This document shows positions 1-52,605 of a stretch of DNA of 52,605 nucleotides, piece after piece (the stretch's first letter is position 1; the number at the start of each line of letters is the position of its first letter). The DNA comes from an uncultured Nitrososphaerales archaeon (GTDB lineage: Archaea > Thermoproteota > Nitrososphaeria > Nitrososphaerales > Nitrososphaeraceae). The DNA lies in contig CAVPXM010000016.1 of assembly GCA_963709405.1 (NCBI GenBank), positions 1 through 52,605 of the forward strand, written 5' to 3'. The position numbers were made by a program, and so were the translations under genes. The notes under the pieces were generated by a model, which was given only the letters and a program-made list of their open reading frames with translations, had not been told where the DNA came from and ran no database searches.

Positions 1-107
1 GTCTAGAAAATATGGCAAAAAGGAGTGGAATAGAACCTATTTGTTAGTTAGCCATATTCTCTATTTTTGTTGACTGAATTTGTCGTAGTAAATTTTTGTT
101 ATCCCAT

Positions 108-714
108 TCATTCTTGAAGAGCGACTTCTACTGGTGTGGGATTAGAGAATATATCAAATAGAGGGGATTCCCTTTGTGCAAGTTCTACAAGTTCTCTTAT
201 TTTTTCCTTTGGAGCTTCGGATTTGATTTTGAATGCAACCTTTACTTTCTCATATCCGTTTCTAACCTTTTCAGACATTCCAAGATAGCCTTGAAGGTCT
301 ATGTCACCCGATAACGTGGTTTCTACCTCTTCTATCGCTACTCCTTGTCCCTTGCACGGAGATGAGAGTTGAAGTCAAGCAACTACTCAGAGTGGAAGCG
401 CGTACTCGCCTGCATTGGCTCCAGCAACCATCCTCCTCCTAGGAGAACTGGTGGTTCGTCTTCGTCATACACAAAAGGTCGACTTCTGGTGTGAGTCTGA
501 CCGGCGCCATAAAAGTCGTTGATGGTTATTTGGTTATGGCCACCCTCAATCCACTCTCCTTTTGCACGGAAATTGAATTTTGAGAGTATAGGTCTGCTCC
601 TTATGGCATCCATCGTGCCAATAAGTTTTGTGACATTTACCCCATTTACGATTTTTTTTGTTTCTGTTTTTCCACTTGTTGTATTTTGTTTTCTACTTGA
701 TTTATTTTGTTCAT
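108..714 (-). pseudogene. OsmC/Ohr-like family protein, frameshifted
   Basis: Joined frames give NGVNVTKL..DAIRSRP..KFNFRAKGEWIEGGHN..DEPPVLLG..SSCLTSTLI..IEEVETTLSGDIDLQGYLG..VRNGY..SPLFDIFSNPTPVEVAL*; frameshifts near 655 and 350-440. Confidence 0.75.
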
Positions 715-1077
715 TGCATATGATATCATGATAGCATCATATAAATCTATCTATAGATGGTATCATGACTATCAATGAAATCAATAAAGGGAAAAATAGC
801 CTCAAATACGTTAGCTACAATAGAATATCATTTAGAATTTATCTAACGCTAGCATCAAACAGGATACGGTTATTTATGATCTGTATACAAGATGGGAAGA
901 GATCGTGTTCTTTGTAGTCGACAAAAATCAGTAACAATATCAAAGACAATATGGAAAGTAGATAAACTACCGGAGGTTAAAAGAATAGCTACTCCGATCA
1001 ATATAAAGTAGAATATGAACTGGAACACAATAGAAAACGACAAATCCTTCTTTTGAATTAATGAAGATGGCAAATTA

Positions 1078-1623
1078 ATGGCAAAGAATGATTCTGATAT
1101 AAATATACGAAATTACGATAAGGGAGATCATAATAAGGTTATTCAATTAGTTTCAAATATCATAATCAATGAATTTAAGTTTAAACTTGAGTTAGACAAT
1201 TTAGACTCAGATCTTAATCATATAGAGGAGCATTATAATAAATGTATTGGAGGCTGTTTTTGGGTCGCGGAAATAAATAAGGGTGATACTAATATTGGTA
1301 ATACCAAAATTAATAAAAACGATGACGATAATGATAAGATTATTGTAGGAACTACTGCAATAAGAAGACTCGAAAAGTTCGAATCTGCTGCAGAATTGAA
1401 GAGAATGTATGTTTTAAAAAGATACCGAGGATTTGGGATAGGACAGCAAATGCTTGACAAGGCAATATATTTTGCGAAAAGCTTTGGTTATTCTAGGGTT
1501 TTGTTAGATAGTTCACATAACTTGATTGCTGCAAGGAGATTGTATCTTAGAAATGGATTTATTGATGTGTCACGATATAACGATAATTATAGAGCGGATG
1601 TATTTATGGAAAAGAAACTATAG
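1078..1623 (+). CDS. GNAT family N-acetyltransferase
   Basis: AELKRMYVLKRYRGFGIGQQML acetyl-CoA motif; AARRLYLRNGF. Confidence 0.9.
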   Translation: MAKNDSDINIRNYDKGDHNKVIQLVSNIIINEFKFKLELDNLDSDLNHIEEHYNKCIGGCFWVAEINKGDTNIGNTKINKNDDDNDKIIVGTTAIRRLEKFESAAELKRMYVLKRYRGFGIGQQMLDKAIYFAKSFGYSRVLLDSSHNLIAARRLYLRNGFIDVSRYNDNYRADVFMEKKL

Positions 1624-1675
1624 CTATATCATTAGCAGTAAATCATAAATGCGTAAATATGGATTCCAGATTAGG

Positions 1676-2034
1676 ATGAAGTTCAGGAAGATAGTTGAAA
1701 CATGTATTTACTCATCTGACTTAGAAGCTATGAAAGACTTTTACACTAATAGTATAGGACTTGAATTCATTTCTGAAGAAAAAGGAAGACACGTATTCTT
1801 AAAAGCTGGAAAGAGTATGCTATTAATTTTTAATCCAGAAAACACAAGAAGAATGGATGGTAATAACAAGAAATTTCCAGCCCTTGGAGCAATAACCCCT
1901 CCTGCGTGTATTCATTTTGCTTTAGAAATAGAAAACGAATACTATGAGAACTCGAAAGGAATCTTGAAACAAAATAGACTACCAAGTCAATATACTTTCG
2001 AGATCCAGCAGGTAATCTTGTAGAGTTTGTTACT
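1676..2034 (+). pseudogene. VOC/glyoxalase family protein, C-terminally disrupted
   Basis: IVETCIY..DLEAMKDFY..IGL, HFALEI; the terminal SIYFRDPAGNLVEFVT motif is in another frame and is cut by the IS481 end at 2035. Confidence 0.8.
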
Positions 2035-3070
2035 TGTTGTACTTTCTAACATAGGTGACATTATAGCTTACCGACATGGGTTACACTTCTGCTGTCAGGA
2101 AGTGAATCCATATAGAAATCAGAACAAGGTTTAGTCTAATACATGAAAAAGAATGGACTGGTGATACCATAAGCATTATTTGTAAAAAATATGGTGTATC
2201 CAGAAAGACGTACTATAAGTGGAATAAGAGATACAAACAGAAAGGGATAGAAGGTCTATCAGATACCTCAAGAAGACCTCATAATATCAAGTACAAAAAA
2301 GTAACAGCAGAAGTAGAGGAGACAATACTTGATCTACGATTAAGCAAGATATTTGGATGTAATAGGATCAAGTTTAGATTGAGAAAGGTTGTTGGAATCT
2401 CATTAAGCACTCGAACTATATACAAGATATTAAAGAGACATTGTCTTAACATCCTTAGATGTAAAGCTAAAATACGAAGCTACAAACGGTTTGCTATGAA
2501 GCATCCAAATGATATGGTACAGATGGATATCCTTGGCCCTTTCTATCTGAGTAATTCCAGTCAAAGGAATTACATCATTAGCTCTTTAGACGACTGCTCT
2601 AGGAAGGTAGCTAGCAAGTGGTCTGAAAGAAAGAGGTCAGTGGATGTTCTGGACGTATTAGAGGATTGGATAGTGATCAATGGCAAACCTGATAGAGTAA
2701 TGCATGACAATGGAAAGCAGTTTACATCTAACATATTCAGACATTTCCTCGTACACAATCAGATAAAGGATAAACAAATACCAAATCGCTATCCGCAGCT
2801 TCAGGGTAAAGTGGAAGCATATAACAAGATAGTGAAGAATGAATTTCTAGCAGTTGAGGATATACCAAACACAGATGATGGTAAACAAAGGTATGATATG
2901 TTTGTAAAAGCGTATAATGAAACTAGAGAACATGGAGGAATAAATGGTCTTACTCCATCAGAGATGTTTCTACAAAGATTAATTACATCCACCATACATA
3001 CAAGAACAAGCAGCAAAGTGTAACCCATGTAGGGTACTTAATAATGTAACCTATCTGTGCAAGTACAACA
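2035..3070 (+). mobile_element. IS481-family insertion sequence (copy 1)
   Basis: ~54 bp imperfect terminal inverted repeats TGTTGTACTT...AAGTACAACA enclosing an HTH + rve transposase; no target duplication seen. Confidence 0.9.
2102..3023 (+). CDS. IS481-family transposase (5' start disrupted near 2103-2106)
   Basis: Frame is open from 2106 (IHIEIRTRF..CKKYGVSRKTYYKW) into ORF 2379-3023 with DDE motifs VQMD, HDNGKQF, GKVEAYN. Confidence 0.8.
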
Positions 3071-3154
3071 AGTAGTAATAGAATTCTGAATACAAATGCG
3101 ACTTCATATTCTAGCAACAAATGAAGAGGAAGAGGAAGAGAGATGCTTTTCTCC

Positions 3155-3240
3155 TTCCTCAAGAGAATGTTACTTCGAAGTGTTGCTTCTGGCGTTGTGA
3201 GTCATGCTCGTTGTCCTGTAACGGTAGTTCTGATAATCAG
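3155..3240 (+). pseudogene. Universal stress protein C-terminal remnant
   Basis: Translates FLKRMLLRSVASGVVSHARCPVTVV, the typical USP C-terminus. Confidence 0.65.
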
Positions 3241-3336
3241 GTTAGATCATAAAATTGTTCAACTCTAATATGCTTAATTTCATTTCTTACCGTTGGGAGG
3301 ATTTGGATCATTTGGACAATGAAGATTTATCTATCG

Positions 3337-3864
3337 CTAAACATGCCATTCTAATTCATGTTCTTTTCTTTCTTTAACGTCATCAAAATCTAGGTTACAA
3401 TAATGGCATCTTAGACATGTTATTATGCTAAGAGGATAGTCTACGTTTCTCTGGATGCTCTTAGCTTCTTCCAATTCCTCTTCAACCATTCTTCTTGAAG
3501 ATGATGGATAAACAGTATGATGTGTTATTGGTTTATTTTTCTCCAAATATTCTTCTTGCGGCTGGTACTGTAATGCTTCTTTGTACCGTTCAATTAAATG
3601 TCTTAGAGTGTAGTTCCAACCTTGCTTAAAATCTCCAAGATGATAAGATTCTGCCACAACATGGGTATACCTTGTATTGGGATCTGTTTTTGCAAGGAAT
3701 AATAATTCTTCTGGCCTAATGACATCTGCAGCATCAGATATAGGTAAACAAAGAGCAAATTCTGTTTCATATACGTTAGACCAAAGCTGTATTTTTTGCT
3801 TTTGTACTTCTTCTTCCTTATTGTCATTAACTTGGAAGCCCAATGATTTTCTGTCTGTTATCAT
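3337..3864 (-). CDS. Hypothetical protein with C-terminal C2H2-type zinc finger
   Basis: 175-aa ORF ending CHYC-x12-HELEWH. Confidence 0.6.
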   Translation of the reverse strand: MITDRKSLGFQVNDNKEEEVQKQKIQLWSNVYETEFALCLPISDAADVIRPEELLFLAKTDPNTRYTHVVAESYHLGDFKQGWNYTLRHLIERYKEALQYQPQEEYLEKNKPITHHTVYPSSSRRMVEEELEEAKSIQRNVDYPLSIITCLRCHYCNLDFDDVKERKEHELEWHV

Positions 3865-4537
3865 TGTTATTATTATTCATTTATCCCTTGAAAATATCAA
3901 TGAGCGTCGGTACAGATGAAACTGCAATTATACCTGCTGCAACGATTATGAATTTTGAGTTATTATTCATCTATCAGTATAGGCGTCCTACCTTAATAAC
4001 CTAGTGTTTAATTTGTTTATTCAATACCCATCTACCTGACTATTTCATTTGTTATCGTTATGCTCCGGCCAGCGTTATCATTAGCAACGGAGTGTTATGC
4101 TATGAAACTTCTATATCATCTTGGGCAGATGGGTAAGGTCAAAAAGATGGACCAGAAATAATATGAATTATTATTGGTTCTTTGTAGCGAGCCTGAATTC
4201 TCTGCGTTAGTTGATACATATTATCATGACATTGACATTCGCAAATTCTTGTTATTTTTTGAACCATGAATAGTTTCTAATACATTGCCTTCACATAGGC
4301 CATGTTCATTTTGCATACACTTTTCCGATTTATATCCCACCAATTAGGCTTCTTATGTCTATAATCTATATATGTGCATGTCGAAAACGTTTAGTGAAAG
4401 TATTGATAAATGCTTTATTATTGGTTATTCCGATAGTGTTCTCCGGTCCTATATTTGTCCCTTTCTTCTATTTCACGTAAGCTATATCTCGTTTCCAAGG
4501 GTTTTGAGATAGGACTCCAACTGCACTTGAATGATAT

Positions 4538-5422
4538 TCAGAAAATTCGCAGGATTTCAGTGTTAGCAAATATGTCTGGAGGAAGATCTCCTTCAAAATA
4601 GTCCGAAATATTCGAAAGCAGTGATAATATCTGGTTGGTAACTCCGTAGGCTAATCCCATTGGGGCTACGCCATACAACGGACCTTTAGTTAGCTCGTAT
4701 AGGTTTGGTGGCATGCCTTCCTTGTCAACTGTAGTCATTGTTGCAATAACCTGTTGGGCCATACCTATTACCTCTCTACTGCTAGGATCTAGAATAGGCG
4801 AACCGCTAGAACCCCCCACAGCAACGATATCCGTTTGAATTCCCCATGGTTTGGGACTATCATCGTGGGGCATTAGTCCGGCAATGCGCCCCGATTGAAT
4901 AATGGGACTCAAACGAATTCCCTCTCCGTCTCCATTTTTATACAGAATCAACGATAATCTTCCACTCGGATATCCACAAATTACGATCTCATCGTAAAGT
5001 TCCAATTGGCAAGGTTCCTTGATAGTTAAGAAATTATCCGAAGGACGATCCAGTTTTCCTACTCCGATATCTAGATCAATTGACCCTGTAAATCCAGCAA
5101 CTTCTTTGACAGGAGGAAGTCTGATCGATTCATTTATGCGATAAGTATTAAGATCTAACTGATCACCTTTTGTGGTAATATTGAATGCCGAATACATTCC
5201 TTCGAGACCGTTATTCTTTTCCTTATATAAGGTGTTATAATTTAGACATTGACTAAAAACGTGTGCCGAACTGACGAAATACTCACCACCTATGAAAAAA
5301 CCCGTCCCAAAACTACTTATGACATCGTTTGTATCCTTGTTAGAGAGACCTATTGCAACTGTAGCAGATTTGACTCCTTTCAACTTATCAGCTTCGATCA
5401 TCATTATCATATTGCTATACAA
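4538..5422 (-). CDS. Trypsin-like serine protease
   Basis: GTGFFI..SSAHV (His), DLDIGVG (Asp), GGSSGSPI (Ser); no signal peptide. Confidence 0.85.
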   Translation of the reverse strand: MYSNMIMMIEADKLKGVKSATVAIGLSNKDTNDVISSFGTGFFIGGEYFVSSAHVFSQCLNYNTLYKEKNNGLEGMYSAFNITTKGDQLDLNTYRINESIRLPPVKEVAGFTGSIDLDIGVGKLDRPSDNFLTIKEPCQLELYDEIVICGYPSGRLSLILYKNGDGEGIRLSPIIQSGRIAGLMPHDDSPKPWGIQTDIVAVGGSSGSPILDPSSREVIGMAQQVIATMTTVDKEGMPPNLYELTKGPLYGVAPMGLAYGVTNQILSLLSNISDYFEGDLPPDIFANTEILRIF

Positions 5423-5500
5423 TTTAATAATCTTATGACATCAAATGAGATCCTATCTGATCGATATGGCATAATCAGCTGCAGCACTGCGTTGGCCAAT

Positions 5501-6668
5501 AAGTGAAGTGTCCATATTTATGTCGTATTTTATTTATCATCTAGTCTAGATTTTTGTATAGTTAAAGCTTAACATATGTAGAATATCTCTATTTTATGAA
5601 TCATCCTTCTACTCTAAAACTTTCTAGAGGTCAGGAGAATATGTTAAAGTCAATCATGAAGAGTACCGATAATAAAAAGGATTATCGTAGGTTGCTGGCT
5701 ATACTACAAAAAGGAGAAGGTAGAACCTATCATGACATAGCAAAGGAGCATGGAGTTAGCAGTAGATCTGTACAAAGATGGGTCGCTGCATACATTAAGA
5801 AAGGGCTAGTCGGAATAAAGATCAAGAAACCTGGAGGATCGAAATCTAGGATAACTGATAGGGATAAAGAGATTATCCTTTCAGCATTGTTTAACGATCC
5901 ACATATCTTTGGTTATCTAAGGAATACATGGAGTCTAAGGTCGCTGGCAAGGTGTCTTACAGATGAGCTTGATATTCCAATCAGTTTCAAACATCTACAA
6001 AGAATAACTAAGGATATGGGGATTAGATGCACAAGACCAAAATTGGAACTATTACATGGAGAGGATTATGAACAAGGGAAAAAGAGAGTGGATAACTACA
6101 AGCATGTTGCATCAGCTCTGAAAAAAAGAGAGTTATAATGGCATTTGAAGATGAAACTACCATAACACAGAAACCTTGTATTCACAAGTCCATGAGTTTT
6201 GAAGGCCAGCAACAAAGAAGGATAGAACATAATGGAAGTAGAAGGAAGTTCTCCGCATATATATCCATGCTATGGCCTGAAGAGAAATTAATGACGTATG
6301 ATTTCTATGATAGAATGAATTCTACGAGTACTATTGACCATCTGGAGAATCTCAAGAGAAACATTATGAAAAGTGATTGGTGGAAAAGACTCATACTCAT
6401 ATGGGATAACGCCTCATACCATGTAAGCCTAATGGTACGGAATTATATCAATGCACAGAAAGAAGAAGACTGGCTGACCATTATTCACCTACCAAAGAAA
6501 GCACCATACCTAAATCCAAATGAAAGGAGAGTAAACCAGCAGATAAAATCAGATGTATGTGGGAATAGATTTTATACGCAGATAGAAGAACAGAAAGCTG
6601 CAGTATCAGGTTATCTAGAGAGTAGATTTGGAACTTGGAATGACGACAGACACTACGACACTTGACTT
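5501..6668 (+). mobile_element. IS630-family insertion sequence
   Basis: Two ORFs (5596-6138 HTH; 6138-6665 DDE) with an A7G slippery run at 6121; short inverted ends AAGTGAAGTGTC / GACACTTGACTT; boundaries approximate. Confidence 0.8.
5596..6665 (+). CDS. IS630 transposase, probably expressed by -1 frameshift
   Basis: HTH (IAKEHGVSSRSVQRW) followed by FEDET, WDNASYH, APYLNPNE. Confidence 0.85.
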
Positions 6669-6852
6669 TATTGTTAGTATCTGAAGCTTTTGTGTTTTCC
6701 AAGATAACAATGCTCATAATTTTTTTATCATACATTAATTTGCAGACATCACGTACATTCTGGTTTTCAGTAGCTGTTATCACGGTGACGGTCATAAAGT
6801 CCGACACAGGGATCGGTTCACTGTGAGCAATGCTATTACTATTGTTATCCAT
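6669..6852 (-). pseudogene. CBS-domain protein truncated by IS630
   Basis: IPVSDFMTVTVITATENQNVRDVCKLMYDKKIMSIVI resembles the CBS protein at 32664 and runs into the IS630 end. Confidence 0.8.
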
Positions 6853-6899
6853 AATCAAATAGATATTTGTGAATTTGATATTTCTAATCTACGACCACA

Positions 6900-6915
6900 C
6901 TGCATTGCAATGCAG
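6900..6915. promoter_or_regulatory. Perfect 16-bp palindrome, putative transcription-factor site
   Basis: CTGCATTGCAATGCAG midway between two divergent CBS genes, just upstream of a TATA-like AATATATTAT. Confidence 0.6.
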
Positions 6916-6960
6916 ACATCGACAATATATTATTGTTACGCGAAGCCTTTTTGACAACAA

Positions 6961-7587
6961 ATGTATTCGAATTCATTATCCCAGAAGGCTGGCGACTTGA
7001 TTGAAACAAATTTTGCTACTCTACACGAGAACGCTAATGTTGTCGATGCAATTCGATTGATGAATGATAAGAATACATCTTCTATTATTGTCAAATTCAA
7101 AGATTCGGAAGAACCAATAGGTATAGTTACTGAAAGAGATATACTATATCGTGCCGTGGCCGAAAGTAAGGATCCGTCGAAAACCACATTAAAGGAAATA
7201 ATGAGTTCACCAATCCTTACGATCAATAAAGAGGTATTAGTAAAGGAGGCAATATCTATAATGAGAAAGGAAGGAATAAGGAGATTGGTTGTGGTAACAG
7301 ATAAAAATAAATTCGAAGAAACAAACCTATCTTTGCCTACCGACGAAAAAGGTAAAACAACCATACTCGGGGTTTTAACATTAATGTCAATTATTGGAGA
7401 ATCATCTAATCAAAGTATAAATTTGGTAGATATTGACATACCAGATTCTATAATTGCCTTGAAAAATATTGTAATCGTTTGTCCCTATTGCGAATCAAAA
7501 TTTGATAATAAAGCCGATTTGTCAAAACATATCGATAGAATTCATATCGGGGCCGGCCTACTTGAAGGAAATATGAGACAATGGTAA
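6961..7587 (+). CDS. CBS-pair protein with C-terminal C2H2 zinc finger
   Basis: PIGIVTERDIL, IMSSPILTI, GIRRLVVV; CPYC-x12-HIDRIH. Confidence 0.9.
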   Translation: MYSNSLSQKAGDLIETNFATLHENANVVDAIRLMNDKNTSSIIVKFKDSEEPIGIVTERDILYRAVAESKDPSKTTLKEIMSSPILTINKEVLVKEAISIMRKEGIRRLVVVTDKNKFEETNLSLPTDEKGKTTILGVLTLMSIIGESSNQSINLVDIDIPDSIIALKNIVIVCPYCESKFDNKADLSKHIDRIHIGAGLLEGNMRQW

Positions 7588-7713
7588 TAGTTGGTGTCAT
7601 TATAATGTGCGAGCCATCATCCGCTTGAATATTTGTAATATCTTCTATAAACAGCAATCAAGTTCGTTATCTGAACGAGTTTCATTTCTCTTAATTCAGG
7701 TTATTTTTGGTAT

Positions 7714-8622
7714 ATGATATATGATACAAACAATGCTTCATTGAAATCCATACTCTCTATTTCGATTGAAAATGCCTTTCCTGACATTTTCAAAAGGCCT
7801 CCTCTATTTGCTAACGAAAACATGCGATTGATGCAAGCAGCTTCGTTCTTCGCAATTGGACCTCAGATCTATGTAGATGGTTTATTGGTAGTACGAAATG
7901 AGAAGGGAGGAGAAGTAAAAATTATGGGAAGGATTAGTAGTAAACATATAATTCAATCTATACTTCACGCTGGCTATTCTAAATATTTAGGAATAAAATT
8001 ACACCAGATAATGGACAAGAATACACCATTTATTGAAACAAATTCACTTCTTGATGCGGCATTATGCATATTCCAAAAAACAAGATTTGCATTAATTCCA
8101 GTTACTCGAGGAGGAGCGGCAGTTATAGCGACTCTTACTATAAGGGATTTTTTACCACTCATTGTTAAGGCTCATATAGAAGCATCGATAAAGATGGTAT
8201 CCTCACCTCTGGTTTCAGTAACTAGAGATACTAATATGAGAGAAGCCCTAGATATAATGATCACAAGGAATATTAGAAATATAGGGATAGTAGATCATTG
8301 CAAAGGTAGTAAGGAGGATAGGAAAGATTCCAACTTACAATTAATTGGAATTATTAGTGATAGAAACATATTGGAATTTCTTTTGAGCACTAAGGGGAAA
8401 GAAACTATGGCTGAAAAGAGCAGTATGGAATTACAAGATATTGATATAGTCAACGCCTTCGATGTATCAGCCAAGCTGAGATTAGTTCATCCTGACGTTG
8501 GCATAAGTAAGGCAGCTGAGGTCTTGATGGACCTCAGTAATCCGTACATTGTCCTTGAAAGAGAAAATATGATAGTTACTCCATGGGATATAGTTATGAA
8601 AACCTTTGGTCTTGCATTATAA
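7714..8622 (+). CDS. Multi-CBS-domain protein
   Basis: VSSPLVSV..ALDIMITRNIRNIGIV, IGIISDRNIL, IVTPWDIV. Confidence 0.85.
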   Translation: MIYDTNNASLKSILSISIENAFPDIFKRPPLFANENMRLMQAASFFAIGPQIYVDGLLVVRNEKGGEVKIMGRISSKHIIQSILHAGYSKYLGIKLHQIMDKNTPFIETNSLLDAALCIFQKTRFALIPVTRGGAAVIATLTIRDFLPLIVKAHIEASIKMVSSPLVSVTRDTNMREALDIMITRNIRNIGIVDHCKGSKEDRKDSNLQLIGIISDRNILEFLLSTKGKETMAEKSSMELQDIDIVNAFDVSAKLRLVHPDVGISKAAEVLMDLSNPYIVLERENMIVTPWDIVMKTFGLAL

Positions 8623-9313
8623 GACACTTGGAAGGGCTGATTTTTCCTAATTTTACTCTCAGTCATAACTGTTGATTGCTTCGTAGGCCTTATAGTATTG
8701 CTGAGATGATGTGATGACTAATTAGCTTATTATCTTATTAGAGACAGGGAATAATGAGATTATAATTTTTCGGATGACTACTGTATTCCTGACTGCTTTG
8801 TAATGCAAAGCAGTCATCCAACTTAAATATTATATATCGCACCAATATTTCACCTACAATCCAAGATTGCAGCCTGTAATTATGTAATAATTATCAGATG
8901 CATTTTTGTGAACCAGTGTCGTACTTGGTAAGACAATGTGCTCTCAAAATCTGGTAAATATAACAAAAGCAGGCTGCATATTCTCATTTCTTAGGCAACG
9001 CATTGTAATTCAGACGAATTTATAAAAATGTAATGATATCCATAATCTTCTATTATCACACATTTCAAATTGATATGCTTATATTTGTCTACCATCACTA
9101 GACCTATTCACATTATTATATACTTACATTATATCCTGTGGTAAAACATGAATTCTAGTTATAGGTATTTGTCGGATTCTGTATTTCTTTTGAATGGCGA
9201 TTGTTTGCAATAAGAACAAGCCGTCCAGTTAATTTAAATATGTTCTTATTTCATTGAATGGCACTGAATTCATACTGTTTAATAGCCAGCATTTAATTCG
9301 AACAACACCTTAG

Positions 9314-10732
9314 ATGAGTATTAACAAAAAGGATAGCACCGATCATGCTAGGTATGAATTTAGATATACTGATAAATATGATATATTTTCAACCAAAAAA
9401 GGCCTCTGTGTAGAAACTATTGAAGAGATGAGCCAGTCAAGAAGAGAGCCTTACTGGCTAAGAGAGTTTAGGTTGAGATCCTATGATGTCTTCATCAACA
9501 AATCAATACCAAATACGGTTTGTGATCCATTAAAAATAGATTTTCAAAATATCTATTATTCTGCGGCGTTTGAAAAGGAAGACATAAAATTGGACTATGG
9601 TGGGTTCTCTACGGATAAGTCTCAGGTTCCTATAATTACACAAAGAGAACGAGAGTCATTTATTGAGACAGATACTCAAAATGACACTGAGGCAGTTTGC
9701 CATCATTTGAGCGAAAAACTTCAGAAGATGGGTGTAATATTTGTCGACATGGATACTGCGATAAAAAACTATCCCGAACTTTTCGAAAAACATTTTGGAA
9801 GGGTAATTCCACCTGAAGATAACAAGATCGCTGCATTAAATGGAGCTATCTGGTCGAGTGGTTCATTTATGTACGTTCCTCCTGACGTAAAAGTTAGCTT
9901 TCCAGTATATTCGAATTATAGAATTAATATGGAAAATACTGATCAGTTTGAAAGGAATCTTATAATTGCAGATGAAGGATCAGAAGTTCATTATATCGAA
10001 GTATGTCCTTCACGAGCTTACACTCGTACCGTAGGATCGTTGCGTTCTCTAGCTACAGAATTAATTGCAAAAAAATGTGCTAAGATTAGATACACTGCTA
10101 TCCAGAACTGGAGGAAAGATGTCTATAATCTGGTAGCAAAGAGGGCATATGTATACGAGAATGCAACGGTTGAATGGATAGATGGAAGCCTTGGGAGCAA
10201 GCTTACCATGGAGTGCCCAAGCATATATTTGCTTGGAAGAAATGCTATTGCAAAAATAGTATCATTAGCTTTTGCTGGTCCCGGTCAGCATCAAGATGTT
10301 GGTGCAAAAGCAGTACATTTAGCCCCGGATACTACATCTAAGATTGCAACTAAATCTATCAGCAAATCAGACGGAAGAACTACATTTAAAGGCTTATTAC
10401 ATATCGGTAAGGGTTCTATACACGCAAAAGCAGATATTCAATTTGATGCTCTCATTTTAGATGAAAATTCAGGAATTAACGTTTATCCATGTATTGAAGT
10501 TAATGAAGAGAATAGCATTAGCTCTTATGAATCTGTTATTAGAAAAGTCGGTACAGATCAAATGTTTTATCTTATGAGTAGAGGATATTCGGAATCTGAT
10601 GCACTTTCGATGATTGTGACCGGATTCATAGAGTCATTTATGAAGGAATTGCCAGTGGAATGTGCAGTTGAGCTAAGCAGATTTATTAGGCTAGAATTGG
10701 AAGGGAAATCCAGCAGCATTAAAGCTGACTGA
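9314..10732 (+). CDS. sufB: Divergent SufB-like Fe-S assembly protein (lone paralog)
   Basis: EPYWLREFRL, IPPEDNKIAALNGAIWSSGSFMYVP, QFERNLIIADEGSEVHYIE, GQHQDVGAK, FYLMSRG. Confidence 0.85.
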   Translation: MSINKKDSTDHARYEFRYTDKYDIFSTKKGLCVETIEEMSQSRREPYWLREFRLRSYDVFINKSIPNTVCDPLKIDFQNIYYSAAFEKEDIKLDYGGFSTDKSQVPIITQRERESFIETDTQNDTEAVCHHLSEKLQKMGVIFVDMDTAIKNYPELFEKHFGRVIPPEDNKIAALNGAIWSSGSFMYVPPDVKVSFPVYSNYRINMENTDQFERNLIIADEGSEVHYIEVCPSRAYTRTVGSLRSLATELIAKKCAKIRYTAIQNWRKDVYNLVAKRAYVYENATVEWIDGSLGSKLTMECPSIYLLGRNAIAKIVSLAFAGPGQHQDVGAKAVHLAPDTTSKIATKSISKSDGRTTFKGLLHIGKGSIHAKADIQFDALILDENSGINVYPCIEVNEENSISSYESVIRKVGTDQMFYLMSRGYSESDALSMIVTGFIESFMKELPVECAVELSRFIRLELEGKSSSIKAD

Positions 10733-11199
10733 ATCTATTTGTTGAAATATCAAGATGTTAGGTAGAATTGAGAAACGACTATGAAGCTAAGAATAATAAT
10801 AACTAGAATTTCTGAAATCTATAAGTTCCAAAGACACAAAAAATTCAAACTATTTGACTTGTGATATAACACTTCCTCGAAATTTTTGTCTATATAATCT
10901 ATGTATAAAGAAAGATCAATCCTATATGTATCAACTAAAAGATCAATCCATGATTTTTCCTCAATGCCACTACCGAGTAGATATTCTTTCCTCAATTCCT
11001 GTATAGTACTCAATAATAGTGGTCGTACCAAGGATAAAATGGACAGTAATTGTTTTTCTATCCTACTCTTCGTTTTAGAACCACATTTATGACATGCAAT
11101 GTCCTATGTTCTTGTCCATATCCCATACAATAATGCCTTTAGGAGACTAATATTCATACATCGAAGGGGAACTAAAAATTTACCATGGAAAGAAAAAGA

Positions 11200-11400
11200 T
11201 ATTGAAAAGGTGGCCTTTTTTCAAGAATCCTCTATCGCCCAAATCCCGTAGGGTCACAGTTTTAGAATTATTGGACAGGAATGCCAACACTGTCAAGGTT
11301 CGAGGGCCTGATTGCTACAGATGGTACTCCTATTCTTGACATAAAACCATATATCTGCTCAGACATTAAAGCAAACATCGAAGTTCCAGAATGGGAATGA
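11200..11400 (+). pseudogene. TrmO/TsaA (YaeB) family C-terminal remnant
   Basis: Frame-broken RPNPVG..TVLELL..VKVRG..DGTPILDIKPY..PEWE*. Confidence 0.7.
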
Positions 11401-11652
11401 CTCACCACTGCAAATAGCAGCACTAACTTTATAATTAGCGAATATGTTGTTCATATTATTCTTGATTGATTTTGGGAAGCTATTTAGAGTAGCTATGCCA
11501 AAAATTTAATCTGAATATATATTCTTTATATTTACTTGATTACCATGATGCTACTCATTCATGTCTTTTGCAGATTCTAAAATAGACAAACCCAAGTCAG
11601 TTAATTTAACCTTGCTATCTAAGAAGTTATAAAAATAATAGTCCCTGCAACC

Positions 11653-12183
11653 GTGCAAAAGTTAGATAAATCCGTCCATAACGAACAGTCATGGCCTCTC
11701 ACGGAATCTCAAAATACATTGCTGGCTAAGTTTGAAAAGATTAAAAAATTGTCTAGACCATATCTTTCATCTGAAAGGATAGATCTCATATTAACAAATC
11801 TTGCTCAACGGGTTTTCTATGATAGTGGAAACGATTTGTGTGTAGATAAATATCTAGAGGAATTACGCCAAAAAATAAACCAAAAGGAGGTGTTTGACCA
11901 TCTTTCACCTTCAAACAGACCAATGTCTAGTACAGGTATTTCAGAACAGCGGATGCAACTAGGGTCAGTTGACAACCCTTCTATTCGAGATCTGCATCAA
12001 GCCGCTAGGATAAAGTTAGCAGAAATTGAAAAAGTATTGACTCCTTATTACCCTGAAACATTTGTAAGGAATGTAATTACAGGATTGACTAAGCAATATA
12101 CCATAACAGGAGATCGCTCTATTCTCGATGAGGCATTAGAACGTCATAGAAGGAATGTAAAATGGTATACTATGCGTAACTAA
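11653..12183 (+). CDS. Hypothetical protein with an internally duplicated helical unit
   Basis: 176-aa ORF containing two similar ~55-aa segments. Confidence 0.6.
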   Translation: MQKLDKSVHNEQSWPLTESQNTLLAKFEKIKKLSRPYLSSERIDLILTNLAQRVFYDSGNDLCVDKYLEELRQKINQKEVFDHLSPSNRPMSSTGISEQRMQLGSVDNPSIRDLHQAARIKLAEIEKVLTPYYPETFVRNVITGLTKQYTITGDRSILDEALERHRRNVKWYTMRN

Positions 12184-12454
12184 TACTCCTTTGCATTGTT
12201 TGTTAATTGATTGGCGAGATCTGAATGAGTGCGGCGACATTTGGATTCATCATGGGTTTTGTATTGGGCATAAAGAAAGTCTGATAACAGAATGATTGAG
12301 GAGCTGTTCTTTTAACGGTACTTTACTTAAGATGATAATCTGGATTAAGTACTGCCATTCTTCGTCTTCAGGACAGAATTGTAGTGGTGTATGGTTCTTA
12401 TCAGTAGATTGACTTGCGCAGCAGTGCTCAAAATGATATGACCTTTTAGATTAA

Positions 12455-13359
12455 GAGCCTATCCCAAAATTGTCCTTCTAGATGATGATACAACAAGATA
12501 AGTGTACCAAGAAAAGATTGTTCTGCGATTTCTTTTCATATCTGACGAACAGTTTTCTGAACTTATTATACCAGGAGTTGTTTCTCTCTACAACACATCT
12601 TCTAGAATTATGATGACTGCCTTTCCTGATTGCTCATGCAGACTTCCTACATCTATATCAAATATTGGATATGTATCCTCTTTCGATAACAATATTATAT
12701 TCAATCTCTTTAGAATCAAATCCTTTGTCAACACAGAAAGAGATTTTGAACATCTCTATGCAAAGATTGTCTATTTATTACTTTTTTTGTCAAGAGCTTC
12801 TGTTGTACTCTTCACATCGTGTGTATTAGCAGCAGTAATAACAACAGATAATGGTATACGATCTTGATCTGTGAAAAAATGACGTTTTGTCCCTAACTTA
12901 CCTTTTCTATCTGTAGAATAGCGCCAGCCAGTCATTTTCCCCCTAATGGTGCTTTTATAGATACACTACTATCAAGTGATTGCCATTTCCATTGAATGCC
13001 TACTAGATCGTCATATCCTTTTAGCAATCTAATCCATAGTCTTTGAAATACCCTAGATGTGGACCACTGTTGGAATAGTTTATGACATGTCGAACCAGAA
13101 AGACCCATATTCTTTGGACAACATCTTCACATTCGCACCCAGTACTTAACATATAAAGAATACCATCCAGGAGTACCTTCCTATATGATACTACTGGACA
13201 TCCGATAGTGTGGTTTTTCTGAGGGAAGTATCAACCTTATTTTATTCCATAACTCATCGGGATTCTTTTGACAGTTGGAAGGCATTTAACTCTCGTAAAA
13301 CCACACTTATGAATAGGAAAATCACAAGCTATATGTCTATCTATTTTTGGGATGGGTTC
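12455..13359 (-). mobile_element. IS5-family element (IS427/IS1031-like), degenerate
   Basis: Ends GAGCCTATCCCAAAA / TTTTGGGATGGGTTC match the copy at 36448-37342; broken transposase (GILYVLSTGC..GSGSTCH..GTKRH). Confidence 0.85.
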
Positions 13360-13432
13360 TTAACCTAGATGGTAGAAAGACTAATTACGGATTTTCTTTA
13401 GCCCAAGAATTCGGAACTATCATGGATCATAT

Positions 13433-13843
13433 CTATTTTGCAATAACTACTGTACACTTAGCGTTGTGAACAATCTTATACGATGTACTCCCTAACAGAA
13501 ATTCCTGTAACTCATGAGGTCCTCTTCTTCCGATTACTATTGTATCAACTCCTTTAGCATCGGCCAATTGCAAGATTTGGGCAGCAGCACTAATTCCTCG
13601 AAGCTCTATTGTAGTTATAGAAGCTAGTCCTAACTTTTCAGCCCTCCTGCGATATATTTCTAAGAGCTCTTTACCCCGTCGTTCCAATTCCTTCGAAATT
13701 GAATATCCAACATTACTAAATTCTTCAAGCACGTTAACGATTAGTAAATTCGATTCACATCTGGAAGCAAGGAAAATTGCATATTCGAAGGCCTTATCGG
13801 CATATTGAGAACCATCAATCCCAACTAAAATCTTTGACAACAT
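13433..13843 (-). CDS. Universal stress protein
   Basis: KILVGIDGS, DTIVIGRRG..LLGSTSYKIVHNAKCTVVIAK. Confidence 0.95.
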   Translation of the reverse strand: MLSKILVGIDGSQYADKAFEYAIFLASRCESNLLIVNVLEEFSNVGYSISKELERRGKELLEIYRRRAEKLGLASITTIELRGISAAAQILQLADAKGVDTIVIGRRGPHELQEFLLGSTSYKIVHNAKCTVVIAK

Positions 13844-13924
13844 TTGTAGCTTATCTTAGAAAATGCATTATATATGAATTAAAGTTGTGTACAAAGCACG
13901 GTGTTGAATACGAACTGTCAAAAT

Positions 13925-14326
13925 AGCTGATGGAAACGAGCAATTATGTGATTCTGCAAGATGGCCCGGTATCACAGTTGATGGTGGTTTTCTGAGTACA
14001 TTCTGGTAGATTCATATCGATTCTTAATTAAGACAGAAGAAGATGAAAGCAAATCTAAACTAAGCATAGAAGAATTAGCCCCTCTTGTTGACGCTGGTCT
14101 TATGTCTTATAGAGCAATCAAGAAAATTAGGCAAATGCTCGGCCCTAGTAAAGCTATAGTCATAATGAGAATAGGTGGTTTAGGGTATTATAGCATACAA
14201 TATGCAAAGATATTAGGACAAACAGCTAACGTAATAGCTCTTGACAGACAAGATGAAAAACTTCAACTTGCCCAAACCGTTGGCGCAGATTTCACTGTTA
14301 ATACCTCAAAATACCATATATCATAA
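13925..14326 (+). pseudogene. Zn-dependent alcohol dehydrogenase fragment
   Basis: GNEQLC..WPGITVDGGF..EELAPLVDAGLMSYRAIKK..IGGLGYYSIQYAK; frameshifted and truncated. Confidence 0.75.
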
Positions 14327-14552
14327 GGATTTATCGCTTTCTTAACCCATAATTCTACTTGTTTTGTTTTTCACCAGGTAATAGATCAATTTCAACCTCT
14401 TTATTGCCATTATTACTTTTTCTTATTTACACACTTCTATTAATTATCACAATTCATACATATAATAAGAGATCTGTCTTATTCATAGTAATTATAGGTT
14501 AGAATTTCAGTTTGCGTTTTTAAATACTAATGCAACGTGTAACTAGTTATAA

Positions 14553-16891
14553 TTACAATACTCCGCCTCCACCTTCACCGCGTCTCATAGCCCCTACTGT
14601 AGGTGTTGGCCTACCAAACTGTTCAGCTATTCTCTTATACCAATTTAATTCTTGATTTGATAGCGGTCTAATCTTTTTCATCGCTTCTTCAAAGTGTCTC
14701 ATATATAGCTTCATCTCCTTTGAATGTTTTTTTGCTTCGATAGGATCTTGATACTTTGCTATGTGTTCTCGTAAAGCGAGCATTACGGCTGCCGCTGCAA
14801 ATGAAGCAATATCGGCTCCAGTATATCCTTCTGTAATGTCTGCTAAGTGCAGTATATTAACATCTTCTGCTAGCGGTGTTTTCTGGCTATGGATTTTAAT
14901 TATTTGAAATCTTGAGTCACGATCAGGAGGAGCAACATAAAGTACCCTGTCGAATCTTCCTGGTCTCAATAAAGCAGGATCTACTATGTCAGGTCTGTTT
15001 GATGCCGCTATAACAACTACACCTCTCAATTCTTCTAGACCATCAAGTTCTGTCAATAATTGGCTGATTACTCTTTCAGTGACATGAGAATCTCCAAAGT
15101 CTCCTCCCCTCACCGGTGCTATGGCATCAATTTCATCAAAGAATACAAGGCAAGGGGCAGCTTGTCTTGCCTTTCTGAACACTTCTCGAACGCCCTTCTC
15201 TGATTCTCCAACCCATTTTGAAAGTAGTTCGGGTCCCTTTATACTAATGAAGTTGGCCTGACTTTCGCTTGCTACGGCCTTTGCTAGCAATGTTTTACCT
15301 GTACCCGGCGGCCCATAAAGAAAGATGCCCTTTGGTGGAATCGCACTAGCTTCTGAAAACAATTCTCTATATTTTAATGGCCATTCTAGTGCCTCAATTA
15401 ATTCTTGTTTAATATCGTCAAGTCCTCCGACATCTCTCCAGCTTACGTTGGGAATTTCTACAAAAACCTCTCTCATTGCAGATGGTTCCATTTCATTTAT
15501 TACTTCCATAAAGTCTTCCATCGTAACGTTTATCTTGTTCAAAATCTGAACTGGAATGCTTTCTTCCGAAAGGTCTATCTCCGGTAGCACCCGTCTCAGT
15601 GCACGCATAGCTCGCCTCCTTCGTTAATGCTTGTAAATCGGCTCCAACAAATCCATGAGATATGTCTGCTAATTTTTCAATATTGACATCACGAGCTAAG
15701 GGCATATGGCGAGTATGAATGTGCAATATCTCCAATCTACCATTTCTATCTGGGACACCTAGCTCTATTTCTCTGTCAAACCTTCCGGGGCGCCTTAATG
15801 CTGGATCTATTGCATTCACTCTGTTTGTTGCACCGATGATCACCACCTTACCTAGTGATGATAGACCATCCATCAAAGACAAAAGTTGAGATACGACTCG
15901 TCTTTCAACCTCTCCTGTTACCTCTTCTCTCTTGGGGGCTATGGAATCTAGTTCATCAATAAATATTATCGAAGGAGCGTTTTGGTCTGCCCGTTGAAAT
16001 ATTTCTCTCAAATGTGCTTCGCTTTCACCGTAGAATTTGCTCATTATTTCTGGTCCGCTTATTGCGAAAAAGTTTGCATTAGTTTCGTTTGCAATAGCCT
16101 TGGCAAGTAATGTCTTACCAGTACCTGGAGCACCATGAAGTAATACACCTTTAGGAGCTTCAACTCCTAACCTTTTGAACAACTCAGGATGGCGTAAAGG
16201 GAGCTCAATAATCTCTCTTATTTTCGTAATCTCATCCTTAACTCCTCCAACATCCTCATAAGTGACAGACAGAAGTCCTTCCTGTTTGGATAAACCTTTC
16301 GCTATCTCCTCAGATACGACTATCCGTGTAGAGTTTGTAATTATGAGAGATCCTTTTGGTGGATTAGTTGAAACTACCATCAAATCAACTCTCTGTCCCA
16401 TTATGCCCAGCGGGACAATATCACCCTTCGTTACAATCTGGCCTTGCAGCACCGCGGCCAGATATTCTTCTGCTCCCACGATTCTCAGTGGCTCTGTAGG
16501 AGCAAGAGTAATACTCTTAGCATTTTTTGCTTCTGCCTTTCTAATTTCTACCTTGTCGTCAATACCTACATAAAGTCTATTTCTTATGTAGCCGTCTAAT
16601 CGTATCAATCCTTTGCCATAATCTTGTTCGTATGCAGGCCAGTTAAGAACGGAAGTTTTTGATTTTTCTGAACTAATCTCTATGACATCACCAGCCGAAA
16701 GACCTAATTCTTCTGAAATCTTTGGATCGATCCTTGCAACTCTTCTCCCAACATCCTTAGAATTAGCTTCAGCGACCTTTAAGCTAGTTTTCTCAGTTGT
16801 ACTATCATCACCGTTACTAGCGCTTCTCTTATCACCTGGAGTGTTAACGCCGCCGGTATTATTACTTCCCGTGCTTTGTTGCGCGATTCAT
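14553..16891 (-). CDS. cdc48: CDC48/VAT-family AAA+ ATPase, two apparent 1-bp insertions (~16887 and 15613)
   Basis: N-domain [19 protein letters not shown]; two AAA modules ([13 protein letters not shown]; [13 protein letters not shown]; RPGRFDR); removing the two extra bases restores a single ORF. Confidence 0.9.
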
Positions 16892-16918
16892 TATGTTGTA
16901 AGTGATATTTATTTGACC

Positions 16919-17872
16919 ACTCTGCATTTAGCTACCCAATAATAATTATTCTGGCATGATTGACTGGCCTTCGTATAATCATTCATTAGTAAGACGTGGC
17001 CAAGTACTCTTAGATTTTGATGTACTTGATGGATGGGATCATGAATTATCTCAAATGAATCTTGGTAAGGTTGGTGAACCTTACGACTATCCAGATTCCT
17101 TTATTAAGATCCTAGGTTACATGAGAGCTTATTTTCATCTACCATATAGACAGACAGAGGGCGTAGTTATAGCACATGCAAGTACAAAGGTTCCAGGTAT
17201 ACCACATTATAGTACTATTAGTAGACGCATAAACAGGCTAGAGATCAAAATCAATGAAAAATTAGGAAATGATATTGTCATTGCTATAGACAGTACCGGT
17301 ATTAAAGTAGCTAATCGAGGTGAATGGATGCGGCATAAATGGCATGTTAGGAAAGGATATCTAAAGATACATGTAGCAGTTGACATCAAGAAGAAGAAAA
17401 GAATCCTGTCTTTGGAGGTAACTAGTGAAGAGGTACATGATGGTAGGATGCTAAGCAAGCTAGTAGACAATGCTTCTGAGAATAATCATGTGAAGGGCAT
17501 GTTAGCAGATGGTATGTACGACAGCAATAACAATTTTAGATACCTGTCAAAGAACCATATTAAACCAGGTATAAAGACAAGAAGTAATTCCAAGGTAAGG
17601 TCAACTAACTGTCATGCTAGGAATATGTCTGTAGTAAAACAACAAGCAAATCTCAAAAGATGGAAGCGTAGCGTGAGCTATGGACACAGGTGGATGGCAG
17701 AAACAGCATTCTCTTCAATTAAAAGAATGTTTGGTGAACATGTAACAGCTAGAAAATTTCCTAATATGGTAAAGGAAATCTTCCTAAAGGCAACTCTGTA
17801 TAACATGTTCAATCGAATGACCTAACTAACGGCTTGCATAACCTAAAATCCTAATGAATCATGCAACAGAGC
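16919..17872 (+). mobile_element. IS5-family (IS903-like) insertion sequence
   Basis: Intact transposase; right end ATGCAACAGAGC; left end is an eroded match (ACTCTGCAT), so that boundary is approximate. Confidence 0.75.
16956..17825 (+). CDS. IS5-family transposase
   Basis: DWPSYNHSLVRRG, LPYRQTEG, IDSTGIK, ADGMYD, YGHRWMAETAFS. Confidence 0.92.
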   Translation: MIDWPSYNHSLVRRGQVLLDFDVLDGWDHELSQMNLGKVGEPYDYPDSFIKILGYMRAYFHLPYRQTEGVVIAHASTKVPGIPHYSTISRRINRLEIKINEKLGNDIVIAIDSTGIKVANRGEWMRHKWHVRKGYLKIHVAVDIKKKKRILSLEVTSEEVHDGRMLSKLVDNASENNHVKGMLADGMYDSNNNFRYLSKNHIKPGIKTRSNSKVRSTNCHARNMSVVKQQANLKRWKRSVSYGHRWMAETAFSSIKRMFGEHVTARKFPNMVKEIFLKATLYNMFNRMT

Positions 17873-18013
17873 AACTTCCCGCATTCAAACTACAGATTCT
17901 AATCGCAGAATGATTCATAAGAATTATGGACGCAGCGCATTGCACAAATCACTAACAAGATAAGTTCACGTTTTATCTCAAATTTGGTGCTATTATAAAG
18001 TGATATATCGTTA

Positions 18014-19110
18014 ATGGTTCTAAAACAAATGACTTTTAGAACTGTATGATTCTCTAGGTGTGTTTCGCAACAAGAAAGTGGGAGAATTAATGGAATCTCC
18101 TATTATGACAGATATGGACAGTCCAATCTCAAACATAATAGGAATTTTAATTGAAAACAATGCCTATGAAGTATTCATCAAGCTGGCTAGCAACTCCATT
18201 GCTAGTATAAAAATACTAGGAGATGATTCTTATCTTATCCCAAGAGAGTAATATAGGGCATGCTGCAAGAATAATGAGTCATTATAGATTAAGGGCACTT
18301 CCGGTAGTACAAAATGACGAAATCGTAGGACAGATTACTGCGAAAGCACTTGTAAGAGCAATTTATGAGGCTGACATTAGTGGTAGTAGGAGTAGCCATG
18401 CTGCTAATGCTTCAAAGATTATGACACCAAGCACTGTCGTAATAGGGACTAAGGACAGAGTTTCAAACGCTAAATGCACAAGATGAAATGCAGAATCGAT
18501 CACCTCCCAGCTGTAGACGACCAAGAAAATAACTAGTAGAATGTTAACATCAACTAATATTACACAAGTGATGCATCCATCAGAAAAGATAGGGGCATTT
18601 AAGATCATAATCATGATAATATTGCAACATCGAATGTAGATGATAATTTGCGTTCAGTAATTGATTTGATGGTAGATTTGAACACCACTTGTTTAGTCGT
18701 GAAGGCGTTAGATGAAGTTCGAGGAATAATCACATGGAGACATAGTTGCATTATTAGGAGAACTTAGTCAAGAACAAGATATACCAGCTTTCATCACTGG
18801 GCTATCAGATGATCCGCCTGATTCAGAGCTAACAAAATCAAAATTTATCAGCATTATCAGACTGTTAAAAATTTCTCCAGAAATAGAAGTCATATTCCAT
18901 ATAAAAATAAAAGATATAGAAGAAGAAAGAAGAAGATATGAAGTAGATGTGAATATAAGAACACCTTTCAGGAGAATATATATACAAACCCGGCATGAGA
19001 TCCGGCGACTGTGTTTGACCAGGTGATTCATAGCCCCAAAGAAGTTGGCGCACAGGCCATTCGGTAGACAAAAAGAATCAATGAGACATATGGATGACAA
19101 AACTATGTAA
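18014..19110 (+). pseudogene. CBS-module + C-terminal HPF/RaiA-like protein (archaeal hibernation-factor type), degenerate
   Basis: Frame-broken CBS repeats (AARIMSHYRLRALPVV..IVGQIT) then DIPAFITGL..KSKF..HIKIKDIEEERRRYEVDVNI..; many lesions. Confidence 0.65.
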
Positions 19111-19300
19111 CTATACTATGTAACAATAGTATCAGACGTATGCATCAGTATTTATTACAATATAACGTAGACAATAAACTAAATGATTCTCCTTTGTTCC
19201 TGACCTCTGTCAATGAATTCGGTTTAATCGTCGTGTGGAGGTGTTTATATTATTGATTCTATTCCGTAGATCTTCTTTCACATCACATCGCGCTTCAAGC

Positions 19301-19460
19301 TTATCTATCATCTCTACTAAAAGCCTCTCCTAGATCTCTAGCAGTAATCATCGCCGCAAGTCTTCCTTCCTTCTTTAGAGGCAGCCTTTTTATATTGTTG
19401 AATACTACTGTCCTCGCAGCATCATTGGTATGTGTCTCGATTGGAGCTGGAATGAATAGG
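19301..19460 (-). pseudogene. CBS-domain remnant
   Basis: NDAARTVVFNNIKRLPLKKEGRLAAMITARDLGEAF*. Confidence 0.7.
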
Positions 19461-19524
19461 TGAAGTGCATTGCAGAAAGTTCTTTCTTATTAAATACACA
19501 ATGTCAGAAATCAAATTATAGAAT

Positions 19525-20871
19525 ATGAACCTTTTTACACATCTAGAAATTATACCAAAATTGATGCAGTCATATGTCATCGGTTTTCAATTAAATTCTA
19601 TCTATAATTCAATTTATTTTACGGCTTTACGTGAAATATATAATACGAGTAATGGCAACATAATAACAAAAAAATCGCCGGAAACTTTCTATGACGAATG
19701 GCTTAAAATTTCTGATAAGGAGTTAGATAACAAATTAAAATCTAGTAGCTTCACCTCATTATTATCTCAATACGTCAATTTGCTTGTTGAATTACGTACA
19801 ATTTTAAGAGAAGGAGGTTATCCGGTGTATTATATTGGTTGGTTGTTTGATTCTTTTGTCAGAAATATTATGGTATTTGCATCGATAGAAAAGGATTTTG
19901 ATCTTACTCCTTTTGATATAATGTCTGTAAAGGGAAAGACTCGAGTACTGCATTACCACAAAGACATCAACAACTACGCTGATAGTAGCAAAGACAAAGA
20001 GACCAGACATCCGCTATTATTAATTTACGCTCCTATCAATCGCTTCCACATTCTGGATATAAGCCAAGATAGAAGTGTAGTTAGAAGGCTATTATCTAAA
20101 GGATTAGATGTTTACTTGCTGGATTGGGGATATCCAACTTGGGAAGATTCTAGTCTATCTCTAAATGATTATGTTAATTATGTGAAAGATGCTGTTCAAG
20201 ATATCAAGGAGAAAACTGGCACAGATAAAGTATCTATTCTAGGATATTGTTGGGGAGGAATACCTGCACTCATTTATGCAGCTTTGAATAATGAAAATCT
20301 CCGAAGTTTAACACTTATGGCTGCTCCGGTAGATTTTAGCAAAGATAGCACTATACTTGCAAATTGGTCGAAAGTTATTGATTCTAACAAAATTGTAGAT
20401 GAGTTTGGACATGTAGATGGACAGGTTCTAGATATTAGTTTTCTAATGCGTAATCCTCCACGATATACCTTTGATAAATATCTGAATCTATTCAAAAAGT
20501 CTAATGATACGCAATTTGTTGATAACTTTATTTCAGTCGAAAAATGGTTATATGATACTCCTATAATACCTGGTAATCTTTATCGACAGATCCTCAATGA
20601 TTGCTACAAGAACAACTTGCTTATTTCAAATGAACTGAAAGTTGATGAAAATATAATTGACCTAAAGAAGATAACTGCACCATTACTAACAATTGTTGCT
20701 GAAAATGATGACTTGGTTTCTCCTGAATCAACGTTAGCAATAAGAGATTATGTATCCAGCAAGGACATTGCCTCTCTTACAATTCCTGGAGGTCATATAG
20801 GATTATGTATTAGCACAAAAGCACACGAAAAGTTATGGCCAGAAGCAGTAAAATGGATTATGTCAAAATGA
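19525..20871 (+). CDS. phaC: Class III polyhydroxyalkanoate synthase with PhaE-like N-terminal extension
   Basis: PLLLIYAPINRFHILD, DVYLLDWG, lipase box GYCWGG, AENDDLV (Asp), GGHIG (His). Confidence 0.88.
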   Translation: MNLFTHLEIIPKLMQSYVIGFQLNSIYNSIYFTALREIYNTSNGNIITKKSPETFYDEWLKISDKELDNKLKSSSFTSLLSQYVNLLVELRTILREGGYPVYYIGWLFDSFVRNIMVFASIEKDFDLTPFDIMSVKGKTRVLHYHKDINNYADSSKDKETRHPLLLIYAPINRFHILDISQDRSVVRRLLSKGLDVYLLDWGYPTWEDSSLSLNDYVNYVKDAVQDIKEKTGTDKVSILGYCWGGIPALIYAALNNENLRSLTLMAAPVDFSKDSTILANWSKVIDSNKIVDEFGHVDGQVLDISFLMRNPPRYTFDKYLNLFKKSNDTQFVDNFISVEKWLYDTPIIPGNLYRQILNDCYKNNLLISNELKVDENIIDLKKITAPLLTIVAENDDLVSPESTLAIRDYVSSKDIASLTIPGGHIGLCISTKAHEKLWPEAVKWIMSK

Positions 20872-20949
20872 GAATTTTTGGATGGCTATTCCATTCATTC
20901 TTGGCATTGTTGGATTTGTGCCTCATTAGCTGATAGCATTAGATACATG

Positions 20950-21110
20950 GCTTTAACTATGTCATTAGATCCCATTTATTATCAACAACTATTATGGAGC
21001 TTATCTTATTGTCTGACATCATCCACAAATATTCAGATTGGTTTGTTCTTCGGCTTTTATCAGATCTTTGATCATTATCTCATTTGATGTAATCTCGTCG
21101 AGACGAACTG
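20950..21110 (-). pseudogene. CBS-domain remnant paralogous to 21755-22630
   Basis: VRLDEI..IKDLIKAEEQTNLNIC..MSDNKISSIIVVD. Confidence 0.55.
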
Positions 21111-21754
21111 ATGATATAACCTAGCCACCTGCAAATTCTCTCAAGATAGTAGCAAATATTCCTGGATCATGGCCTGTGCAATTAAAAGGTAGAGAACATC
21201 GCCTGATGTTCCAATATCCTGAAAAGTTTACAGCAGTTTTAGATACCTTTTTTGATTTGTTGACATATCTGAAAAATTATTAGCTCTTAGACAGCAACGA
21301 TAAATGTAAGTTTTTCTTTTAACAATATTTAGTGTACACAAAATGCTACCGTCTACTTGTCGTGAGATTGCTCCTAACATACTAGTGATTCTTTTCGAGT
21401 AGTCCATTATCCTTTCTTGCTTATTCATTCATTGTTTAGTTAATATCAAAAGAAGGCGATGAGGCTTGTCTAGAATATGCAAGCGGTAGAGATATGGTTT
21501 TGGTCTTGTCTCTATCGCTAAAGAGCCTTAATGATTGAGGTGTTCATTTTATTAACGATTATCTAGATCATGTTTATAATGACATCACGATTTATAGACA
21601 TAGAACGGGAATCTCTGCAAGTACAAGTCGATCTTTTCAAACAAATGAAGCATCATTTACAATTCATGATGGATAAATATCACCAGCAAGGGAAGAAAGA
21701 ACTTGCGAAGATGATTTGCGATTCATTTTCAGATTCTCCATGTCATCATGATGA

Positions 21755-22630
21755 CTAATTATCCACGGCCAATCTCTTTACAATATCAGTTTTCGTTATT
21801 ATACCCACAAGTATATTATCTGAATCTACAACTGGAATACCGCTTATTCTATTTCTTACCATTATATGGGCAGCTTCGGCTAAATCAGAATCACTTGTGA
21901 TAGTTACTGGGTCATACTTCATTACATCCCTTGCTAAAAATATTGCTTTAATGCCAGATGGTATAAAAATCTGTTCTCTTCTGCGCGCTCCCACTGGCTC
22001 CTGTATATCCCAATGTTGTCCATATATTCCAGTCCCAAATAATAAACTAATGGGTAACAAATCGCGTCCTGTGATAATGCCAACTGGCTTTCGATTCCTT
22101 GTCACAACGACTCTGGATATTCTATTGTCAGTCATTAGCATAAGGGTCATATGTATAGGTTCATCAGGAGCCACTGTCAATACTTTTTTTGTCATGTATT
22201 GTTCCACTAAATCTTCGACTAATTTTCTTTGTGCATAATGCATTGCATATGAGTCTACTAAATCACTCTTAGTTACTATTCCGTTGAGGAGGCCATTGTC
22301 ATCAAGAACAAGTATCGAGCTAATCTTGTGTTCTAGCATTAACTTTGCACAAGACTTCAAATTCTGCTCTGTATTGACTGTTATAAGATCTTTGCTCATT
22401 ACTTCGTCTAATCTGATCTCCTTGAGTTGTCTGTGTTGCGATTCAGTGTATAATACTCGCGAAATATCCTTCTCCGTAACTATTCCTAGAGCCTTGTTAT
22501 CCCTAGCAACTACTATCCTACTAATATTATACCTGAGTAAAGTATTGCGAGCATCAAAAAGAGTTTTTTCTGGTTCCAGTGTAATGGCTCTATTACTTAC
22601 TTCTGTTATCTTTAATCGCGTATAGTTCAA
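21755..22630 (-). CDS. Four-CBS-domain protein
   Basis: Four repeats ending GIVTEKDI, GIVTKSDL, GIITGRDL, GIITKTDI. Confidence 0.93.
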   Translation of the reverse strand: MNYTRLKITEVSNRAITLEPEKTLFDARNTLLRYNISRIVVARDNKALGIVTEKDISRVLYTESQHRQLKEIRLDEVMSKDLITVNTEQNLKSCAKLMLEHKISSILVLDDNGLLNGIVTKSDLVDSYAMHYAQRKLVEDLVEQYMTKKVLTVAPDEPIHMTLMLMTDNRISRVVVTRNRKPVGIITGRDLLPISLLFGTGIYGQHWDIQEPVGARRREQIFIPSGIKAIFLARDVMKYDPVTITSDSDLAEAAHIMVRNRISGIPVVDSDNILVGIITKTDIVKRLAVDN

Positions 22631-23479
22631 TGTATGTTTGATTCTGCCTCCTCCTTATATGTTCAATTGATCAGCAGTTTTATATATGAAGAATTTGTTT
22701 TTCGCTTCCTTGCAGTGTACCAGAAAATTCAAACTTGTTCTCATATATCGACTGGTCACCATAAAGTTTATCATAGCAATAGTGAATGCATTTATAATAT
22801 TTTTCAGAAGACAAATTATCAGCTGAGTTGATAAATCCTGAAACTCATTGCTAATATCTTAATTATCAATCAATTCATCAATTTAAAGCAAACCTGATCG
22901 CATTGTCAGCCAGCCACCAGAACTTTAGACTATTGAACCATCGAATAGCTTTCTTTTAGCTAACCATTATGTCTGTACTATTAAACAGGATCCTGGCATG
23001 ATTTTAGCAAATCGTTAATTGAACTTGGATGTGTCAAGACCCCAAGTCAGAGCTTTATCAGCCACGCGATATATAGATACTATTTCAAGACATGGAATAA
23101 ATACTGCATAATTCGCATTATATTACAACTTCAACGTCGGCTTGATAATCGATGATTTTATCTGGGGTAGTAGCATTTGATCGATTTAATAATCACGTTA
23201 ATTAAAGAATGAAAGAAATTGATATAGTATCTACTTGCCGTTTATTAGGAGCAAGTAAAACCATATATAAACTGCATAAACTGGATAATAAAAGACTATG
23301 TGTGTCATTAATTTATAGTGCATTTATTGTCTAATGATAAAATCAGGATGATGTTGTTGATAATCGAGTCAACTGTATGAAACAACAATGGAAATCAGTT
23401 TAAGACATTTTGATATAATAACAAAACGACCACGTAGCTATAAAGAGAGGATATTTTTTAATAACGAACCAGATATAGA

Positions 23480-23674
23480 TTGTTAGATGTATTTTCTAGA
23501 AAACATCTTGTTAAAAATATGAAAAATGATTATTCTGATATAAGGGCATCAATTTACACAAGCATGAAATGCATCTATAACCCAGTTGTAGAACAGCCCA
23601 TTATTGTAGACATAAATCGACAAGTACCGAATGAGATTGCAGAGAAATTTGCAAGAGAGTTATTATCAAGATGA
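23480..23674 (+). pseudogene. Possible C-terminal remnant of an AAA_33/gluconate-kinase-like protein
   Basis: SDIRASIY..PVVEQPIIVDINRQVP directly upstream of the COG2187 gene; weak. Confidence 0.35.
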
Positions 23675-23680
23675 GGAAAA

Positions 23681-24697
23681 ATGAGTCCTTTACAGCAGGA
23701 AAAGGTGATAGCAGGCCTTAGAACAGAAAATGCATACCCTCACAAAATATCAAAAATTGTTGTTGAAGAAACACACATCTCATGGATATTTCTAACAGGC
23801 TTATATGCATACAAAATAAAAAAGAGCATTAAATTTGGTAAAATCCTTGATTTTTCATCACTAGAATTCAGAAAAATTTCCTGTCAAAAAGAAGTCGAGT
23901 TAAATAAAATTCTTTGTGGTAATATGTATAAGGGAGTTGTGAAAGTTGTTGGAAAAAATGGTAATAATATAATAAGAATTACTAACCTGGAGCATAAGGG
24001 GAAACCTCTAGAATATGCTGTTAAAATGAGAGAGATTCCACAACAATATCGTATGGATAATCTTCTATTGATAGGAAAAGTTAACTTAAGAACTATCGAA
24101 AGGTTAGTTGGAATTCTGCATAAATTCCATCTTCGTACACGAACTTCTGTAGAGATCAAAAAGTACGGCAAGCCAAAGTTCATAAAGGAGAAAATAAAAG
24201 AGAATTTTGATACAATTGCGAAATTTGCAAATGTTGATCAGAAGCTGGAGAAAATATTAATTACTTTTGTCCAAAATAACAATAATTTATTTCTTGATAG
24301 GATTCATGAAAATAAGATTCGCGATATACATGGTGACTTGCATTTAAAAAATGTCTTCATCCTACAAAATAGGTTCTATCTATACGATAGAATAGAGTTT
24401 AATGATCCCTTGAGATATGCCGATATTGCAGAAGACGTGGCACATCTTTCCATGGATCTTGATCATCACTATAGAACAGATTTTAGAAAATATTTCATTT
24501 CTCAATACATAAGAAAAAGCAACGATCTTAGTCTAGAAAGGGTAGTCTACTTTTGGATGTGTTATAAAGCATGTGTTAGGGCCAAGGTTTCGCTTTTTCA
24601 TGCGAAAAATGAAAAAGTCGTTAAAAAGAGAAGTAGTTATAATAATGAAGCAAAAGACCTATTTATACTTGCAAACTCCTATATCGAATTTCTATAG
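23681..24697 (+). CDS. APH/kinase-like phosphotransferase (COG2187, Rv2004c N-domain-like)
   Basis: ETHISWIFLTG..AYKIKK..LDFS, EVELN, EYAVKM, DIHGDLHLKN, DRIEFN, YKACVRAKV. Confidence 0.88.
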   Translation: MSPLQQEKVIAGLRTENAYPHKISKIVVEETHISWIFLTGLYAYKIKKSIKFGKILDFSSLEFRKISCQKEVELNKILCGNMYKGVVKVVGKNGNNIIRITNLEHKGKPLEYAVKMREIPQQYRMDNLLLIGKVNLRTIERLVGILHKFHLRTRTSVEIKKYGKPKFIKEKIKENFDTIAKFANVDQKLEKILITFVQNNNNLFLDRIHENKIRDIHGDLHLKNVFILQNRFYLYDRIEFNDPLRYADIAEDVAHLSMDLDHHYRTDFRKYFISQYIRKSNDLSLERVVYFWMCYKACVRAKVSLFHAKNEKVVKKRSSYNNEAKDLFILANSYIEFL

Positions 24698-24805
24698 TAG
24701 ACATATGATATTGGGAAGGTAATTGTAATTATCTATGGGAAATCGATGTACTAAATTTATTCTATTTAGGACAATTCCTCTGTTCCACTTATCATAATTA
24801 CCAAA

Positions 24806-25438
24806 CTACCAAGACGTTATAATATCATTTGTATTCATAATCTTTGCACCATAAAATCGTCTAATATATTCTAAACCTGAATTGTGTTCTTCTTCTGTAA
24901 ATGCATCCACTCCATCATCGGGCACTATTAATTCAAATCCCCTAACAAATGCATCGTACGATGTATGTCTGTCACAGATATTGGTGTGTAGGCCTGTTAT
25001 GACTAACGTATCAGCACCCTTGCCATTATAAATTCCTTTAAGGGCTTTATCCAATCCTGTTCCGTTAAATGCGCTATACGTTCTCTTGGTAATAATATAA
25101 TCTGTGTCTGACGGTTTTAGTTCATCTATTACTTTAGCTCCTTCAGTATGTTTCATGGCATGAGGACCCCATAGATTCATCTCATAAGTGTCAATCGGAA
25201 GATGCTCATCAATGCAATAAAAAACTGGTATCTGTTTTTGTCTTGCAGTATCAAGCAGGATCTTTATATTTGGTATTATTCGACCAGCTCTTTCACATTT
25301 AAGTTTGCCTTTGACGAAATCATTTTGCATATCAATTACTAAAATTGCATACCTATGCTGCTTCCTATCTTCAGATTTATTTCCAAAACCCATCTCAGCT
25401 GTCTCTTTCGTAAGATCTTTTTCTACTTCGTTCGCCAA
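24806..25438 (-). CDS. pncA: Isochorismatase-family cysteine hydrolase, nicotinamidase-like
   Basis: IDMQNDF, DEH..WGPHA, KRTYSAF, GLHTNICD; adjacent to NAPRTase. Confidence 0.75.
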   Translation of the reverse strand: MANEVEKDLTKETAEMGFGNKSEDRKQHRYAILVIDMQNDFVKGKLKCERAGRIIPNIKILLDTARQKQIPVFYCIDEHLPIDTYEMNLWGPHAMKHTEGAKVIDELKPSDTDYIITKRTYSAFNGTGLDKALKGIYNGKGADTLVITGLHTNICDRHTSYDAFVRGFELIVPDDGVDAFTEEEHNSGLEYIRRFYGAKIMNTNDIITSW

Positions 25439-25864
25439 TAATATATTTGTTCTCTATTTCCTTTTTTCTCCTTAGTTGTATTTATTTGTCTAACATTTAT
25501 GGAAATCGAATCGAATGTAGTCATTTCAATATTTATCTACGACTGTCTACTAGATTATCCTTGTACACATAAATCACCAACCTCATAAACTGCAATTTTC
25601 CCAATATTCTAACATCCGATCTTCAATCTACAAGAATAGATATCTTTATCCATCAAGTAAATATAATTCGATGTCACCAAAATCTAACCATCTTCACAGA
25701 ATGAAGTCTTGTTATAATGATTACCGTAGAAATAAAAATGTGGGATTTAGTTAACTGTATAGTTTTTAATGTCGAGAATGGATTAAGATTGCGCTAGGAT
25801 CATTAAGTCTACATTTCTTTACTAAAATAGTCTGCTTTATACTTGTAGTATGCACATTTACACA

Positions 25865-27284
25865 TTAGTCAGGTCTGAAATGCTGAGTTATTGCCTTCAG
25901 CTTTTTGCTAAATGTTATTGGAAATCTTTCTGGCAGAAATTCTAAACTCTTAAACTTTGTGGGAAGTAAATTTAGTTGCTGTATATGATATCTTTGAATC
26001 TCTACAATTGAGGGCAGTTTACGCAAAAGCTTTCCTTTATCAAATAATTTTACCAATAACGGAACTCCTGGACCATCAAGAATCTCCTTTTCCCCCTCTA
26101 ATGCCAGAATATCTTTTTTTATTTTATCATTTTTTATAATCCTAAGTATTTGTTTAGGGCCAGGATAAGTTTTCTTTCCTGAGCTAGTTTTCATCTTATA
26201 TAATATTTTATCATGAATGCTCTTTTTCTTACCTATTTCTGAAACCTGATGTAATTTTACAGCAACTAATTTATATACCCCATTCATGACCGGATCATCT
26301 CTTGATGTGCTAAGCTCAGTTCCGACTCCGAAAGAATCTATAGGAGCATGCATATCAATGAGATCACTTATCACATATTCATTTAAATCTCCTGTTGCCA
26401 TGATCTTGGTCCGGGTATGGCCAGCATTATCAAGCAATCTTCTGGATTCTGTACCTATTTGAACTAGGTCTCCGCTATCTAACCTTATACCATATATATC
26501 AATTCCTAAGTTGATTATTTTTTTTACTGCAGCAATACTATCATAAGTGTCAACTAACAAGAAGCCAGTAGGGAATACTTTACTGAACTGATTAAATGCG
26601 TCCTCTTCTCGTTCAAAACTCATGACAAATGAATGAGCCATTGTACCAAATACCGGTATCCCTAGCTTATATCCGGCAAGTGCATTTGAAGTTCCGACGC
26701 ATCCTCCTATATAGGCGAGCTCTAGCAGCCAAAAGTCCCGCTTGCGGTCCGTGAGCTCGCCTAGAACCAAATTCTACGACGGGTTTTCTTCTCGCTGCGG
26801 TAACTATTCTTGATGCTTTAGTTGCTATTAGACTTTCGAAGTTTATGATCGATAGGATATATGTTTCAACTATTTGTGCTTCAATCATAGGTGCTTCTAT
26901 CCTTATGATTGGTTCATTAGGGAAAAGAATTGTTCCTTCAGGAACTGCCCAAACAGTACCTGTAAATTTAAATCCCTTTAAATATTCAAAAAAATCTTGC
27001 TCAACGTATTTGAATGTTTCAAGAGATTTGAGATAAGAGATTTGCTTATCATTAAACTTCATCTTCATTAGGAAATGTATGGCTTGTTCGAGACCAGCAA
27101 CCACAAGATATGATCTGTTCGCCGGTAGCCTTCTGATAAACATTTCAAAAATTCCCTTCTTTTTTATACTCTTCTCGTTACGACTAGAGTGATAGTATGC
27201 AGCAGCCATAGTTAGTTCATATAAATCAGTGGCTAGCGCAATATCTCCTCCATGATCTGACTCTGAGATTAACAGTCCTTCCAA
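25865..27284 (-). CDS. pncB: Nicotinate phosphoribosyltransferase, one apparent 1-bp insertion at 26717
   Basis: TDLYELTM, EFGSRRAHG, GTMAHSFV, LVDTYD, GIRLDSGD, FGVGT, GVYKLV across ORFs 26667-27284 and 25865-26770. Confidence 0.92.
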
Positions 27285-27569
27285 GATATCACCAGCTAAC
27301 GATTAACCCATCTAATCTATATTAGATTGTTGCAATCATAAAATCTTAAATAAGCGATAATATGTTTGCAAAAAGTCAAACTCTTCTAAAAATGAGAATT
27401 CAACCATTACCCTTAACATTCGGAACTATGATGGGACTTAATCTAGCATAGTTATCGTAGCACTTAAAATGCTCGTAAATATAATTTTCTACTGGTTCTA
27501 AGGTTCTATTAAGTTAAGACGATAGAGCTAAAGCTTTGAATGTTCTATTGTTATGTGTATGCTAGTTTT

Positions 27570-27920
27570 CAAAAGGAAGAGAATATCGACTGTATTATCT
27601 CTGTGTGCACAACTTATACATTGTGGGCTTAAGTAAGTCTTAGAGCACGTCAAAACCATTAGATCCATATGTGGAAAAGAGAAGCCATGTTGCTGTATGA
27701 AATCGGGGCCCAGCATTTTAACTCAAACAAAATATTTGAAACGACCAAGGGTTACTGTTTATGCATAAAACGAAACTATGTTGCAGAATCATTCCTGAGA
27801 ACGCTGATCGGAATTTATAGAAAATTTACGTCCTTACAACTAGCACGTAGATTACATTCATCATTTGAAAAGAGTATATTTGAAAGAACAATCTAATATG
27901 TAAAGGATAGACCTGACGTA
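27570..27920 (+). mobile_element. IS6-family transposase remnant
   Basis: Frame-broken RSHVAV.., VAESFLRTLIGIY, LHSSFEKSIFERTI*YVKDR. Confidence 0.6.
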
Positions 27921-28349
27921 TGATGATTACTACCCTTGCAGAAATAGTAAATTCTGATCTGATTCATATAATATAATAGGATGAATTCTTTCGTGTTTAT
28001 GCATAACGTGAGCATTAGAAACGTCATGCTCATGTATTCTAGATTTATTGAGGAGGTGATGACGGTTATCATAACAGCGCCGATTCTGAAGTGCCTATTA
28101 TTATTCTTTTATAGGTATCCAAACTTTGTGCGCTAATTATGATTACATCAGGTCTGCTTCTTCCTTTAATGATGCTGCAGGAGTCATCTTATGCAACTGA
28201 TGGCTTAAAATATACATTCATTAATAATGAAATGAATAGAGTAACCTCTATTCATACTACACAACTATTCTACTGAACTGCATAACTTTTTTAGTCAGTG
28301 ATTTGAAAGGTAAATTTTGTGTACGACGACCTTAGGATCTATCATTATA

Positions 28350-28595
28350 CTACTTTTCAATATTCTTCATATGAAGAATACCTCTATCCGTTGTGGTATA
28401 GATGTGTTGTAGTTCATCATAATGTAATAATCTCTTATCTATTAGCTCTGCAAAACATCTTCGCAATTGTGCATGTGATATAGAGGGTAATCTATCTATT
28501 ATTCCTCTTTTCGTGATCCCGTTTTTAGACACCTCGAGTATATCTAGGAGAACTGTTGTACTGGTATCGGTGTTCTTTGTTGATGCATTTGTCAT
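28350..28595 (-). CDS. Small winged-helix DNA-binding protein (HTH_45/COG3432-like)
   Basis: DILEVSKNGITK..ISHAQLRRCFAELIDKRLL..YTTTDRG. Confidence 0.8.
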   Translation of the reverse strand: MTNASTKNTDTSTTVLLDILEVSKNGITKRGIIDRLPSISHAQLRRCFAELIDKRLLHYDELQHIYTTTDRGILHMKNIEK

Positions 28596-28789
28596 TACCT
28601 TAATAATTCACCAATCTTTATTAGCATAACGAAATCTATAAACCAATTGTTTTCAACGTAATGCACTGCATCTGTTATTATGAGAATTATTAGTGAATAA
28701 CAATATGCTTCTGTAAAGAATGTGAAATGGGATTATTATAGGTAATAGTCTAAAGCTCTTCTATTATTTTTTAATTCGATATGCTCTTT

Positions 28790-29097
28790 ACTGGATTGCA
28801 GTTCTACCAAGATTTACTTTATCACACAAAATGAATTAGATCTCCTCTACCAAAACGTATATCGACGACTACTTCACCTTTCCGGATATGCGCAAACTTT
28901 ACCGTGCACCACAACCCACTCCGAGAATAGAGAATTTGGATAGAATTCAAATCATCGACATCATAACCAATATATTTCACAATTTGAAGCGATGACATCA
29001 TTGAACTGTCACTATTACTGCCACCATCGCAGCATTAGGTAGGCACATCACAACTTCTGAAGGAATTTTCAACTAATGTAATCTTTTCATATCTCTC
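28790..29097 (-). pseudogene. Arsenite-methyltransferase-like N-terminal remnant
   Basis: Frame-broken IGYDVDDLNSI..ILGVGCGA..KFAHIRKGEVVVD. Confidence 0.6.
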
Positions 29098-29607
29098 ATT
29101 TACTTTCCATTTAATTACATTTCTTTCAATTATTCTCATCTTATTTATCTACTGAATAGCCCACTATTGTTTCCTTTCCAAGTTTCTTCCTTAACTTAAC
29201 AGCAACTTCATCAGGTAGTTTAGAAGGCCCTTCTCTTAGGCCTATTCTCCAGTCAATACCTCCTTTACGATATCATGAAAGCCACAAAGTTCACATTCTG
29301 CTTCTGTGTAGCTCCTTTGCAATATATGTTGGGGGATCCGTTATCACTCTCAACTTAGAGCACAAGTCGTAATCTGGCATGAGATTCCTTCCTACAGAGC
29401 CTCTAATTCTCCTCTACTTACCAAGATTCAAAAGAGCAGATCAATGAACAAAGCTATATCTCTTCCTGTACAAAATATGACAATTTCATCAATAACAAGT
29501 AACTTATTTGTCTTAATTGATGGAAGTATCCCTTATTCAAGTTATGATTTATGAAGAGTGTGACTCTAGGACACAGGGTAACTAATATCATTCCAAATAA
29601 ATATACC

Positions 29608-30829
29608 ATGGCCAAACGCACAGGATTATGGACAGGAGTCAATAAAAACGAGCTACAAGATATCACTTGGATTATTTGAGCTTGTTAGTTTAGGTATTGG
29701 AGGTACAATTGGCTCAGGAATATTCATTGTTCCTGGCATCGTAGCCGGAATTGCTGGACCAAGTTCAATATTTGCCTGGCTCTTTGCTTTAGCATCTGCA
29801 TCATGCGTAGCGTACGCACTAGCAAAAGCTTCTTATAAGTATCCCTCAACTGGTGCATTCTATTCTATCTTTTCAATAGTATTTAGCAAGAAAATTTCAT
29901 TGATACTCGTCTTTTTATACCTCATCTCGGTAGTAGTTGGAATTGCCGCAATTGCAGACGGAATAGGACAATACTTCTCTTTTTTTGGATTTCAACATGA
30001 TCCTTTTGTCATCCTATTAGTTGAGATTATTGCGATTTTAGGCTTCTGTGCAATTAACATAAAAGGAGTACTTTTATCAGGAAAGACTGAAAATGTATTG
30101 ACAATAGCCAAGATCGCACCTCTAATTATCTTGGCCATTCTTCTAGTTCCTTATATTCATGAAAGTAATTTTTCCCCCTTTTATCCATCTTCAAGAAGTA
30201 CTGATTTTCTAAAAGCTTTGGTGATTGTTTACTTTCCTTTTACAGGTTTTGAAATAAGTGCTATACCAGCCCAAGAGACAAGAACTGCAGAAAAAATAGT
30301 ATATAGAGCGATGAGAATGACAATGATTATTGTAGGATTTGTATATATATTTTTGAACATTTCACTAATTGGCGCTACTGGTAGCAAAGTCCTTGCGAAC
30401 TCTCCGGCTCCTCTAGCTACGGCATCAGGATTGATCTCTAAAGAATCGCAAAGTATAACCGTTATAATTGGAATTATTGCAATGTTATCTGCAGTAAATG
30501 CATACATGCTGGCAGCAGCGAGAGTACTACAAAATGTTTCCTCTTTATTTAATTTACGTACCTTAAGAGAATTATCCTCAAGCGGCACTCCTGCTATTGC
30601 TACAATACTGGTCACATTAGCAGCTTGTACTTTAGTACTATTTCTGTCGCACAATTTTGAACAACTGGCCAGTATCTCTGTCATAGCGATATTAGTAGTT
30701 TATATTTTCGTCTGCGTGTGTGCATACAAAATTTTTTTAAACGATACTACTACAAGACTCATTGCATGTATAGGTGTGCTATTAACATCCACAATTCTTG
30801 TCGTTTACTTTCTCTTGAAAATTCAATAG
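29608..30829 (+). CDS. APC-family amino acid permease, 5' frameshift near 29660
   Basis: LGLFELVSLGIGGTIGSGIFIVPG, YPSTGAFY, FTGFE in frame with ORF 29900-30829; the ATG at 29608 is one base out of frame. Confidence 0.85.
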
Positions 30830-31723
30830 CCTACCATTATTACTAAATAGCACAAACTTGCACAAATTAATAAATTCGGTGTATCCGGAATCCAGTTAAT
30901 CTGGCTGATTTATAATGGCATATCGACTTAATTTAACTGGATAATATGCCGTTCTGTTTAAACGATTCTTTACGCCACAGTAACTAGTAAGAGCAGCTTT
31001 GATTCTGATTTCAATAACATATACATAATGTGAAATGTGCATTCAGGGAACATTTCTTTGAAACTATTTGGTCTTATATAATATTGCTATTCATGATATC
31101 GATTGAGAGAACTTGAGATAATACTGATAATGGTTCCTGTTATGGCAAATATGATTGAGTCCCAGCATTTAAGAACCAGCCTATAAATAGCATTCATATC
31201 CCACTTAGGAATGAATCACTGGTTCTTATTAAAAATCAAATGCCTTAAATTCGTACGATATAGATATGGTTATTCCAACTTTAAGTACTATGTCTTTTGT
31301 AACCTTATCGTAATCTTTTCCTCAATGCAGCATGATAGTCTGCCGACATCTGAAGGAAGGCTGGTAGGAGATCAAATGTACCAAGTATCATGTTTATGAA
31401 AACAATGTAATATGGAATATCGGTGGTGTTTTAGTATCATGATAGAAGATCTATGGTAGTAAGAGGGATAGTGAATTGATTTACAAGTCCACCAAAATAG
31501 TGTGAAAATGCCAAAGAGTACAAAATTCATTAACTGACCTGCAAATGATATCTTAACTTCTTTCCTAATCCATGTAGGTATATTAAGGCCGAACTGAGAC
31601 TGCAGAAACCAAATTCGCGTTTCTTAACGATGCATTGCAAATCCGACCAGTACATTGTAATGATTTCAGCCTTAATACGTATAGTGTATAGTGCATTTCA
31701 TAAGCAAAATAAAACATTAGTGG

Positions 31724-32206
31724 CTATCTAACAAGCAAGACAGAACAATGAGCATGCTGGACTACACCATTTGCCACACTTCCAGTCAAGAATCTTTTCA
31801 GTCCAGTTCTTCCTCTTGTTCCAATAACTATTAGATCTATATCCTTGTCAGTAGCATAGTCTATAATAGATCCTATAATAGATTTTACATCCGTGAAAGT
31901 CTCAGTGTTTAACTCTGCAATATCTTCATTCCTTGCCATATCCCTCACTTTCTTAAACCAAGATTGAGCTTTCTCTTCTAGATCTTTAAAGTACTGATCT
32001 ATTGCAGGCGGAGAACTTGTATACCCGTAGGGTACACTACCTATAACATGAATACAAAATAGCCGTGCATTCTCGTCCTTTGCAAGCTTTATTGCATACT
32101 TAGCCGCATTTAAGGAGCATTCTGAGCCATCTATTGGAACAAGTATGTTTCTTATCTGTATTTTACAATTATTATGATTAGCTGTCGGTCTTACATCTAC
32201 TACCAC
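31724..32206 (-). CDS. Universal stress protein
   Basis: NILVPIDGS, DLIVIGTRGRTGLKRFLTGSVANGVVQHAHCSVLLVR. Confidence 0.95.
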   Translation of the reverse strand: MVVDVRPTANHNNCKIQIRNILVPIDGSECSLNAAKYAIKLAKDENARLFCIHVIGSVPYGYTSSPPAIDQYFKDLEEKAQSWFKKVRDMARNEDIAELNTETFTDVKSIIGSIIDYATDKDIDLIVIGTRGRTGLKRFLTGSVANGVVQHAHCSVLLVR

Positions 32207-32663
32207 ATTGATTTAGTATCTCGATATCATGATAAATCTATTGTAGATGTTTATATGGCTAATGTTCAGTATGTCTATATGTCATGTACAATGTCTTGCA
32301 TAATATTCCAGTATTTCAGTGGGCCAGAAGTTCCTCTTTTAATGTTTCCAAAATCGATTCCATTTAGTTAACACGCAAAGATAAGCAGCAATACATAGAC
32401 CGTATAAATGAGCAACTAACTGGACTTTAATACTATCAAGCATATTTATAAAGTTGTTATATGTTTTGGGAAAACCGAACCTAATTATTGTTTATAGCTA
32501 GAGAACTAATATTAATAGTAGTCCAGATAATCGTTAATGATGATTAATTATTATCTCCAATTTTTCACATATTGCAGGTTCAACTATAGTAAAGGTATGA
32601 TATTATATGCACTGCCATGCACTATGATCCAAAATGTAATATACTGTCAACCGTATTACTCGG

Positions 32664-33197
32664 TTGATGAGCTTCGAATCGATTCCAGTATCAAGCATTA
32701 TGACTAAGAAAGTAATAGTCCAAACTGAAGATCAAACCATTCAGGCAATTTCTAGGACCATGTATGAAAATAATATCGGTAATGTACTAATAGTAAGAAA
32801 TGATGTAGCACAAAATAGCACTAAGAACCAAAATAATATTGTAGGCATCATTACTGAAAGGGATGTTGTTCGAATAGTAGGTTCATTTGATCAAACTTTG
32901 TATCATACCCCGGTACGTGAGCTAATGAGTAAGCCCATAATTAGCATAACACCAAATAGTTCACTTAAGAATGCTATAGACACAATGCAACTGAAAAACA
33001 TAAGAAGACTTCCAGTAATTGAACAAGAAGGAAAACTAGTAGGTATAATCACTGCCAGGGATATATTCAAAATAATAATTAAGAGCCAAGATACTATATC
33101 TACTTTTATAAGCAGCGATTTAGTGCCACATCCCGGCGAGTTATATGAGAGATTCAGTCAATATTGGTCTGAGGAAATTTTGCACAAGAGACCATAA
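32664..33197 (+). CDS. CBS-pair protein
   Basis: VGIITERDVV, LMSKPIISI, NIRRLPVI, GIITARDI. Confidence 0.93.
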   Translation: MMSFESIPVSSIMTKKVIVQTEDQTIQAISRTMYENNIGNVLIVRNDVAQNSTKNQNNIVGIITERDVVRIVGSFDQTLYHTPVRELMSKPIISITPNSSLKNAIDTMQLKNIRRLPVIEQEGKLVGIITARDIFKIIIKSQDTISTFISSDLVPHPGELYERFSQYWSEEILHKRP

Positions 33198-33884
33198 AAT
33201 GTATTATCTTTTTTACCATCATCCTATTCTCGTCATGTATAAAGGGTAGATAAGTTTGATTATCGTATTTACTTTGGATTTGTTTTGACCATCAAGTACC
33301 AGTTATCTAAAAAATATTTTTTACCTACTACGATGTTACCACCTGTGTATCTCTCAATCAGCTAGACTGTAGCTCAATTCGTGAATATTTGTCATATAAC
33401 AATGGCCCAGGCTTCATAGAATTATCGATCTATGAGTTTATTGTTAAATTTCCTTGCAATCATACAACTACTTTATTGTGTTTTAAAGAGAATAGCTACC
33501 AAATTGGTATATATTTCAATCCGTCTAGATGGAAATTCCTGCTGATTAATCCGTATTTTCCATATTGAACTACGTGAATCATCAGCAATCACAATATATT
33601 CTGATTTTATTTAAAGTCATCTTTGAATAGCCTTCTTGCAATTCTAATATTCACATGAAGCAGAAGTGTAAAGCTTTCTGGAACTCATCCTAATATTATC
33701 AAGAATATATAGTATGGGCTATAGTGAGAAGCGGTATCCGCAACTATCTGTGCATAGCGGCCAAGAGACCTCTCTAGGTGATATTGCTATGATGAAGGGT
33801 TAGCTGTTCACTCTAGCGATAATATTCCGAGTCATCGTTATTGGCTCACCTTCATCTGACTATACAAGGTGATGACAGGCTAAC

Positions 33885-34234
33885 AGAACTTCCTTTCATT
33901 TATAAGGTTTGTAAAGGCTACCATTTCTGATCTTAGTTATGCAGATTATTCTGAGTGTTTTATAGGACATTCTAGCTCGACATACTCAGGTAAAAAGGAT
34001 TCTGAAAAAGCCGAGATATTTCGCAAGATTGAACCATATCTCACATTCCTAAATATCCATCAGCTAGAAAGACAAGGTGCCGACATACAAACCAAGGTAG
34101 AAGAATTAGAAGAATTAAATCAGTCGCTAAGACAGCGTGACAAAGTAGAGGATGATGCTATAGCGCAACTATCAGATCAACTTGTATCTTTATCAGCTAG
34201 GTTGCAGGAAATCGAGAGAAGACAAATGTACTAA
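33885..34234 (+). pseudogene. Tyrosine recombinase C-terminal remnant
   Basis: FIRFVKATISDL..FIGHSSSTY..IEPYLTF..DAIAQLSDQL; tail parallels the integrase at 46393. Confidence 0.7.
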
Positions 34235-34756
34235 AGTGTGCAGAGATTAAAGTGTGTGTTTGCGTAAAAATGTAGCAGAGCTAAAATAGAAAGACATGAT
34301 GCAATTCCATAAGCTTAATTATTGAATGGTTTGGAAGCCATTACTACATTAAATATACCCATCGAACCGAGATTAGCAAATCTATCGATGCTAGATTGGA
34401 AACTGTAGATACCGGGCTTATAATATACAAATAATTGTAACTTAACAATTAAACAATTAATGGAGTCAGTAACTATTCTTAGCAGCTTTGTTAAAAATTA
34501 TTTTATGTCTTTAGGAACAATGCGCCTTTGCATTTTACCAGTAGATCAAACACCCGAACCCTTTCCATTGAGGCAACCTTAACCAGTAAGGGACTTTATT
34601 GAGTGTTATGTAATCACGACGTTGTGGTAGAGCGGTAATGAAAATTAACTGCTTTCTATTTCTATAATAGTGTTATTACTATTTTCTATTTGTATATTTT
34701 TTTGTAATATTTTCTAAACCTATTCTTTAAATTTCATATTGTTTTTTTATAGATAT

Positions 34757-35806
34757 ATGAAGGCAGCTGTATATCGTGAGCATAATAAGGATCCAAGAAA
34801 AGTTGTAAAAATAGAAGACATAGAAATCCCAAAAATCAAGTATAATCAAGTTCTTATAAAAGTCGAAGCAGTCTCCTATAATTACAATGATCTTTGGGGA
34901 ATTTGGGGAGAACCAATCAAGATTCCTCTTCCTCACATTTCTGGAAGTGATGTTTCGGGAACAGTAATAGATATTGGAGAAAATGTTTTACATATAAAAA
35001 AAGGAGAAAGAATAGTAGGACATCCCAATCTAACATGTAGAATATGTAATGACTGTACTTCTGGCAAAGAATATGACTGTCGTCAAAGACAAGTATGGGG
35101 TTTTCAAACTGGCCCTTTATGGGGGGGATTTGCCCAATATACATATTTACCAGAGGTCAATGTCATAAAAATTCCAGATAATCTTTCTTTTCAAGATGCA
35201 GCGGCTATTTCTATGGTAGGGATGACTTCTTGGCACATGTTAGTTACTAGAGCTAATATTCAGCCAGGACAAACTGTCTTGATTATGGGAGGTGGAAGTG
35301 GTATGGGAATAGCAGGTATTCAAATAGCAAAGTTGTTCAATTGTGATGTTATCGCAACAGCTGGTACGCAAGAAAAAATGGATAAATGTCTTAAATTAGG
35401 TGCTGATCATGTTGTAAACCATAGAGAGCCTAATTGGTACAAGAAAGTTAGAAATTTAACAAATAATCAAGGTGTGGATATTATTTTTGAACATATAGGA
35501 AAATCTGTATTTGCAGAAGAAGTTAGTCTCTTAAATATGGGCGGTACCTTAGTATCTACTGGAGCAACAACAGGATATGATTCAAAATTAGATTTGAGAT
35601 ATCTCTTCTTTAGAGGACTTAATCTTATCGGAGCTACTCAAGGAACACGTGCAGGATTAGAAAAGATAGTTAAGTGGACAAGTAAAGGAAAAATAAAAGC
35701 AATAATAGATACGGTTTATCCTTTCGAAGATATGGTAATGGGTCACATAAAAATGATGGAATCACGATTGTTCGGAAAGCTGATTACCACTCCACAAAAG
35801 TTATGA
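34757..35806 (+). CDS. Zn-binding dehydrogenase (MDR family)
   Basis: PHISGSD, C-x2-C-x2-C-x7-C, GGGSGMG. Confidence 0.9.
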   Translation: MKAAVYREHNKDPRKVVKIEDIEIPKIKYNQVLIKVEAVSYNYNDLWGIWGEPIKIPLPHISGSDVSGTVIDIGENVLHIKKGERIVGHPNLTCRICNDCTSGKEYDCRQRQVWGFQTGPLWGGFAQYTYLPEVNVIKIPDNLSFQDAAAISMVGMTSWHMLVTRANIQPGQTVLIMGGGSGMGIAGIQIAKLFNCDVIATAGTQEKMDKCLKLGADHVVNHREPNWYKKVRNLTNNQGVDIIFEHIGKSVFAEEVSLLNMGGTLVSTGATTGYDSKLDLRYLFFRGLNLIGATQGTRAGLEKIVKWTSKGKIKAIIDTVYPFEDMVMGHIKMMESRLFGKLITTPQKL

Positions 35807-36333
35807 TTCAATGTGTTTGAATTTTCTCATTAAATAATGGTCTTGCAATTATGTAAGACTTGTACTGAACGAAAAAGCAAAGATGTTGAAGGGAAATAAT
35901 CACCTGAGCGATAGTAAATCAGATCGATAGTATTTCCAGCGGATTCGGTGGAATGCAATTAAGTAGTGTATGTAATCCACTTTTTTGGACAAGTCATCAG
36001 ATATCGTCTTGCGTGGATAAGTGAAAGCAATTCGTTATCGAGCTGCGATTTATACTGTCTTAGTATGTATAGATGAAAGCCGAATGGGATGGCGCGCCTT
36101 CCTATTCTAAAGAGGACCAGATATGACACAAATGTGGATTTATACATAGAAATTGGATCTGGTATCATTTAACACCAGGGATACCCGGGTTATTTTCAAC
36201 TCTAGAGAAGAATTGGAGGAAGATAGGATAATGTAAAGGAAAATTATAATAGGATTCAGAATCAGACGAGCGGCCGTATTGACCTATGCTTCCATAACTT
36301 AATCTATTATGAATGCATTCAAAATATTTTACA

Positions 36334-36390
36334 TACTAAGGGGGTAAATTTCTTTCTGTGAGGGGTCGAAAGAAAAATTACGCCTTTGTA
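36334..36390. repeat. Imperfect hairpin repeat, copy 1
   Basis: TACTAAGGGGGTAAATTTC ... GAAAGAAAAATTA shared with 37418-37482. Confidence 0.7.
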
Positions 36391-36447
36391 TCTCATTATT
36401 TTCATTATTAATCTGGCTCAGTATGTTATTATAATCATTACGACTAA

Positions 36448-37342
36448 GAACCCATCCCAAAAATAGATAGACATATAGCTTGAGAATGTCTGTTCATTGA
36501 TGTGGCTTACGACAGAATCAAGTACATTCCAACTGTCAAGAGAATCCCAGATGAGTTATGGGATGAGATAAGGTTGATACTTCCACCTGAAAAACCAACT
36601 AATACCATAGGACGTCCAGCGGTATCATTTAGGAAGATACTGGATGGTATTCTATATGTCTTAAGAACTGGGTGTCAATGGAAGATGTTGCCCAAGGAAT
36701 ATGGCTCTGGATCAACCTGCCATAGACGATTCCAACAATGGTCAATATTGAAGGTATTTAAAAAATTATGGACTAGACTTCTAATAGTGTATGATGATGT
36801 AGTAGGTATTCGTTGGAAATGGCAATCACTTGATAGTGTATCTGTAAAGGCACCTTTAGGGGGGAAATGACTGGCTGGCCCTAATCCTACAGACAGAGGT
36901 AAGTTAGGAACAAAACGTCATATATTGACAGATCAAGATGGTATTCCATTATCCGTTGTTATAACTGCGGCTAATACGCATGATATGAAGGCTGCTATAA
37001 ACACACTGGATAATATCGTAGTTAAAAGACCGTCTTATAATATTAATAAAGAGAAACAGAACCTCTGTCTTGATAAAGGATATGACTTTCAGGAGATCGA
37101 GAATGGTGTTATCAAGAAAGGATACTTACCACATATTCGACATAGAGGAGAACAATCAATAACAAAGGGTAGTATTCATCATACTACGAGAAGAAGATGG
37201 GTTGTTGAAAGAACTAATTCCTGGCATAACAGGCTCAGAAAACTCTTAGTTAGATATGAAAAGAAGATAGAAAACTATTTTGCTTTAGTATGTTTGGGCT
37301 GTTGCATTATTATATACAGGAGGATAATTTTGGGATAGGCTC
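36448..37342 (+). mobile_element. IS5-family element (IS427/IS1031-like)
   Basis: TIRs GAACCCATCCCAAAA / TTTTGGGATAGGCTC, TAA target duplication; split transposase 36502-36870 and ~36867-37338 (DKGYD, RWVVERT). Confidence 0.92.
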
Positions 37343-37417
37343 TAATATTAATTTGATTAACTTTCATTTTATTATTCCAATTCTCTATCCTGGATTACTA
37401 GAGCTAAAATTTCTGAC

Positions 37418-37482
37418 TACTAAGGGGGTAAATTTCCAGTGTGCGCCCACATTGTCTGAGAAAGAAAAATTATCCCCTAGCA
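37418..37482. repeat. Imperfect hairpin repeat, copy 2
   Basis: Same 19-bp and 13-bp arms as 36334-36390 with a different central spacer. Confidence 0.7.
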
Positions 37483-37642
37483 ACATATTTTATAGCGTGT
37501 CAGAGGAAAATGCTAAAACAAACAAAGCATAACAGGAATAGAACTGTGCAATATTATGACGACCGGGAATAATATTTTGCACCTAGGCCAGAAAGAAAGA
37601 AAGGTCAATAACCAAGATGAGCATATTGTTCCCGGGATTATT

Positions 37643-38953
37643 TTATTTAGTGGTAGAGTTGAAGGATGGCATAGAAGTAGAGTTGCGCGCGGCTACAGCA
37701 TGATTTGCAAATCCGGAATGAGTCTCAAGCCATGCGTAAAGATCTGCTAATACATACTGCTGGATCGGTCCAGACCCTGTTATCCACTGAGATGAAGGAT
37801 AGAACAAATGTCCTAGATTGGGATATGTGATCAATGTATGATCAGGATGATTTAGGTCAGTTAGTCTTTGTTGTAAGAGAAACGCTTGCTGGACTGGAGT
37901 ATCAGAATCATTTTCCCCATTGAGCAGTAGGATGCTAGTAGAATTAGATACATTACCAATGATGCTTAAAGTTGGAATCAAATTAAAGTGTGACCTGTAC
38001 CATGCAGGACATCCTTCAAGATTGTTGCATTTGGATAGATTGAAAGCTGTCAAGTTTTCATATGATTTTATCAGTAAAGGTTTAAGTTGTTTATCAATAC
38101 TTATTCGACCAGCTTCTAATGTATTATTTCCAAATTTGTTTATGAGATAGTTAGTTATAATTTTGGTGTCATTAGTACGCAAAAAGGTAAGTAGAACTGA
38201 AGATGGCACAAATATATGGCTTAGCACAGGATCCTTTGCTATTTGTTGTATAGATATCAGTCCAGTATGGTTTTTATCCAATACTTGTATAGCGTACGTT
38301 TCTGGTATGGATACCGCTTGATAGTGGAGTAGATCTCGAAGGTTCTGAGCTACTGTGCCCATAAGTATAATATTCTTTACCTTCGTCGGATTATCTATTG
38401 CTACTCTAGGAGCAATAACCACACCTTCACTATGGCCAATCAAACTTATTCTCTTGGGATCTGCTTCAGGTTGAGTTGAAAGAACATTCAAAGCTTTCTC
38501 CGCATCATGTATTAGATCATTTACTGTAGCATTTCCCCATACGTTCTGGTTAATTGTAAAATTTGCACCAACACCTCTCTTGTCATATCTAAGTACAGCA
38601 AAGCCCCTCTCTGTTAGAAATTTAGCAATTTGCCAAAGTGGTGTAGGTGGTTTAGGACCATTCTTGTGAACAAACCCTAATGTTCCATTCTTATCATTAG
38701 CACCGGATCCATGGATAAGTAAGACTCCCGGAAATGGACCTTTTCCAACGGCAGGAAATGTCAATTGGGCATTAGTCTTTACCCCATTCCCCAAGTCTAT
38801 TACTAGATTTCTATATTTTATAGTCTGGATGTATTGTTGAGCTAGTGCATCATTATTTCGTTCATTAAAAATACTAGTAGATAAACAAGATAATGCAAGT
38901 ATGGCTATCAATAATAATCCCAGAGGCAGCGTCATACTTTTTGTTCTATACAA
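37643..38953 (-). CDS. Exported alpha/beta hydrolase
   Basis: N-terminal hydrophobic leader; HGSG, RYDKRGVG, GHSEG nucleophile, GENDSD, LGHLF. Confidence 0.88.
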   Translation of the reverse strand: MYRTKSMTLPLGLLLIAILALSCLSTSIFNERNNDALAQQYIQTIKYRNLVIDLGNGVKTNAQLTFPAVGKGPFPGVLLIHGSGANDKNGTLGFVHKNGPKPPTPLWQIAKFLTERGFAVLRYDKRGVGANFTINQNVWGNATVNDLIHDAEKALNVLSTQPEADPKRISLIGHSEGVVIAPRVAIDNPTKVKNIILMGTVAQNLRDLLHYQAVSIPETYAIQVLDKNHTGLISIQQIAKDPVLSHIFVPSSVLLTFLRTNDTKIITNYLINKFGNNTLEAGRISIDKQLKPLLIKSYENLTAFNLSKCNNLEGCPAWYRSHFNLIPTLSIIGNVSNSTSILLLNGENDSDTPVQQAFLLQQRLTDLNHPDHTLITYPNLGHLFYPSSQWITGSGPIQQYVLADLYAWLETHSGFANHAVAARNSTSMPSFNSTTK

Positions 38954-39744
38954 CTTGCGATACGTAATCTGATCCTTGTATTTGAGGTTTTATGGATAAA
39001 CGCCACACAAAGGTTTGGATTCATTCTAAATACGTCATGGACAAATACTTACGTTTCTGACTTGCTGAAATATTACAAGAGATTCTTCATCGGTGAGTTC
39101 TTTTGAAAAATGTCATCGTGTATTAATAAATTCTTATCTATAGGACGTGTTATTTGGCGCGCCTCATTATAGACACATAGACTTCTATCATCATTGTCTG
39201 TGTATACCAAGGTGTTAGTCTATACATTTGATGTCTGAATTCAGAAAAGGTTTTTAATGCGATATGTTTCATATCGTTATTAGAAGACACTATTTCTGAG
39301 ATAACTATACTGGATTTTACAAGAATTCGATTTTGTCCAATGTGTTAAAACTTACAGGATGTTAAGAGCTAAACTGTGGTTCACATCCACTAATTGCTAC
39401 TATCTATAGATATCATCAATTGGCAGAGTCGACGGATATCAAGTTCGTCACAAGTCCTGAAAGTTTTATCTATTCATAGAATCAGTTAGTCATGAGTAGG
39501 TTTGGGGAATTTAAATAACTCTAATGTACACGCCTCAGGATCTTTGTACTCGATGTGATGGTCTTTCAATTCTAGATGAACATTTTTTCCTATGTAATGA
39601 TACAAGATTGGTCGGAAATGAGATATTGTCCGATATGTCTAAAATTGCTAGACCTAGAATGATTAATGAATATTGTGTTTCAATTTTTGAAAATAATATA
39701 AATCGACAATGTCAGCTTTTACGTTCTCATATCCTATTTGCTTT

Positions 39745-39957
39745 CTAGTAAATATCTACTAATTTTTTAGTCGAAGTTAGGCCTGAAATAATATGTATGC
39801 TATCTTTAGATGTTCCAAAATAATCCGCTAACTTTTCTAACAGTTCCCTATTTGCTTTGTTCCTCTCTGGCTTAGACTTTAATGAAATAGTTAATTCGTT
39901 ACCAATATGCTCGATTTTGCCACTTGAATTGAATTTGACAAAAATAGTATATCTCAA
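39745..39957 (-). CDS. DUF167 (UPF0235/YggU) family protein
   Basis: SKPERNKANRELLEKLADYFG..IISGLTSTKKLVDI. Confidence 0.85.
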   Translation of the reverse strand: MRYTIFVKFNSSGKIEHIGNELTISLKSKPERNKANRELLEKLADYFGTSKDSIHIISGLTSTKKLVDIY

Positions 39958-40040
39958 CCCTAAGTCAGTTACAAATAATAACTTGACACATAAATCTATT
40001 GGCTTAGGACAGAGCATAAAAAATCATCCTAAAGTTACTT

Positions 40041-41021
40041 TCAGGAAGTGTAACCATATAGAAATCAAAACAAGGTTTAATCTAATACATGAGAAAGAAT
40101 GGACTGGCGACACCATAAGCATTATTTGTAAAAGATATGGTGTATCCAGAAAGACTTACTATAAGTGGAATAAGAGATACAAACGGAAAGGGACAGAAGG
40201 CCTATCAGATAACTCAAGAAGACCTCATAATATCAACTACAGGAAGATAACATCTGAAATACAGGAAACAATACTCGAATCTGCGATTAACCAAAAGGTT
40301 TGGATGCAGCAGGATCAAGTTTAGATTAAGAAAGGTTGTTGGAATCTCGTTAAGCACCAGAACTATCTACAGAATACTGAAGAGACATAGTCTTAATATC
40401 CTTGGATGTAAGGCTAAAATAAGAAGCTACAAACGCTTTGTGATGAAGCATCCAAATGATATGGTACAGATGGATATTCTTGGACCATTTTATATTCGTA
40501 ATTCCAGTCAAAGGAATTACATCATCAGTTGTTTAGACGATTGTTCAAGAAAAGTAGCTAGCAAGTGGTCTGAAAGAAAGAGGTCAGTTGATGTTCTTAA
40601 CGGTACTATAGGATTGGATAATGACTAATGGTAAGCCTAAGAAGATAATGCATGATAATGGTAAACAGTTTACATACAAAATATTTAGACATTTCCTGGT
40701 ACACAACCAGATAAAGGATAAACAAATACCAAATTCTTATCCACAATTACAAGGGAAAATAGAAGCATACAACAAGGTAGTAAAGAATGAGTTTTTAGCA
40801 GTTGAGGATATACCAAACATAGTCGATGGTAAAATAAGATATGATAGTATGTTTGTAAAAGCGTACAATGAAACCAGAGAACATGGAGGAATAAACGGTC
40901 TTACTCCATCAGAGATGTTTCTACAAAGATTAATTACATCCACCATAAGTATAAGAGCTAAGCACCAAAGTGTAACCCATGTAGGTGATCAATAATGTAA
41001 CCTATCTATGTAAGTACAACA
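40041..41021 (+). mobile_element. IS481-family element (copy 2), left end missing, transposase frameshifted
   Basis: Clear nucleotide similarity to 2095-3070; right TIR ..AAGTACAACA at 41021. Confidence 0.88.
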
Positions 41022-41380
41022 CCTAGTTATCAGCATTTGACGCCGGCAGTACAATCAACTTGCCATATCTCTGCATGTTCATCATAGACTGCAAATGTGA
41101 TTCCAGTGTTCAAGTTAGAATAAATGGCGTACTTTCAGATCACTTGAGCGTATTTTTATTTTATATACATTGCAGTAGCAATTTAACTCTGATTCTGTCT
41201 CATGAAGATGCTATCTTCACTACAATCAGTATTATTGTATGCATGCACAGCTTAGCAAGCTTTAGACATTCCTGCCGCATCGCAAATTGTTCGATGAGAC
41301 TTATCTTAATGAGTATAGTCTTTTTCCTGCTTTCCATCATATCATACAGATAAATTTTGTATTTTAATTATAAAGTATTA

Positions 41381-41515
41381 TAGAGGGGTGGGGGCAGTAG
41401 CCACATCCCCTCTAACCCGGAAAACACATTGTTAGTGGGTTGTTGATGGTTCGAGTGTAATTGGTAGTTATGAGGGATTGATAATCACGCGCGTACGAAT
41501 TCTCCCTCATAACTA
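41381..41515. ncRNA. Candidate structured element (three tandem stem-loops)
   Basis: TAGAGGGG/CCCCTCTA, AACCC/GGGTT and TAGTTATGAGGGA/TCCCTCATAACTA stems in an intergenic, locally GC-rich stretch. Confidence 0.35.
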
Positions 41516-41782
41516 TGAATTATACTATGTCTGTTGGTATCATACTTTATCATAATCTGAAATATAAAAAAATAGGATAGACAGAAAGTTAAAATTAAAA
41601 AAAGCTAGGGTTATGCTCTCATCAGAAATGGTGATGGAAACGGATAAAAATACGGATGGCTCTAGATATCTCTGATATTGGAAGACGTTCAATATTACTA
41701 GGGAAGTTTTTACTTTACATAGTATACACAAAAAGTTATACACTATGCTAAGAATATTTGAAGAAGAGATTGAAACTAGCTA

Positions 41783-42013
41783 ATGACAAAACAGGAAGGA
41801 GACAATAACAATAACAATATCGATTCTACTAGTCCTTCTATACTTAAGGAACAACGACAGATAGTACTAAATTTGTACAATTCAGGTATTGAACCTGAGG
41901 TTATAGCCTACCAATTAGATATTGGCCAAGAAGAAGTTAACAGAGTCATAAAAGAAGAAGAAGAAGAAAAGAAAGAATTGGAAATGAAACAGAAAATATT
42001 AGATGCTTGGGAG
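41783..42013 (+). pseudogene. HTH-like hypothetical protein truncated by IS3
   Basis: LYNSGIEPEVIAYQLDIGQEEVNRVI; the ORF runs into the IS3 terminus. Confidence 0.6.
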
Positions 42014-43299
42014 TGTACCCCTCCAAACTGGGCAGCTTGTCAAGAGATAGTCTACTACCCATCTAATTATTACCTCCATTTATCATAGCATAAAACTCCT
42101 TCGGTGTCATGTACTTTAACGACGAATGCGGCCTGTTCCAGTTGTAGTCATGGAAGAACTTGTGGATAACAAGGTCAGCTTCTTGGAATGTCTGAAAGTC
42201 GTGCTGCCAGATACAGTCTTCCTTGATGGACTTGTGGAATGCTTCGATATACGCGTTCTGGTCAGGCCTATTCTTTCCAGTAACTTCGTGCCTTATTCCA
42301 TATACCTTCAATGTATTCACAAACCTAACAGACGTGTACTGCGACCCACCATCACTCCTTGTTGTCAGATCGAAGCAGAGAAGAAATGACTCCATCTGGA
42401 AACCTTTCCAGTACTGCCATTTCCAATGTCCTTATAGCTTCATCTGTACCACACTGGGTACTGAATGTGTATGCCAGCCATTCTCTTGTATAACAGTCCA
42501 AGATGCTAAACAGATAGCACCACCCATCATGGCCACACCAGATATAGGTTATATCCTGTTGCCAAAGCTGGTCTGGTCTTTCCGGTACTGTAAGGATCCT
42601 CTTTATAATAACATGCTTTCTGACACTTCTTTTCCTGACAAGATTAGCAAGCTTCATGATACGATACACCTTCTTTCTATTTACTGCTATCCCATTTCTG
42701 TGAAGCATGGCTGTTATTCTCCTAACCCCATATGAGGGATATTCCAATGCCACTTTTTCTATGGCTTCAAGTGCTACTGCTTCTGTTGAATCACTGCGGC
42801 GACGATTTCTGTTGCTAATAATAACTGCTAGTCGTTGTTTGGGTTTGTAGTAATAGGAACTTCTGGAATATCCGGACAGTACAGACGCTTTCAGTACGCT
42901 ACTCTCTTTCATCATCATCATCATCAATAATTCCTGAAAGGCGGCTTTTCTCATAGCCTTGTCCGCCCCTTTTTTAAAAGCTCATTTGACAGTGCTAGAT
43001 CAGCTACCATTTCCTTGAGTCTCTTATTTTCCTGTTCCAGCTGCTTTTCTCTATCCGATGCATCTGCACCAGATAAACCTCTTGTACCTGCTTGAACGAA
43101 ACTTGCTTTCCAGCTGTAGACCAGGGTTGGTCGAACGTTGTACCTCCTGCATATTTCGGCTGTCGACGTACTTGTGGTCAATATTTCCAGCACTATGTTG
43201 GCCTTCTCTTCTCCACTCCATCTTCTACCTGGCATATTCTGTACCCTCCAAAGTGTATCTTAAAACTGGCCTAAAGCTGCCCAGCTGGTATGGGGTACA
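42014..43299 (-). mobile_element. IS3-family insertion sequence
   Basis: TIRs TGTACCCC..CTGGGCAGCTT; orfA 42951-43235, A6G slippery site, orfB 42063-42954 (WQQDITY, SDGGSQY, NAYIEAFH) with an extra frameshift. Confidence 0.92.
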
Positions 43300-43474
43300 G
43301 ATCAGGAGCTCTATCATTAGATGAATTTTTTGCTCTTGGTAATCCTTTTGTTATTCTCTTCCAATTGAGTGTTAAATCATTCATTTCACAAAAGAGCTTG
43401 GCAGGCTCTGTAGTAATTTTTAAGGGTACCGGCAGCAAGATCTTTGCGTCTGACTCTCTCCTTATGAAAGTCAA
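43300..43474 (-). pseudogene. Integrase N-terminal remnant
   Basis: KLFCEMNDLTLNWKRITKGLPRAKNSSNDRAP parallels KMFCEVIDVIIQWKKITRGLPRGKRYADDRAP in 46393-47670. Confidence 0.8.
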
Positions 43475-43551
43475 GGAATATAATGATACTATCCTGGGCC
43501 CAATGCATACCCTTCTCTCTTGTTTTTTCTAGAAACTCTTTAGCTTGTTCT

Positions 43552-43872
43552 TCAACTATGAAATAGCATATCTATCACAGAAGTTCCTAATACAATTTTG
43601 TTTGTTTTTGCAGCAACATAGGTAAGCGTCTCTAGGGGCTCAAATATATACTGCCAATCAGCTGGAAACTTGCCATCCGTAGATCCAGGATATGGGTCAT
43701 GTGGCTTAATAGGCCAAATCAATCTTTCTAAAACCCATAAAGAATCAAAACCAGCATTTTCAGCTTGTGTTGCAAGTCTGATTATATTTTGTTTTGTAGC
43801 ACGATGTTCATCTGTTTGTGGTACTCTTAATCCTATTTTCATACCATTATTATTATCATTATCATTATCCAT
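43552..43872 (-). pseudogene. LLM-class (F420-dependent) oxidoreductase, N-terminal fragment
   Basis: MKIGLRVPQ..AENAGFDSLWVLERL..EPLETLTYVAAKTNKIVLGTSV; truncated. Confidence 0.85.
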
Positions 43873-44053
43873 TCTAGGCAACAACAACAAAATCAAGCAA
43901 TAATCAAATAAATATAGATTAAGACAAGAATCAAAATGACTACAATTAGAAAATACCTGAGTGATTGTATACTAATGGCAATAATTCTCCTTTAACAATA
44001 ATTTGATGGAACCATATCAAGTTATTCTAATCTTATCTCTAATAATAAAATTA

Positions 44054-44982
44054 GGTAATACCTAAGAGTTTGGAACAGATTCTACCATCATCTCTGTCAG
44101 TATTCTGAAGATATTTTCGTTCCTATGATTGAACCTGAACTCTATTTCCTTTAAATAAAGTTCAAAGTATGATTTCGGTACACCTCGGTAGTGATATAGC
44201 CATGTCTTGGCATAGCTCCAGAATCCTTCGATACCATTGATATGAGTTGCATCACCTCTAACATATTCTTCCTTTCCATGAAGTATTATCTGATGTTTAC
44301 CTATCAAATTCAATGTAGCGTATGCAGTATGATCATCCGTGTAATACAAGGAACCTTTCTTTGTATGTTGTTTTATCAATGGGATCAAAGTATCATGTTT
44401 TCTGTCGGATACAGGGAATGTGATGACCTTGCCATTTCTCTGGTATATTCCAAATACTAGGTTTTTACCTTCAGATCCCCATCCACGTTTTCCTTTCCTA
44501 TGTCCACCAAATAATGCTTCGTCTATTTCTAATTCTCCGGACAACTTCTTTAACTCTTTTAGTTTCAGCAACGACTCATTGTAGATTGATTGTCTGAATA
44601 CTCTGAATGTCTTCTCTATCGTAGTCAAACTAAGTGGTACATAAAACCTGATCCTGTATGCAGGTACTCCTAGAGCGAATAGGTACGTAAGATGTACTAG
44701 TTTATCAAGCGAAAAGTTGAATTCTCCGATATACGTTCCTGTAAACTCTCCAAACTTGTATTTACAACGTCTGCATCCAAATCTCTTATCTTTAAGATGA
44801 TACAACAATCGGTATCCACATCTTGGACATTGTCTCCTTCCCTTCCATCTAGCATGACGAAAGTACGCAGCACTTTTTGTCACGCTTCCAGCGAGTTCTA
44901 TTGGGCTGTATTCACGCACGCAGCACGAATGTACCAGTCAAAATTATTCTTTATTTCTTGTTCCAAATGTTTGGGTATTACC
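44054..44982 (-). mobile_element. IS1595-family insertion sequence, intact
   Basis: 24-bp TIRs GGTAATACCTAAGAGTTTGGAACA / GGTAATACCCAAACATTTGGAACA and perfect 8-bp target duplication TAAAATTA. Confidence 0.95.
44062..44919 (-). CDS. IS1595 transposase
   Basis: Zn ribbon CPRC..CRRC; EIDEALFGG, YTDD, HINGIEGFWS, YLKEIEFRFN. Confidence 0.95.
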   Translation of the reverse strand: MREYSPIELAGSVTKSAAYFRHARWKGRRQCPRCGYRLLYHLKDKRFGCRRCKYKFGEFTGTYIGEFNFSLDKLVHLTYLFALGVPAYRIRFYVPLSLTTIEKTFRVFRQSIYNESLLKLKELKKLSGELEIDEALFGGHRKGKRGWGSEGKNLVFGIYQRNGKVITFPVSDRKHDTLIPLIKQHTKKGSLYYTDDHTAYATLNLIGKHQIILHGKEEYVRGDATHINGIEGFWSYAKTWLYHYRGVPKSYFELYLKEIEFRFNHRNENIFRILTEMMVESVPNS

Positions 44983-45162
44983 TAAAATTATATGCATCGC
45001 GCTAACAATATTGTATACACTACATGTATACATATACAAGCCCACATACTACGAACTACAAAGCAGAGTGTATGACAAAAAGTTACTTTGTATATACCCT
45101 GCTTCTCTATACGATGTATTAGTTTTTATGATATATTTGTATATTTGATTCTGAAGTAATGA

Positions 45163-46247
45163 ATGAAACAGCTTGCATTTGGAGTTCATTTACCAGTTAT
45201 CGAATTTAATAGCAGCAGTAATAGTAATAATAAAAATAATGAAAGAAACGAAAAGCTTCATACAAGAGAACAAATACTTTCAATTGCAAGAAAAGCAGAG
45301 TCTCTTGGCTATGATTCATTGAGTGTAAACGATCACATTGTCTCTAGAACTAGTTGGTTGGACGCGCTAAGTACGTTGTCAGTAGCTGCAGCAGTAACCA
45401 ATAGGATAAAACTTGGCACATCCATACTAAACATAGTTGTAAGAAGCCCTATTATATGTGCCAAGGCTTTATCAGTTATAGATATACTATCTTCTGGAAG
45501 GCTATTTCAGCAGGAGTTGGGCCTGGCTCACATAAGGGAGATTATGATGCATGTGGAATTCCTTTTGAGCATAGGTGGAGTAGATTTACTGAAGCATTAG
45601 AGATTTTGCATATACTTTGGAACAGTAGTAGTAGGAGAAAACAAAATGATGATGATGATGACGGTAATGACATAAAGGCTACTACTACACAATACGTAGA
45701 CTATAGCGGCAAATATTATCAATTAGAGAAAATATCTATTGCACCAATGCCATTTCAAAAGCCTCACCCTCCTATATTCGTAGGCACATGGGGATCATCA
45801 GAAGCAGGTCTAAAAAGAACTGCAAAATATGGTGATGGTTGGATGGCATCTGCATATAATATCACACCAGACAAGTTCAGAGAAAAATGGAATATCCTTT
45901 TGTCATACAGAAAAAGATTAGGTAAAGATAGCGAATCATTTGAAAATTGTCTTATGTCAATGTTTGGATACATCGATAGCGATAAAGATAAAGTTCACAG
46001 GATGGTAAAAGATAGGCTATCTCCAGCATTAGGCAGACCTGCAGAACAGTTAGAAAATCTACTTTTATTTGGGTCTGTTGAGGAGTGTATACAAAAGATA
46101 AATGTTCTTTATGAAGCTGGAGTAATGCGTTTCCATTTCTGGCCGATAAGCGATTTTGAAGAACAAATTGAGATCTTCAGAAAGGAAATAAGCTTCACAT
46201 TATTAGATTATAGAGATAGAGAGAGTAGTATGATGTTTTCCAAATAG
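45163..46247 (+). CDS. LLM-class flavin/F420-dependent oxidoreductase, frameshift near 45508
   Basis: AESLGYDSLSVNDHI, IKLGTSIL, SSGRL|AGVGPG, PFQKPHPPIFVG, YGDGW. Confidence 0.85.
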
Positions 46248-46322
46248 CTTTCTTACAAGGTTATTTTGGAGACATTACTGGTGTAGTTTTAGAATAGTGT
46301 ATTACATGCAGTAGTGTACTGC

Positions 46323-46338
46323 ATCCCACCGAACCCGC
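46323..46338 (+). other. tRNA 3'-end-like fragment, possible att site
   Basis: ATCCCACCGAACCCGC resembles the T-arm 3' strand plus acceptor stem, ~55 bp upstream of the integrase. Confidence 0.4.
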
Positions 46339-46392
46339 ACTGATAATAGTTCTCTAAAGGGACTCGTGAGAATAAAAAAGTGAAACCACGAG

Positions 46393-47670
46393 TTGATAGA
46401 TCAATATCATCATTATCAGGTTCCAAAGAACGAAGAGTTCCTGGATCCATACACTATATTCGTATACGCTATTAGGTCTCCTTATACCAAAGAATCGTAT
46501 TTTAGACGGTTGCGGAGATTCTTTGATACTATTAATTTTTGTGAAGGTGAACCTATGGATAAACGTTGTAATACATTTGCTTATAGGGGAAGGAATGATT
46601 CGAATTGGGCCTTTGGTAATATACTCAGATTTCTGCACTCCCAGAAGGAAAGAGTAGAAAGAAAGGAAATCACAGCAAGCACACTGCGTAACTATGTTAA
46701 AACAATCAAGATGTTCTGTGAGGTGATTGATGTAATCATCCAATGGAAGAAAATTACAAGAGGATTGCCAAGAGGGAAAAGATATGCAGACGATAGAGCG
46801 CCTACTATAGAAGAGATTCATAAAATTATTGAATATCCTGATAGAAGAATAAAACCAATCGCGTACACTATGGCCTCTTCTGGAATAAGGGTAGGAGCCT
46901 GGGACCATTTAAAGTGGAATCATATTTCTCCAATAACCAGAGATGGCAAATTACTTGCTGCGAAAATTAATGTGTATGCTGACGATGATGATGAATATAT
47001 CACATTCATAACGCCAGAGGCTTACTTATCTTTAGAGTCATGGATGAAGCATCGCAGTGCCTCGGGAGAACAAATCAGTAAAGACAGTTGGGTTATGAGA
47101 GATTTGTGGAACGCTGCAAAACTCCCAAAGAAAGAAGAAAAAGGAAAGATTAACGAGCCAATCAAATTACAATCTGTAGGAATTAGAAGGCTAGTGGAAC
47201 GGGCTCTATGGGCTCAAGGTATTAGAACTGAATTAGAGTCCGGCAGGAGGCGCCATGAATTTCAGACTGACCATGGTTTTAGAAAGTGGTATAAAACTCA
47301 ATGTGAAATTGCTGGAATGAAGCCGATAAATATAGAAAAATTGATGGGGCATTCAGTAGGCATCTCTGATTCTTACTATAGAGCCACAGAAAAAGAACTT
47401 TTAGATGACTATTTGAAGGCAGTTCCTGCACTCACAATAGGAAGTGAACACAGGCTTCAAAGCCAAATTAAGAAAATTGAAGAAGAGACAAGAAACAATG
47501 AGACTAATATTAATTCTCAGCTATACGAAAAAGAACAAAAAATTTCTACGCTGACTGAAGGGAACTCATCGAACGTTGATGCAATTGCGGCATTATCTGA
47601 TCAGGTGATGAAACTCACAAAAGAAATTGAGATGATGAAGAAGGGCAAGATCACTATTACAAGTCTATAG
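46393..47670 (+). CDS. Tyrosine recombinase/integrase
   Basis: SSGIRVG (R), HGFR (HxxR), LMGH, SYY (Tyr); C-terminal coiled coil. Confidence 0.92.
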   Translation: MIDQYHHYQVPKNEEFLDPYTIFVYAIRSPYTKESYFRRLRRFFDTINFCEGEPMDKRCNTFAYRGRNDSNWAFGNILRFLHSQKERVERKEITASTLRNYVKTIKMFCEVIDVIIQWKKITRGLPRGKRYADDRAPTIEEIHKIIEYPDRRIKPIAYTMASSGIRVGAWDHLKWNHISPITRDGKLLAAKINVYADDDDEYITFITPEAYLSLESWMKHRSASGEQISKDSWVMRDLWNAAKLPKKEEKGKINEPIKLQSVGIRRLVERALWAQGIRTELESGRRRHEFQTDHGFRKWYKTQCEIAGMKPINIEKLMGHSVGISDSYYRATEKELLDDYLKAVPALTIGSEHRLQSQIKKIEEETRNNETNINSQLYEKEQKISTLTEGNSSNVDAIAALSDQVMKLTKEIEMMKKGKITITSL

Positions 47671-47740
47671 TTTTAATGCTTACGTTTATGAAATGCATAG
47701 AAAATAACGACGGCTTAGTAGCAACCGTAGATCAATATGT

Positions 47741-48097
47741 CTATTTGTTCAACACCTTCCTCACCTCGGGCAAGGCCAGAGCAAATCCAACATGTATGCA
47801 ATCAGAACTATCATCGTGTAGACATTTTAGATACTTGTTTCTTACTTGAACTTCAATTAACCTTCCATCTTTTCTCACATCTTTAAGGATAACTGAATCA
47901 TCTCCAAAGCCTATAAGAGAAATGAACTGGGCTTTCCTGAGTATCTTACGACGTTCCAATTCTATTAACGCTGAATCTGAAACAAATGTAGCAAAGGATA
48001 GATTGGGTCTCTTGAGCTTCTCTCGCTTATAATTATCTTCTAGTTGCGTAAGGGCTCTCCCACTTATGGTTACAGTCTTTTGACCGGGCTGCGGCAA
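47741..48097 (-). CDS. Small putative regulator (RHH-like N-terminus, Cys/His C-terminal motif)
   Basis: KTVTISGRALTQL..SFATFV; CLHDDSSDCIH. Confidence 0.6.
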   Translation of the reverse strand: MPQPGQKTVTISGRALTQLEDNYKREKLKRPNLSFATFVSDSALIELERRKILRKAQFISLIGFGDDSVILKDVRKDGRLIEVQVRNKYLKCLHDDSSDCIHVGFALALPEVRKVLNK

Positions 48098-48146
48098 TAA
48101 AATGTCTAGTTGTTTATGACATTAATAAATATAACGTTAATATAGA

Positions 48147-48166
48147 GTGTCTAACCGGTTAGACAC
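48147..48166. promoter_or_regulatory. Perfect 20-bp palindrome, putative operator
   Basis: GTGTCTAACCGGTTAGACAC next to AT-rich TATA-like sequence between divergent genes. Confidence 0.65.
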
Positions 48167-48450
48167 CGTGTGACTCCAGAGCGTTGGCTACTATAATAGT
48201 AACAGAAATCGAAGGACCACCATCATGACAGACCTTTCTATCTCTAGAAAACATAGGAACGCTACTGTGCGTTGCGTTATCTCTAGAACTGGATACTCAA
48301 ACATATGGGCCTGGTCTCTAGTATTACAAAACAAAAACGGAGTAAAAAGAACAGAATAAAATGAAATCAAACAAAAAAATGGATTCGGTTCTGCCGCTGA
48401 TGGCGGGATAAAACTAGGGGGATCTGAAAGTCTACGTATCTGAAATCAAC

Positions 48451-51122
48451 ATGTCGGGAGACGGCAAAAAAACCTCGACCCCCACAGACCTTCCTAAAAA
48501 GGTGAGGGTTGACTACGGTCCTGTTGGAACGTCAACAAAACAAATGGCTGGATACTTTACGATTAACTGGCATACAAAACGAGACAACGGTGCTTGAGAA
48601 GGACTGGCCTCAGTTTGCGCTTAAAGAGAATTGCGATAACTCTTGGGATTGGCTAAATGACTTTTATGCTACAACGGTACCGGTGAATGTCTACAATTAC
48701 AGATGCTAGAAGGTATATAGGAATCCGTGTATGGATAGACAAAATTTCAGGAAACCCGAATGAAACAAGGATATTCCATTTATGCGTACGGAATTCAAAC
48801 ACCGACGAAATAAGGATACAAGAGTTTGAGCACTTAGACCAGATATTTAATTATGCACAATGGCAGAGTACCAAGCGATACCAACATAGAGCCACGACGG
48901 GAGCATTAGGCGATTATCTGAAAAGACACGGTGGTATGAGTCACGCAAGACTGGGCAGATAACATCAAATACGATACAGCGAATTATGACGACGACAATA
49001 GGCAATGGCCTATACCAATCTTCTTACGATTTAACGGTAAGGAATATCAGGTATATGTAAGCTACAACAAGTACGCTGGCATACCTTCCACAGTAATAGA
49101 GGGACCAACCAGATCAGATGCAACCAAATACACAGAAGTAGAATGCTCCTTACCAGTATCCAAAGTCAACTGTGACGGAGATCCTAATGCTAGTAACGCA
49201 TTATATCGAATGTCGTTAGTGGGTAAGTGACTCAGATATTACAAGACTGTATAAATTCGGAAAGGCAAATACCTTCTTTTCATTAGATTTACGTTACACT
49301 GAGAATAATATTCACATAACAGAGGCTGATAACTAAGTGGAAGATAGTATCTGGCGCTGGGTATATAGCGAATTCAGGAATTACATCAACAGTATTACAG
49401 ACAAATCAATTACTGTAGAGCGTGCATTAGATACATTTAGAGAGTCTCAAATGTCTACCAAACGGATCTAGAAACAGGACTATACAGGATATAGCATTTA
49501 AGAATACAGAGATTATCGGACTGTTTGAAGTATTAAGAAAAGGAATGCAACCAGAAAGCCTTAACCTGCCTTTCAAAATAAAAGACCGTGAAGAGGCAGC
49601 TCATAAACACTCTTGCAGAATATACAGGTGGCAATATCGATATAACAAAAGCTTATGCTAAAGTAGTTGTTGGACACTCACCACCATATGACGCAGGCAT
49701 AGAGGTGGATAATAATACTCGTTCATTTTACTACTGGTTAGAGGGCTGCTATTGCTGCGAAATCAGACGACCCGAATTATAACAACGCGGGTAAAATAGA
49801 ATTTATTGGATGTATAAACGGTACACCCTCATTAGATGGAGGAGAGTCGTATTTTAGAGACGGAAGATATTTCTGGCATAGTCAGGGCCAGAAATACGTT
49901 ACGACTAGCGCTATAGGTCTTAGAAGTTTGTTGCATGAATGTGGTTTTTCTACAGATAGTTATTTCTCTCAAAGAAGAATGTCCTCTATTATATTTGTAA
50001 ACCTGGTTACACCATGTGCAGAATGGGGGGGTTCAGCAGGTAAGACAAGTATCAATCTTGAGCTGTATCAAGACCTAATAGCAAAAACTGTTTCCACCCT
50101 AGCGTATAAGATACCGTCGCTAAAGGGTAAAGGTATTAAGACAACATGGGATACTGGTTTAGGTGGTATATACAAACCGTTTCTTGTAGGTTTTCTCAAG
50201 GAAAGAAAAGGCAGCGATTGAAACTAATCCGTTATTAGGTACGTACCTGATAGGCTTACACAATCCGGTGTCTGGTATCGTATTAGACCGAAAATGTTAG
50301 AGAAGGGATTTAGACCACGGAATAAACTATAAAAAAAACCATAAAAGAATTGTGGTCTGATGGAAGTGTTACAAGAGAATCGTTAGGAATTGTCGCAAAA
50401 GCAAGAGCTATGCTATACTTTAATGGTCAAGTATATCCTGTCACTTTTGATACTAAGGAAGAGTCTGTAAGAATAGGAACAACAGACATGGTCATAGTCG
50501 AGAAGGAAGGTGTTACCGACGTACTACTTGAGGCAGAAGCAAAAAAGTATAGGATTGCACTGGTGGCAACTGCCGGGAAGTTCGTGGATTATGTCAAAGA
50601 CTTGATGAAGCTGATTCACGAGGTTGCTATGAATGTCTGTGTTCTGACAGATTACGACATAGACGGTGTAAATATGTGGAGGCAAGCAGAACGGAAAGAT
50701 GGGTATTACAATTAAGAGAATAGGTATTACCCAAGATGTCGTAACATGGCTACAAGAAAATGGTCACGAGATAGACGTAACGGATGTAGAAGAGGAATAC
50801 CAGCCAGATCCCGCAGTATTCAGAAAGAGCGACGATCCATATTTGCTAGATACACGCATAGAATTAGATAGCATAATCCAGAAGGTTGGTGCCGATAATG
50901 TTTGGGAATATATTGTTTATCAGCTCTGAAACCGAATTTCCAGGGGCAAGAGATTACCGTAAGAAGGCACCGGAGCCAGAACCCACGAATTACTATCCTG
51001 ACGAACTAAATCAAATTATAAATTATCTTGAAGAATATACAAAATACACTTATAGCGAGAAATGGGAGGAGATAAAAGAACAGGAATTTAAGGAGGTCGA
51101 AGGACTTCTTCTACTTACATGA
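48451..51122 (+). pseudogene. Fused type IIB topoisomerase-like gene (GHKL ATPase + 5Y-CAP + TOPRIM), multiply frameshifted
   Basis: ALKENCDNSWD (N-box), VRNSN, STKR..GALGDYLK; LTQSGVWYR; IVEKEG, LTDYDIDG, RIG, IELDSI in collinear ORF fragments. Confidence 0.7.
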
Positions 51123-51553
51123 TAACTAGCATTCACTTCCAAAGTACCTAATATACAGAAAGTCTGTTCTACCTACTCGAGGACTCCTTATTTTCAGCGA
51201 GTTTACTCCACGCCATACATATATTGTTATTAGCAAAATTAGACTAAGTCTTAAAGTCATGAACTGTCTATACCTTGCTACTGTATATCTGAATCTTTTA
51301 TCTAGTTCAGGATCATAGATGATGTATTGATAATATGTTTTCAGTGTATTGCTATGTATCACTCAACTACAACAACGAAACCCCTATTATTCTCCAAAAC
51401 ACTAATCTATTCCAGATAAGAATTATGGAGAGATAAACATAATCTATCGTATTAGTATAACCATGCAAACAAAACAAAAGAACAAAGCAAACATTAATCT
51501 TAAATGACACCTTTTCTTTATGTAATAACAAAAGAGGCGATAAATATTCAGTT

Positions 51554-51805
51554 ATGCAATGTCCAAAATGTTCAACTCAAATGCAGCTAATGCAAAGGTA
51601 CGAGGCATTTATTGATTACTGTCCTTCTTGCAAGGGAGTGTGGTTAGACAGAGGGGAGATAGACAAGATAGCCCAAATCCAAAGTAGCTACGAAGACGAA
51701 CATTATAACAATTACCATTATAGAAATGGAGAGTATGTTGATGACTATTATTATGATAATAGAAGGAGAAGGAGAGGATTTTTTGGTGACTTGTTTAACT
51801 TTTAA
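51554..51805 (+). CDS. zf-TFIIB zinc-ribbon protein
   Basis: MQCPKC..IDYCPSCKGVWLDRGEIDKI..FFGDLF. Confidence 0.9.
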   Translation: MQCPKCSTQMQLMQRYEAFIDYCPSCKGVWLDRGEIDKIAQIQSSYEDEHYNNYHYRNGEYVDDYYYDNRRRRRGFFGDLFNF

Positions 51806-52276
51806 GACATCAGCGTGAATACGTAAAACGGTAATATGAGAAGATTTTTTCATGAAAAATAGGACCTGATCGGTTTCAAAGGCGATAACTTACGATAAAA
51901 TCTAAGTAAGTTCTTGATTATGTTGTTTTTATAGCCGTTCTTTTTTTGGATCTTTTGAGTTCTGGTTCATTAATCAGAAATACAAAGATCTGACCATTAC
52001 ACTCTGTTACGGATTTTAGAGAATATCCACCATTAGCTAAAAGAGCCTCCATTTCAACGAGCATTTTCTTAGGGCTTGCACGATCATGTTTTGAGTTCTA
52101 AATTTTGTAAATATGGTAATATGTATAGGCTTGCAAAGTATACAAGGGGAATGCTTATTATAGTCCAATATTTTATCCTCCTAGATTTTGAAGCATAATG
52201 ATATGTCAGAAATATAGTGGCTATCCACAAACTTACAAATGATATTATACCTACTGAATGATATGCAAAAACTAGA

Positions 52277-52603
52277 CTAGGCGATGCTGTTGGAGTATGA
52301 GGTAAATGGATTAAAATCGGATGTTATATGGTCAGGTTTTCCCTTAAGGAAATTGTCAACATATATGAATCTGATAATATTACTCAATGAAAGCATGGCA
52401 ATTGCTGCCGCATAAGCCAGTACAACTCTACTTGGAAAGTTCCTGTATGTGCGTACTAGTCTAGAGGAAAGAATTGCTAGTAATACAATGATAGTGATTA
52501 GATTTATTCCCACTACAGTTTCCAAGAGATCGACGTTATATTGTGATGTGAAAATAGCCTCGAACAAAATAATGACAAGGATACCAGAAGCAGAATACTG
52601 CAA
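52277..52603 (-). CDS. Membrane protein, 5'-partial
   Basis: Three hydrophobic segments; the frame runs off the window end. Confidence 0.55.
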   Translation of the reverse strand: MQYSASGILVIILFEAIFTSQYNVDLLETVVGINLITIIVLLAILSSRLVRTYRNFPSRVVLAYAAAIAMLSLSNIIRFIYVDNFLKGKPDHITSDFNPFTSYSNSIA

Positions 52604-52605
52604 GT

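Follow-up and report, generated by a model that had tools for sequence, protein, structure and literature searches.

The 26.5-kb region described here holds six CBS and two USP loci, more than any other stretch of its length in the 4.8-Mb genome of an uncultured member of the Nitrososphaerales, and a palindromic TGCA promoter element, new here, is shared by several of its genes. Taking the explanation as a whole, we think that the region is probably a conserved stress-gene island, present in part of the family Nitrososphaeraceae, in a copy that has been rearranged and invaded by ISs in this strain. Coordinates are those of the window, the whole stretch of 52,605 nucleotides that was analysed. 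Gene families were called with Pfam and NCBIfam models, and CBS loci with a six-frame Pfam scan of the region.

5596-6665, + strand: IS630-type transposase, HTH and DDE_3 in two ORFs (Pfam)
6694-6858, - strand: CBS187 remnant, a truncated CBS-pair gene (Pfam CBS, E 1.8e-4)
6961-7587, + strand: CBS_ZnF, a CBS pair with one C-terminal C2H2 zinc finger (Pfam)
7714-8622, + strand: CBS302, 302 aa with one confident CBS domain (Pfam)
9314-10732, + strand: SufB, second and divergent copy (TIGR01980, 473.6 bits)
13433-13843, - strand: USP1, universal stress protein (Pfam Usp, 5.1e-27)
14102-14326, + strand: Zn-ADH fragment, 74 codons (Pfam ADH_zinc_N)
14553-16871, - strand: CDC48/p97 AAA+ ATPase, broken (Pfam; alignment to the intact 778-aa gene of G002)
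16872-17873, + strand: IS5-type insertion sequence (Pfam DDE_Tnp_1; copies on 35 contigs)
18039-19098, + strand: broken paralog of a CBS-module and HPF-like (Hib/HibA/AHA-type) gene (tblastn)
19525-20871, + strand: PhaC-like PHA synthase, class III type, with a GYCWGG box (TIGR01836)
21755-22630, - strand: CBSx4, four tandem CBS domains, Sri/CM-type module (Pfam, four CBS stretches)
23510-23656, + strand: remnant of a P-loop kinase gene, last 57 codons (tblastn with the 170-aa kinase of G016)
23681-24697, + strand: APH-like (COG2187-type) putative kinase (HGDLHxxN motif, names of relatives, alignment)
24806-25438, - strand: PncA-like isochorismatase-family hydrolase (Pfam, 1.8e-42)
25865-27284, - strand: PncB (NAPRTase), single-copy in this genome (Pfam; alignment to intact orthologs)
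28350-28595, - strand: small winged-helix (wHTH) protein, HTH_45 or Sso10a-like (Pfam/NCBIfam)
29900-30829, + strand: amino-acid permease, N-terminus missing (Pfam AA_permease_2)
31724-32206, - strand: USP2, universal stress protein (Pfam Usp, 1.1e-34)
32664-33197, + strand: CBS177, a CBS-pair protein (Pfam CBS, 2.5e-27)

An earlier note on this DNA had proposed a dormancy module from much of this gene content. Its two USPs, PncA beside PncB, PHA synthase, CDC48, lone SufB and Zn-ADH fragment were all recovered by the profile searches. The CBS cluster held up as well, but its count of eight CBS genes or remnants, plus the CBS-HPF-like gene, fell to six loci (6694-6807, 6991-7311, 8197-8385, 18229-18366 within the broken CBS-HPF gene, 21767-22600 and 32688-33080). 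The genome totals 31 CBS and 22 full-length USP loci. Eight such loci in 26.5 kb were reached by none of 2000 random placements (largest 5, mean 2.8), a test that counted 32 CBS loci since one gene on C22 was split in two.

CBS_ZnF combines a clear CBS match (3.7e-21) with a zf-C2H2 match of 0.0029. Its finger matches C2H2 fingers in the PDB with E-values down to 4.8e-5, residues C174, C177, H190 and H195 are invariant across 28 sequences, and the AF2 model has a hairpin and helix at residues 172-201. CBSx4 aligns over its full length with chain 6 of PDB 9ZNI (E 7.2e-21), which by elimination is SriC. USP1 keeps its position in six same-genus loci, with orthologs 80-88% identical. The CBS-HPF-like gene was correctly seen, but it is present in the region solely as a broken copy, whose four tblastn pieces lie in different frames and correspond to aa 18-433 of a 434-aa open frame on C22; that frame's own match to PF02482 is weak.

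The PhaC-like protein scores 320.6 bits with TIGR01836 (E 1.1e-95), under the model's cut-off of 365.3. The phosphotransferase assignment is backed by the HGDLHxxN motif and by relatives that carry the JGI name 'aminoglycoside phosphotransferase family enzyme', but the protein itself matches no Pfam or NCBIfam model; it is 31-34% identical to bacterial APH+AAA_33 fusion proteins. It is the single intact copy genome-wide, and the P-loop kinase gene is its upstream neighbour in other genera. The PncA-like gene matches the nicotinamidase PRK11609 weakly. The second SufB has no sufC or sufD alongside and is 56% identical to the sufB on C63, which adjoins sufD. The Zn-ADH fragment, a relic of the island's alcohol dehydrogenase, is likewise a fragment in same-genus loci and shares 55% identity with a full-length ADH of 361 aa in the island of G031, a complete genome of another genus. 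The same island holds a PhaC (54% identity to the one here), a CBS302 counterpart (G031:1588430-1589251, 38% identity over 274 aa) and a permease of 448 aa, whereas the permease here spans AA_permease_2 profile positions 79-397 and lacks about 80 N-terminal positions.

Damage and mobile DNA in the region had been overlooked in the earlier note. Seven loci in the window encode IS-type transposases, and one ORF weakly resembles an integrase. The end of the IS630-type element has replaced the 3' portion of the adjacent CBS gene, of which about 62 N-terminal codons are left (the G004 ortholog is a 187-aa ORF, L001:10181-10744); over 10 contigs carry further IS copies that match the last 60 codons of ORF 6481-6858. 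The IS5-type element lies between direct repeats of 8 bases (16864-16871 and 17874-17881) and is missing from contigs of three other runs, which carry the empty site (X5, X8 and X19). It separates the CDC48 gene from its start codon, and only the allele without the IS offers start codons in frame. CDC48 also carries an extra base (+1 frameshift) at 15612/3 that is absent in X5 and retained in X8. Positions 18408-19223, inside and after the broken CBS-HPF copy, are missing from the X5 contig. PncB is split by one extra base (+1 frameshift) at 26717 in this assembly only; the base is missing in all three other runs that cover the site. Two of the runs are RNA libraries from soil, stored as contigs, which cannot reveal induction and in which DNA carry-over is possible. 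The damaged members are thus CDC48, the CBS-HPF gene, one CBS gene and the permease, with PncB in this assembly. The ribosome-storage and proteostasis genes of the earlier proposal, CBS-HPF and CDC48, were identified but are both broken in this strain, so the island is at least partly in decay.

The clustering is conserved in relatives, so the absence of such conservation, named in the earlier note as refuting evidence, does not refute its proposal. G004 holds a core within 7.5 kb (CBS, CBS_ZnF, USP, ADH fragment, 4xCBS, APH-like, wHTH, USP, CBS), and the four other same-genus genomes examined (G001, G002, G005 and G006) hold parts of it, in an order that varies within the genus. Parts of the core adjoin the APH-like gene in seven other genera. 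Across the other genera, CBS or USP genes occur in the retrieved DNA around the APH-like gene in 8/13 loci, the nearest at 0.1-5 kb, against a background of 8.6% of random ±5-kb windows. In G016 the kinase, APH, CBS_ZnF and CBSx4 genes are co-oriented, and in G041 and G057, as here, the wHTH gene adjoins the APH-like gene. A CBSx4 homologue shares a contig with CBS_ZnF, at most 17 kb away from it, in G031, G013 and G049, and the two are direct neighbours in G016, on C3 of G032 and on C33 of this genome. The APH-like kinase, PncA/PncB, CDC48 and the second SufB recur as neighbours in this genus and also in G032.

The TGCA-box is a palindrome built of two to four TGCA units with a 5-base spacing. 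In the region it occurs at the following sites.

6896-6914: divergent promoter of the CBS187 remnant and CBS_ZnF, exact TGCATTGCAATGCA at 6901-6914
8794-8812: two overlapping TGCA-box-like sites between CBS302 and SufB, 2 mismatches each
19461-19474: 51 bases upstream of PhaC, 1 mismatch
28657-28670: 62-67 bases upstream of the wHTH gene, exact double at 28662-28670
32608-32621: divergent USP2/CBS177 promoter, 43 bases upstream of CBS177, 1 mismatch

When up to 2 mismatches are allowed, the window has eight sites, all of them intergenic and within 6.9-32.6 kb (mononucleotide-shuffle mean 1.6). TATA-like boxes stand 7-15 bases downstream of the element in the CBS_ZnF, CBS177/USP2, PhaC and wHTH gene promoters; at the CBS187/CBS_ZnF promoter a AATATATTATT box follows after 9 bases. 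GCATTGCAnTGCA and AATATA are invariant in nine orthologous CBS_ZnF upstream regions, one from another genus. The G032 site orthologous to the USP2/CBS177 box is exact, as is a box 54 bases upstream of a PhaC paralog on C21.

Genome-wide, 9 exact triple boxes were found versus 0.46 expected, and of the 36 sites that deviate from the box at no more than one position, 33 fall outside ORFs of at least 150 aa, which make up 43% of the genome. Among 16 palindromic 4-mer-N-4-mer patterns, TGCA alone matches many CBS/USP/PhaC promoters: 7 of its 30 upstream matches are such targets, compared with 0/87 for the eleven other patterns containing G or C and 9/393 for the four AT-only ones. This enrichment is partly circular because discovery of the box started from the window; with the window left out, 4 of 26 upstream matches are targets (p 0.002). 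Elsewhere in the genome the box precedes more CBS, USP and PhaC genes, and it is also found upstream of multicopper oxidase and flavodoxin-like genes; in all, it marks promoters on at least eight other contigs. TGCANTGCA alone is not over-represented genome-wide (92 found, about 101 expected), so many isolated double sites are probably due to chance.

In G031, all 13 exact copies in the 2.83-Mb genome lie within one 29-kb island, among CBSx4, 4xCBS, Zn-ADH, CBS302-type, PhaC, four USP, permease and CBS177-type/CBS_ZnF genes. The island further contains multicopper oxidase, Hsp20, ferredoxin, hemerythrin, PAC2 and thermosome genes, and a VIT1 iron transporter is among its box-bearing or island genes. 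Three same-genus genomes have 20 further exact boxes, 8 of them 42-49 bases upstream of CBS genes; such counts draw on related genomes and paralogous promoters, which are non-independent samples, and several sites in G006 and G001 sit in near-identical duplicated promoter-gene cassettes. G032 and G016 have four exact boxes between them; the three of these that were examined all stand upstream of CBS-like genes, and one examined in G034 precedes a gene of unknown family. Other genera carry the box upstream of Hsp20, multicopper oxidase and PII-like genes and between PAC2 and thermosome genes. Of 55 genomes from beyond the family, one has the exact triple box.

The island thus brings nucleotide-binding sensors (CBS pairs, four-CBS modules and USPs) together with genes for an amino-acid permease, a PHA synthase and a Zn-ADH that survives here as a relic. 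The conserved clustering and the shared TGCA-box support one co-regulated module. The single module of the earlier note gains from this synteny, the common element and its likeness to known systems at the level of gene families, but not all of its members belong equally: a search upstream of the APH-like, PncA, PncB, CDC48 and SufB genes found no TGCA-box, and BLAST found none of them in the G031 island, so they look like lineage-specific additions. The genes lie together and share a cis-element, from which we infer that a single transcription factor uses the box as its operator and controls the boxed genes as a regulon. CBS_ZnF would be the best candidate for this putative factor, because its own promoter has the best-conserved box and the box tracks its phyletic distribution: within the family, the box occurs in 24 of the 32 genomes that have a CBS_ZnF match and in 1 of the 14 that lack one. 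In the eight genomes with a CBS_ZnF-type match but no exact triple box, the match is mostly a more distant paralog. The CBS pair could link DNA binding to the adenine-nucleotide level.

The same island and box could instead serve a general proteotoxic, heat or redox/metal stress regulon with the CBS/USP proteins as accessory sensors, an explanation to which we give about half the weight that an even chance would carry. Hsp20, PAC2-thermosome, multicopper oxidase, ferredoxin, hemerythrin and VIT1 in G031, the boxed multicopper oxidase and flavodoxin-like genes here, and CDC48 in the neighbourhood all fit it; the Phr heat-shock regulon of Pyrococcus, with hsp20 and an AAA+ ATPase, is a precedent for the heat version. 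Adenine nucleotides are known ligands of CBS-domain and USP proteins, however, and genes for these proteins are the commonest box targets. Moreover, four-CBS and CBS-HPF homologues function in ribosome hibernation when energy is limiting (PMC13004131), and for ammonia-oxidising archaea Hsp20 has been cited as a marker of energy stress (PMC13674081).

That the region is accessory DNA, carried as the cargo of mobile elements and held together by common descent and transfer rather than joint function, seems improbable. USP (arCOG02053) and three CBS arCOGs are among the top 20 arCOGs of integrated elements in 20 thaumarchaeal genomes (PMC6563490); the transposase loci and the integrase-like ORF, the differing same-genus gene order and the patchy APH-like gene (17/46 family genomes, 0/55 beyond the family) point the same way. 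Yet no integrase, tRNA gene or flanking repeat was found at the region's borders, the ISs are recent, polymorphic insertions into pre-existing genes, the box marks promoters on the other contigs, and the 38-55% protein identity of island families in different genera fits long vertical residence. Cargo status is in any case compatible with co-regulation. A chance aggregate of CBS/USP paralogs in a gene-poor, IS-rich stretch, suggested by the very large size of both families and by five listed members broken or truncated in the window, is very improbable and is contradicted by the placement test, the same-genus and cross-genus clustering and the distribution of the shared box.

The earlier note knew of no such module in this lineage. 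Some of the idea has been published before: papers from 2026 treat CBS-module proteins as hibernation factors in archaea, and work from 2019 found USP and CBS genes to be often carried by integrated elements of thaumarchaea. Sri proteins and CBS-HPF fusions are described as ribosome hibernation factors of other archaea, together with a divergent SriC clade mainly from Nitrososphaerales (PMC13004131; PMC13324472), which the authors of the former set aside as possibly different in function. The module resembles the DosR regulon and the lxa locus at the gene-family level. On the reading that we favour, a conserved stress-gene island under putative TGCA-box control, we infer an energy-limitation or hibernation function, and any link to oxygen would be equally putative; the trigger could be ammonia starvation, low oxygen, heat or another signal. 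The regulon would ready the cell for energy limitation: its four-CBS (Sri-type) and CBS-HPF (Hib-type) proteins would act on ribosomes, silencing and protecting them, the USPs together with Hsp20 would guard proteins, and PhaC would provide carbon storage.

The window is the whole of contig C16 (52.6 kb, about 35% G+C), which belongs to a genome of 4.83 Mb in 100 contigs, and homologues of its genes carry the NCBI name 'Nitrososphaeraceae archaeon'. The gene list of the 6.7-33.2 kb region was drawn up from Pfam and NCBIfam; entries marked P match these databases.

6694-6858, minus strand: truncated CBS gene (P)
6961-7587, plus strand: CBS_ZnF, a CBS pair with a C-terminal C2H2 finger (P)
7714-8622, plus strand: CBS302, a 302-aa CBS protein (P)
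9314-10732, plus strand: second SufB (P)
11653-12183, plus strand: 176-aa ORF of no known family
13433-13843, minus strand: USP1 (P)
14102-14326, plus strand: Zn-ADH fragment of 74 codons (P)
14553-16870, minus strand: CDC48 (P)
16872-17873: IS5-type element (P)
18039-19098, plus strand: broken gene of CBS-HPF type
19525-20871, plus strand: PhaC-like synthase (P)
21755-22630, minus strand: CBSx4, a four-CBS protein (P)
23510-23656, plus strand: remnant of a P-loop kinase gene, its final 57 codons
23681-24697, plus strand: APH-like protein
24806-25438, minus strand: PncA-like hydrolase (P)
25865-27284, minus strand: PncB (P)
28350-28595, minus strand: wHTH, an 81-aa winged-helix protein (P)
29900-30829, plus strand: amino-acid permease, truncated at the N-terminus (P)
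31724-32206, minus strand: USP2 (P)
32664-33197, plus strand: CBS177, a CBS pair (P)

The earlier note had counted eight CBS genes or remnants and one CBS-HPF-like gene; a six-frame family scan found six CBS loci in the region. The PhaC-like synthase contains GYCWGG, carries about 150 additional N-terminal residues and scores 320.6 bits against TIGR01836, below the cut-off of 365.3. PncB and the APH-like gene are single-copy in the genome. The SufB, CDC48 and PhaC genes of the region are additional copies; CDC48 has four further paralogs and PhaC one intact paralog, on contig C21. A 1.7 kb segment that includes the 176-aa ORF (11647-13363) is duplicated at C21:95955-98134 with 84-88% DNA identity. 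The 3′ part of this segment (12455-13363) matches relatives at 72-74%, has no long ORF in the window and may be another broken gene. Outside the region, a USP-like remnant of 26 codons lies beside an rve-type integrase gene (3152-3229; 22 bits, sub-threshold).

When the 72 CBS-domain hits of the genome are merged into 31 loci and combined with the 22 full-length USPs, the region is the densest 26.5-kb CBS/USP stretch of the genome. It holds 8 loci, compared with a mean of 2.8 and a maximum of 5 in 2000 random placements. Smaller groupings occur on other contigs: a USP, CDC48 and a 4xCBS gene on C70, a CBS_ZnF-like gene adjoining a 4xCBS gene on C33, Zn-ADH, Hsp20 and a CBS gene on C42, and a USP at 5 kb from PhaC on C21.

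The clustering is kept in relatives, where the earlier note had proposed to test it. The same-genus genome G004 has the core in a compact version of 7.5 kb, made up of a 187-aa CBS gene, CBS_ZnF, USP1, the ADH fragment, CBSx4, the APH-like gene (broken there), wHTH, USP2 and CBS177. Compared with G004, the additional blocks in the window are CBS302-SufB, CDC48-IS5-CBS-HPF-PhaC, PncA-PncB and the permease. Four further same-genus genomes have parts of the cluster. In G002, one contig carries CBS, CBS_ZnF, USP1, ADH fragment, CBSx4 and PhaC genes and another contig carries CDC48, APH, PncA, a decayed PncB and wHTH; G001, G005 and G006 have partial versions of these gene orders. The APH-like gene occurs in 17/46 genomes of the family and 0/55 genomes of other families of the order. 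The DNA around it at 13 loci of eight other genera contains CBS or USP genes at 8 loci (7 genera), against a background of 8.6% for random ±5-kb windows in the window's genome. Two of the remaining loci have the wHTH gene only, and the three with none are all on contigs <20 kb. CBS_ZnF-type genes are present in 32/46 family genomes and close CBSx4 homologues in 22/46, tallies that take in one genome flagged as unpublished (G050), on which no statement depends by itself. The two genes are no more than 17 kb apart in three genomes (G031, G013, G049) and adjacent in G016, on contig C3 of G032 and on C33 of the window's genome.

The APH-like protein has an HGDLHxxN motif and no Pfam or NCBIfam match of its own. 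One homologue carries PF01636, as do bacterial relatives at 31-34% identity, and a PDB sequence search returned a single match at chance level. In bacterial homologues a P-loop kinase module (AAA_33-type, PF13671) is fused to the APH-like part. A separate 170-aa P-loop kinase gene lies immediately 5′ of the APH-like gene at seven loci in five other genera, and in G016 the kinase, APH, CBS_ZnF and CBSx4 genes all run in one direction. The pair shows complementary decay in the window's genome: at 23510-24697 an intact APH-like gene follows the 57-codon kinase remnant, and at C50:68807-69560 an intact kinase gene is followed by a mere APH-like remnant.

Many of these genes share a promoter element. 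A repeat search of the window gave the first pointer to it, the sequence TGCATTGCAATGCA at 6901, in the stretch that separates CBS_ZnF from the truncated CBS gene. The TGCA-box, as seen upstream of island genes and of their orthologs, consists of two to four TGCA units at 5-base spacing. In the examples read, a TATA-like box lies 7-15 bases downstream of it and the gene start about 40-70 bases downstream. Boxed promoters in the window are those of CBS_ZnF, CBS177/USP2, PhaC and wHTH, and in orthologs those of CBSx4 and USP1. GCATTGCAnTGCA and an AATATA box are invariant in nine orthologous CBS_ZnF promoters, one of them from another genus, with variable flanks. The window has eight sites with no more than two mismatches to the triple, all intergenic and all at 6.9-32.6 kb; mononucleotide shuffles of the window had 1.6 sites on average and never more than 7.

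Genome-wide, TGCANTGCA is not over-represented (92 vs about 101 expected), and the exact triple occurs 9 times vs 0.46 expected. Sites with at most one mismatch number 36, vs 4-19 for twelve control words. Four more words (TTGC, GCAA, CAAT, ATTG) gave 16-45 sites and overlap the box in another phase. Thirty-three of the 36 sites lie outside ORFs of at least 150 aa, which make up 43% of the genome. Of 16 palindromic 4-mer-N-4-mer patterns, TGCA-N-TGCA is the only one that is frequent 15-150 bases upstream of CBS, USP or PhaC genes, with seven distinct targets from 30 upstream hits. The eleven others with G or C gave 0 from 87 and the four AT-only patterns 9 from 393. The discovery of the box began from the window; when the window is left out, four targets remain among 26 hits (p 0.002), namely a CBS gene on C20, a USP and the PhaC paralog on C21 and a 4xCBS gene on C70. 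ORF starts were set by a simple caller, and related genomes and paralogous promoters are non-independent samples. Several USP genes and one TGCA-box locus have identical copies across contigs (C31/C50, C41/C42/C50, C33/C34, C5/C77), and some counts may be slightly inflated by duplicated or strain-variant stretches in the 4.8-Mb assembly. Other genes that follow strong boxes encode a CoA-transferase (beside a CBS gene), a flavodoxin-like protein, multicopper oxidases and PGA_cap proteins. Strong boxes also precede genes for proteins of 56-65 aa with a GRIYVP-W-G motif (C46:11744-11941, at 36 bases; C5:25562-25732, at 141 bases). From this motif we take them to be AbrB/SpoVT-like, and they are possibly further regulators in the same circuit.

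The box occurs in 25/46 family genomes and in 1/55 outside. The sole exact repeat in these 55 genomes has four units (G030:C1:1392811-1392829). Exact triples number 1-15 in each of five same-genus genomes, vs 0 for a reversed-pattern control. Eight of 20 further sites from three same-genus genomes lie 42-49 bases upstream of CBS genes, and others precede genes resembling GAPDH, an FAD oxidoreductase, a Zn-ADH/quinone oxidoreductase, a phosphoribosyltransferase and SHMT, names read from N-terminal sequences; several of the 20 are near-identical duplicated cassettes. Of the 22 boxes of genome G054, a stretch of 28 kb around its CBS_ZnF gene holds at least 10.

The arrangement is clearest in the complete genome G031 (2.83 Mb), from another genus. 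Its 13 exact triples all lie, together with seven double boxes, at 1,579,134-1,609,535, and at least 11 of the 13 triples are no more than 70 bases upstream of a called ORF start. The CBS members of this 30-kb island are CBSx4 (54% identical to that of the window), a second 4xCBS protein, a CBS302-type protein and several further CBS proteins, and a divergent CBS177-type/CBS_ZnF pair has a box between its two genes. The island also encodes a full-length Zn-ADH (55% identical to the window fragment), PhaC (54%), an amino-acid permease, four USPs, Hsp20 (with a box 40 bases upstream), PAC2 beside a thermosome, a multicopper oxidase, a PII-like protein, a 2x[4Fe-4S] ferredoxin, hemerythrin and VIT1. 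For other genomes, genes were mostly named by BLAST against proteins of the window's genome or from N-termini as read. The APH-like, kinase, PncA/B, CDC48 and SufB genes have no BLAST match in the G031 island. From this content, the window is a reshuffled counterpart of the G031 island, and its ADH fragment and the truncated permease and CBS genes are what remains of island members.

In archaea that are stationary or depleted of energy, ribosomes are silenced and protected by Sri proteins and by CBS-HPF fusions (Hib, HibA, AHA), according to recent reports (PMC13004131; PMC13324472; PMC13728122; 10.64898/2026.01.19.700304). CBSx4 resembles the former. It has four CBS stretches in 291 aa by Pfam, within the about 270-340 aa of an Sri-type factor, and is similar over its whole length (residues 18-286 to 14-279; E 7.2e−21) to chain 6 of PDB 9ZNI, the M. 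acetivorans 70S-SriC-SriD structure. We took chain 6 to be SriC because chain 7 recurs in the SriD-only entry 9ZNG. MJ1225 outscores chain 6 as a match (89 bits), so the subfamily assignment of CBSx4 is tentative. The available text describes the SriC loop as long, positively charged and small-subunit-binding, and as shorter and less charged in most Nitrososphaerales homologues (PMC13004131). Aligned with loop 191-225 of M. acetivorans SriC, CBSx4 shows a loop of comparable length that includes RRR. No second four-CBS gene adjoins 21755-22630, so a sriD partner or sri operon was not found there. In the same text, a divergent SriC clade is found mainly in Nitrososphaerales, its function left open by the authors and the clade left out of their functional inference (PMC13004131).

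The CBS-HPF-like gene of the earlier note exists as a copy at 18039-19098, which is split over at least three frames; the window thus has no intact protein joining a CBS module to HPF/RaiA. This copy was detected only via an intact paralog on C22, which has three Pfam CBS stretches and a sub-threshold match to PF02482 (19 bits, cut-off 23.7). That match is the only one, and sub-threshold, in an HPF family scan of the whole genome, which found none in the window. Orthologs of the broken gene were absent from the four same-genus genomes sampled; its best relative, in G032 (a genome of another genus), is 75% identical over the HPF part. Likeness to the Sri/Dri/Hib factors lies in the four tandem CBS domains, the full-length similarity of CBSx4 to a Sri chain, the CBS-HPF-like gene of the genome with its broken copy in the window, and the clustering of CBS-module genes. 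The archaeal CBS-module clusters in the available text are operons of four-CBS genes only (sriABCD, CM-5/4/1/2; PMC13004131, PMC13324472), whereas the single four-CBS gene of the island sits among CBS pairs, USPs, PhaC and others. That text has no mention of a shared promoter box or USP neighbours for the Sri/CM clusters ('universal stress' has 0 occurrences in three of these papers). In a genus with neither TGCA-box nor CBS_ZnF, two four-CBS genes lie head to head (G007:C1:1357224-1359069, G048:C1:319281-321105), recalling the paired Sri genes.

The reading of the island that we favour is energy limitation. CBS pairs and USPs are adenine-nucleotide-binding modules; because of this, of the alignment of CBSx4 with a Sri chain and of the published silencing of ribosomes by Sri and CBS-HPF proteins, the island programme would serve energy limitation. 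The main rival, a general heat, redox or metal stress programme, accounts about equally well for the Hsp20, thermosome, PAC2, CDC48, multicopper oxidase, ferredoxin and hemerythrin members. Hsp20 has been tied to energy stress in ammonia-oxidizing archaea (PMC13674081; 10.1101/175141), whose ancestor acquired PHA synthase (PMC7554672).

The earlier note had likened the region to the DosR regulon and the lxa locus of bacteria. The DosR (DevR) dormancy regulon of Mycobacterium tuberculosis has alpha-crystallin and ferredoxin members, and both have counterparts in the G031 island. Its other members include USPs, the CBS-pair protein Rv2626c, the COG2187-type Rv2004c, the nicotinate phosphoribosyltransferase Rv0573c, the ribosome-associated Rv0079 and the storage-lipid synthase Rv3130c (PMC5309233), and DosR promoters have tandem boxes (PMC3177182). 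The overlap in families (USP, CBS, COG2187-type, NAPRTase, ribosome factor, storage-lipid synthase) is real; the resemblance is one of analogy, the proteins being at best distant family relatives and not orthologs. In contrast to the island, the DosR regulon is bacterial, is spread over nine blocks, and is controlled by a two-component response regulator through a different box; its induction by hypoxia has been shown. The candidate regulator of the island is a CBS/zinc-finger protein.

The layout is closest to the lxa (low-oxygen-activated) locus of Burkholderia cenocepacia. About 50 genes form a single cluster there, among them six USP genes and one for an alpha-crystallin, besides genes of storage-polymer synthesis, alcohol turnover and electron transfer; a short inverted-repeat motif stands at 17 intergenic points and at a few loci elsewhere, and synteny in relatives is partial and reshuffled (PMC3721108). 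The G031 island shares this layout, with USPs next to genes of storage polymer, alcohol and electron transfer and a palindrome between many of the genes (13 triple and seven double boxes in 30 kb, four USPs, Hsp20, PhaC, ADH, ferredoxin). The lxa motif is TGA-N6-TCA, Fnr/Anr-like, and not TGCA at 5-base spacing; CBS has 0 occurrences in the text available (PMC3721108); and low-oxygen induction and a deletion phenotype have been shown for lxa. The putative operator common to member promoters, the TGCA-box, is distinct from both the Dev box and the lxa motif. It also differs in sequence from the two copper-limitation promoter motifs that have been published for Nitrososphaera viennensis. No published description of the island or the box was found in the literature on Nitrososphaera/AOA USP-CBS genes, Hsp20, oxygen or energy limitation and promoter motifs (subscription journals and supplementary tables lay outside the scope).

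Apart from mobility genes, the most frequent cargo of thaumarchaeal integrated elements consists of USP and CBS genes (PMC6563490), so a mobile-element history of the region is possible. Both cases have USP and CBS genes together in accessory, rearranging DNA of the same phylum. The region differs from such elements in lacking a bounding integrase or att site, in keeping its families and box across genera and in having the box outside the island as well. No tRNA gene was found in the window and no long direct repeats flank the region; at its borders a search for integrase, att and tRNA target found only IS transposases. A weak Phage_int_SAM_1 match (46393-47670) is outside the region. The contig has at least seven IS-type transposase/integrase loci of differing families (1-6665, 36500-47700 and IS5), starting at 2379 (rve), 5596 (IS630), 16956 (IS5), 36502 (IS4/5), 39857 (IS481-like), 42352 (IS3-like) and 44062 (IS1595). 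The IS5 type occurs on 35 contigs of the genome and the IS630 type on about 20.

Several genes of the region are broken in the window. CDC48 has one additional base at 15612/3 vs the intact 778-aa gene of G002, and the IS5 element, with flanking 8-base repeats, cuts it off from in-frame start codons that are reached only in the IS-free allele. PncB has one additional base at 26717 vs intact genes in G001 and G006. Near-identical DNA is present in contigs of other public soil runs (20 of the 24 runs listed, 12 studies). Among four runs compared, the PncB base is absent in all three that cover it, so the wider population has an intact PncB, and the frameshift seen in the window may come from an error of assembly. 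The extra base in CDC48 is absent in run X5 and kept in X8. An IS5-free junction in X5, X8 and X19 makes the IS5 insertion recent and polymorphic. One X5 contig lacks 18408-19223, and the CBS-HPF copy of the window is decaying. Contigs of two DNA runs diverge from the window at 29435-29471, immediately upstream of the truncated permease, which suggests another polymorphic insertion or deletion. Contigs of two RNA libraries from one soil study cover CBSx4, PncA/PncB, the permease and USP2, as well as the IS-free CDC48/CBS-HPF junction, at 95-99% identity; these denote presence only, with possible DNA carry-over.

CBS_ZnF is the candidate regulator. Public annotation names the family 'CBS domain-containing protein', with PF00571 alone in 120/120 listed homologues. 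It has an invariant tail, CPYCxSxFxxKxxLSxHIDRIH-GxGLLEGDxRxW, in which C174, C177, H190 and H195 (C-x2-C-x12-H-x4-H) are invariant in 28 sequences. In the PDB, its final 70 residues hit DNA-binding fingers of the classical C2H2 type, with E values down to 4.8e−5; in Pfam the zinc finger scores 18.4, below the cut-off of 25.2. In the structural model the CBS pair is well predicted and a third is of low confidence; a hairpin (172-181) and a helix (184-201) are modelled with moderate confidence (pLDDT about 60-72). The spacing and the predicted beta-beta-alpha fold are those of a classical C2H2 finger. The box is present in 24/32 family genomes with a CBS_ZnF-type hit vs 1/14 without (Fisher p 4e−5, which overstates the support because the genomes are related), and in 13/14 genomes outside the genus that have a close ortholog (E < 1e−38). 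The best-conserved box is that in the promoter of CBS_ZnF itself. On this co-occurrence, CBS_ZnF is a candidate for the protein that binds the TGCA-box. The wHTH protein was considered as regulator; it has no BLAST match in the G031 island, and CBS_ZnF is thus preferred.

The analysis shows the clustered families, the conserved neighbourhood and the shared element with its promoter position and phyletic pattern; the TGCA-box is a putative operator. We tentatively propose, as a reading we hold to be rather less probable than its alternatives together, that the CBS-pair/C2H2 protein is an energy-charge-sensing transcription factor of an undescribed kind. In soil ammonia oxidizers, it would bind (TGCA-N) repeats and thereby activate a hibernation island in which CBS modules that silence ribosomes are joined by USPs, Hsp20 and a PHA synthase. 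If true, this would be an archaeal counterpart to the DosR and lxa programmes built from different parts. Soil ammonia-oxidizing archaea outlast long spells without substrate or oxygen, and their shutdown and recovery are largely unexplained. CBS-module hibernation factors of archaeal ribosomes were described only in 2026, with the Nitrososphaerales versions left unassigned. The island offers a candidate sensor-regulator, a DNA motif to look for in any genome or metatranscriptome, and a list of genes that includes CBS modules, USPs, Hsp20, PhaC, ADH and ferredoxin. Entry into and exit from dormancy in these archaea thus become directly testable, and box-bearing transcripts could report in situ on the energy state of soil nitrifiers.

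Follow-up and report, generated by a model that had tools for sequence, protein, structure and literature searches.

A conserved 25-bp palindrome with the consensus GWW-TGCA-S-TGCA-W-TGCA-S-TGCA-WWC is located just upstream of a TATA-like box in promoters of an uncultured Nitrososphaerales archaeon from soil and of many further ammonia-oxidising archaea, and is likely the landing site of one regulator. Its sequence, its symmetry, its fixed spacing, the set of genes behind it and its limitation to ammonia-oxidising archaea are established by the analysis presented here. As to function, a somewhat better than even case can be made for the box being the operator of one activator of a normally silent stress/dormancy regulon, which would be turned on upon O2 limitation; the regulon under this proposed activator likely comprises genes for USP, CBS, Hsp20, Cdc48, PhaC, HibA-like and MCO proteins.

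The four TGCA units are 1 bp apart, giving a 5-bp period, and the true dyad, placed with a matrix, falls between units 2 and 3; a TATA-like box lies about 8 nt outside one end or both ends. A preliminary description of the window (the whole stretch analysed, 52,605 nucleotides) had reported a shared palindromic motif at nine places. All ten strings that it quoted are found where it had placed them and the palindrome is real, but it was parsed wrongly, the 12-mer given being a sub-palindrome of the 25-bp box. Scored in bits with a matrix for the 25-bp box that was built from other genomes alone, five of the places are strong, one (32288) is weak and three are at background level, namely 8995 (0.9 bits), 22712 (4.7) and the pair 31627 (1.6)/31647 (-4.5), of which the 31647 string falls where the TATA of 31627 would sit. 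Strong boxes at 8791-8815, 9247-9271 and 51337-51361 were absent from that list. The features of the window are as follows.

About 5500-6670: IS630 element, adjoining the CBS remnant
6685..6852, - strand: CBS gene remnant (CBS E 1.8e-4), divergent from the box at 6893 and truncated beside IS630
6893..6917: strongest box, bidirectional (27.0 bits box only; 99.9th percentile of 3334 upstream regions, both strands)
6924-6931, + strand: TATA-like AATATATT of the box at 6893, with a further A/T run on the - side
6961..7587, + strand: CBS pair plus C2H2-like finger, start 46 nt beyond the box core
7714..8622, + strand: CBS protein without a box of its own
8791..8815, + strand: strong box with a TATA-like run behind it (24.6 bits)
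9247..9271: box 45 nt upstream of sufB (17.3 bits)
9314..10732, + strand: SufB (TIGR01980, 473.6 bits, cut-off 346.4)
13433..13843, - strand: universal stress protein without a convincing box (upstream region at the 88th percentile)
14553..16871, - strand: body of the cdc48 AAA+ ATPase gene, frameshifted near 15.5-15.6 kb, first codons beyond IS5
16872..17873, + strand: IS5-family element in the cdc48 5' end, parting the gene from its box promoter
17888, - strand: likely TTG start of cdc48 (frame and flanks taken from the sequence), 42 nt from the box core
17928..17952: bidirectional box in the cdc48/HibA-like gene interval (14.4 bits)
18014..18975, + strand: frameshifted CBS plus HPF-like gene, candidate for a HibA-like factor of ribosome hibernation (start approximate)
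19458..19482, + strand: box 45 nt upstream of the PhaC-like gene (13.9 bits box only, 21.2 with TATA)
19525..20871, + strand: class III PhaC-like protein (320.6, below the NCBIfam cut-off of 365.3)
21755..22648, - strand: four-CBS protein, its upstream site 22712 being a decayed box at most
23681-24697, + strand: cluster gene with an APH-like kinase fold, without box
24806-25438, - strand: isochorismatase/nicotinamidase-like cluster gene, without box
25865-27284, - strand: nicotinate phosphoribosyltransferase, a cluster gene in two frames, without box
28350..28595, - strand: small HTH_45/Sso10a-like winged-helix gene
28649..28673, - strand: box 56 nt upstream of the winged-helix gene (16.2 bits)
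31724..32206, - strand: universal stress protein
32284..32308, - strand: weak box 80 nt upstream of the USP gene (9.3 bits; 98.9th percentile)
32605..32629, + strand: box 40 nt upstream of a CBS gene (21.8 bits), one site that had been described as a tandem ATGCACT
32667..33197, + strand: CBS-pair protein
51337..51361, - strand: box beyond the range described earlier (15.0 bits)

The distances to gene starts proposed earlier hold for 6900 (46 and 43 nt, on both strands), 19462 (45), 28658 (56), 32288 (80) and 32607 (40), as well as for 17932, 42 nt from the cdc48 start that IS5 cuts off; for 8995, 31627 and 31647, no gene start was found at a comparable distance. The CBS gene at 7714..8622 is probably on the same transcript as 6961..7587, and no ORF was found behind the box at 8791..8815 despite its TATA-like run. 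The winged-helix gene at 28350..28595 is a predicted regulon member and, as a regulator, at most a candidate. Sites similar to that at 51337..51361 lie upstream of TerC-like genes on two other contigs (C75 and C76). The product of 18014..18975 matches an intact copy on contig C22 (tblastn E 3e-28). By its definition, HibA has four CBS domains and, after them, an HPF/RaiA-like domain (PMC13324472); PF02482 appeared in 3/3 HibA-like C-termini at E 0.0013-0.0071, under cut-off, and HPF/RaiA chains made up 14/22 PDB matches of this region at E 0.01-1, with unrelated chains top-ranked. The genome is rich in IS elements.

The shared signal goes beyond chance. Allowing up to 2 mismatches, TGCAnTGCAnTGCA occurs 8 times in the window vs 1.92 +/- 1.47 in shuffles, and 0/100 shuffles reach 8; the own genome contains 9 exact matches in non-coding and 0 in coding DNA (2.08 vs 2.75 Mb), and 35 vs 1 with up to 1 mismatch. 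A box-only matrix trained on 421 sites, all from other genomes, gave 39 non-coding vs 6 coding matches in the own genome, which served as the held-out test. The position upstream of TATA-like boxes was likewise borne out genome-wide, as an all-A/T hexamer starts 6-10 nt past the box at 30/39 of these sites vs 2877/9611 background positions (P 2e-9), and is present on both sides at 7/39 vs 274/9611. A very improbable reading, by which the motif simply reflects how abundant TGCA is or marks the terminus of a MITE/REP-like repeat, could draw on the 22,098 copies of TGCA in this IS-rich genome and on the three places at chance level; it is opposed by the lack of non-coding or positional bias for other TGCA spacings and permuted tetramers in the own genome, by an order-4 Markov null of 3 matches at 14 bits vs 38 observed, and by a distance to TATA and start that is constant across gene families although the flanking DNA is not alike from box to box. 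A MITE/REP-like repeat was ruled out, since flanks differ and position tracks TATA and start codon. The boxes at 6893 and 8791 are covered by independent DNA runs; of 68 differences, the 40 listed include none in the TGCA cores of these boxes.

With a matrix trained on other genomes, 7 strong boxes at 15 bits were counted in the cluster vs 0.18 expected. The earlier term "regulon box" is supported by the TATA spacing and matrix tests, yet assigning it to the island was too narrow, as only 7/43 non-coding sites of at least 15 bits in the own genome are within 6.8-33.3 kb. Genes behind boxes encode USP, CBS, Hsp20, PhaC, SnoaL, MCO, Cdc48 and a HibA-like factor; box sites on other contigs precede genes for Hsp20, a second PhaC-like protein, two multicopper oxidases, a PRTase, a flavodoxin-like protein, two CoA transferases, a receiver domain and more CBS/USP proteins. 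The window represents a conserved cluster in fragmented form, with 79-86% DNA identity in blocks to another genome (G004) and ordinary GC (35.9% vs 37.3%). In the complete genome of one relative, G019, 13/13 perfect cores and 22/31 one-mismatch cores are within about 29-30 kb, in a region encoding USP, CBS, Hsp20, PhaC, MCO, PII, thermosome, ADH, VIT1 and hemerythrin. Conservation, which had been proposed as a check, extends to 82/161 genomes of the order for the box plus TATA pattern, a reversed control pattern being found in 10.

Among the GTDB matches listed, 70/71 loci with an 8-nt gap to WAWAT are titled Nitrososphaeria or Thermoproteota, vs 3/46 with a 7- or 9-nt gap, and the start codon lies 35-44 nt beyond the last TGCA of the core in 82/137 promoters. 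The BRE zone holds on average 2.6 purines of 7 in box promoters (n=76) vs 3.8 (n=376), a comparison that is partly circular because the TATA boxes are predicted and matrix columns overlap the BRE. As in an archaeal upstream activating site, the box is a palindrome that adjoins BRE/TATA on the 5' side at a constant distance; besides OxsR, Ptr2 and TFB-RF1 are further systems of this kind. By the proposed mechanism, the four units at 5-bp period would combine into two interleaved pairs, the members of each being 10 bp apart, so that two protein pairs may sit on opposite DNA faces; once bound, the protein would bring TFB to a BRE that is weak and poor in purines, on one side or both, giving mostly leaderless, often divergent transcripts.

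From these sequence features an activator is the modestly favoured kind of binder, and a repressor of any kind is a clearly weaker prospect. It is unlikely that the same regulon is held off by an RHH (CopG-like) or other protein that covers the BRE edge and blocks TFB until the signal arrives. Such occlusion would fit a box that abuts the BRE zone, and CopG itself is an RHH repressor that binds TGCA units cooperatively (PMC2724298). It would also accommodate Nitrosocosmicus franklandianus, whose USP/CBS/Hsp20 genes, among the rows listed, are on in controls (34-545 TPM) without induction: no record titled Nitrosocosmicus is present among the 117 GTDB matches listed, and operator loss would leave expression constitutive. 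On the other hand, the exact spacing at gap 8, the purine-poor BRE and the symmetric bidirectional use are needs of recruitment and not of occlusion, and a box 5' of BRE/TATA is the position linked to activation for OxsR (10.1101/2022.03.05.483106).

That the genes are normally silent is suggested by published data. In Nitrososphaera viennensis the cluster NVIE_003860-004170, linked to the present one by gene content alone, is near-silent in liquid culture and switched on in biofilm, a contrast in which more than oxygen differs: 19/27 listed cluster genes reached a log2FC of at least 2 from 3-71 TPM in controls, 8/8 upstream flanking genes had values from -1.25 to +0.28, and RHH expression was flat (+0.33, 93 TPM) (PMC12448741 supplement). 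Two sponge thaumarchaeal symbionts increased UspA, HSP20, CBS, PII, MDH, Lrp/AsnC and regulators during in-situ hypoxia, with no such response in anoxia vs normoxia (10.1101/2023.02.27.530229); these families also occur in box-bearing loci, again a link by gene content alone. The signal for the proposed activator may be low O2, or the accompanying NO/redox state, a reading held with barely more than even confidence.

Heat or general proteotoxic/energy stress acting through a real box is a rather improbable alternative signal, which would suit the Hsp20, Cdc48, thermosome and PAC2 genes behind or among boxes and the adenylate binding of CBS modules. UspA, CBS, Hsp20 and Cdc48 proteins of Nitrosopumilus maritimus, linked by family alone, increase at 32 C (PMC12974425), and, as a further point against the low-oxygen reading, the USP/CBS genes of this organism mostly show no biofilm induction. 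Against energy stress, the six N. viennensis cluster genes checked were not strongly induced by AMO inhibitors, an energy-limitation signal according to the authors (Cu limitation did not strongly induce them either); against heat and energy stress alike, in-situ hypoxia induced the same families (10.1101/2023.02.27.530229) and the gene content is like that of the low-oxygen lxa locus (PMC3721108).

Regarding the binder, we give slightly less than even confidence to a candidate from the cluster itself, an RHH protein that has a C-terminal sensor domain of H-NOX/V4R/TRAPP fold and would be expressed constitutively under its own promoter. RHH is the commonest regulator-like gene near boxes (21/52 loci) and has its own promoter, a box being directly upstream in 1/39. 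The candidate carries a 135-residue sensor-like domain whose fold matches H-NOX/V4R/TRAPP at Z 6-9 (1xbn: Z 7.5, rmsd 3.5, 124 residues), with RHH domains at Z 4.5-4.7, but BcsD (9.0), TRAPP (7.7) and VirS (7.5) tie with or exceed H-NOX, and Z scores under 8 can mean a common arrangement alone; Foldseek gave E 3.6e-4 to 6bdd. Heme binding by H-NOX uses a proximal His and a YxSxR motif; three His (145, 153, 159) are invariant in 16 candidate sequences, in which YxSxR was not visible. Most known RHH proteins are repressors. The strict box pattern occurs in 59/68 RHH-positive genomes, counts in which related genomes are kin and not independent samples, and the co-occurrence itself is not independent because both share one island. 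Three complete marine genomes without RHH have pattern matches without a convincing box. No RHH orthologue was found in the own genome, G018 or G022, all three fragmented assemblies, although G018 and G022 carry true boxes; in genus g2, an RHH with the same recognition strand is present in 8/8 genomes, with no pattern match in 6 and one match in 2.

A small winged-helix protein is a more tentative candidate than RHH, either a box-linked ArsR/HTH_20 clade (marine) or else a core factor that is unlinked and has disappeared from genus g2; this bears on the identity of the binder only and overlaps the activator explanation. In marine and f4 genomes the first gene after the best box encodes an HTH_20 protein, which stays at the box where RHH is 46-70 kb off (G098, G142), and the HTH_20 clade has a box in 14/14 rows vs 0/44 for other homologues. 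DtxR/IdeR proteins offer a matching geometry, two dimers on opposite faces with a 5-bp stagger. However, no member of the clade turned up in a search of family f1 genomes, the richest of all in boxes, and the remaining wHTH families of the island occur patchily (wHTH24 in 11/41 genomes) and show no detectable kinship to it.

Among known systems, the Cu-limitation motifs of N. viennensis are likewise promoter motifs of ammonia-oxidising archaea, at -35 to -70, but neither reported consensus is related to the TGCA box, and different sets of genes are concerned (PMC7785015). Thaumarchaeal integrated elements carry the same families as the box-linked cluster (UspA in 16, CBS in 13, arCOG08805 RHH in 9, MCO in 9 and hemerythrin in 8 elements), and the main text of that study, where the word "motif" has 0 occurrences, describes no regulatory motif or regulon (PMC6563490). 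CopG/Arc operators share the self-palindromic 4-bp TGCA unit, which an RHH dimer recognises. Four CopG dimers bind cooperatively, two units 5 bp apart make up a 13-bp element on one DNA face, and the units overlap the -35 box for repression (PMC2724298), whereas the units of the present box are 1 bp apart, with 6 bp between alternate units, and the box lies upstream of the core promoter. In stress promoters of Haloferax volcanii, OxsR also binds a palindrome immediately 5' of BRE/TATA, but its site is CG-rich (10.1101/2022.03.05.483106), unlike a four-unit symmetric box serving divergent promoters.

There are bacterial parallels too. The lxa locus of Burkholderia cenocepacia is also a cluster of normally silent genes with a shared motif at many intergenic points and satellite loci, and contains several USPs, Hsp20, a Zn-dependent ADH, PHA synthase, nitroreductase and an ATP-dependent protease (PMC3721108). 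Its motif, however, is TGA-N6-TCA and Anr/Fnr-like, whereas the box described here has TGCA at period 5 and belongs to an archaeal TATA promoter; the 55 proteins encoded by the G019 island gave no Crp/Fnr family match. A cluster of USP, Hsp20, ADH, PHA synthase and nitroreductase with one common motif is present here too; since that motif is a 25-bp TGCA repeat and not TGA-N6-TCA, the system would work like lxa without being a member. The DosR regulon of Mycobacterium tuberculosis is under two-component control (DosR/DosS/DosT) with a different box, and adds parallels in PncB, PRTase, an APH-like kinase and a hibernation factor; no DosR-like response regulator with a DNA-binding domain was seen among the island proteins. 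Its effectors, induced by hypoxia and NO, include USPs, alpha-crystallin, a CBS-pair protein and a nitroreductase (PMC3721108, PMC2442614), a set that is present in the archaeal cluster as well. Overall, the box-linked genes resemble those of the bacterial lxa and DosR regulons.

The ten strings quoted in the preliminary description are all present at their coordinates and consist of TGCA iterated with a 5-bp period. Within the window, TGCAnTGCAnTGCA occurs eight times at two or fewer mismatches against 1.92 expected, and none of 100 shuffles reached eight; over the whole genome it was found nine times in non-coding and never in coding DNA without mismatch (35 vs 1 when one mismatch is allowed), with a maximum 30-60 nt 5' of gene starts for which permuted controls showed no comparable peak. 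Other TGCA spacings and permuted tetramers were discarded as the motif, being without signal, and spacings of 2 and 3 nt showed no non-coding bias in the own genome. An iterated matrix trained on 421 sites from other genomes, with the own genome held out, described a 25-bp palindrome, GWW-TGCA-S-TGCA-W-TGCA-S-TGCA-WWC; training takes bidirectional sites in both orientations, which favours symmetry, but an oriented fit had shown the flanking C and G before. Conservation peaks in the inner two TGCA units, with 0.32 and 0.35 mismatches per unit; the outer pair show 1.02 and 0.85. Without its TATA columns, the matrix matched 39 non-coding vs 6 coding sites in the held-out genome, where an all-A/T hexamer began 6-10 nt past the box in 30 of the 39 (background 2877/9611 positions); 7 of the 39 had such a hexamer on each side (274/9611). 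In 82 of 137 promoters the start codon lies 35-44 nt beyond the last TGCA, a distance suggesting that box-driven transcripts are mostly leaderless.

The motif is real and enriched over background intergenic DNA: the cluster, counted here as 6.8-33.3 kb, holds seven sites of at least 15 bits vs 0.18 expected from the remaining non-coding genome. Five of the nine places first proposed scored 13.9-27 bits and one 9.3, whereas 8995, 22712 and 31627/31647 lay at background, and the matrix added three strong boxes of the window that had been missed. The view of a box for the island proved too narrow, as 43 such sites exist in all. Three strong boxes elsewhere in the genome (C5:25873, C77:14798 and C46:11700) have near-identical contexts and precede very short ORFs sharing a GIDGSAGRIYVP-like stretch.

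The assembly (4.83 Mb, 37% GC, 91% complete) contains the window as contig C16. Gene content, along with the titles of motif-bearing records, suggests a soil ammonia-oxidising archaeon of the Nitrososphaeraceae. Gene starts are approximate because genes were called with a simple ORF scorer. Between 6.7 and 33.2 kb, the cluster comprises six CBS genes and a CBS/HPF-like gene, two USPs, SufB, Cdc48, a PhaC-like and an APH-like protein, PncA/PncB-like genes, an amino-acid permease and a small winged-helix gene, and is interrupted by IS elements.

Features of the window and of compared loci
Window 11560-11646 (-): relic of a winged-helix-like family that is linked to the island and specific to Nitrososphaerota
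Window 15493-15608, 26667-26770, 18014-18975 and 29630-29900: frameshifts in cluster genes
Window 16872-17873: IS5-family element with short target duplication, within the first codons of cdc48, parting cdc48 from its box promoter
Window 18014-18975 (+), own genome C22:22735-24006 (= L072:436-1707), L049:11795-12937 and L085:3503-4594: CBS proteins with a C-terminal HPF/RaiA-like domain (weak likeness), in or near box clusters
L319:9200-10733 (G139), L323, L325, L326 and L328: minimal marine module of a secreted cupredoxin/MCO-like gene divergent from the box, an HTH_20 gene and an RHH gene

The box at 17928 is bidirectional, facing cdc48 on one side and the frameshifted CBS + HPF-like gene on the other; the likely TTG start of cdc48, as read from the sequence, lies 42 nt from its core, and the IS5 element separates this start from the gene body. 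The CBS + HPF/RaiA-like proteins are candidate HibA-like ribosome hibernation factors, and the C22 copy is intact, its box lying 49 nt upstream. The box at 8791-8815 ranks among the window's two best; it is followed by a TATA-like run without an ORF behind it, and may mark either a small RNA or a gene since lost. In run X6, one contig omits 8807-8929, and in RNA runs just 0.11-0.22 of the words of 5400-9400 were present. A weak box-like site of 14 bits at 46315 lies upstream of a tyrosine integrase-like gene (46393-47670, +).

Perfect cores were detected in 16 of 41 relatives (14/24 in the own family, 1/16 in other families), and a reversed control in two. In the complete genome G019, 13 of 13 perfect cores fall within ~30 kb, as do 22 of the 31 cores found at one mismatch or fewer; almost every intergenic region there has one, among genes for USP, CBS, Hsp20, PhaC, MCO, PII, thermosome, PAC2, ADH, VIT1, permease, hemerythrin and ferredoxin. 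Across the order, the box+TATA pattern occurs in 82 of 161 genomes (control, 10/161), being frequent in families f1 (32/43) and f13 (36/44) and found in 1/33 and 0/8 genomes of f10 and f12; single two-mismatch matches are partly chance, according to the re-scoring of 25 such loci. A GTDB-wide scan in which the gap to WAWAT could be 7-9 nt gave at least 117 loci, in some cases several per genome. Among the matches listed, 70 of 71 loci with gap 8 bore ammonia-oxidising-archaea-type titles (Nitrososphaera, Nitrososphaeraceae, Nitrosopolaris, Nitrosopumilus, Nitrosotenuis, Nitrosopelagicus and their higher ranks) or Thermoproteota (4), vs such titles in just 3 of 46 with gap 7 or 9. At least 11 Acetatifactor records at gap 9 (e.g. 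L134, L145, L172, L197) and at least five Chitinophagaceae at gap 7 (e.g. L130, L138) probably represent one conserved stretch per lineage. Also among the matches listed, 52 loci with long flanks carried USP (35), RHH (21), CBS-finger (21), CBS pair (20), SnoaL (17), ADH (13), Hsp20 (12), VIT1 (12) and MCO (8) genes.

The ribbon-helix-helix (RHH) gene is the sole regulator-like gene common to soil and marine box clusters among the matches listed. In G019 it lies at C1:1599182-1599784, and in Nitrososphaera viennensis it is NVIE_003980. Its 200-aa product, arCOG08805-like by position and annotation, is modelled (pLDDT 75) as an RHH domain and a C-terminal domain with three invariant histidines (His145, His153 and His159), the predicted model of which resembles BcsD, TRAPP, VirS, H-NOX and V4R (Z 6-9). 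TGCA is read by CopG, an RHH protein, according to the accessible part of PMC2724298. The strict box pattern occurs in 59 of 68 RHH-positive vs 23 of 93 RHH-negative genomes; three further RHH-positive genomes have softer boxes beside the RHH gene, in G133 a box accompanies a divergent RHH, the RHH of G179 is broken, and the complete genomes G049, G118 and G174 lack an RHH, their pattern matches likewise showing no convincing box. Against the RHH protein as binder count the failure to find an orthologue in the own genome, G018 and G022, and genus g2, where RHH is kept in 8/8 genomes with 0-1 box matches each. DNA contigs over window 4000-10000 reached no RHH gene beyond IS630. Inspection by eye of the DNA upstream of RHH genes showed TATA-like boxes but no further shared motif, and neither regulator candidate looked up in the ESM Atlas was assigned to a named family. 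We put the chance that the RHH protein binds the box slightly below even.

An HTH_20 gene lies right behind the box in 14/14 rows of marine and f4 genomes vs 0/44 other homologues (IQ-TREE tree of 58 rows, none omitted); this clade was rejected as a general binder, no member being found in the f1 genomes searched. The wHTH24 family, present in 11 of 41 genomes and as a remnant in the window, was not found in the box-bearing G002, G013, G017 and G036 and was likewise set aside. The island-linked winged-helix-like family has an intact copy at C73:50764-51132 of the own genome and 735 homologues, without Pfam match. The HTH_45 gene of the window was dismissed, with close homologues just in loci of G001, G004 and G020 plus a G017 fusion; in surveys of the HTH_45 and TrmB families, paralogues were too numerous to profile. 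L079:10676-11788 of G017 encodes a fusion of an HTH_45/Sso10a winged helix with the four-CBS protein, two kinds that are separate genes in the window (28350-28595 and 21755-22648); this may point to an adenylate-sensing secondary regulator.

Expression data, from the accessible parts of the papers cited, offer parallels in other ammonia-oxidising archaea. Nitrososphaera viennensis has a cluster likened by gene content to the box regulon (PMC13674081), and in its biofilm 19 of 27 listed genes of NVIE_003860-004170 showed log2FC of at least 2 (Hsp20, +6.2), eight upstream neighbours were not raised and the RHH gene was flat at ~93 TPM (PMC12448741); USP, CBS, Hsp20 and these locus tags are absent from the accessible main text of that paper. 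Box frequencies agree with the expression data, as boxes lie directly upstream of RHH genes in 1/39 and VIT1 in 0/16 cases vs SnoaL 21/30, CBS-finger 19/35 and Hsp20 10/19; against this agreement, NVIE_003970, a likely SnoaL neighbour, reached just +0.98 in biofilm (PMC12448741). None of the six cluster genes checked exceeded +1.1 under Cu limitation, and with DMPP and ATU they were flat or down. In two sponge symbionts nearly all hypoxia-changed genes were up, including UspA, HSP20, CBS, PII, MDH, Lrp/AsnC and regulators (10.1101/2023.02.27.530229). A pure oxygen reading is opposed by the little response of these symbionts in anoxia (10.1101/2023.02.27.530229), by UspA, CBS, Hsp20 and Cdc48 being made at 32 C in Nitrosopumilus maritimus (PMC12974425), and by the USP/CBS genes of the latter being mostly uninduced in biofilm (14 rows, highest +1.3).

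The element, its spacing, its targets and its range are matters of observation, and the mode of action can be modelled from them. Two pairs of TGCA units, interleaved and spaced by 10 bp, would place two protein pairs on opposite DNA faces, and the bound complex would recruit TFB to the BRE on either flank, which is poor in purines; low O2 or NO would be answered by a constitutive sensor-regulator. NO is an intermediate of the metabolism of ammonia-oxidising archaea themselves. The box may instead be the operator of a repressor rather than an activator site. As an activator site, it could belong to a DosR/lxa-like hypoxia-dormancy regulon of these archaea, the first defined in the phylum, in which a one-component RHH activator would sense O2/NO through its H-NOX-like domain and a ribosome hibernation factor would be included; we consider this full reading rather unlikely.

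Nitrification in soils and oceans is driven by ammonia-oxidising archaea, obligate O2 users able to persist in low-oxygen niches; to our knowledge, almost no regulons have been defined for them. The role of their many USP and CBS genes was termed largely unknown in the accessible part of PMC12974425. No description of the element was found in the literature searched, which covered few subscription papers: the accessible parts of PMC5847659 and 10.1101/175141 hold nothing on it, those of Reyes et al. (PMC7785015) give other motifs and those of Krupovic et al. (PMC6563490) list the cargo families but no motif. With the box precisely defined, its genes listed and a candidate regulator named, the question becomes testable in strains under cultivation; transcripts driven by the box could also mark oxygen-limited or dormant nitrifiers in the field. 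Parallels with the DosR regulon may extend to Rv2004c, Rv0573c and Rv0571c. These three are without mention in the accessible part of PMC2442614. In the accessible parts of the sources, the gene set of the box regulon is like those of the Burkholderia lxa locus (PMC3721108) and of the DosR regulon (PMC3721108, PMC2442614), and the box with its genes is akin to two known kinds, the archaeal upstream site and the lxa/DosR-like regulon.

Follow-up and report, generated by a model that had tools for sequence, protein, structure and literature searches.

A 52,605-nucleotide stretch of DNA from an ammonia-oxidising soil archaeon of the Nitrososphaeraceae, here called the window, runs to the end of its contig at position 52605 and contains, between positions 46323 and 51122, a locus that, on an almost end-to-end profile match, encodes a relative of Topo VIII, a type IIB topoisomerase. 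We interpret this locus as the two-cistron, Topo VIII-like cargo of an integrase-borne element in which the frame breaks of the assembly are mostly an artefact, and we give this explanation as a whole a probability of roughly 0.7.

Two adjacent Topo VIII-like cistrons follow an integrase gene

An intact tyrosine integrase gene (46393–47670, forward strand; 425 aa, with a helical tail at the C-terminus) precedes the topoisomerase locus, as the sequence-only reading had proposed. The protein matches the PHROG integrase family phrog_1 (E 1.9e-8) and, below the cut-off, an NCBIfam XerA-type model (E 5e-10); the Pfam Phage_integrase and SAM-like matches are sub-threshold, and the catalytic residues were read by eye. 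An orthologue with 90% nucleotide identity is present in genome G004, and relatives of the integrase also adjoin topoisomerase genes on contig C47 of the window's own genome and in genome G027. The integrase is followed on the reverse strand by a divergent 118-aa ORF (47741–48097), a possible small DNA-binding protein to judge by its language-model look-alikes. These are Nitrososphaerota hypothetical proteins of 120–132 aa, and in one look-alike cluster 11% of members carry RHH_1, a weak lead for a function as regulator. The ORF has no match in Pfam, PADLOC, NCBIfam or PHROG, and the C47 copy has a fragment of it (79–84% amino acid identity) at the equivalent position.

From 48451 to 51122 the forward strand holds at least 12 stop-free pieces spread over three frames. 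They had been described as a collinear series of small Topo VI B-like and A-like ORFs, and both the collinearity and the motif positions are upheld by our analysis. Two intact ORFs of genome G031 (297 and 642 aa) map collinearly by tblastn onto 48517–51104 at 44–87% identity, with about ten frame changes along the alignment (frame order 1>2>3>1, then 2>3>1>2>1>2>3). The N gene (48451–49336, forward strand; about 295 aa, in three frames in the assembly) encodes a GHKL (Bergerat-fold) subunit, and its pieces align with residues 31–265 of the G031 N ORF in frames 1>2>3>1. The C gene (49337–51122, forward strand; about 640 aa, likewise in three frames) encodes an H2TH/transducer, 5Y-CAP and Toprim subunit, and its pieces align with residues 16–632 of the G031 C ORF. 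Stops interrupt the reading frame at 49228, 49334 and 50219–50227. The window lacks a counterpart of some 30 residues (350–381) in the C ORF of G031, the gap falling at a length-difference site at 50329–50340 (forward strand), where 10 nt in the window stand against 77 nt in other contigs.

The sequence-only reading had joined these pieces into a single fused gene of about 2.7 kb, a view that we do not retain: the window copy, like its clade, consists of two adjacent cistrons. The N gene ends in a TAA stop (49334–49336) directly followed by GTG, at the position where a stop also divides N from C in three intact relatives. The stop between N and C is TAG in G031, TGA in G027 and TAA in both the C47 copy and the window, and in two of these four genomic copies N and C are in different frames. 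At least 55 clusters of 600–700 aa match the C type over at least 90% of its length. In a tree built with four Topo VIII outgroup rows and without Mini-A or Topo VI rows, the window's Toprim piece falls in a clade of 13 rows (SH-aLRT 99%), which are ten split-C proteins, the window piece itself, G004 and one fused protein. Other fused members exist at a greater distance from the window clade, and A-only relatives of 360–460 aa form clades of their own.

The family resembles Topo VIII along its whole length

We compared a profile built from 36 full-length family proteins (A1) with known type IIB enzymes using hhalign. The profile matched the plasmid-borne Topo VIII of Halalkalicoccus jeotgali at 99.7% (E 2.9e-26, 747 columns) and that of Paenibacillus polymyxa at 99.0% (E 2.4e-18, 599 columns). 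The H. jeotgali plasmid was also the sole tblastn match among 72,556 plasmids. In the PDB, A1 matched Topo VI-B chains only (E about 9e-6), over the GHKL/H2TH region and the transducer with its switch lysine. Single family proteins matched the NCBIfam Top6B model N-terminally and the Top6A model C-terminally, although the 14–28 bits reached against the curated Top6A and Top6B models lie below the cut-offs of 274 and 424. The best language-model look-alikes (0.97–0.98) are clusters of 745–875 aa with a TOP6A Toprim and HATPase_c. Known annotation of the family is as hypothetical proteins only; it is a large, undescribed archaeal lineage that comprises 547 clusters at E<=1e-30.

The order of parts is that of Topo VIII, namely GHKL, H2TH/transducer, 5Y-CAP, Toprim and a C-terminal extension (Gadelle 2014, PMC4117785; Takahashi 2020, PMC7671362), and both groups occur on mobile elements in fused and two-subunit forms. 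They differ in where the protein is divided, since the family split lies before the stretch aligned to the H2TH start whereas the splits described for Topo VIII are at two different positions within the transducer (PMC7671362). The family proteins are also longer, at about 860–1000 aa compared with 751–906 aa for four Topo VIII references. Host range differs as well: the family belongs to Nitrososphaeraceae, whereas the Topo VIII set of 82 sequences in PMC7671362 has four archaeal members, all from Euryarchaeota. With Topo VI the family shares the Bergerat fold, the transducer with its switch lysine, the catalytic tyrosine and the Toprim domain, but the whole transducer is part of the B subunit in Topo VI and of the C protein here. 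Mini-A proteins likewise combine 5Y-CAP and Toprim on mobile elements (Takahashi 2020, PMC7671362), and PHROG 6247, 'DNA topoisomerase', weakly matches the C-terminal part of the family (E 5.5e-4). Mini-A is, however, described as about 300 aa long, with a xWELDAL motif and no B part (PMC7671362), whereas the window clade has an N partner and the motif RIELDS. The phage collection gave no match to the family.

Conservation was counted over 262 family proteins, and the window copy, whose motifs all lie on the forward strand, retains every family-invariant residue. In the N-box (LKENCDNSWD, 48620–48649) the family conserves N (174/174), D (173/175) and E (162/171). The G2 box (GALGDY, 48900–48917) has two invariant glycines (178/178 and 180/180) and mostly reads GxxGxA, its last residue being A in 156/180 or G in 22/180. 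The switch lysine (GSAGKT, 50030–50047; 206/206) aligns with the YKSAGKESI stretch of Top6B and the DGK of Topo VIII. The catalytic tyrosine (QSGVWYRIRP, 50261–50290; 224/225) is followed at +3 by arginine in 209/225 and then by proline in 121/225, so that the window reads YRIRP. The Toprim glutamate (VEKEG, 50497–50511) is present in 224/224, and the residues of the DxDxxG motif (DYDIDG, 50650–50667) in 218/218, 216/217 and 217/217. All of these elements are shared with Topo VIII. A T2BI-like box (RIELDS, 50855–50872) has R in 194/203, [IV], E in 203/203, [IL], D or N in 159 and 41 proteins, and S, N or A in 133, 33 and 26; it aligns with NRVEINAF and RVELNAM of four Topo VIII, to which it is close without the signature being identical (RVELNAM versus R[IV]E[IL][DN][SA]).

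Alignments made with MAFFT, HMMER and hhalign indicate that the family deviates from described Topo VIII at two catalytic positions. The first is the adenine-binding aspartate of the G1 box, which is Asn in 165/176 proteins and Asp in 6/176, the DxGxG of Topo VIII becoming N-S-N with loss of its glycines; the N-, G1- and G2-boxes are reported as conserved in 93% of Topo VIII (PMC7671362). The VRNSN of the window (48786–48800), which had been noticed as standing in place of a DNG-type box, reflects a trait found across the family. The second is the arginine four residues before the catalytic tyrosine, which is Ser in 183/224 and Arg in 6/224, so that the family lacks the R/HxxY/F/M-Y context of Topo VIII. 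The family may consequently differ from Topo VIII in its use of nucleotides and its handling of DNA.

Proposed activity of the N and C proteins

From homology to Topo VI and Topo VIII, we infer that the two proteins would form an (N–C)2 assembly in which N acts as a GHKL nucleotide-binding clamp and C contributes an H2TH/transducer that includes the switch lysine, a 5Y-CAP domain bearing the catalytic tyrosine, and a Toprim metal site. Such an assembly would use the tyrosine and Toprim-bound Mg2+ to cleave the two strands of DNA, would pass or relax DNA, and would then reseal it. This activity would aid replication of a small circular element or its resolution after excision.

The family could instead be a DNA-cutting or DNA-clamping module that does not act as a strand-passage topoisomerase, for example in defence or exclusion, like JetD in Wadjet, or in the formation of breaks, like Spo11/TopoVIB-like proteins. 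The G1 aspartate and the pre-tyrosine arginine that are replaced here are both key residues in Topo VI, one described Topo VIII solely linearises plasmids (PMC4117785), and the separate clades of 360–460-aa A-only relatives are compatible with such a role. The N-box Glu and Asn, the G2 box and the switch lysine are nevertheless kept, and these matter only for nucleotide hydrolysis coupled to the transducer. JetD shares the Topo VI-A-type Toprim, and the best Pfam and PADLOC matches of the Toprim part are to DUF2399/JetD (E 2.5e-4 to 2e-3), the window piece itself giving weak Pfam matches to DUF2399 and TOP6A-Spo11_Toprim. However, the JetD match spans about 70 residues (E 2e-3 to 1.3e-2) and leaves the N-terminal domains of JetD (DUF3322/DUF2220) unmatched, whereas the match to Topo VIII runs from end to end. 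Among the conserved neighbour families there are no JetABC-like genes or other defence partners. We therefore consider a non-topoisomerase function improbable, and favour a Topo VIII-like enzyme.

Frame breaks are most likely sequencing errors

We compared the window with X1, X2 and X5, contigs about 99% identical to it, each of which comes from a different soil study. Against 48300–50329, X1 (3045 nt) shows 6 substitutions and 13 one-base gaps, at least 12 of which are extra bases in the window. The 12 single extra bases on the forward strand (48385, 48387, 48431, 48568, 48704, 48950, 49246, 49445, 49591, 49743, 50210 and 50242) are all missing in X1 and most are also missing in X2 and X5, and once seven of them are removed, frames of 269 and 292 aa become open. 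Of the 12, seven coincide with an AGCT, GATC or GTAC motif, compared with a background of 6.9% (p 4e-6). In Nitrososphaerales these three motifs are described as methylated by persistent orphan methyltransferases (PMC10609329), and the window's own genome encodes nine matches to PF01555 and one to a Dam-type methyltransferase. The same motifs account for 572 of 2669 distinct one-base indel contexts among repeats of this genome (21.4% versus 7.1% background), and eight control palindromes showed no excess in the same test (17.8% versus 19.3%). One-base gaps also grow more frequent relative to mismatches in closely similar pairs, with a ratio of 0.058 where the pairs are 93–95% alike and 0.30 where they are at least 99% alike.

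Because contigs almost identical to the window lack the extra bases, and because these bases are concentrated at methylation motifs, most of the frame breaks are probably assembly errors, and gene decay is not supported as their cause. They are most likely consensus errors of modification-sensitive sequencing at methylated motifs in repeated DNA, and the topoisomerase genes are probably intact in the organism. Genome-wide, the three motifs show no excess of frame-joining sites (301/38,654, 0.78%, versus 1072/124,171 control sites, 0.86%), so that such errors, if they are errors, are limited to repeated DNA. AGCT is not depleted, and the adjacent integrase gene is unbroken, although AGCT occurs in it just once. 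Five of the 12 extra bases lie off-motif, and that at 49246 is retained in a contig of RNA library X12.

If the breaks were real, the locus would be one of several decayed copies in a repeat-rich 4.8-Mb genome, lying dead within an integrated element that is itself decaying. Decay does occur in the family, as shown by copies in other genomes that have stops, often many, or frame changes, and this genome has at least seven copies or fragments of which only that on C47 is whole; G004 retains a 388-aa C-terminal ORF beside a frameshifted integrase. The window further shows a nonsense change, its stop at 49228 being CT in the other contigs, and a 67-nt shortfall at 50329–50340, which is not a methylation-type error; a joint is seen there in contigs of X1, X2 and X5. 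The intact state of the integrase and the adjoining IS, and the lack of a genome-wide excess of motif-linked breaks, also fit real breaks. Natural decay would not, however, be expected to yield 13 one-base gaps against 6 substitutions, the extra bases cluster at host methylation motifs, about half of them do not copy an adjacent base, and all family-invariant residues are kept. We regard a dead copy as unlikely and keep to sequencing error as the source of most breaks.

Far less probable is that the extra A or T in AG^CT and the changes at GTAC and GATC are real restriction scars, left where mobile DNA was cut at unmethylated sites and rejoined with the gain of one base. At AG^CT the window gains no base other than A or T, and these two make up 72 of 84 such events among genome repeats, and the enrichment is found in repeated, mostly mobile DNA rather than genome-wide. 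A read error that is symmetric between strands would, at a palindrome, produce the A/T symmetry just as well, and it is unlikely that several double-strand cuts within 2 kb were all rejoined in their original order. The methyltransferases that act on these motifs are reported to be orphans lacking a nuclease (PMC10609329), and the sequence is clean at about 99% identity in other samples.

A probable mobile lineage of Nitrososphaeraceae

We reject the notion that the locus comprises remnants of the housekeeping Topo VI or chance look-alike ORFs, to which its weak Topo VI-A and Topo VI-B matches might point, because intact top6B (400 bits, above the cut-off) and top6A genes stand in tandem on contig C55 (312096–315056), the A1 profile is far nearer Topo VIII than the organism's own Top6B (38%) or Top6A (2.8%), and the tblastn match is collinear over 2.6 kb. 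The separate B and A genes of housekeeping type are thus those on C55, distinct from the family.

The family is patchily distributed in Nitrososphaeraceae (47 of 200 genomes, in multiple copies) and almost confined to them, which agrees with the earlier proposal of a distinct thaumarchaeal family. Of 33 loci, 15 have an integrase no more than a few kb away, and these integrases are of two kinds. Element borders were looked for and not found at the window locus, which would represent the cargo end of the element.

Tentatively, then, mobile elements of Nitrososphaeraceae may carry a large, undescribed Topo VIII-like lineage in which an almost invariant Asn replaces the adenine-binding Asp of the Bergerat fold and Ser replaces the DNA-contacting Arg before the catalytic tyrosine, while the hydrolysis residues, the switch lysine and the cleavage site remain. 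If the asparagine is functional, it could mark a type IIB enzyme working with a different nucleotide (for example, one with guanine or hypoxanthine) or a new way of gating DNA. If the proposal is true, the fused forms, the two-subunit forms with their new split point and the A-only forms would offer natural variants with which to dissect how nucleotide binding is coupled to cleavage in type IIB enzymes.

A Topo VIII-like gene set distinct from Topo VI

The sequence-only reading had joined the small ORFs between 48451 and 51122 (+) into a single fused, Topo VIII-like gene. This stretch is without a long ORF and falls into at least 12 stop-free pieces in three frames. We used tblastn to compare it with two adjacent intact ORFs (297 and 642 aa) of a relative's genome, G031. 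Both aligned collinearly on 48517-51104 at 44-87% identity, the first through window frames 1>2>3>1 and the second through 2>3>1>2>1>2>3, and the motifs named in the earlier reading lie in the expected order between 48620 and 50872. The proposed collinear order of the pieces is therefore borne out. Taken singly, the window pieces give weak Toprim matches (DUF2399, E = 1e-3; TOP6A-Spo11_Toprim, E = 2.4e-3).

With a fused 858-aa member as query, 147 proteins were found, and the names among the best 120 of these are 'hypothetical' or at most 'DUF2399 domain-containing'. When a profile of 36 full-length family proteins (A1) was compared with the PDB, the only matches were Topo VI-B chains (E about 9e-6), covering the GHKL/H2TH part and the transducer stretch with the switch lysine. 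In NCBIfam, the N-terminal part of single members matched Top6B and the C-terminal part Top6A, with scores far under the cut-offs. Among 72,556 plasmids searched by tblastn there was one match only, to a plasmid gene of Halalkalicoccus jeotgali whose product has been published as a Topo VIII. Homology to Topo VIII runs along the whole length of the family proteins: hhalign aligned A1 to the H. jeotgali protein nearly end to end (99.7%, E = 2.9e-26, 747 columns) and also to the biochemically studied Topo VIII of Paenibacillus polymyxa pPPM1a (99.0%, E = 2.4e-18). The closest look-alikes found with a language model, at scores of 0.97-0.98, are clusters of 745-875 aa with TOP6A Toprim and HATPase_c domains. 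The phage collection gave no match to the C-terminal part, and PADLOC returned weak JetD Toprim matches and nothing else. A remnant of Topo VI is ruled out, as canonical Topo VI is intact on another contig of the same genome (C55, B-A tandem) and A1 matches its subunits only weakly (Top6B, 38%; Top6A, 2.8%). Because of these profile, plasmid, hhalign and look-alike matches and the intact Topo VI, the locus is, as judged from sequence, an accessory Topo VIII-like type IIB gene set.

Catalytic residues compared with Topo VIII

We aligned family members with four Topo VIII proteins from plasmids and counted residues over 262 family proteins at the diagnostic Topo VIII features described in PMC7671362. 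The residues of cleavage and hydrolysis are conserved. The N-box is kept (E 162/171, N 174/174, D 173/175), both glycines of the G2 box are invariant with A (156/180) or G (22/180) as its last residue, and the switch lysine is present in all 206 proteins counted. The catalytic tyrosine (224/225) is followed by the Topo VIII-specific arginine at +3 in 209 of 225 proteins and by proline at +4 in 121 of 225; the Toprim glutamate and DxDxxG are essentially invariant. The T2BI-like box reads R-[IV]-E-[IL]-[DN]-[SNA], compared with RVELNAM in Topo VIII.

Two positions appear to set the family apart. The putative G1 box has N-S-N for DxGxG, with asparagine in 165 of 176 proteins and aspartate in 6, so the deviating VRNSN motif first seen in the window is a family-wide trait. 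Four residues before the predicted catalytic tyrosine, serine (183/224) replaces the arginine of Topo VIII (6/224). These replacements make a different need for nucleotide, or a role in cleavage alone, a real possibility, because known Topo VIII enzymes vary in activity: those described in PMC4117785 show ATP-dependent relaxation and decatenation, ATP-independent relaxation, or linearisation.

Split, fused and A-like-only forms

The likeness to Topo VIII holds at the level of the family; the single fused gene of the sequence-only reading does not, as the clade of the window has two cistrons. In G031, a second relative (G027), own-genome contig C47 and the window, an N protein of about 280-306 aa ends in TAG, TGA, TAA and TAA, respectively, and the C gene starts within a few bases of this stop, in a different frame from N in two of the four. 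In the window, N occupies 48451-49336 and C 49337-51122. We counted at least 55 clusters, of 600-700 aa, that align with the C type across at least 90% of its length. In members further removed from the window clade, a single ORF spans 925-1017 codons from stop to stop. The 5Y-CAP-Toprim region was also used for a quick maximum-likelihood tree (68 rows, 273 columns), which places the window Toprim piece within a 13-row clade of 99% SH-aLRT support, made up of ten split-C proteins, the window piece, a short copy from the sister species G004 and one fused protein.

The break between N and C lies just before the stretch aligned to what we take to be the start of the H2TH domain of Top6B. The window clade differs in this from the split Topo VIII genes reported in PMC7671362, which are divided at two other places, both within the transducer. 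A third architecture consists of proteins of 360-460 aa with the 5Y-CAP-Toprim-C-terminal (A-like) half only, which form several well-supported clades of their own; one such protein, in G004 (C16; L020:8233-9396), adjoins an orthologue of the window integrase. These proteins may be A-only derivatives or remnants.

Distribution

Searched with a profile, a set of 1.84 billion representatives yielded 2496 matching clusters at E<=1e-3 and 547 at the stricter E<=1e-30. The 39 loci in species-representative genomes are all from archaeal MAGs, 31 of them titled Nitrososphaerales, Nitrososphaeraceae, Nitrososphaera or Nitrosopolaris, one Nitrosopumilales and seven just 'Thermoproteota archaeon'. Within the GTDB family of the window, 47 of 200 other genomes have a match (E<=1e-10), spread over 10 of 18 genera, with 0/34 and 0/37 in two large genera; two genomes flagged unpublished, G361 and G483, are part of this tally. 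In a phylum-wide sample outside that GTDB family, 1 of 300 genomes matches. The contrast between 47/200 and 1/300 agrees with the earlier suggestion of a distinct thaumarchaeal family. The window's own genome carries at least seven copies or fragments.

Linkage to integrases and the surrounding DNA

An intact tyrosine integrase of 425 aa (46393-47670, +) lies upstream of the N and C genes, as first read. Between them is a divergent ORF of 118 aa (47741-48097) that is matched by no known family; its sole lead is one look-alike cluster with a ribbon-helix-helix domain in 11% of members. Linkage to integrases extends to relatives. Among 33 loci with flanks (one contig being present twice), an integrase of the window type is near six and a second family, I2, is near ten, so that homologs sought beside integrases have one or the other nearby in 15 of 33. 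I2 is called an integrase on its PHROG match alone (phrog_1, E = 8e-12) and has no BLASTP similarity to the window integrase. In G004, an orthologous integrase (90% nucleotide identity) adjoins just the last 388 codons of the C gene. A 378-aa ORF of no known family recurs in 7 of 33 loci, and HTH proteins are recurrent too. At four loci (L043:5055-7061, L053, L065 and L034) the topoisomerase gene adjoins a 669-aa ORF in which DUF72 (E = 5.5e-50) is joined to a Y-family DNA polymerase (IMS, E = 8e-44).

Element borders were sought in the window, where we found no tRNA gene and no direct repeat that convincingly flanks the locus; when the flanks were searched for across the genus, the matches were scattered repeats and not an empty site. 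An imperfect palindrome of 33 nt (46298-46330), shortly before the integrase, was rejected as a border: it recurs at 11 places in the own genome (<=6 mismatches), without a tie to integrases, and also in other genomes of the genus.

The surroundings include a complete IS1595-type insertion sequence (44045-44991) with 33-nt terminal inverted repeats that are 82% complementary and a 285-aa transposase (44062-44919, -; DDE_Tnp_IS1595, E = 2.6e-32; zinc ribbon, E = 1.6e-8). An ORF pair in two frames (45163-46247; 145 and 263 aa) has a 97% identical copy at own C38:48112-49341, also split (124 and 253 aa), and 85-88% copies in three genomes of the genus. A short way downstream of the topoisomerase genes is an intact 83-aa zinc-ribbon protein (51554-51805; Zn_ribbon_TFIIB, E = 5.8e-16). 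Two short segments, 51138-51311 and 51944-52092 (about 175 and 150 nt), have many repeats in all seven genus genomes at 67-94% identity and no Rfam match; the first has a conserved - strand frame in several copies. Rfam gave no match anywhere within 44000-52605. Only 1.5 kb of contig remain beyond the C gene.

Origin of the frame breaks

We compared contigs of four public sequencing runs (X1, X2, X5 and the RNA library X12) with 48300-51300. An X1 contig of 3045 nt, spanning 48300-50329, differs from the window by 6 substitutions and 13 one-base gaps. Every one of the twelve gaps listed is an extra base in the window that is missing from X1, and most of these bases are also missing in X2 and X5, from other studies, among the rows listed. 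The window stop at 49228 is CT in X1, X2 and X12, where the site is again an AGCT, and 50329-50340 has 10 nt in the window and 77 nt in three runs. When seven of the extra bases were removed by script, two frames opened, one of 269 and one of 292 aa.

Roughly half of these bases do not duplicate a neighbour. Once removed, 7 of the 12 lie at AGCT, GATC or GTAC, motifs that take up 6.9% of positions (p = 4e-6). PMC10609329, a survey of restriction-modification systems in archaea, describes GATC (m6A), AGCT (m4C) and GTAC (m4C) as persistent orphan methyltransferase targets in Nitrososphaerales, and among the proteins of the own genome there are nine matches to PF01555 and one of Dam type. Of the 2669 distinct contexts of one-base indels in own-genome repeats, 572 (21.4%) fall at the three motifs, against a background of 7.1%; eight control palindromes show no excess (17.8% versus 19.3%). 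One-base gaps per mismatch rise from 0.058 in repeat pairs 93-95% alike to 0.30 in pairs at least 99% alike.

We favour, with a probability of roughly 0.75-0.8, the reading that consensus errors at modified bases persist in repeated DNA near the contig end and that the real genes are whole; the apparent decay of the window N and C genes is probably technical. That the window copy has truly decayed and its frame breaks are real is unlikely, given the ratio of gaps to substitutions against X1 and the placement of the extra bases at methylation motifs. Several observations nevertheless sit poorly with a general error model. Genome-wide, AGCT is not depleted and frame-joining sites show no excess at the three motifs (0.78% versus 0.86%); the integrase is intact, though it contains just one AGCT; and the extra base at 49246 is common to a more divergent contig of the RNA library. 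Contigs of that library contain parts of the gene at 94-99% identity, a likeness that by itself is no demonstration of transcription.

Other copies of the family (L052, L053, L059 and L065) also have runs of frame changes, window-like in L052 (3>1>2>3>1>2>1); AG[N]CT occurs at one such site each in L052 and L053, with no clear pattern. Elsewhere in the window, two overlapping ORFs (351 and 371 aa) occupy 14553-16608 (-); without the middle base of AG[AT]CT at 15514, the frames to either side, each 80 codons or longer, would become continuous, and this site may be a further consensus error of this type. Repeats are very abundant in the own genome, with 1374 pairs that are 400 nt or longer and >=93% identical, and stop-free frames of at least 120 aa make up 57% of it, compared with 74-76% on the two largest contigs. 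In this assembly, one-base indels are concentrated at AGCT, GTAC and GATC within repeats, and they can pass for pseudogenes in scans.

Working model and implications

We propose that N and C would assemble as an (N-C)2 enzyme able to cut and rejoin duplex DNA by means of the tyrosine and a Toprim-bound metal, with the N clamp and switch lysine coupling cleavage to a nucleotide. Such an enzyme would help the excised circular element to replicate or to become unlinked. The same role is a proposal for Topo VIII too.

The family is a previously undescribed variant of Topo VIII-like enzymes. Our literature search found no paper tying Topo VIII to Nitrososphaerota; the terms co-occur once, with 'Thaumarchaeota' within a reference title. 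Few Topo VIII enzymes are known and little work has been done on the class: a 2020 survey (PMC7671362) counts 82 sequences, 4 of them archaeal, and according to PMC8185306 none of the archaeal enzymes has been characterised. With hundreds of clusters in soil ammonia oxidisers, the family would add greatly to the archaeal side of Topo VIII. The changes at two catalytic positions and the three architectures offer testable material on the type IIB mechanism, and the same material bears on what topoisomerases do for small integrated elements.
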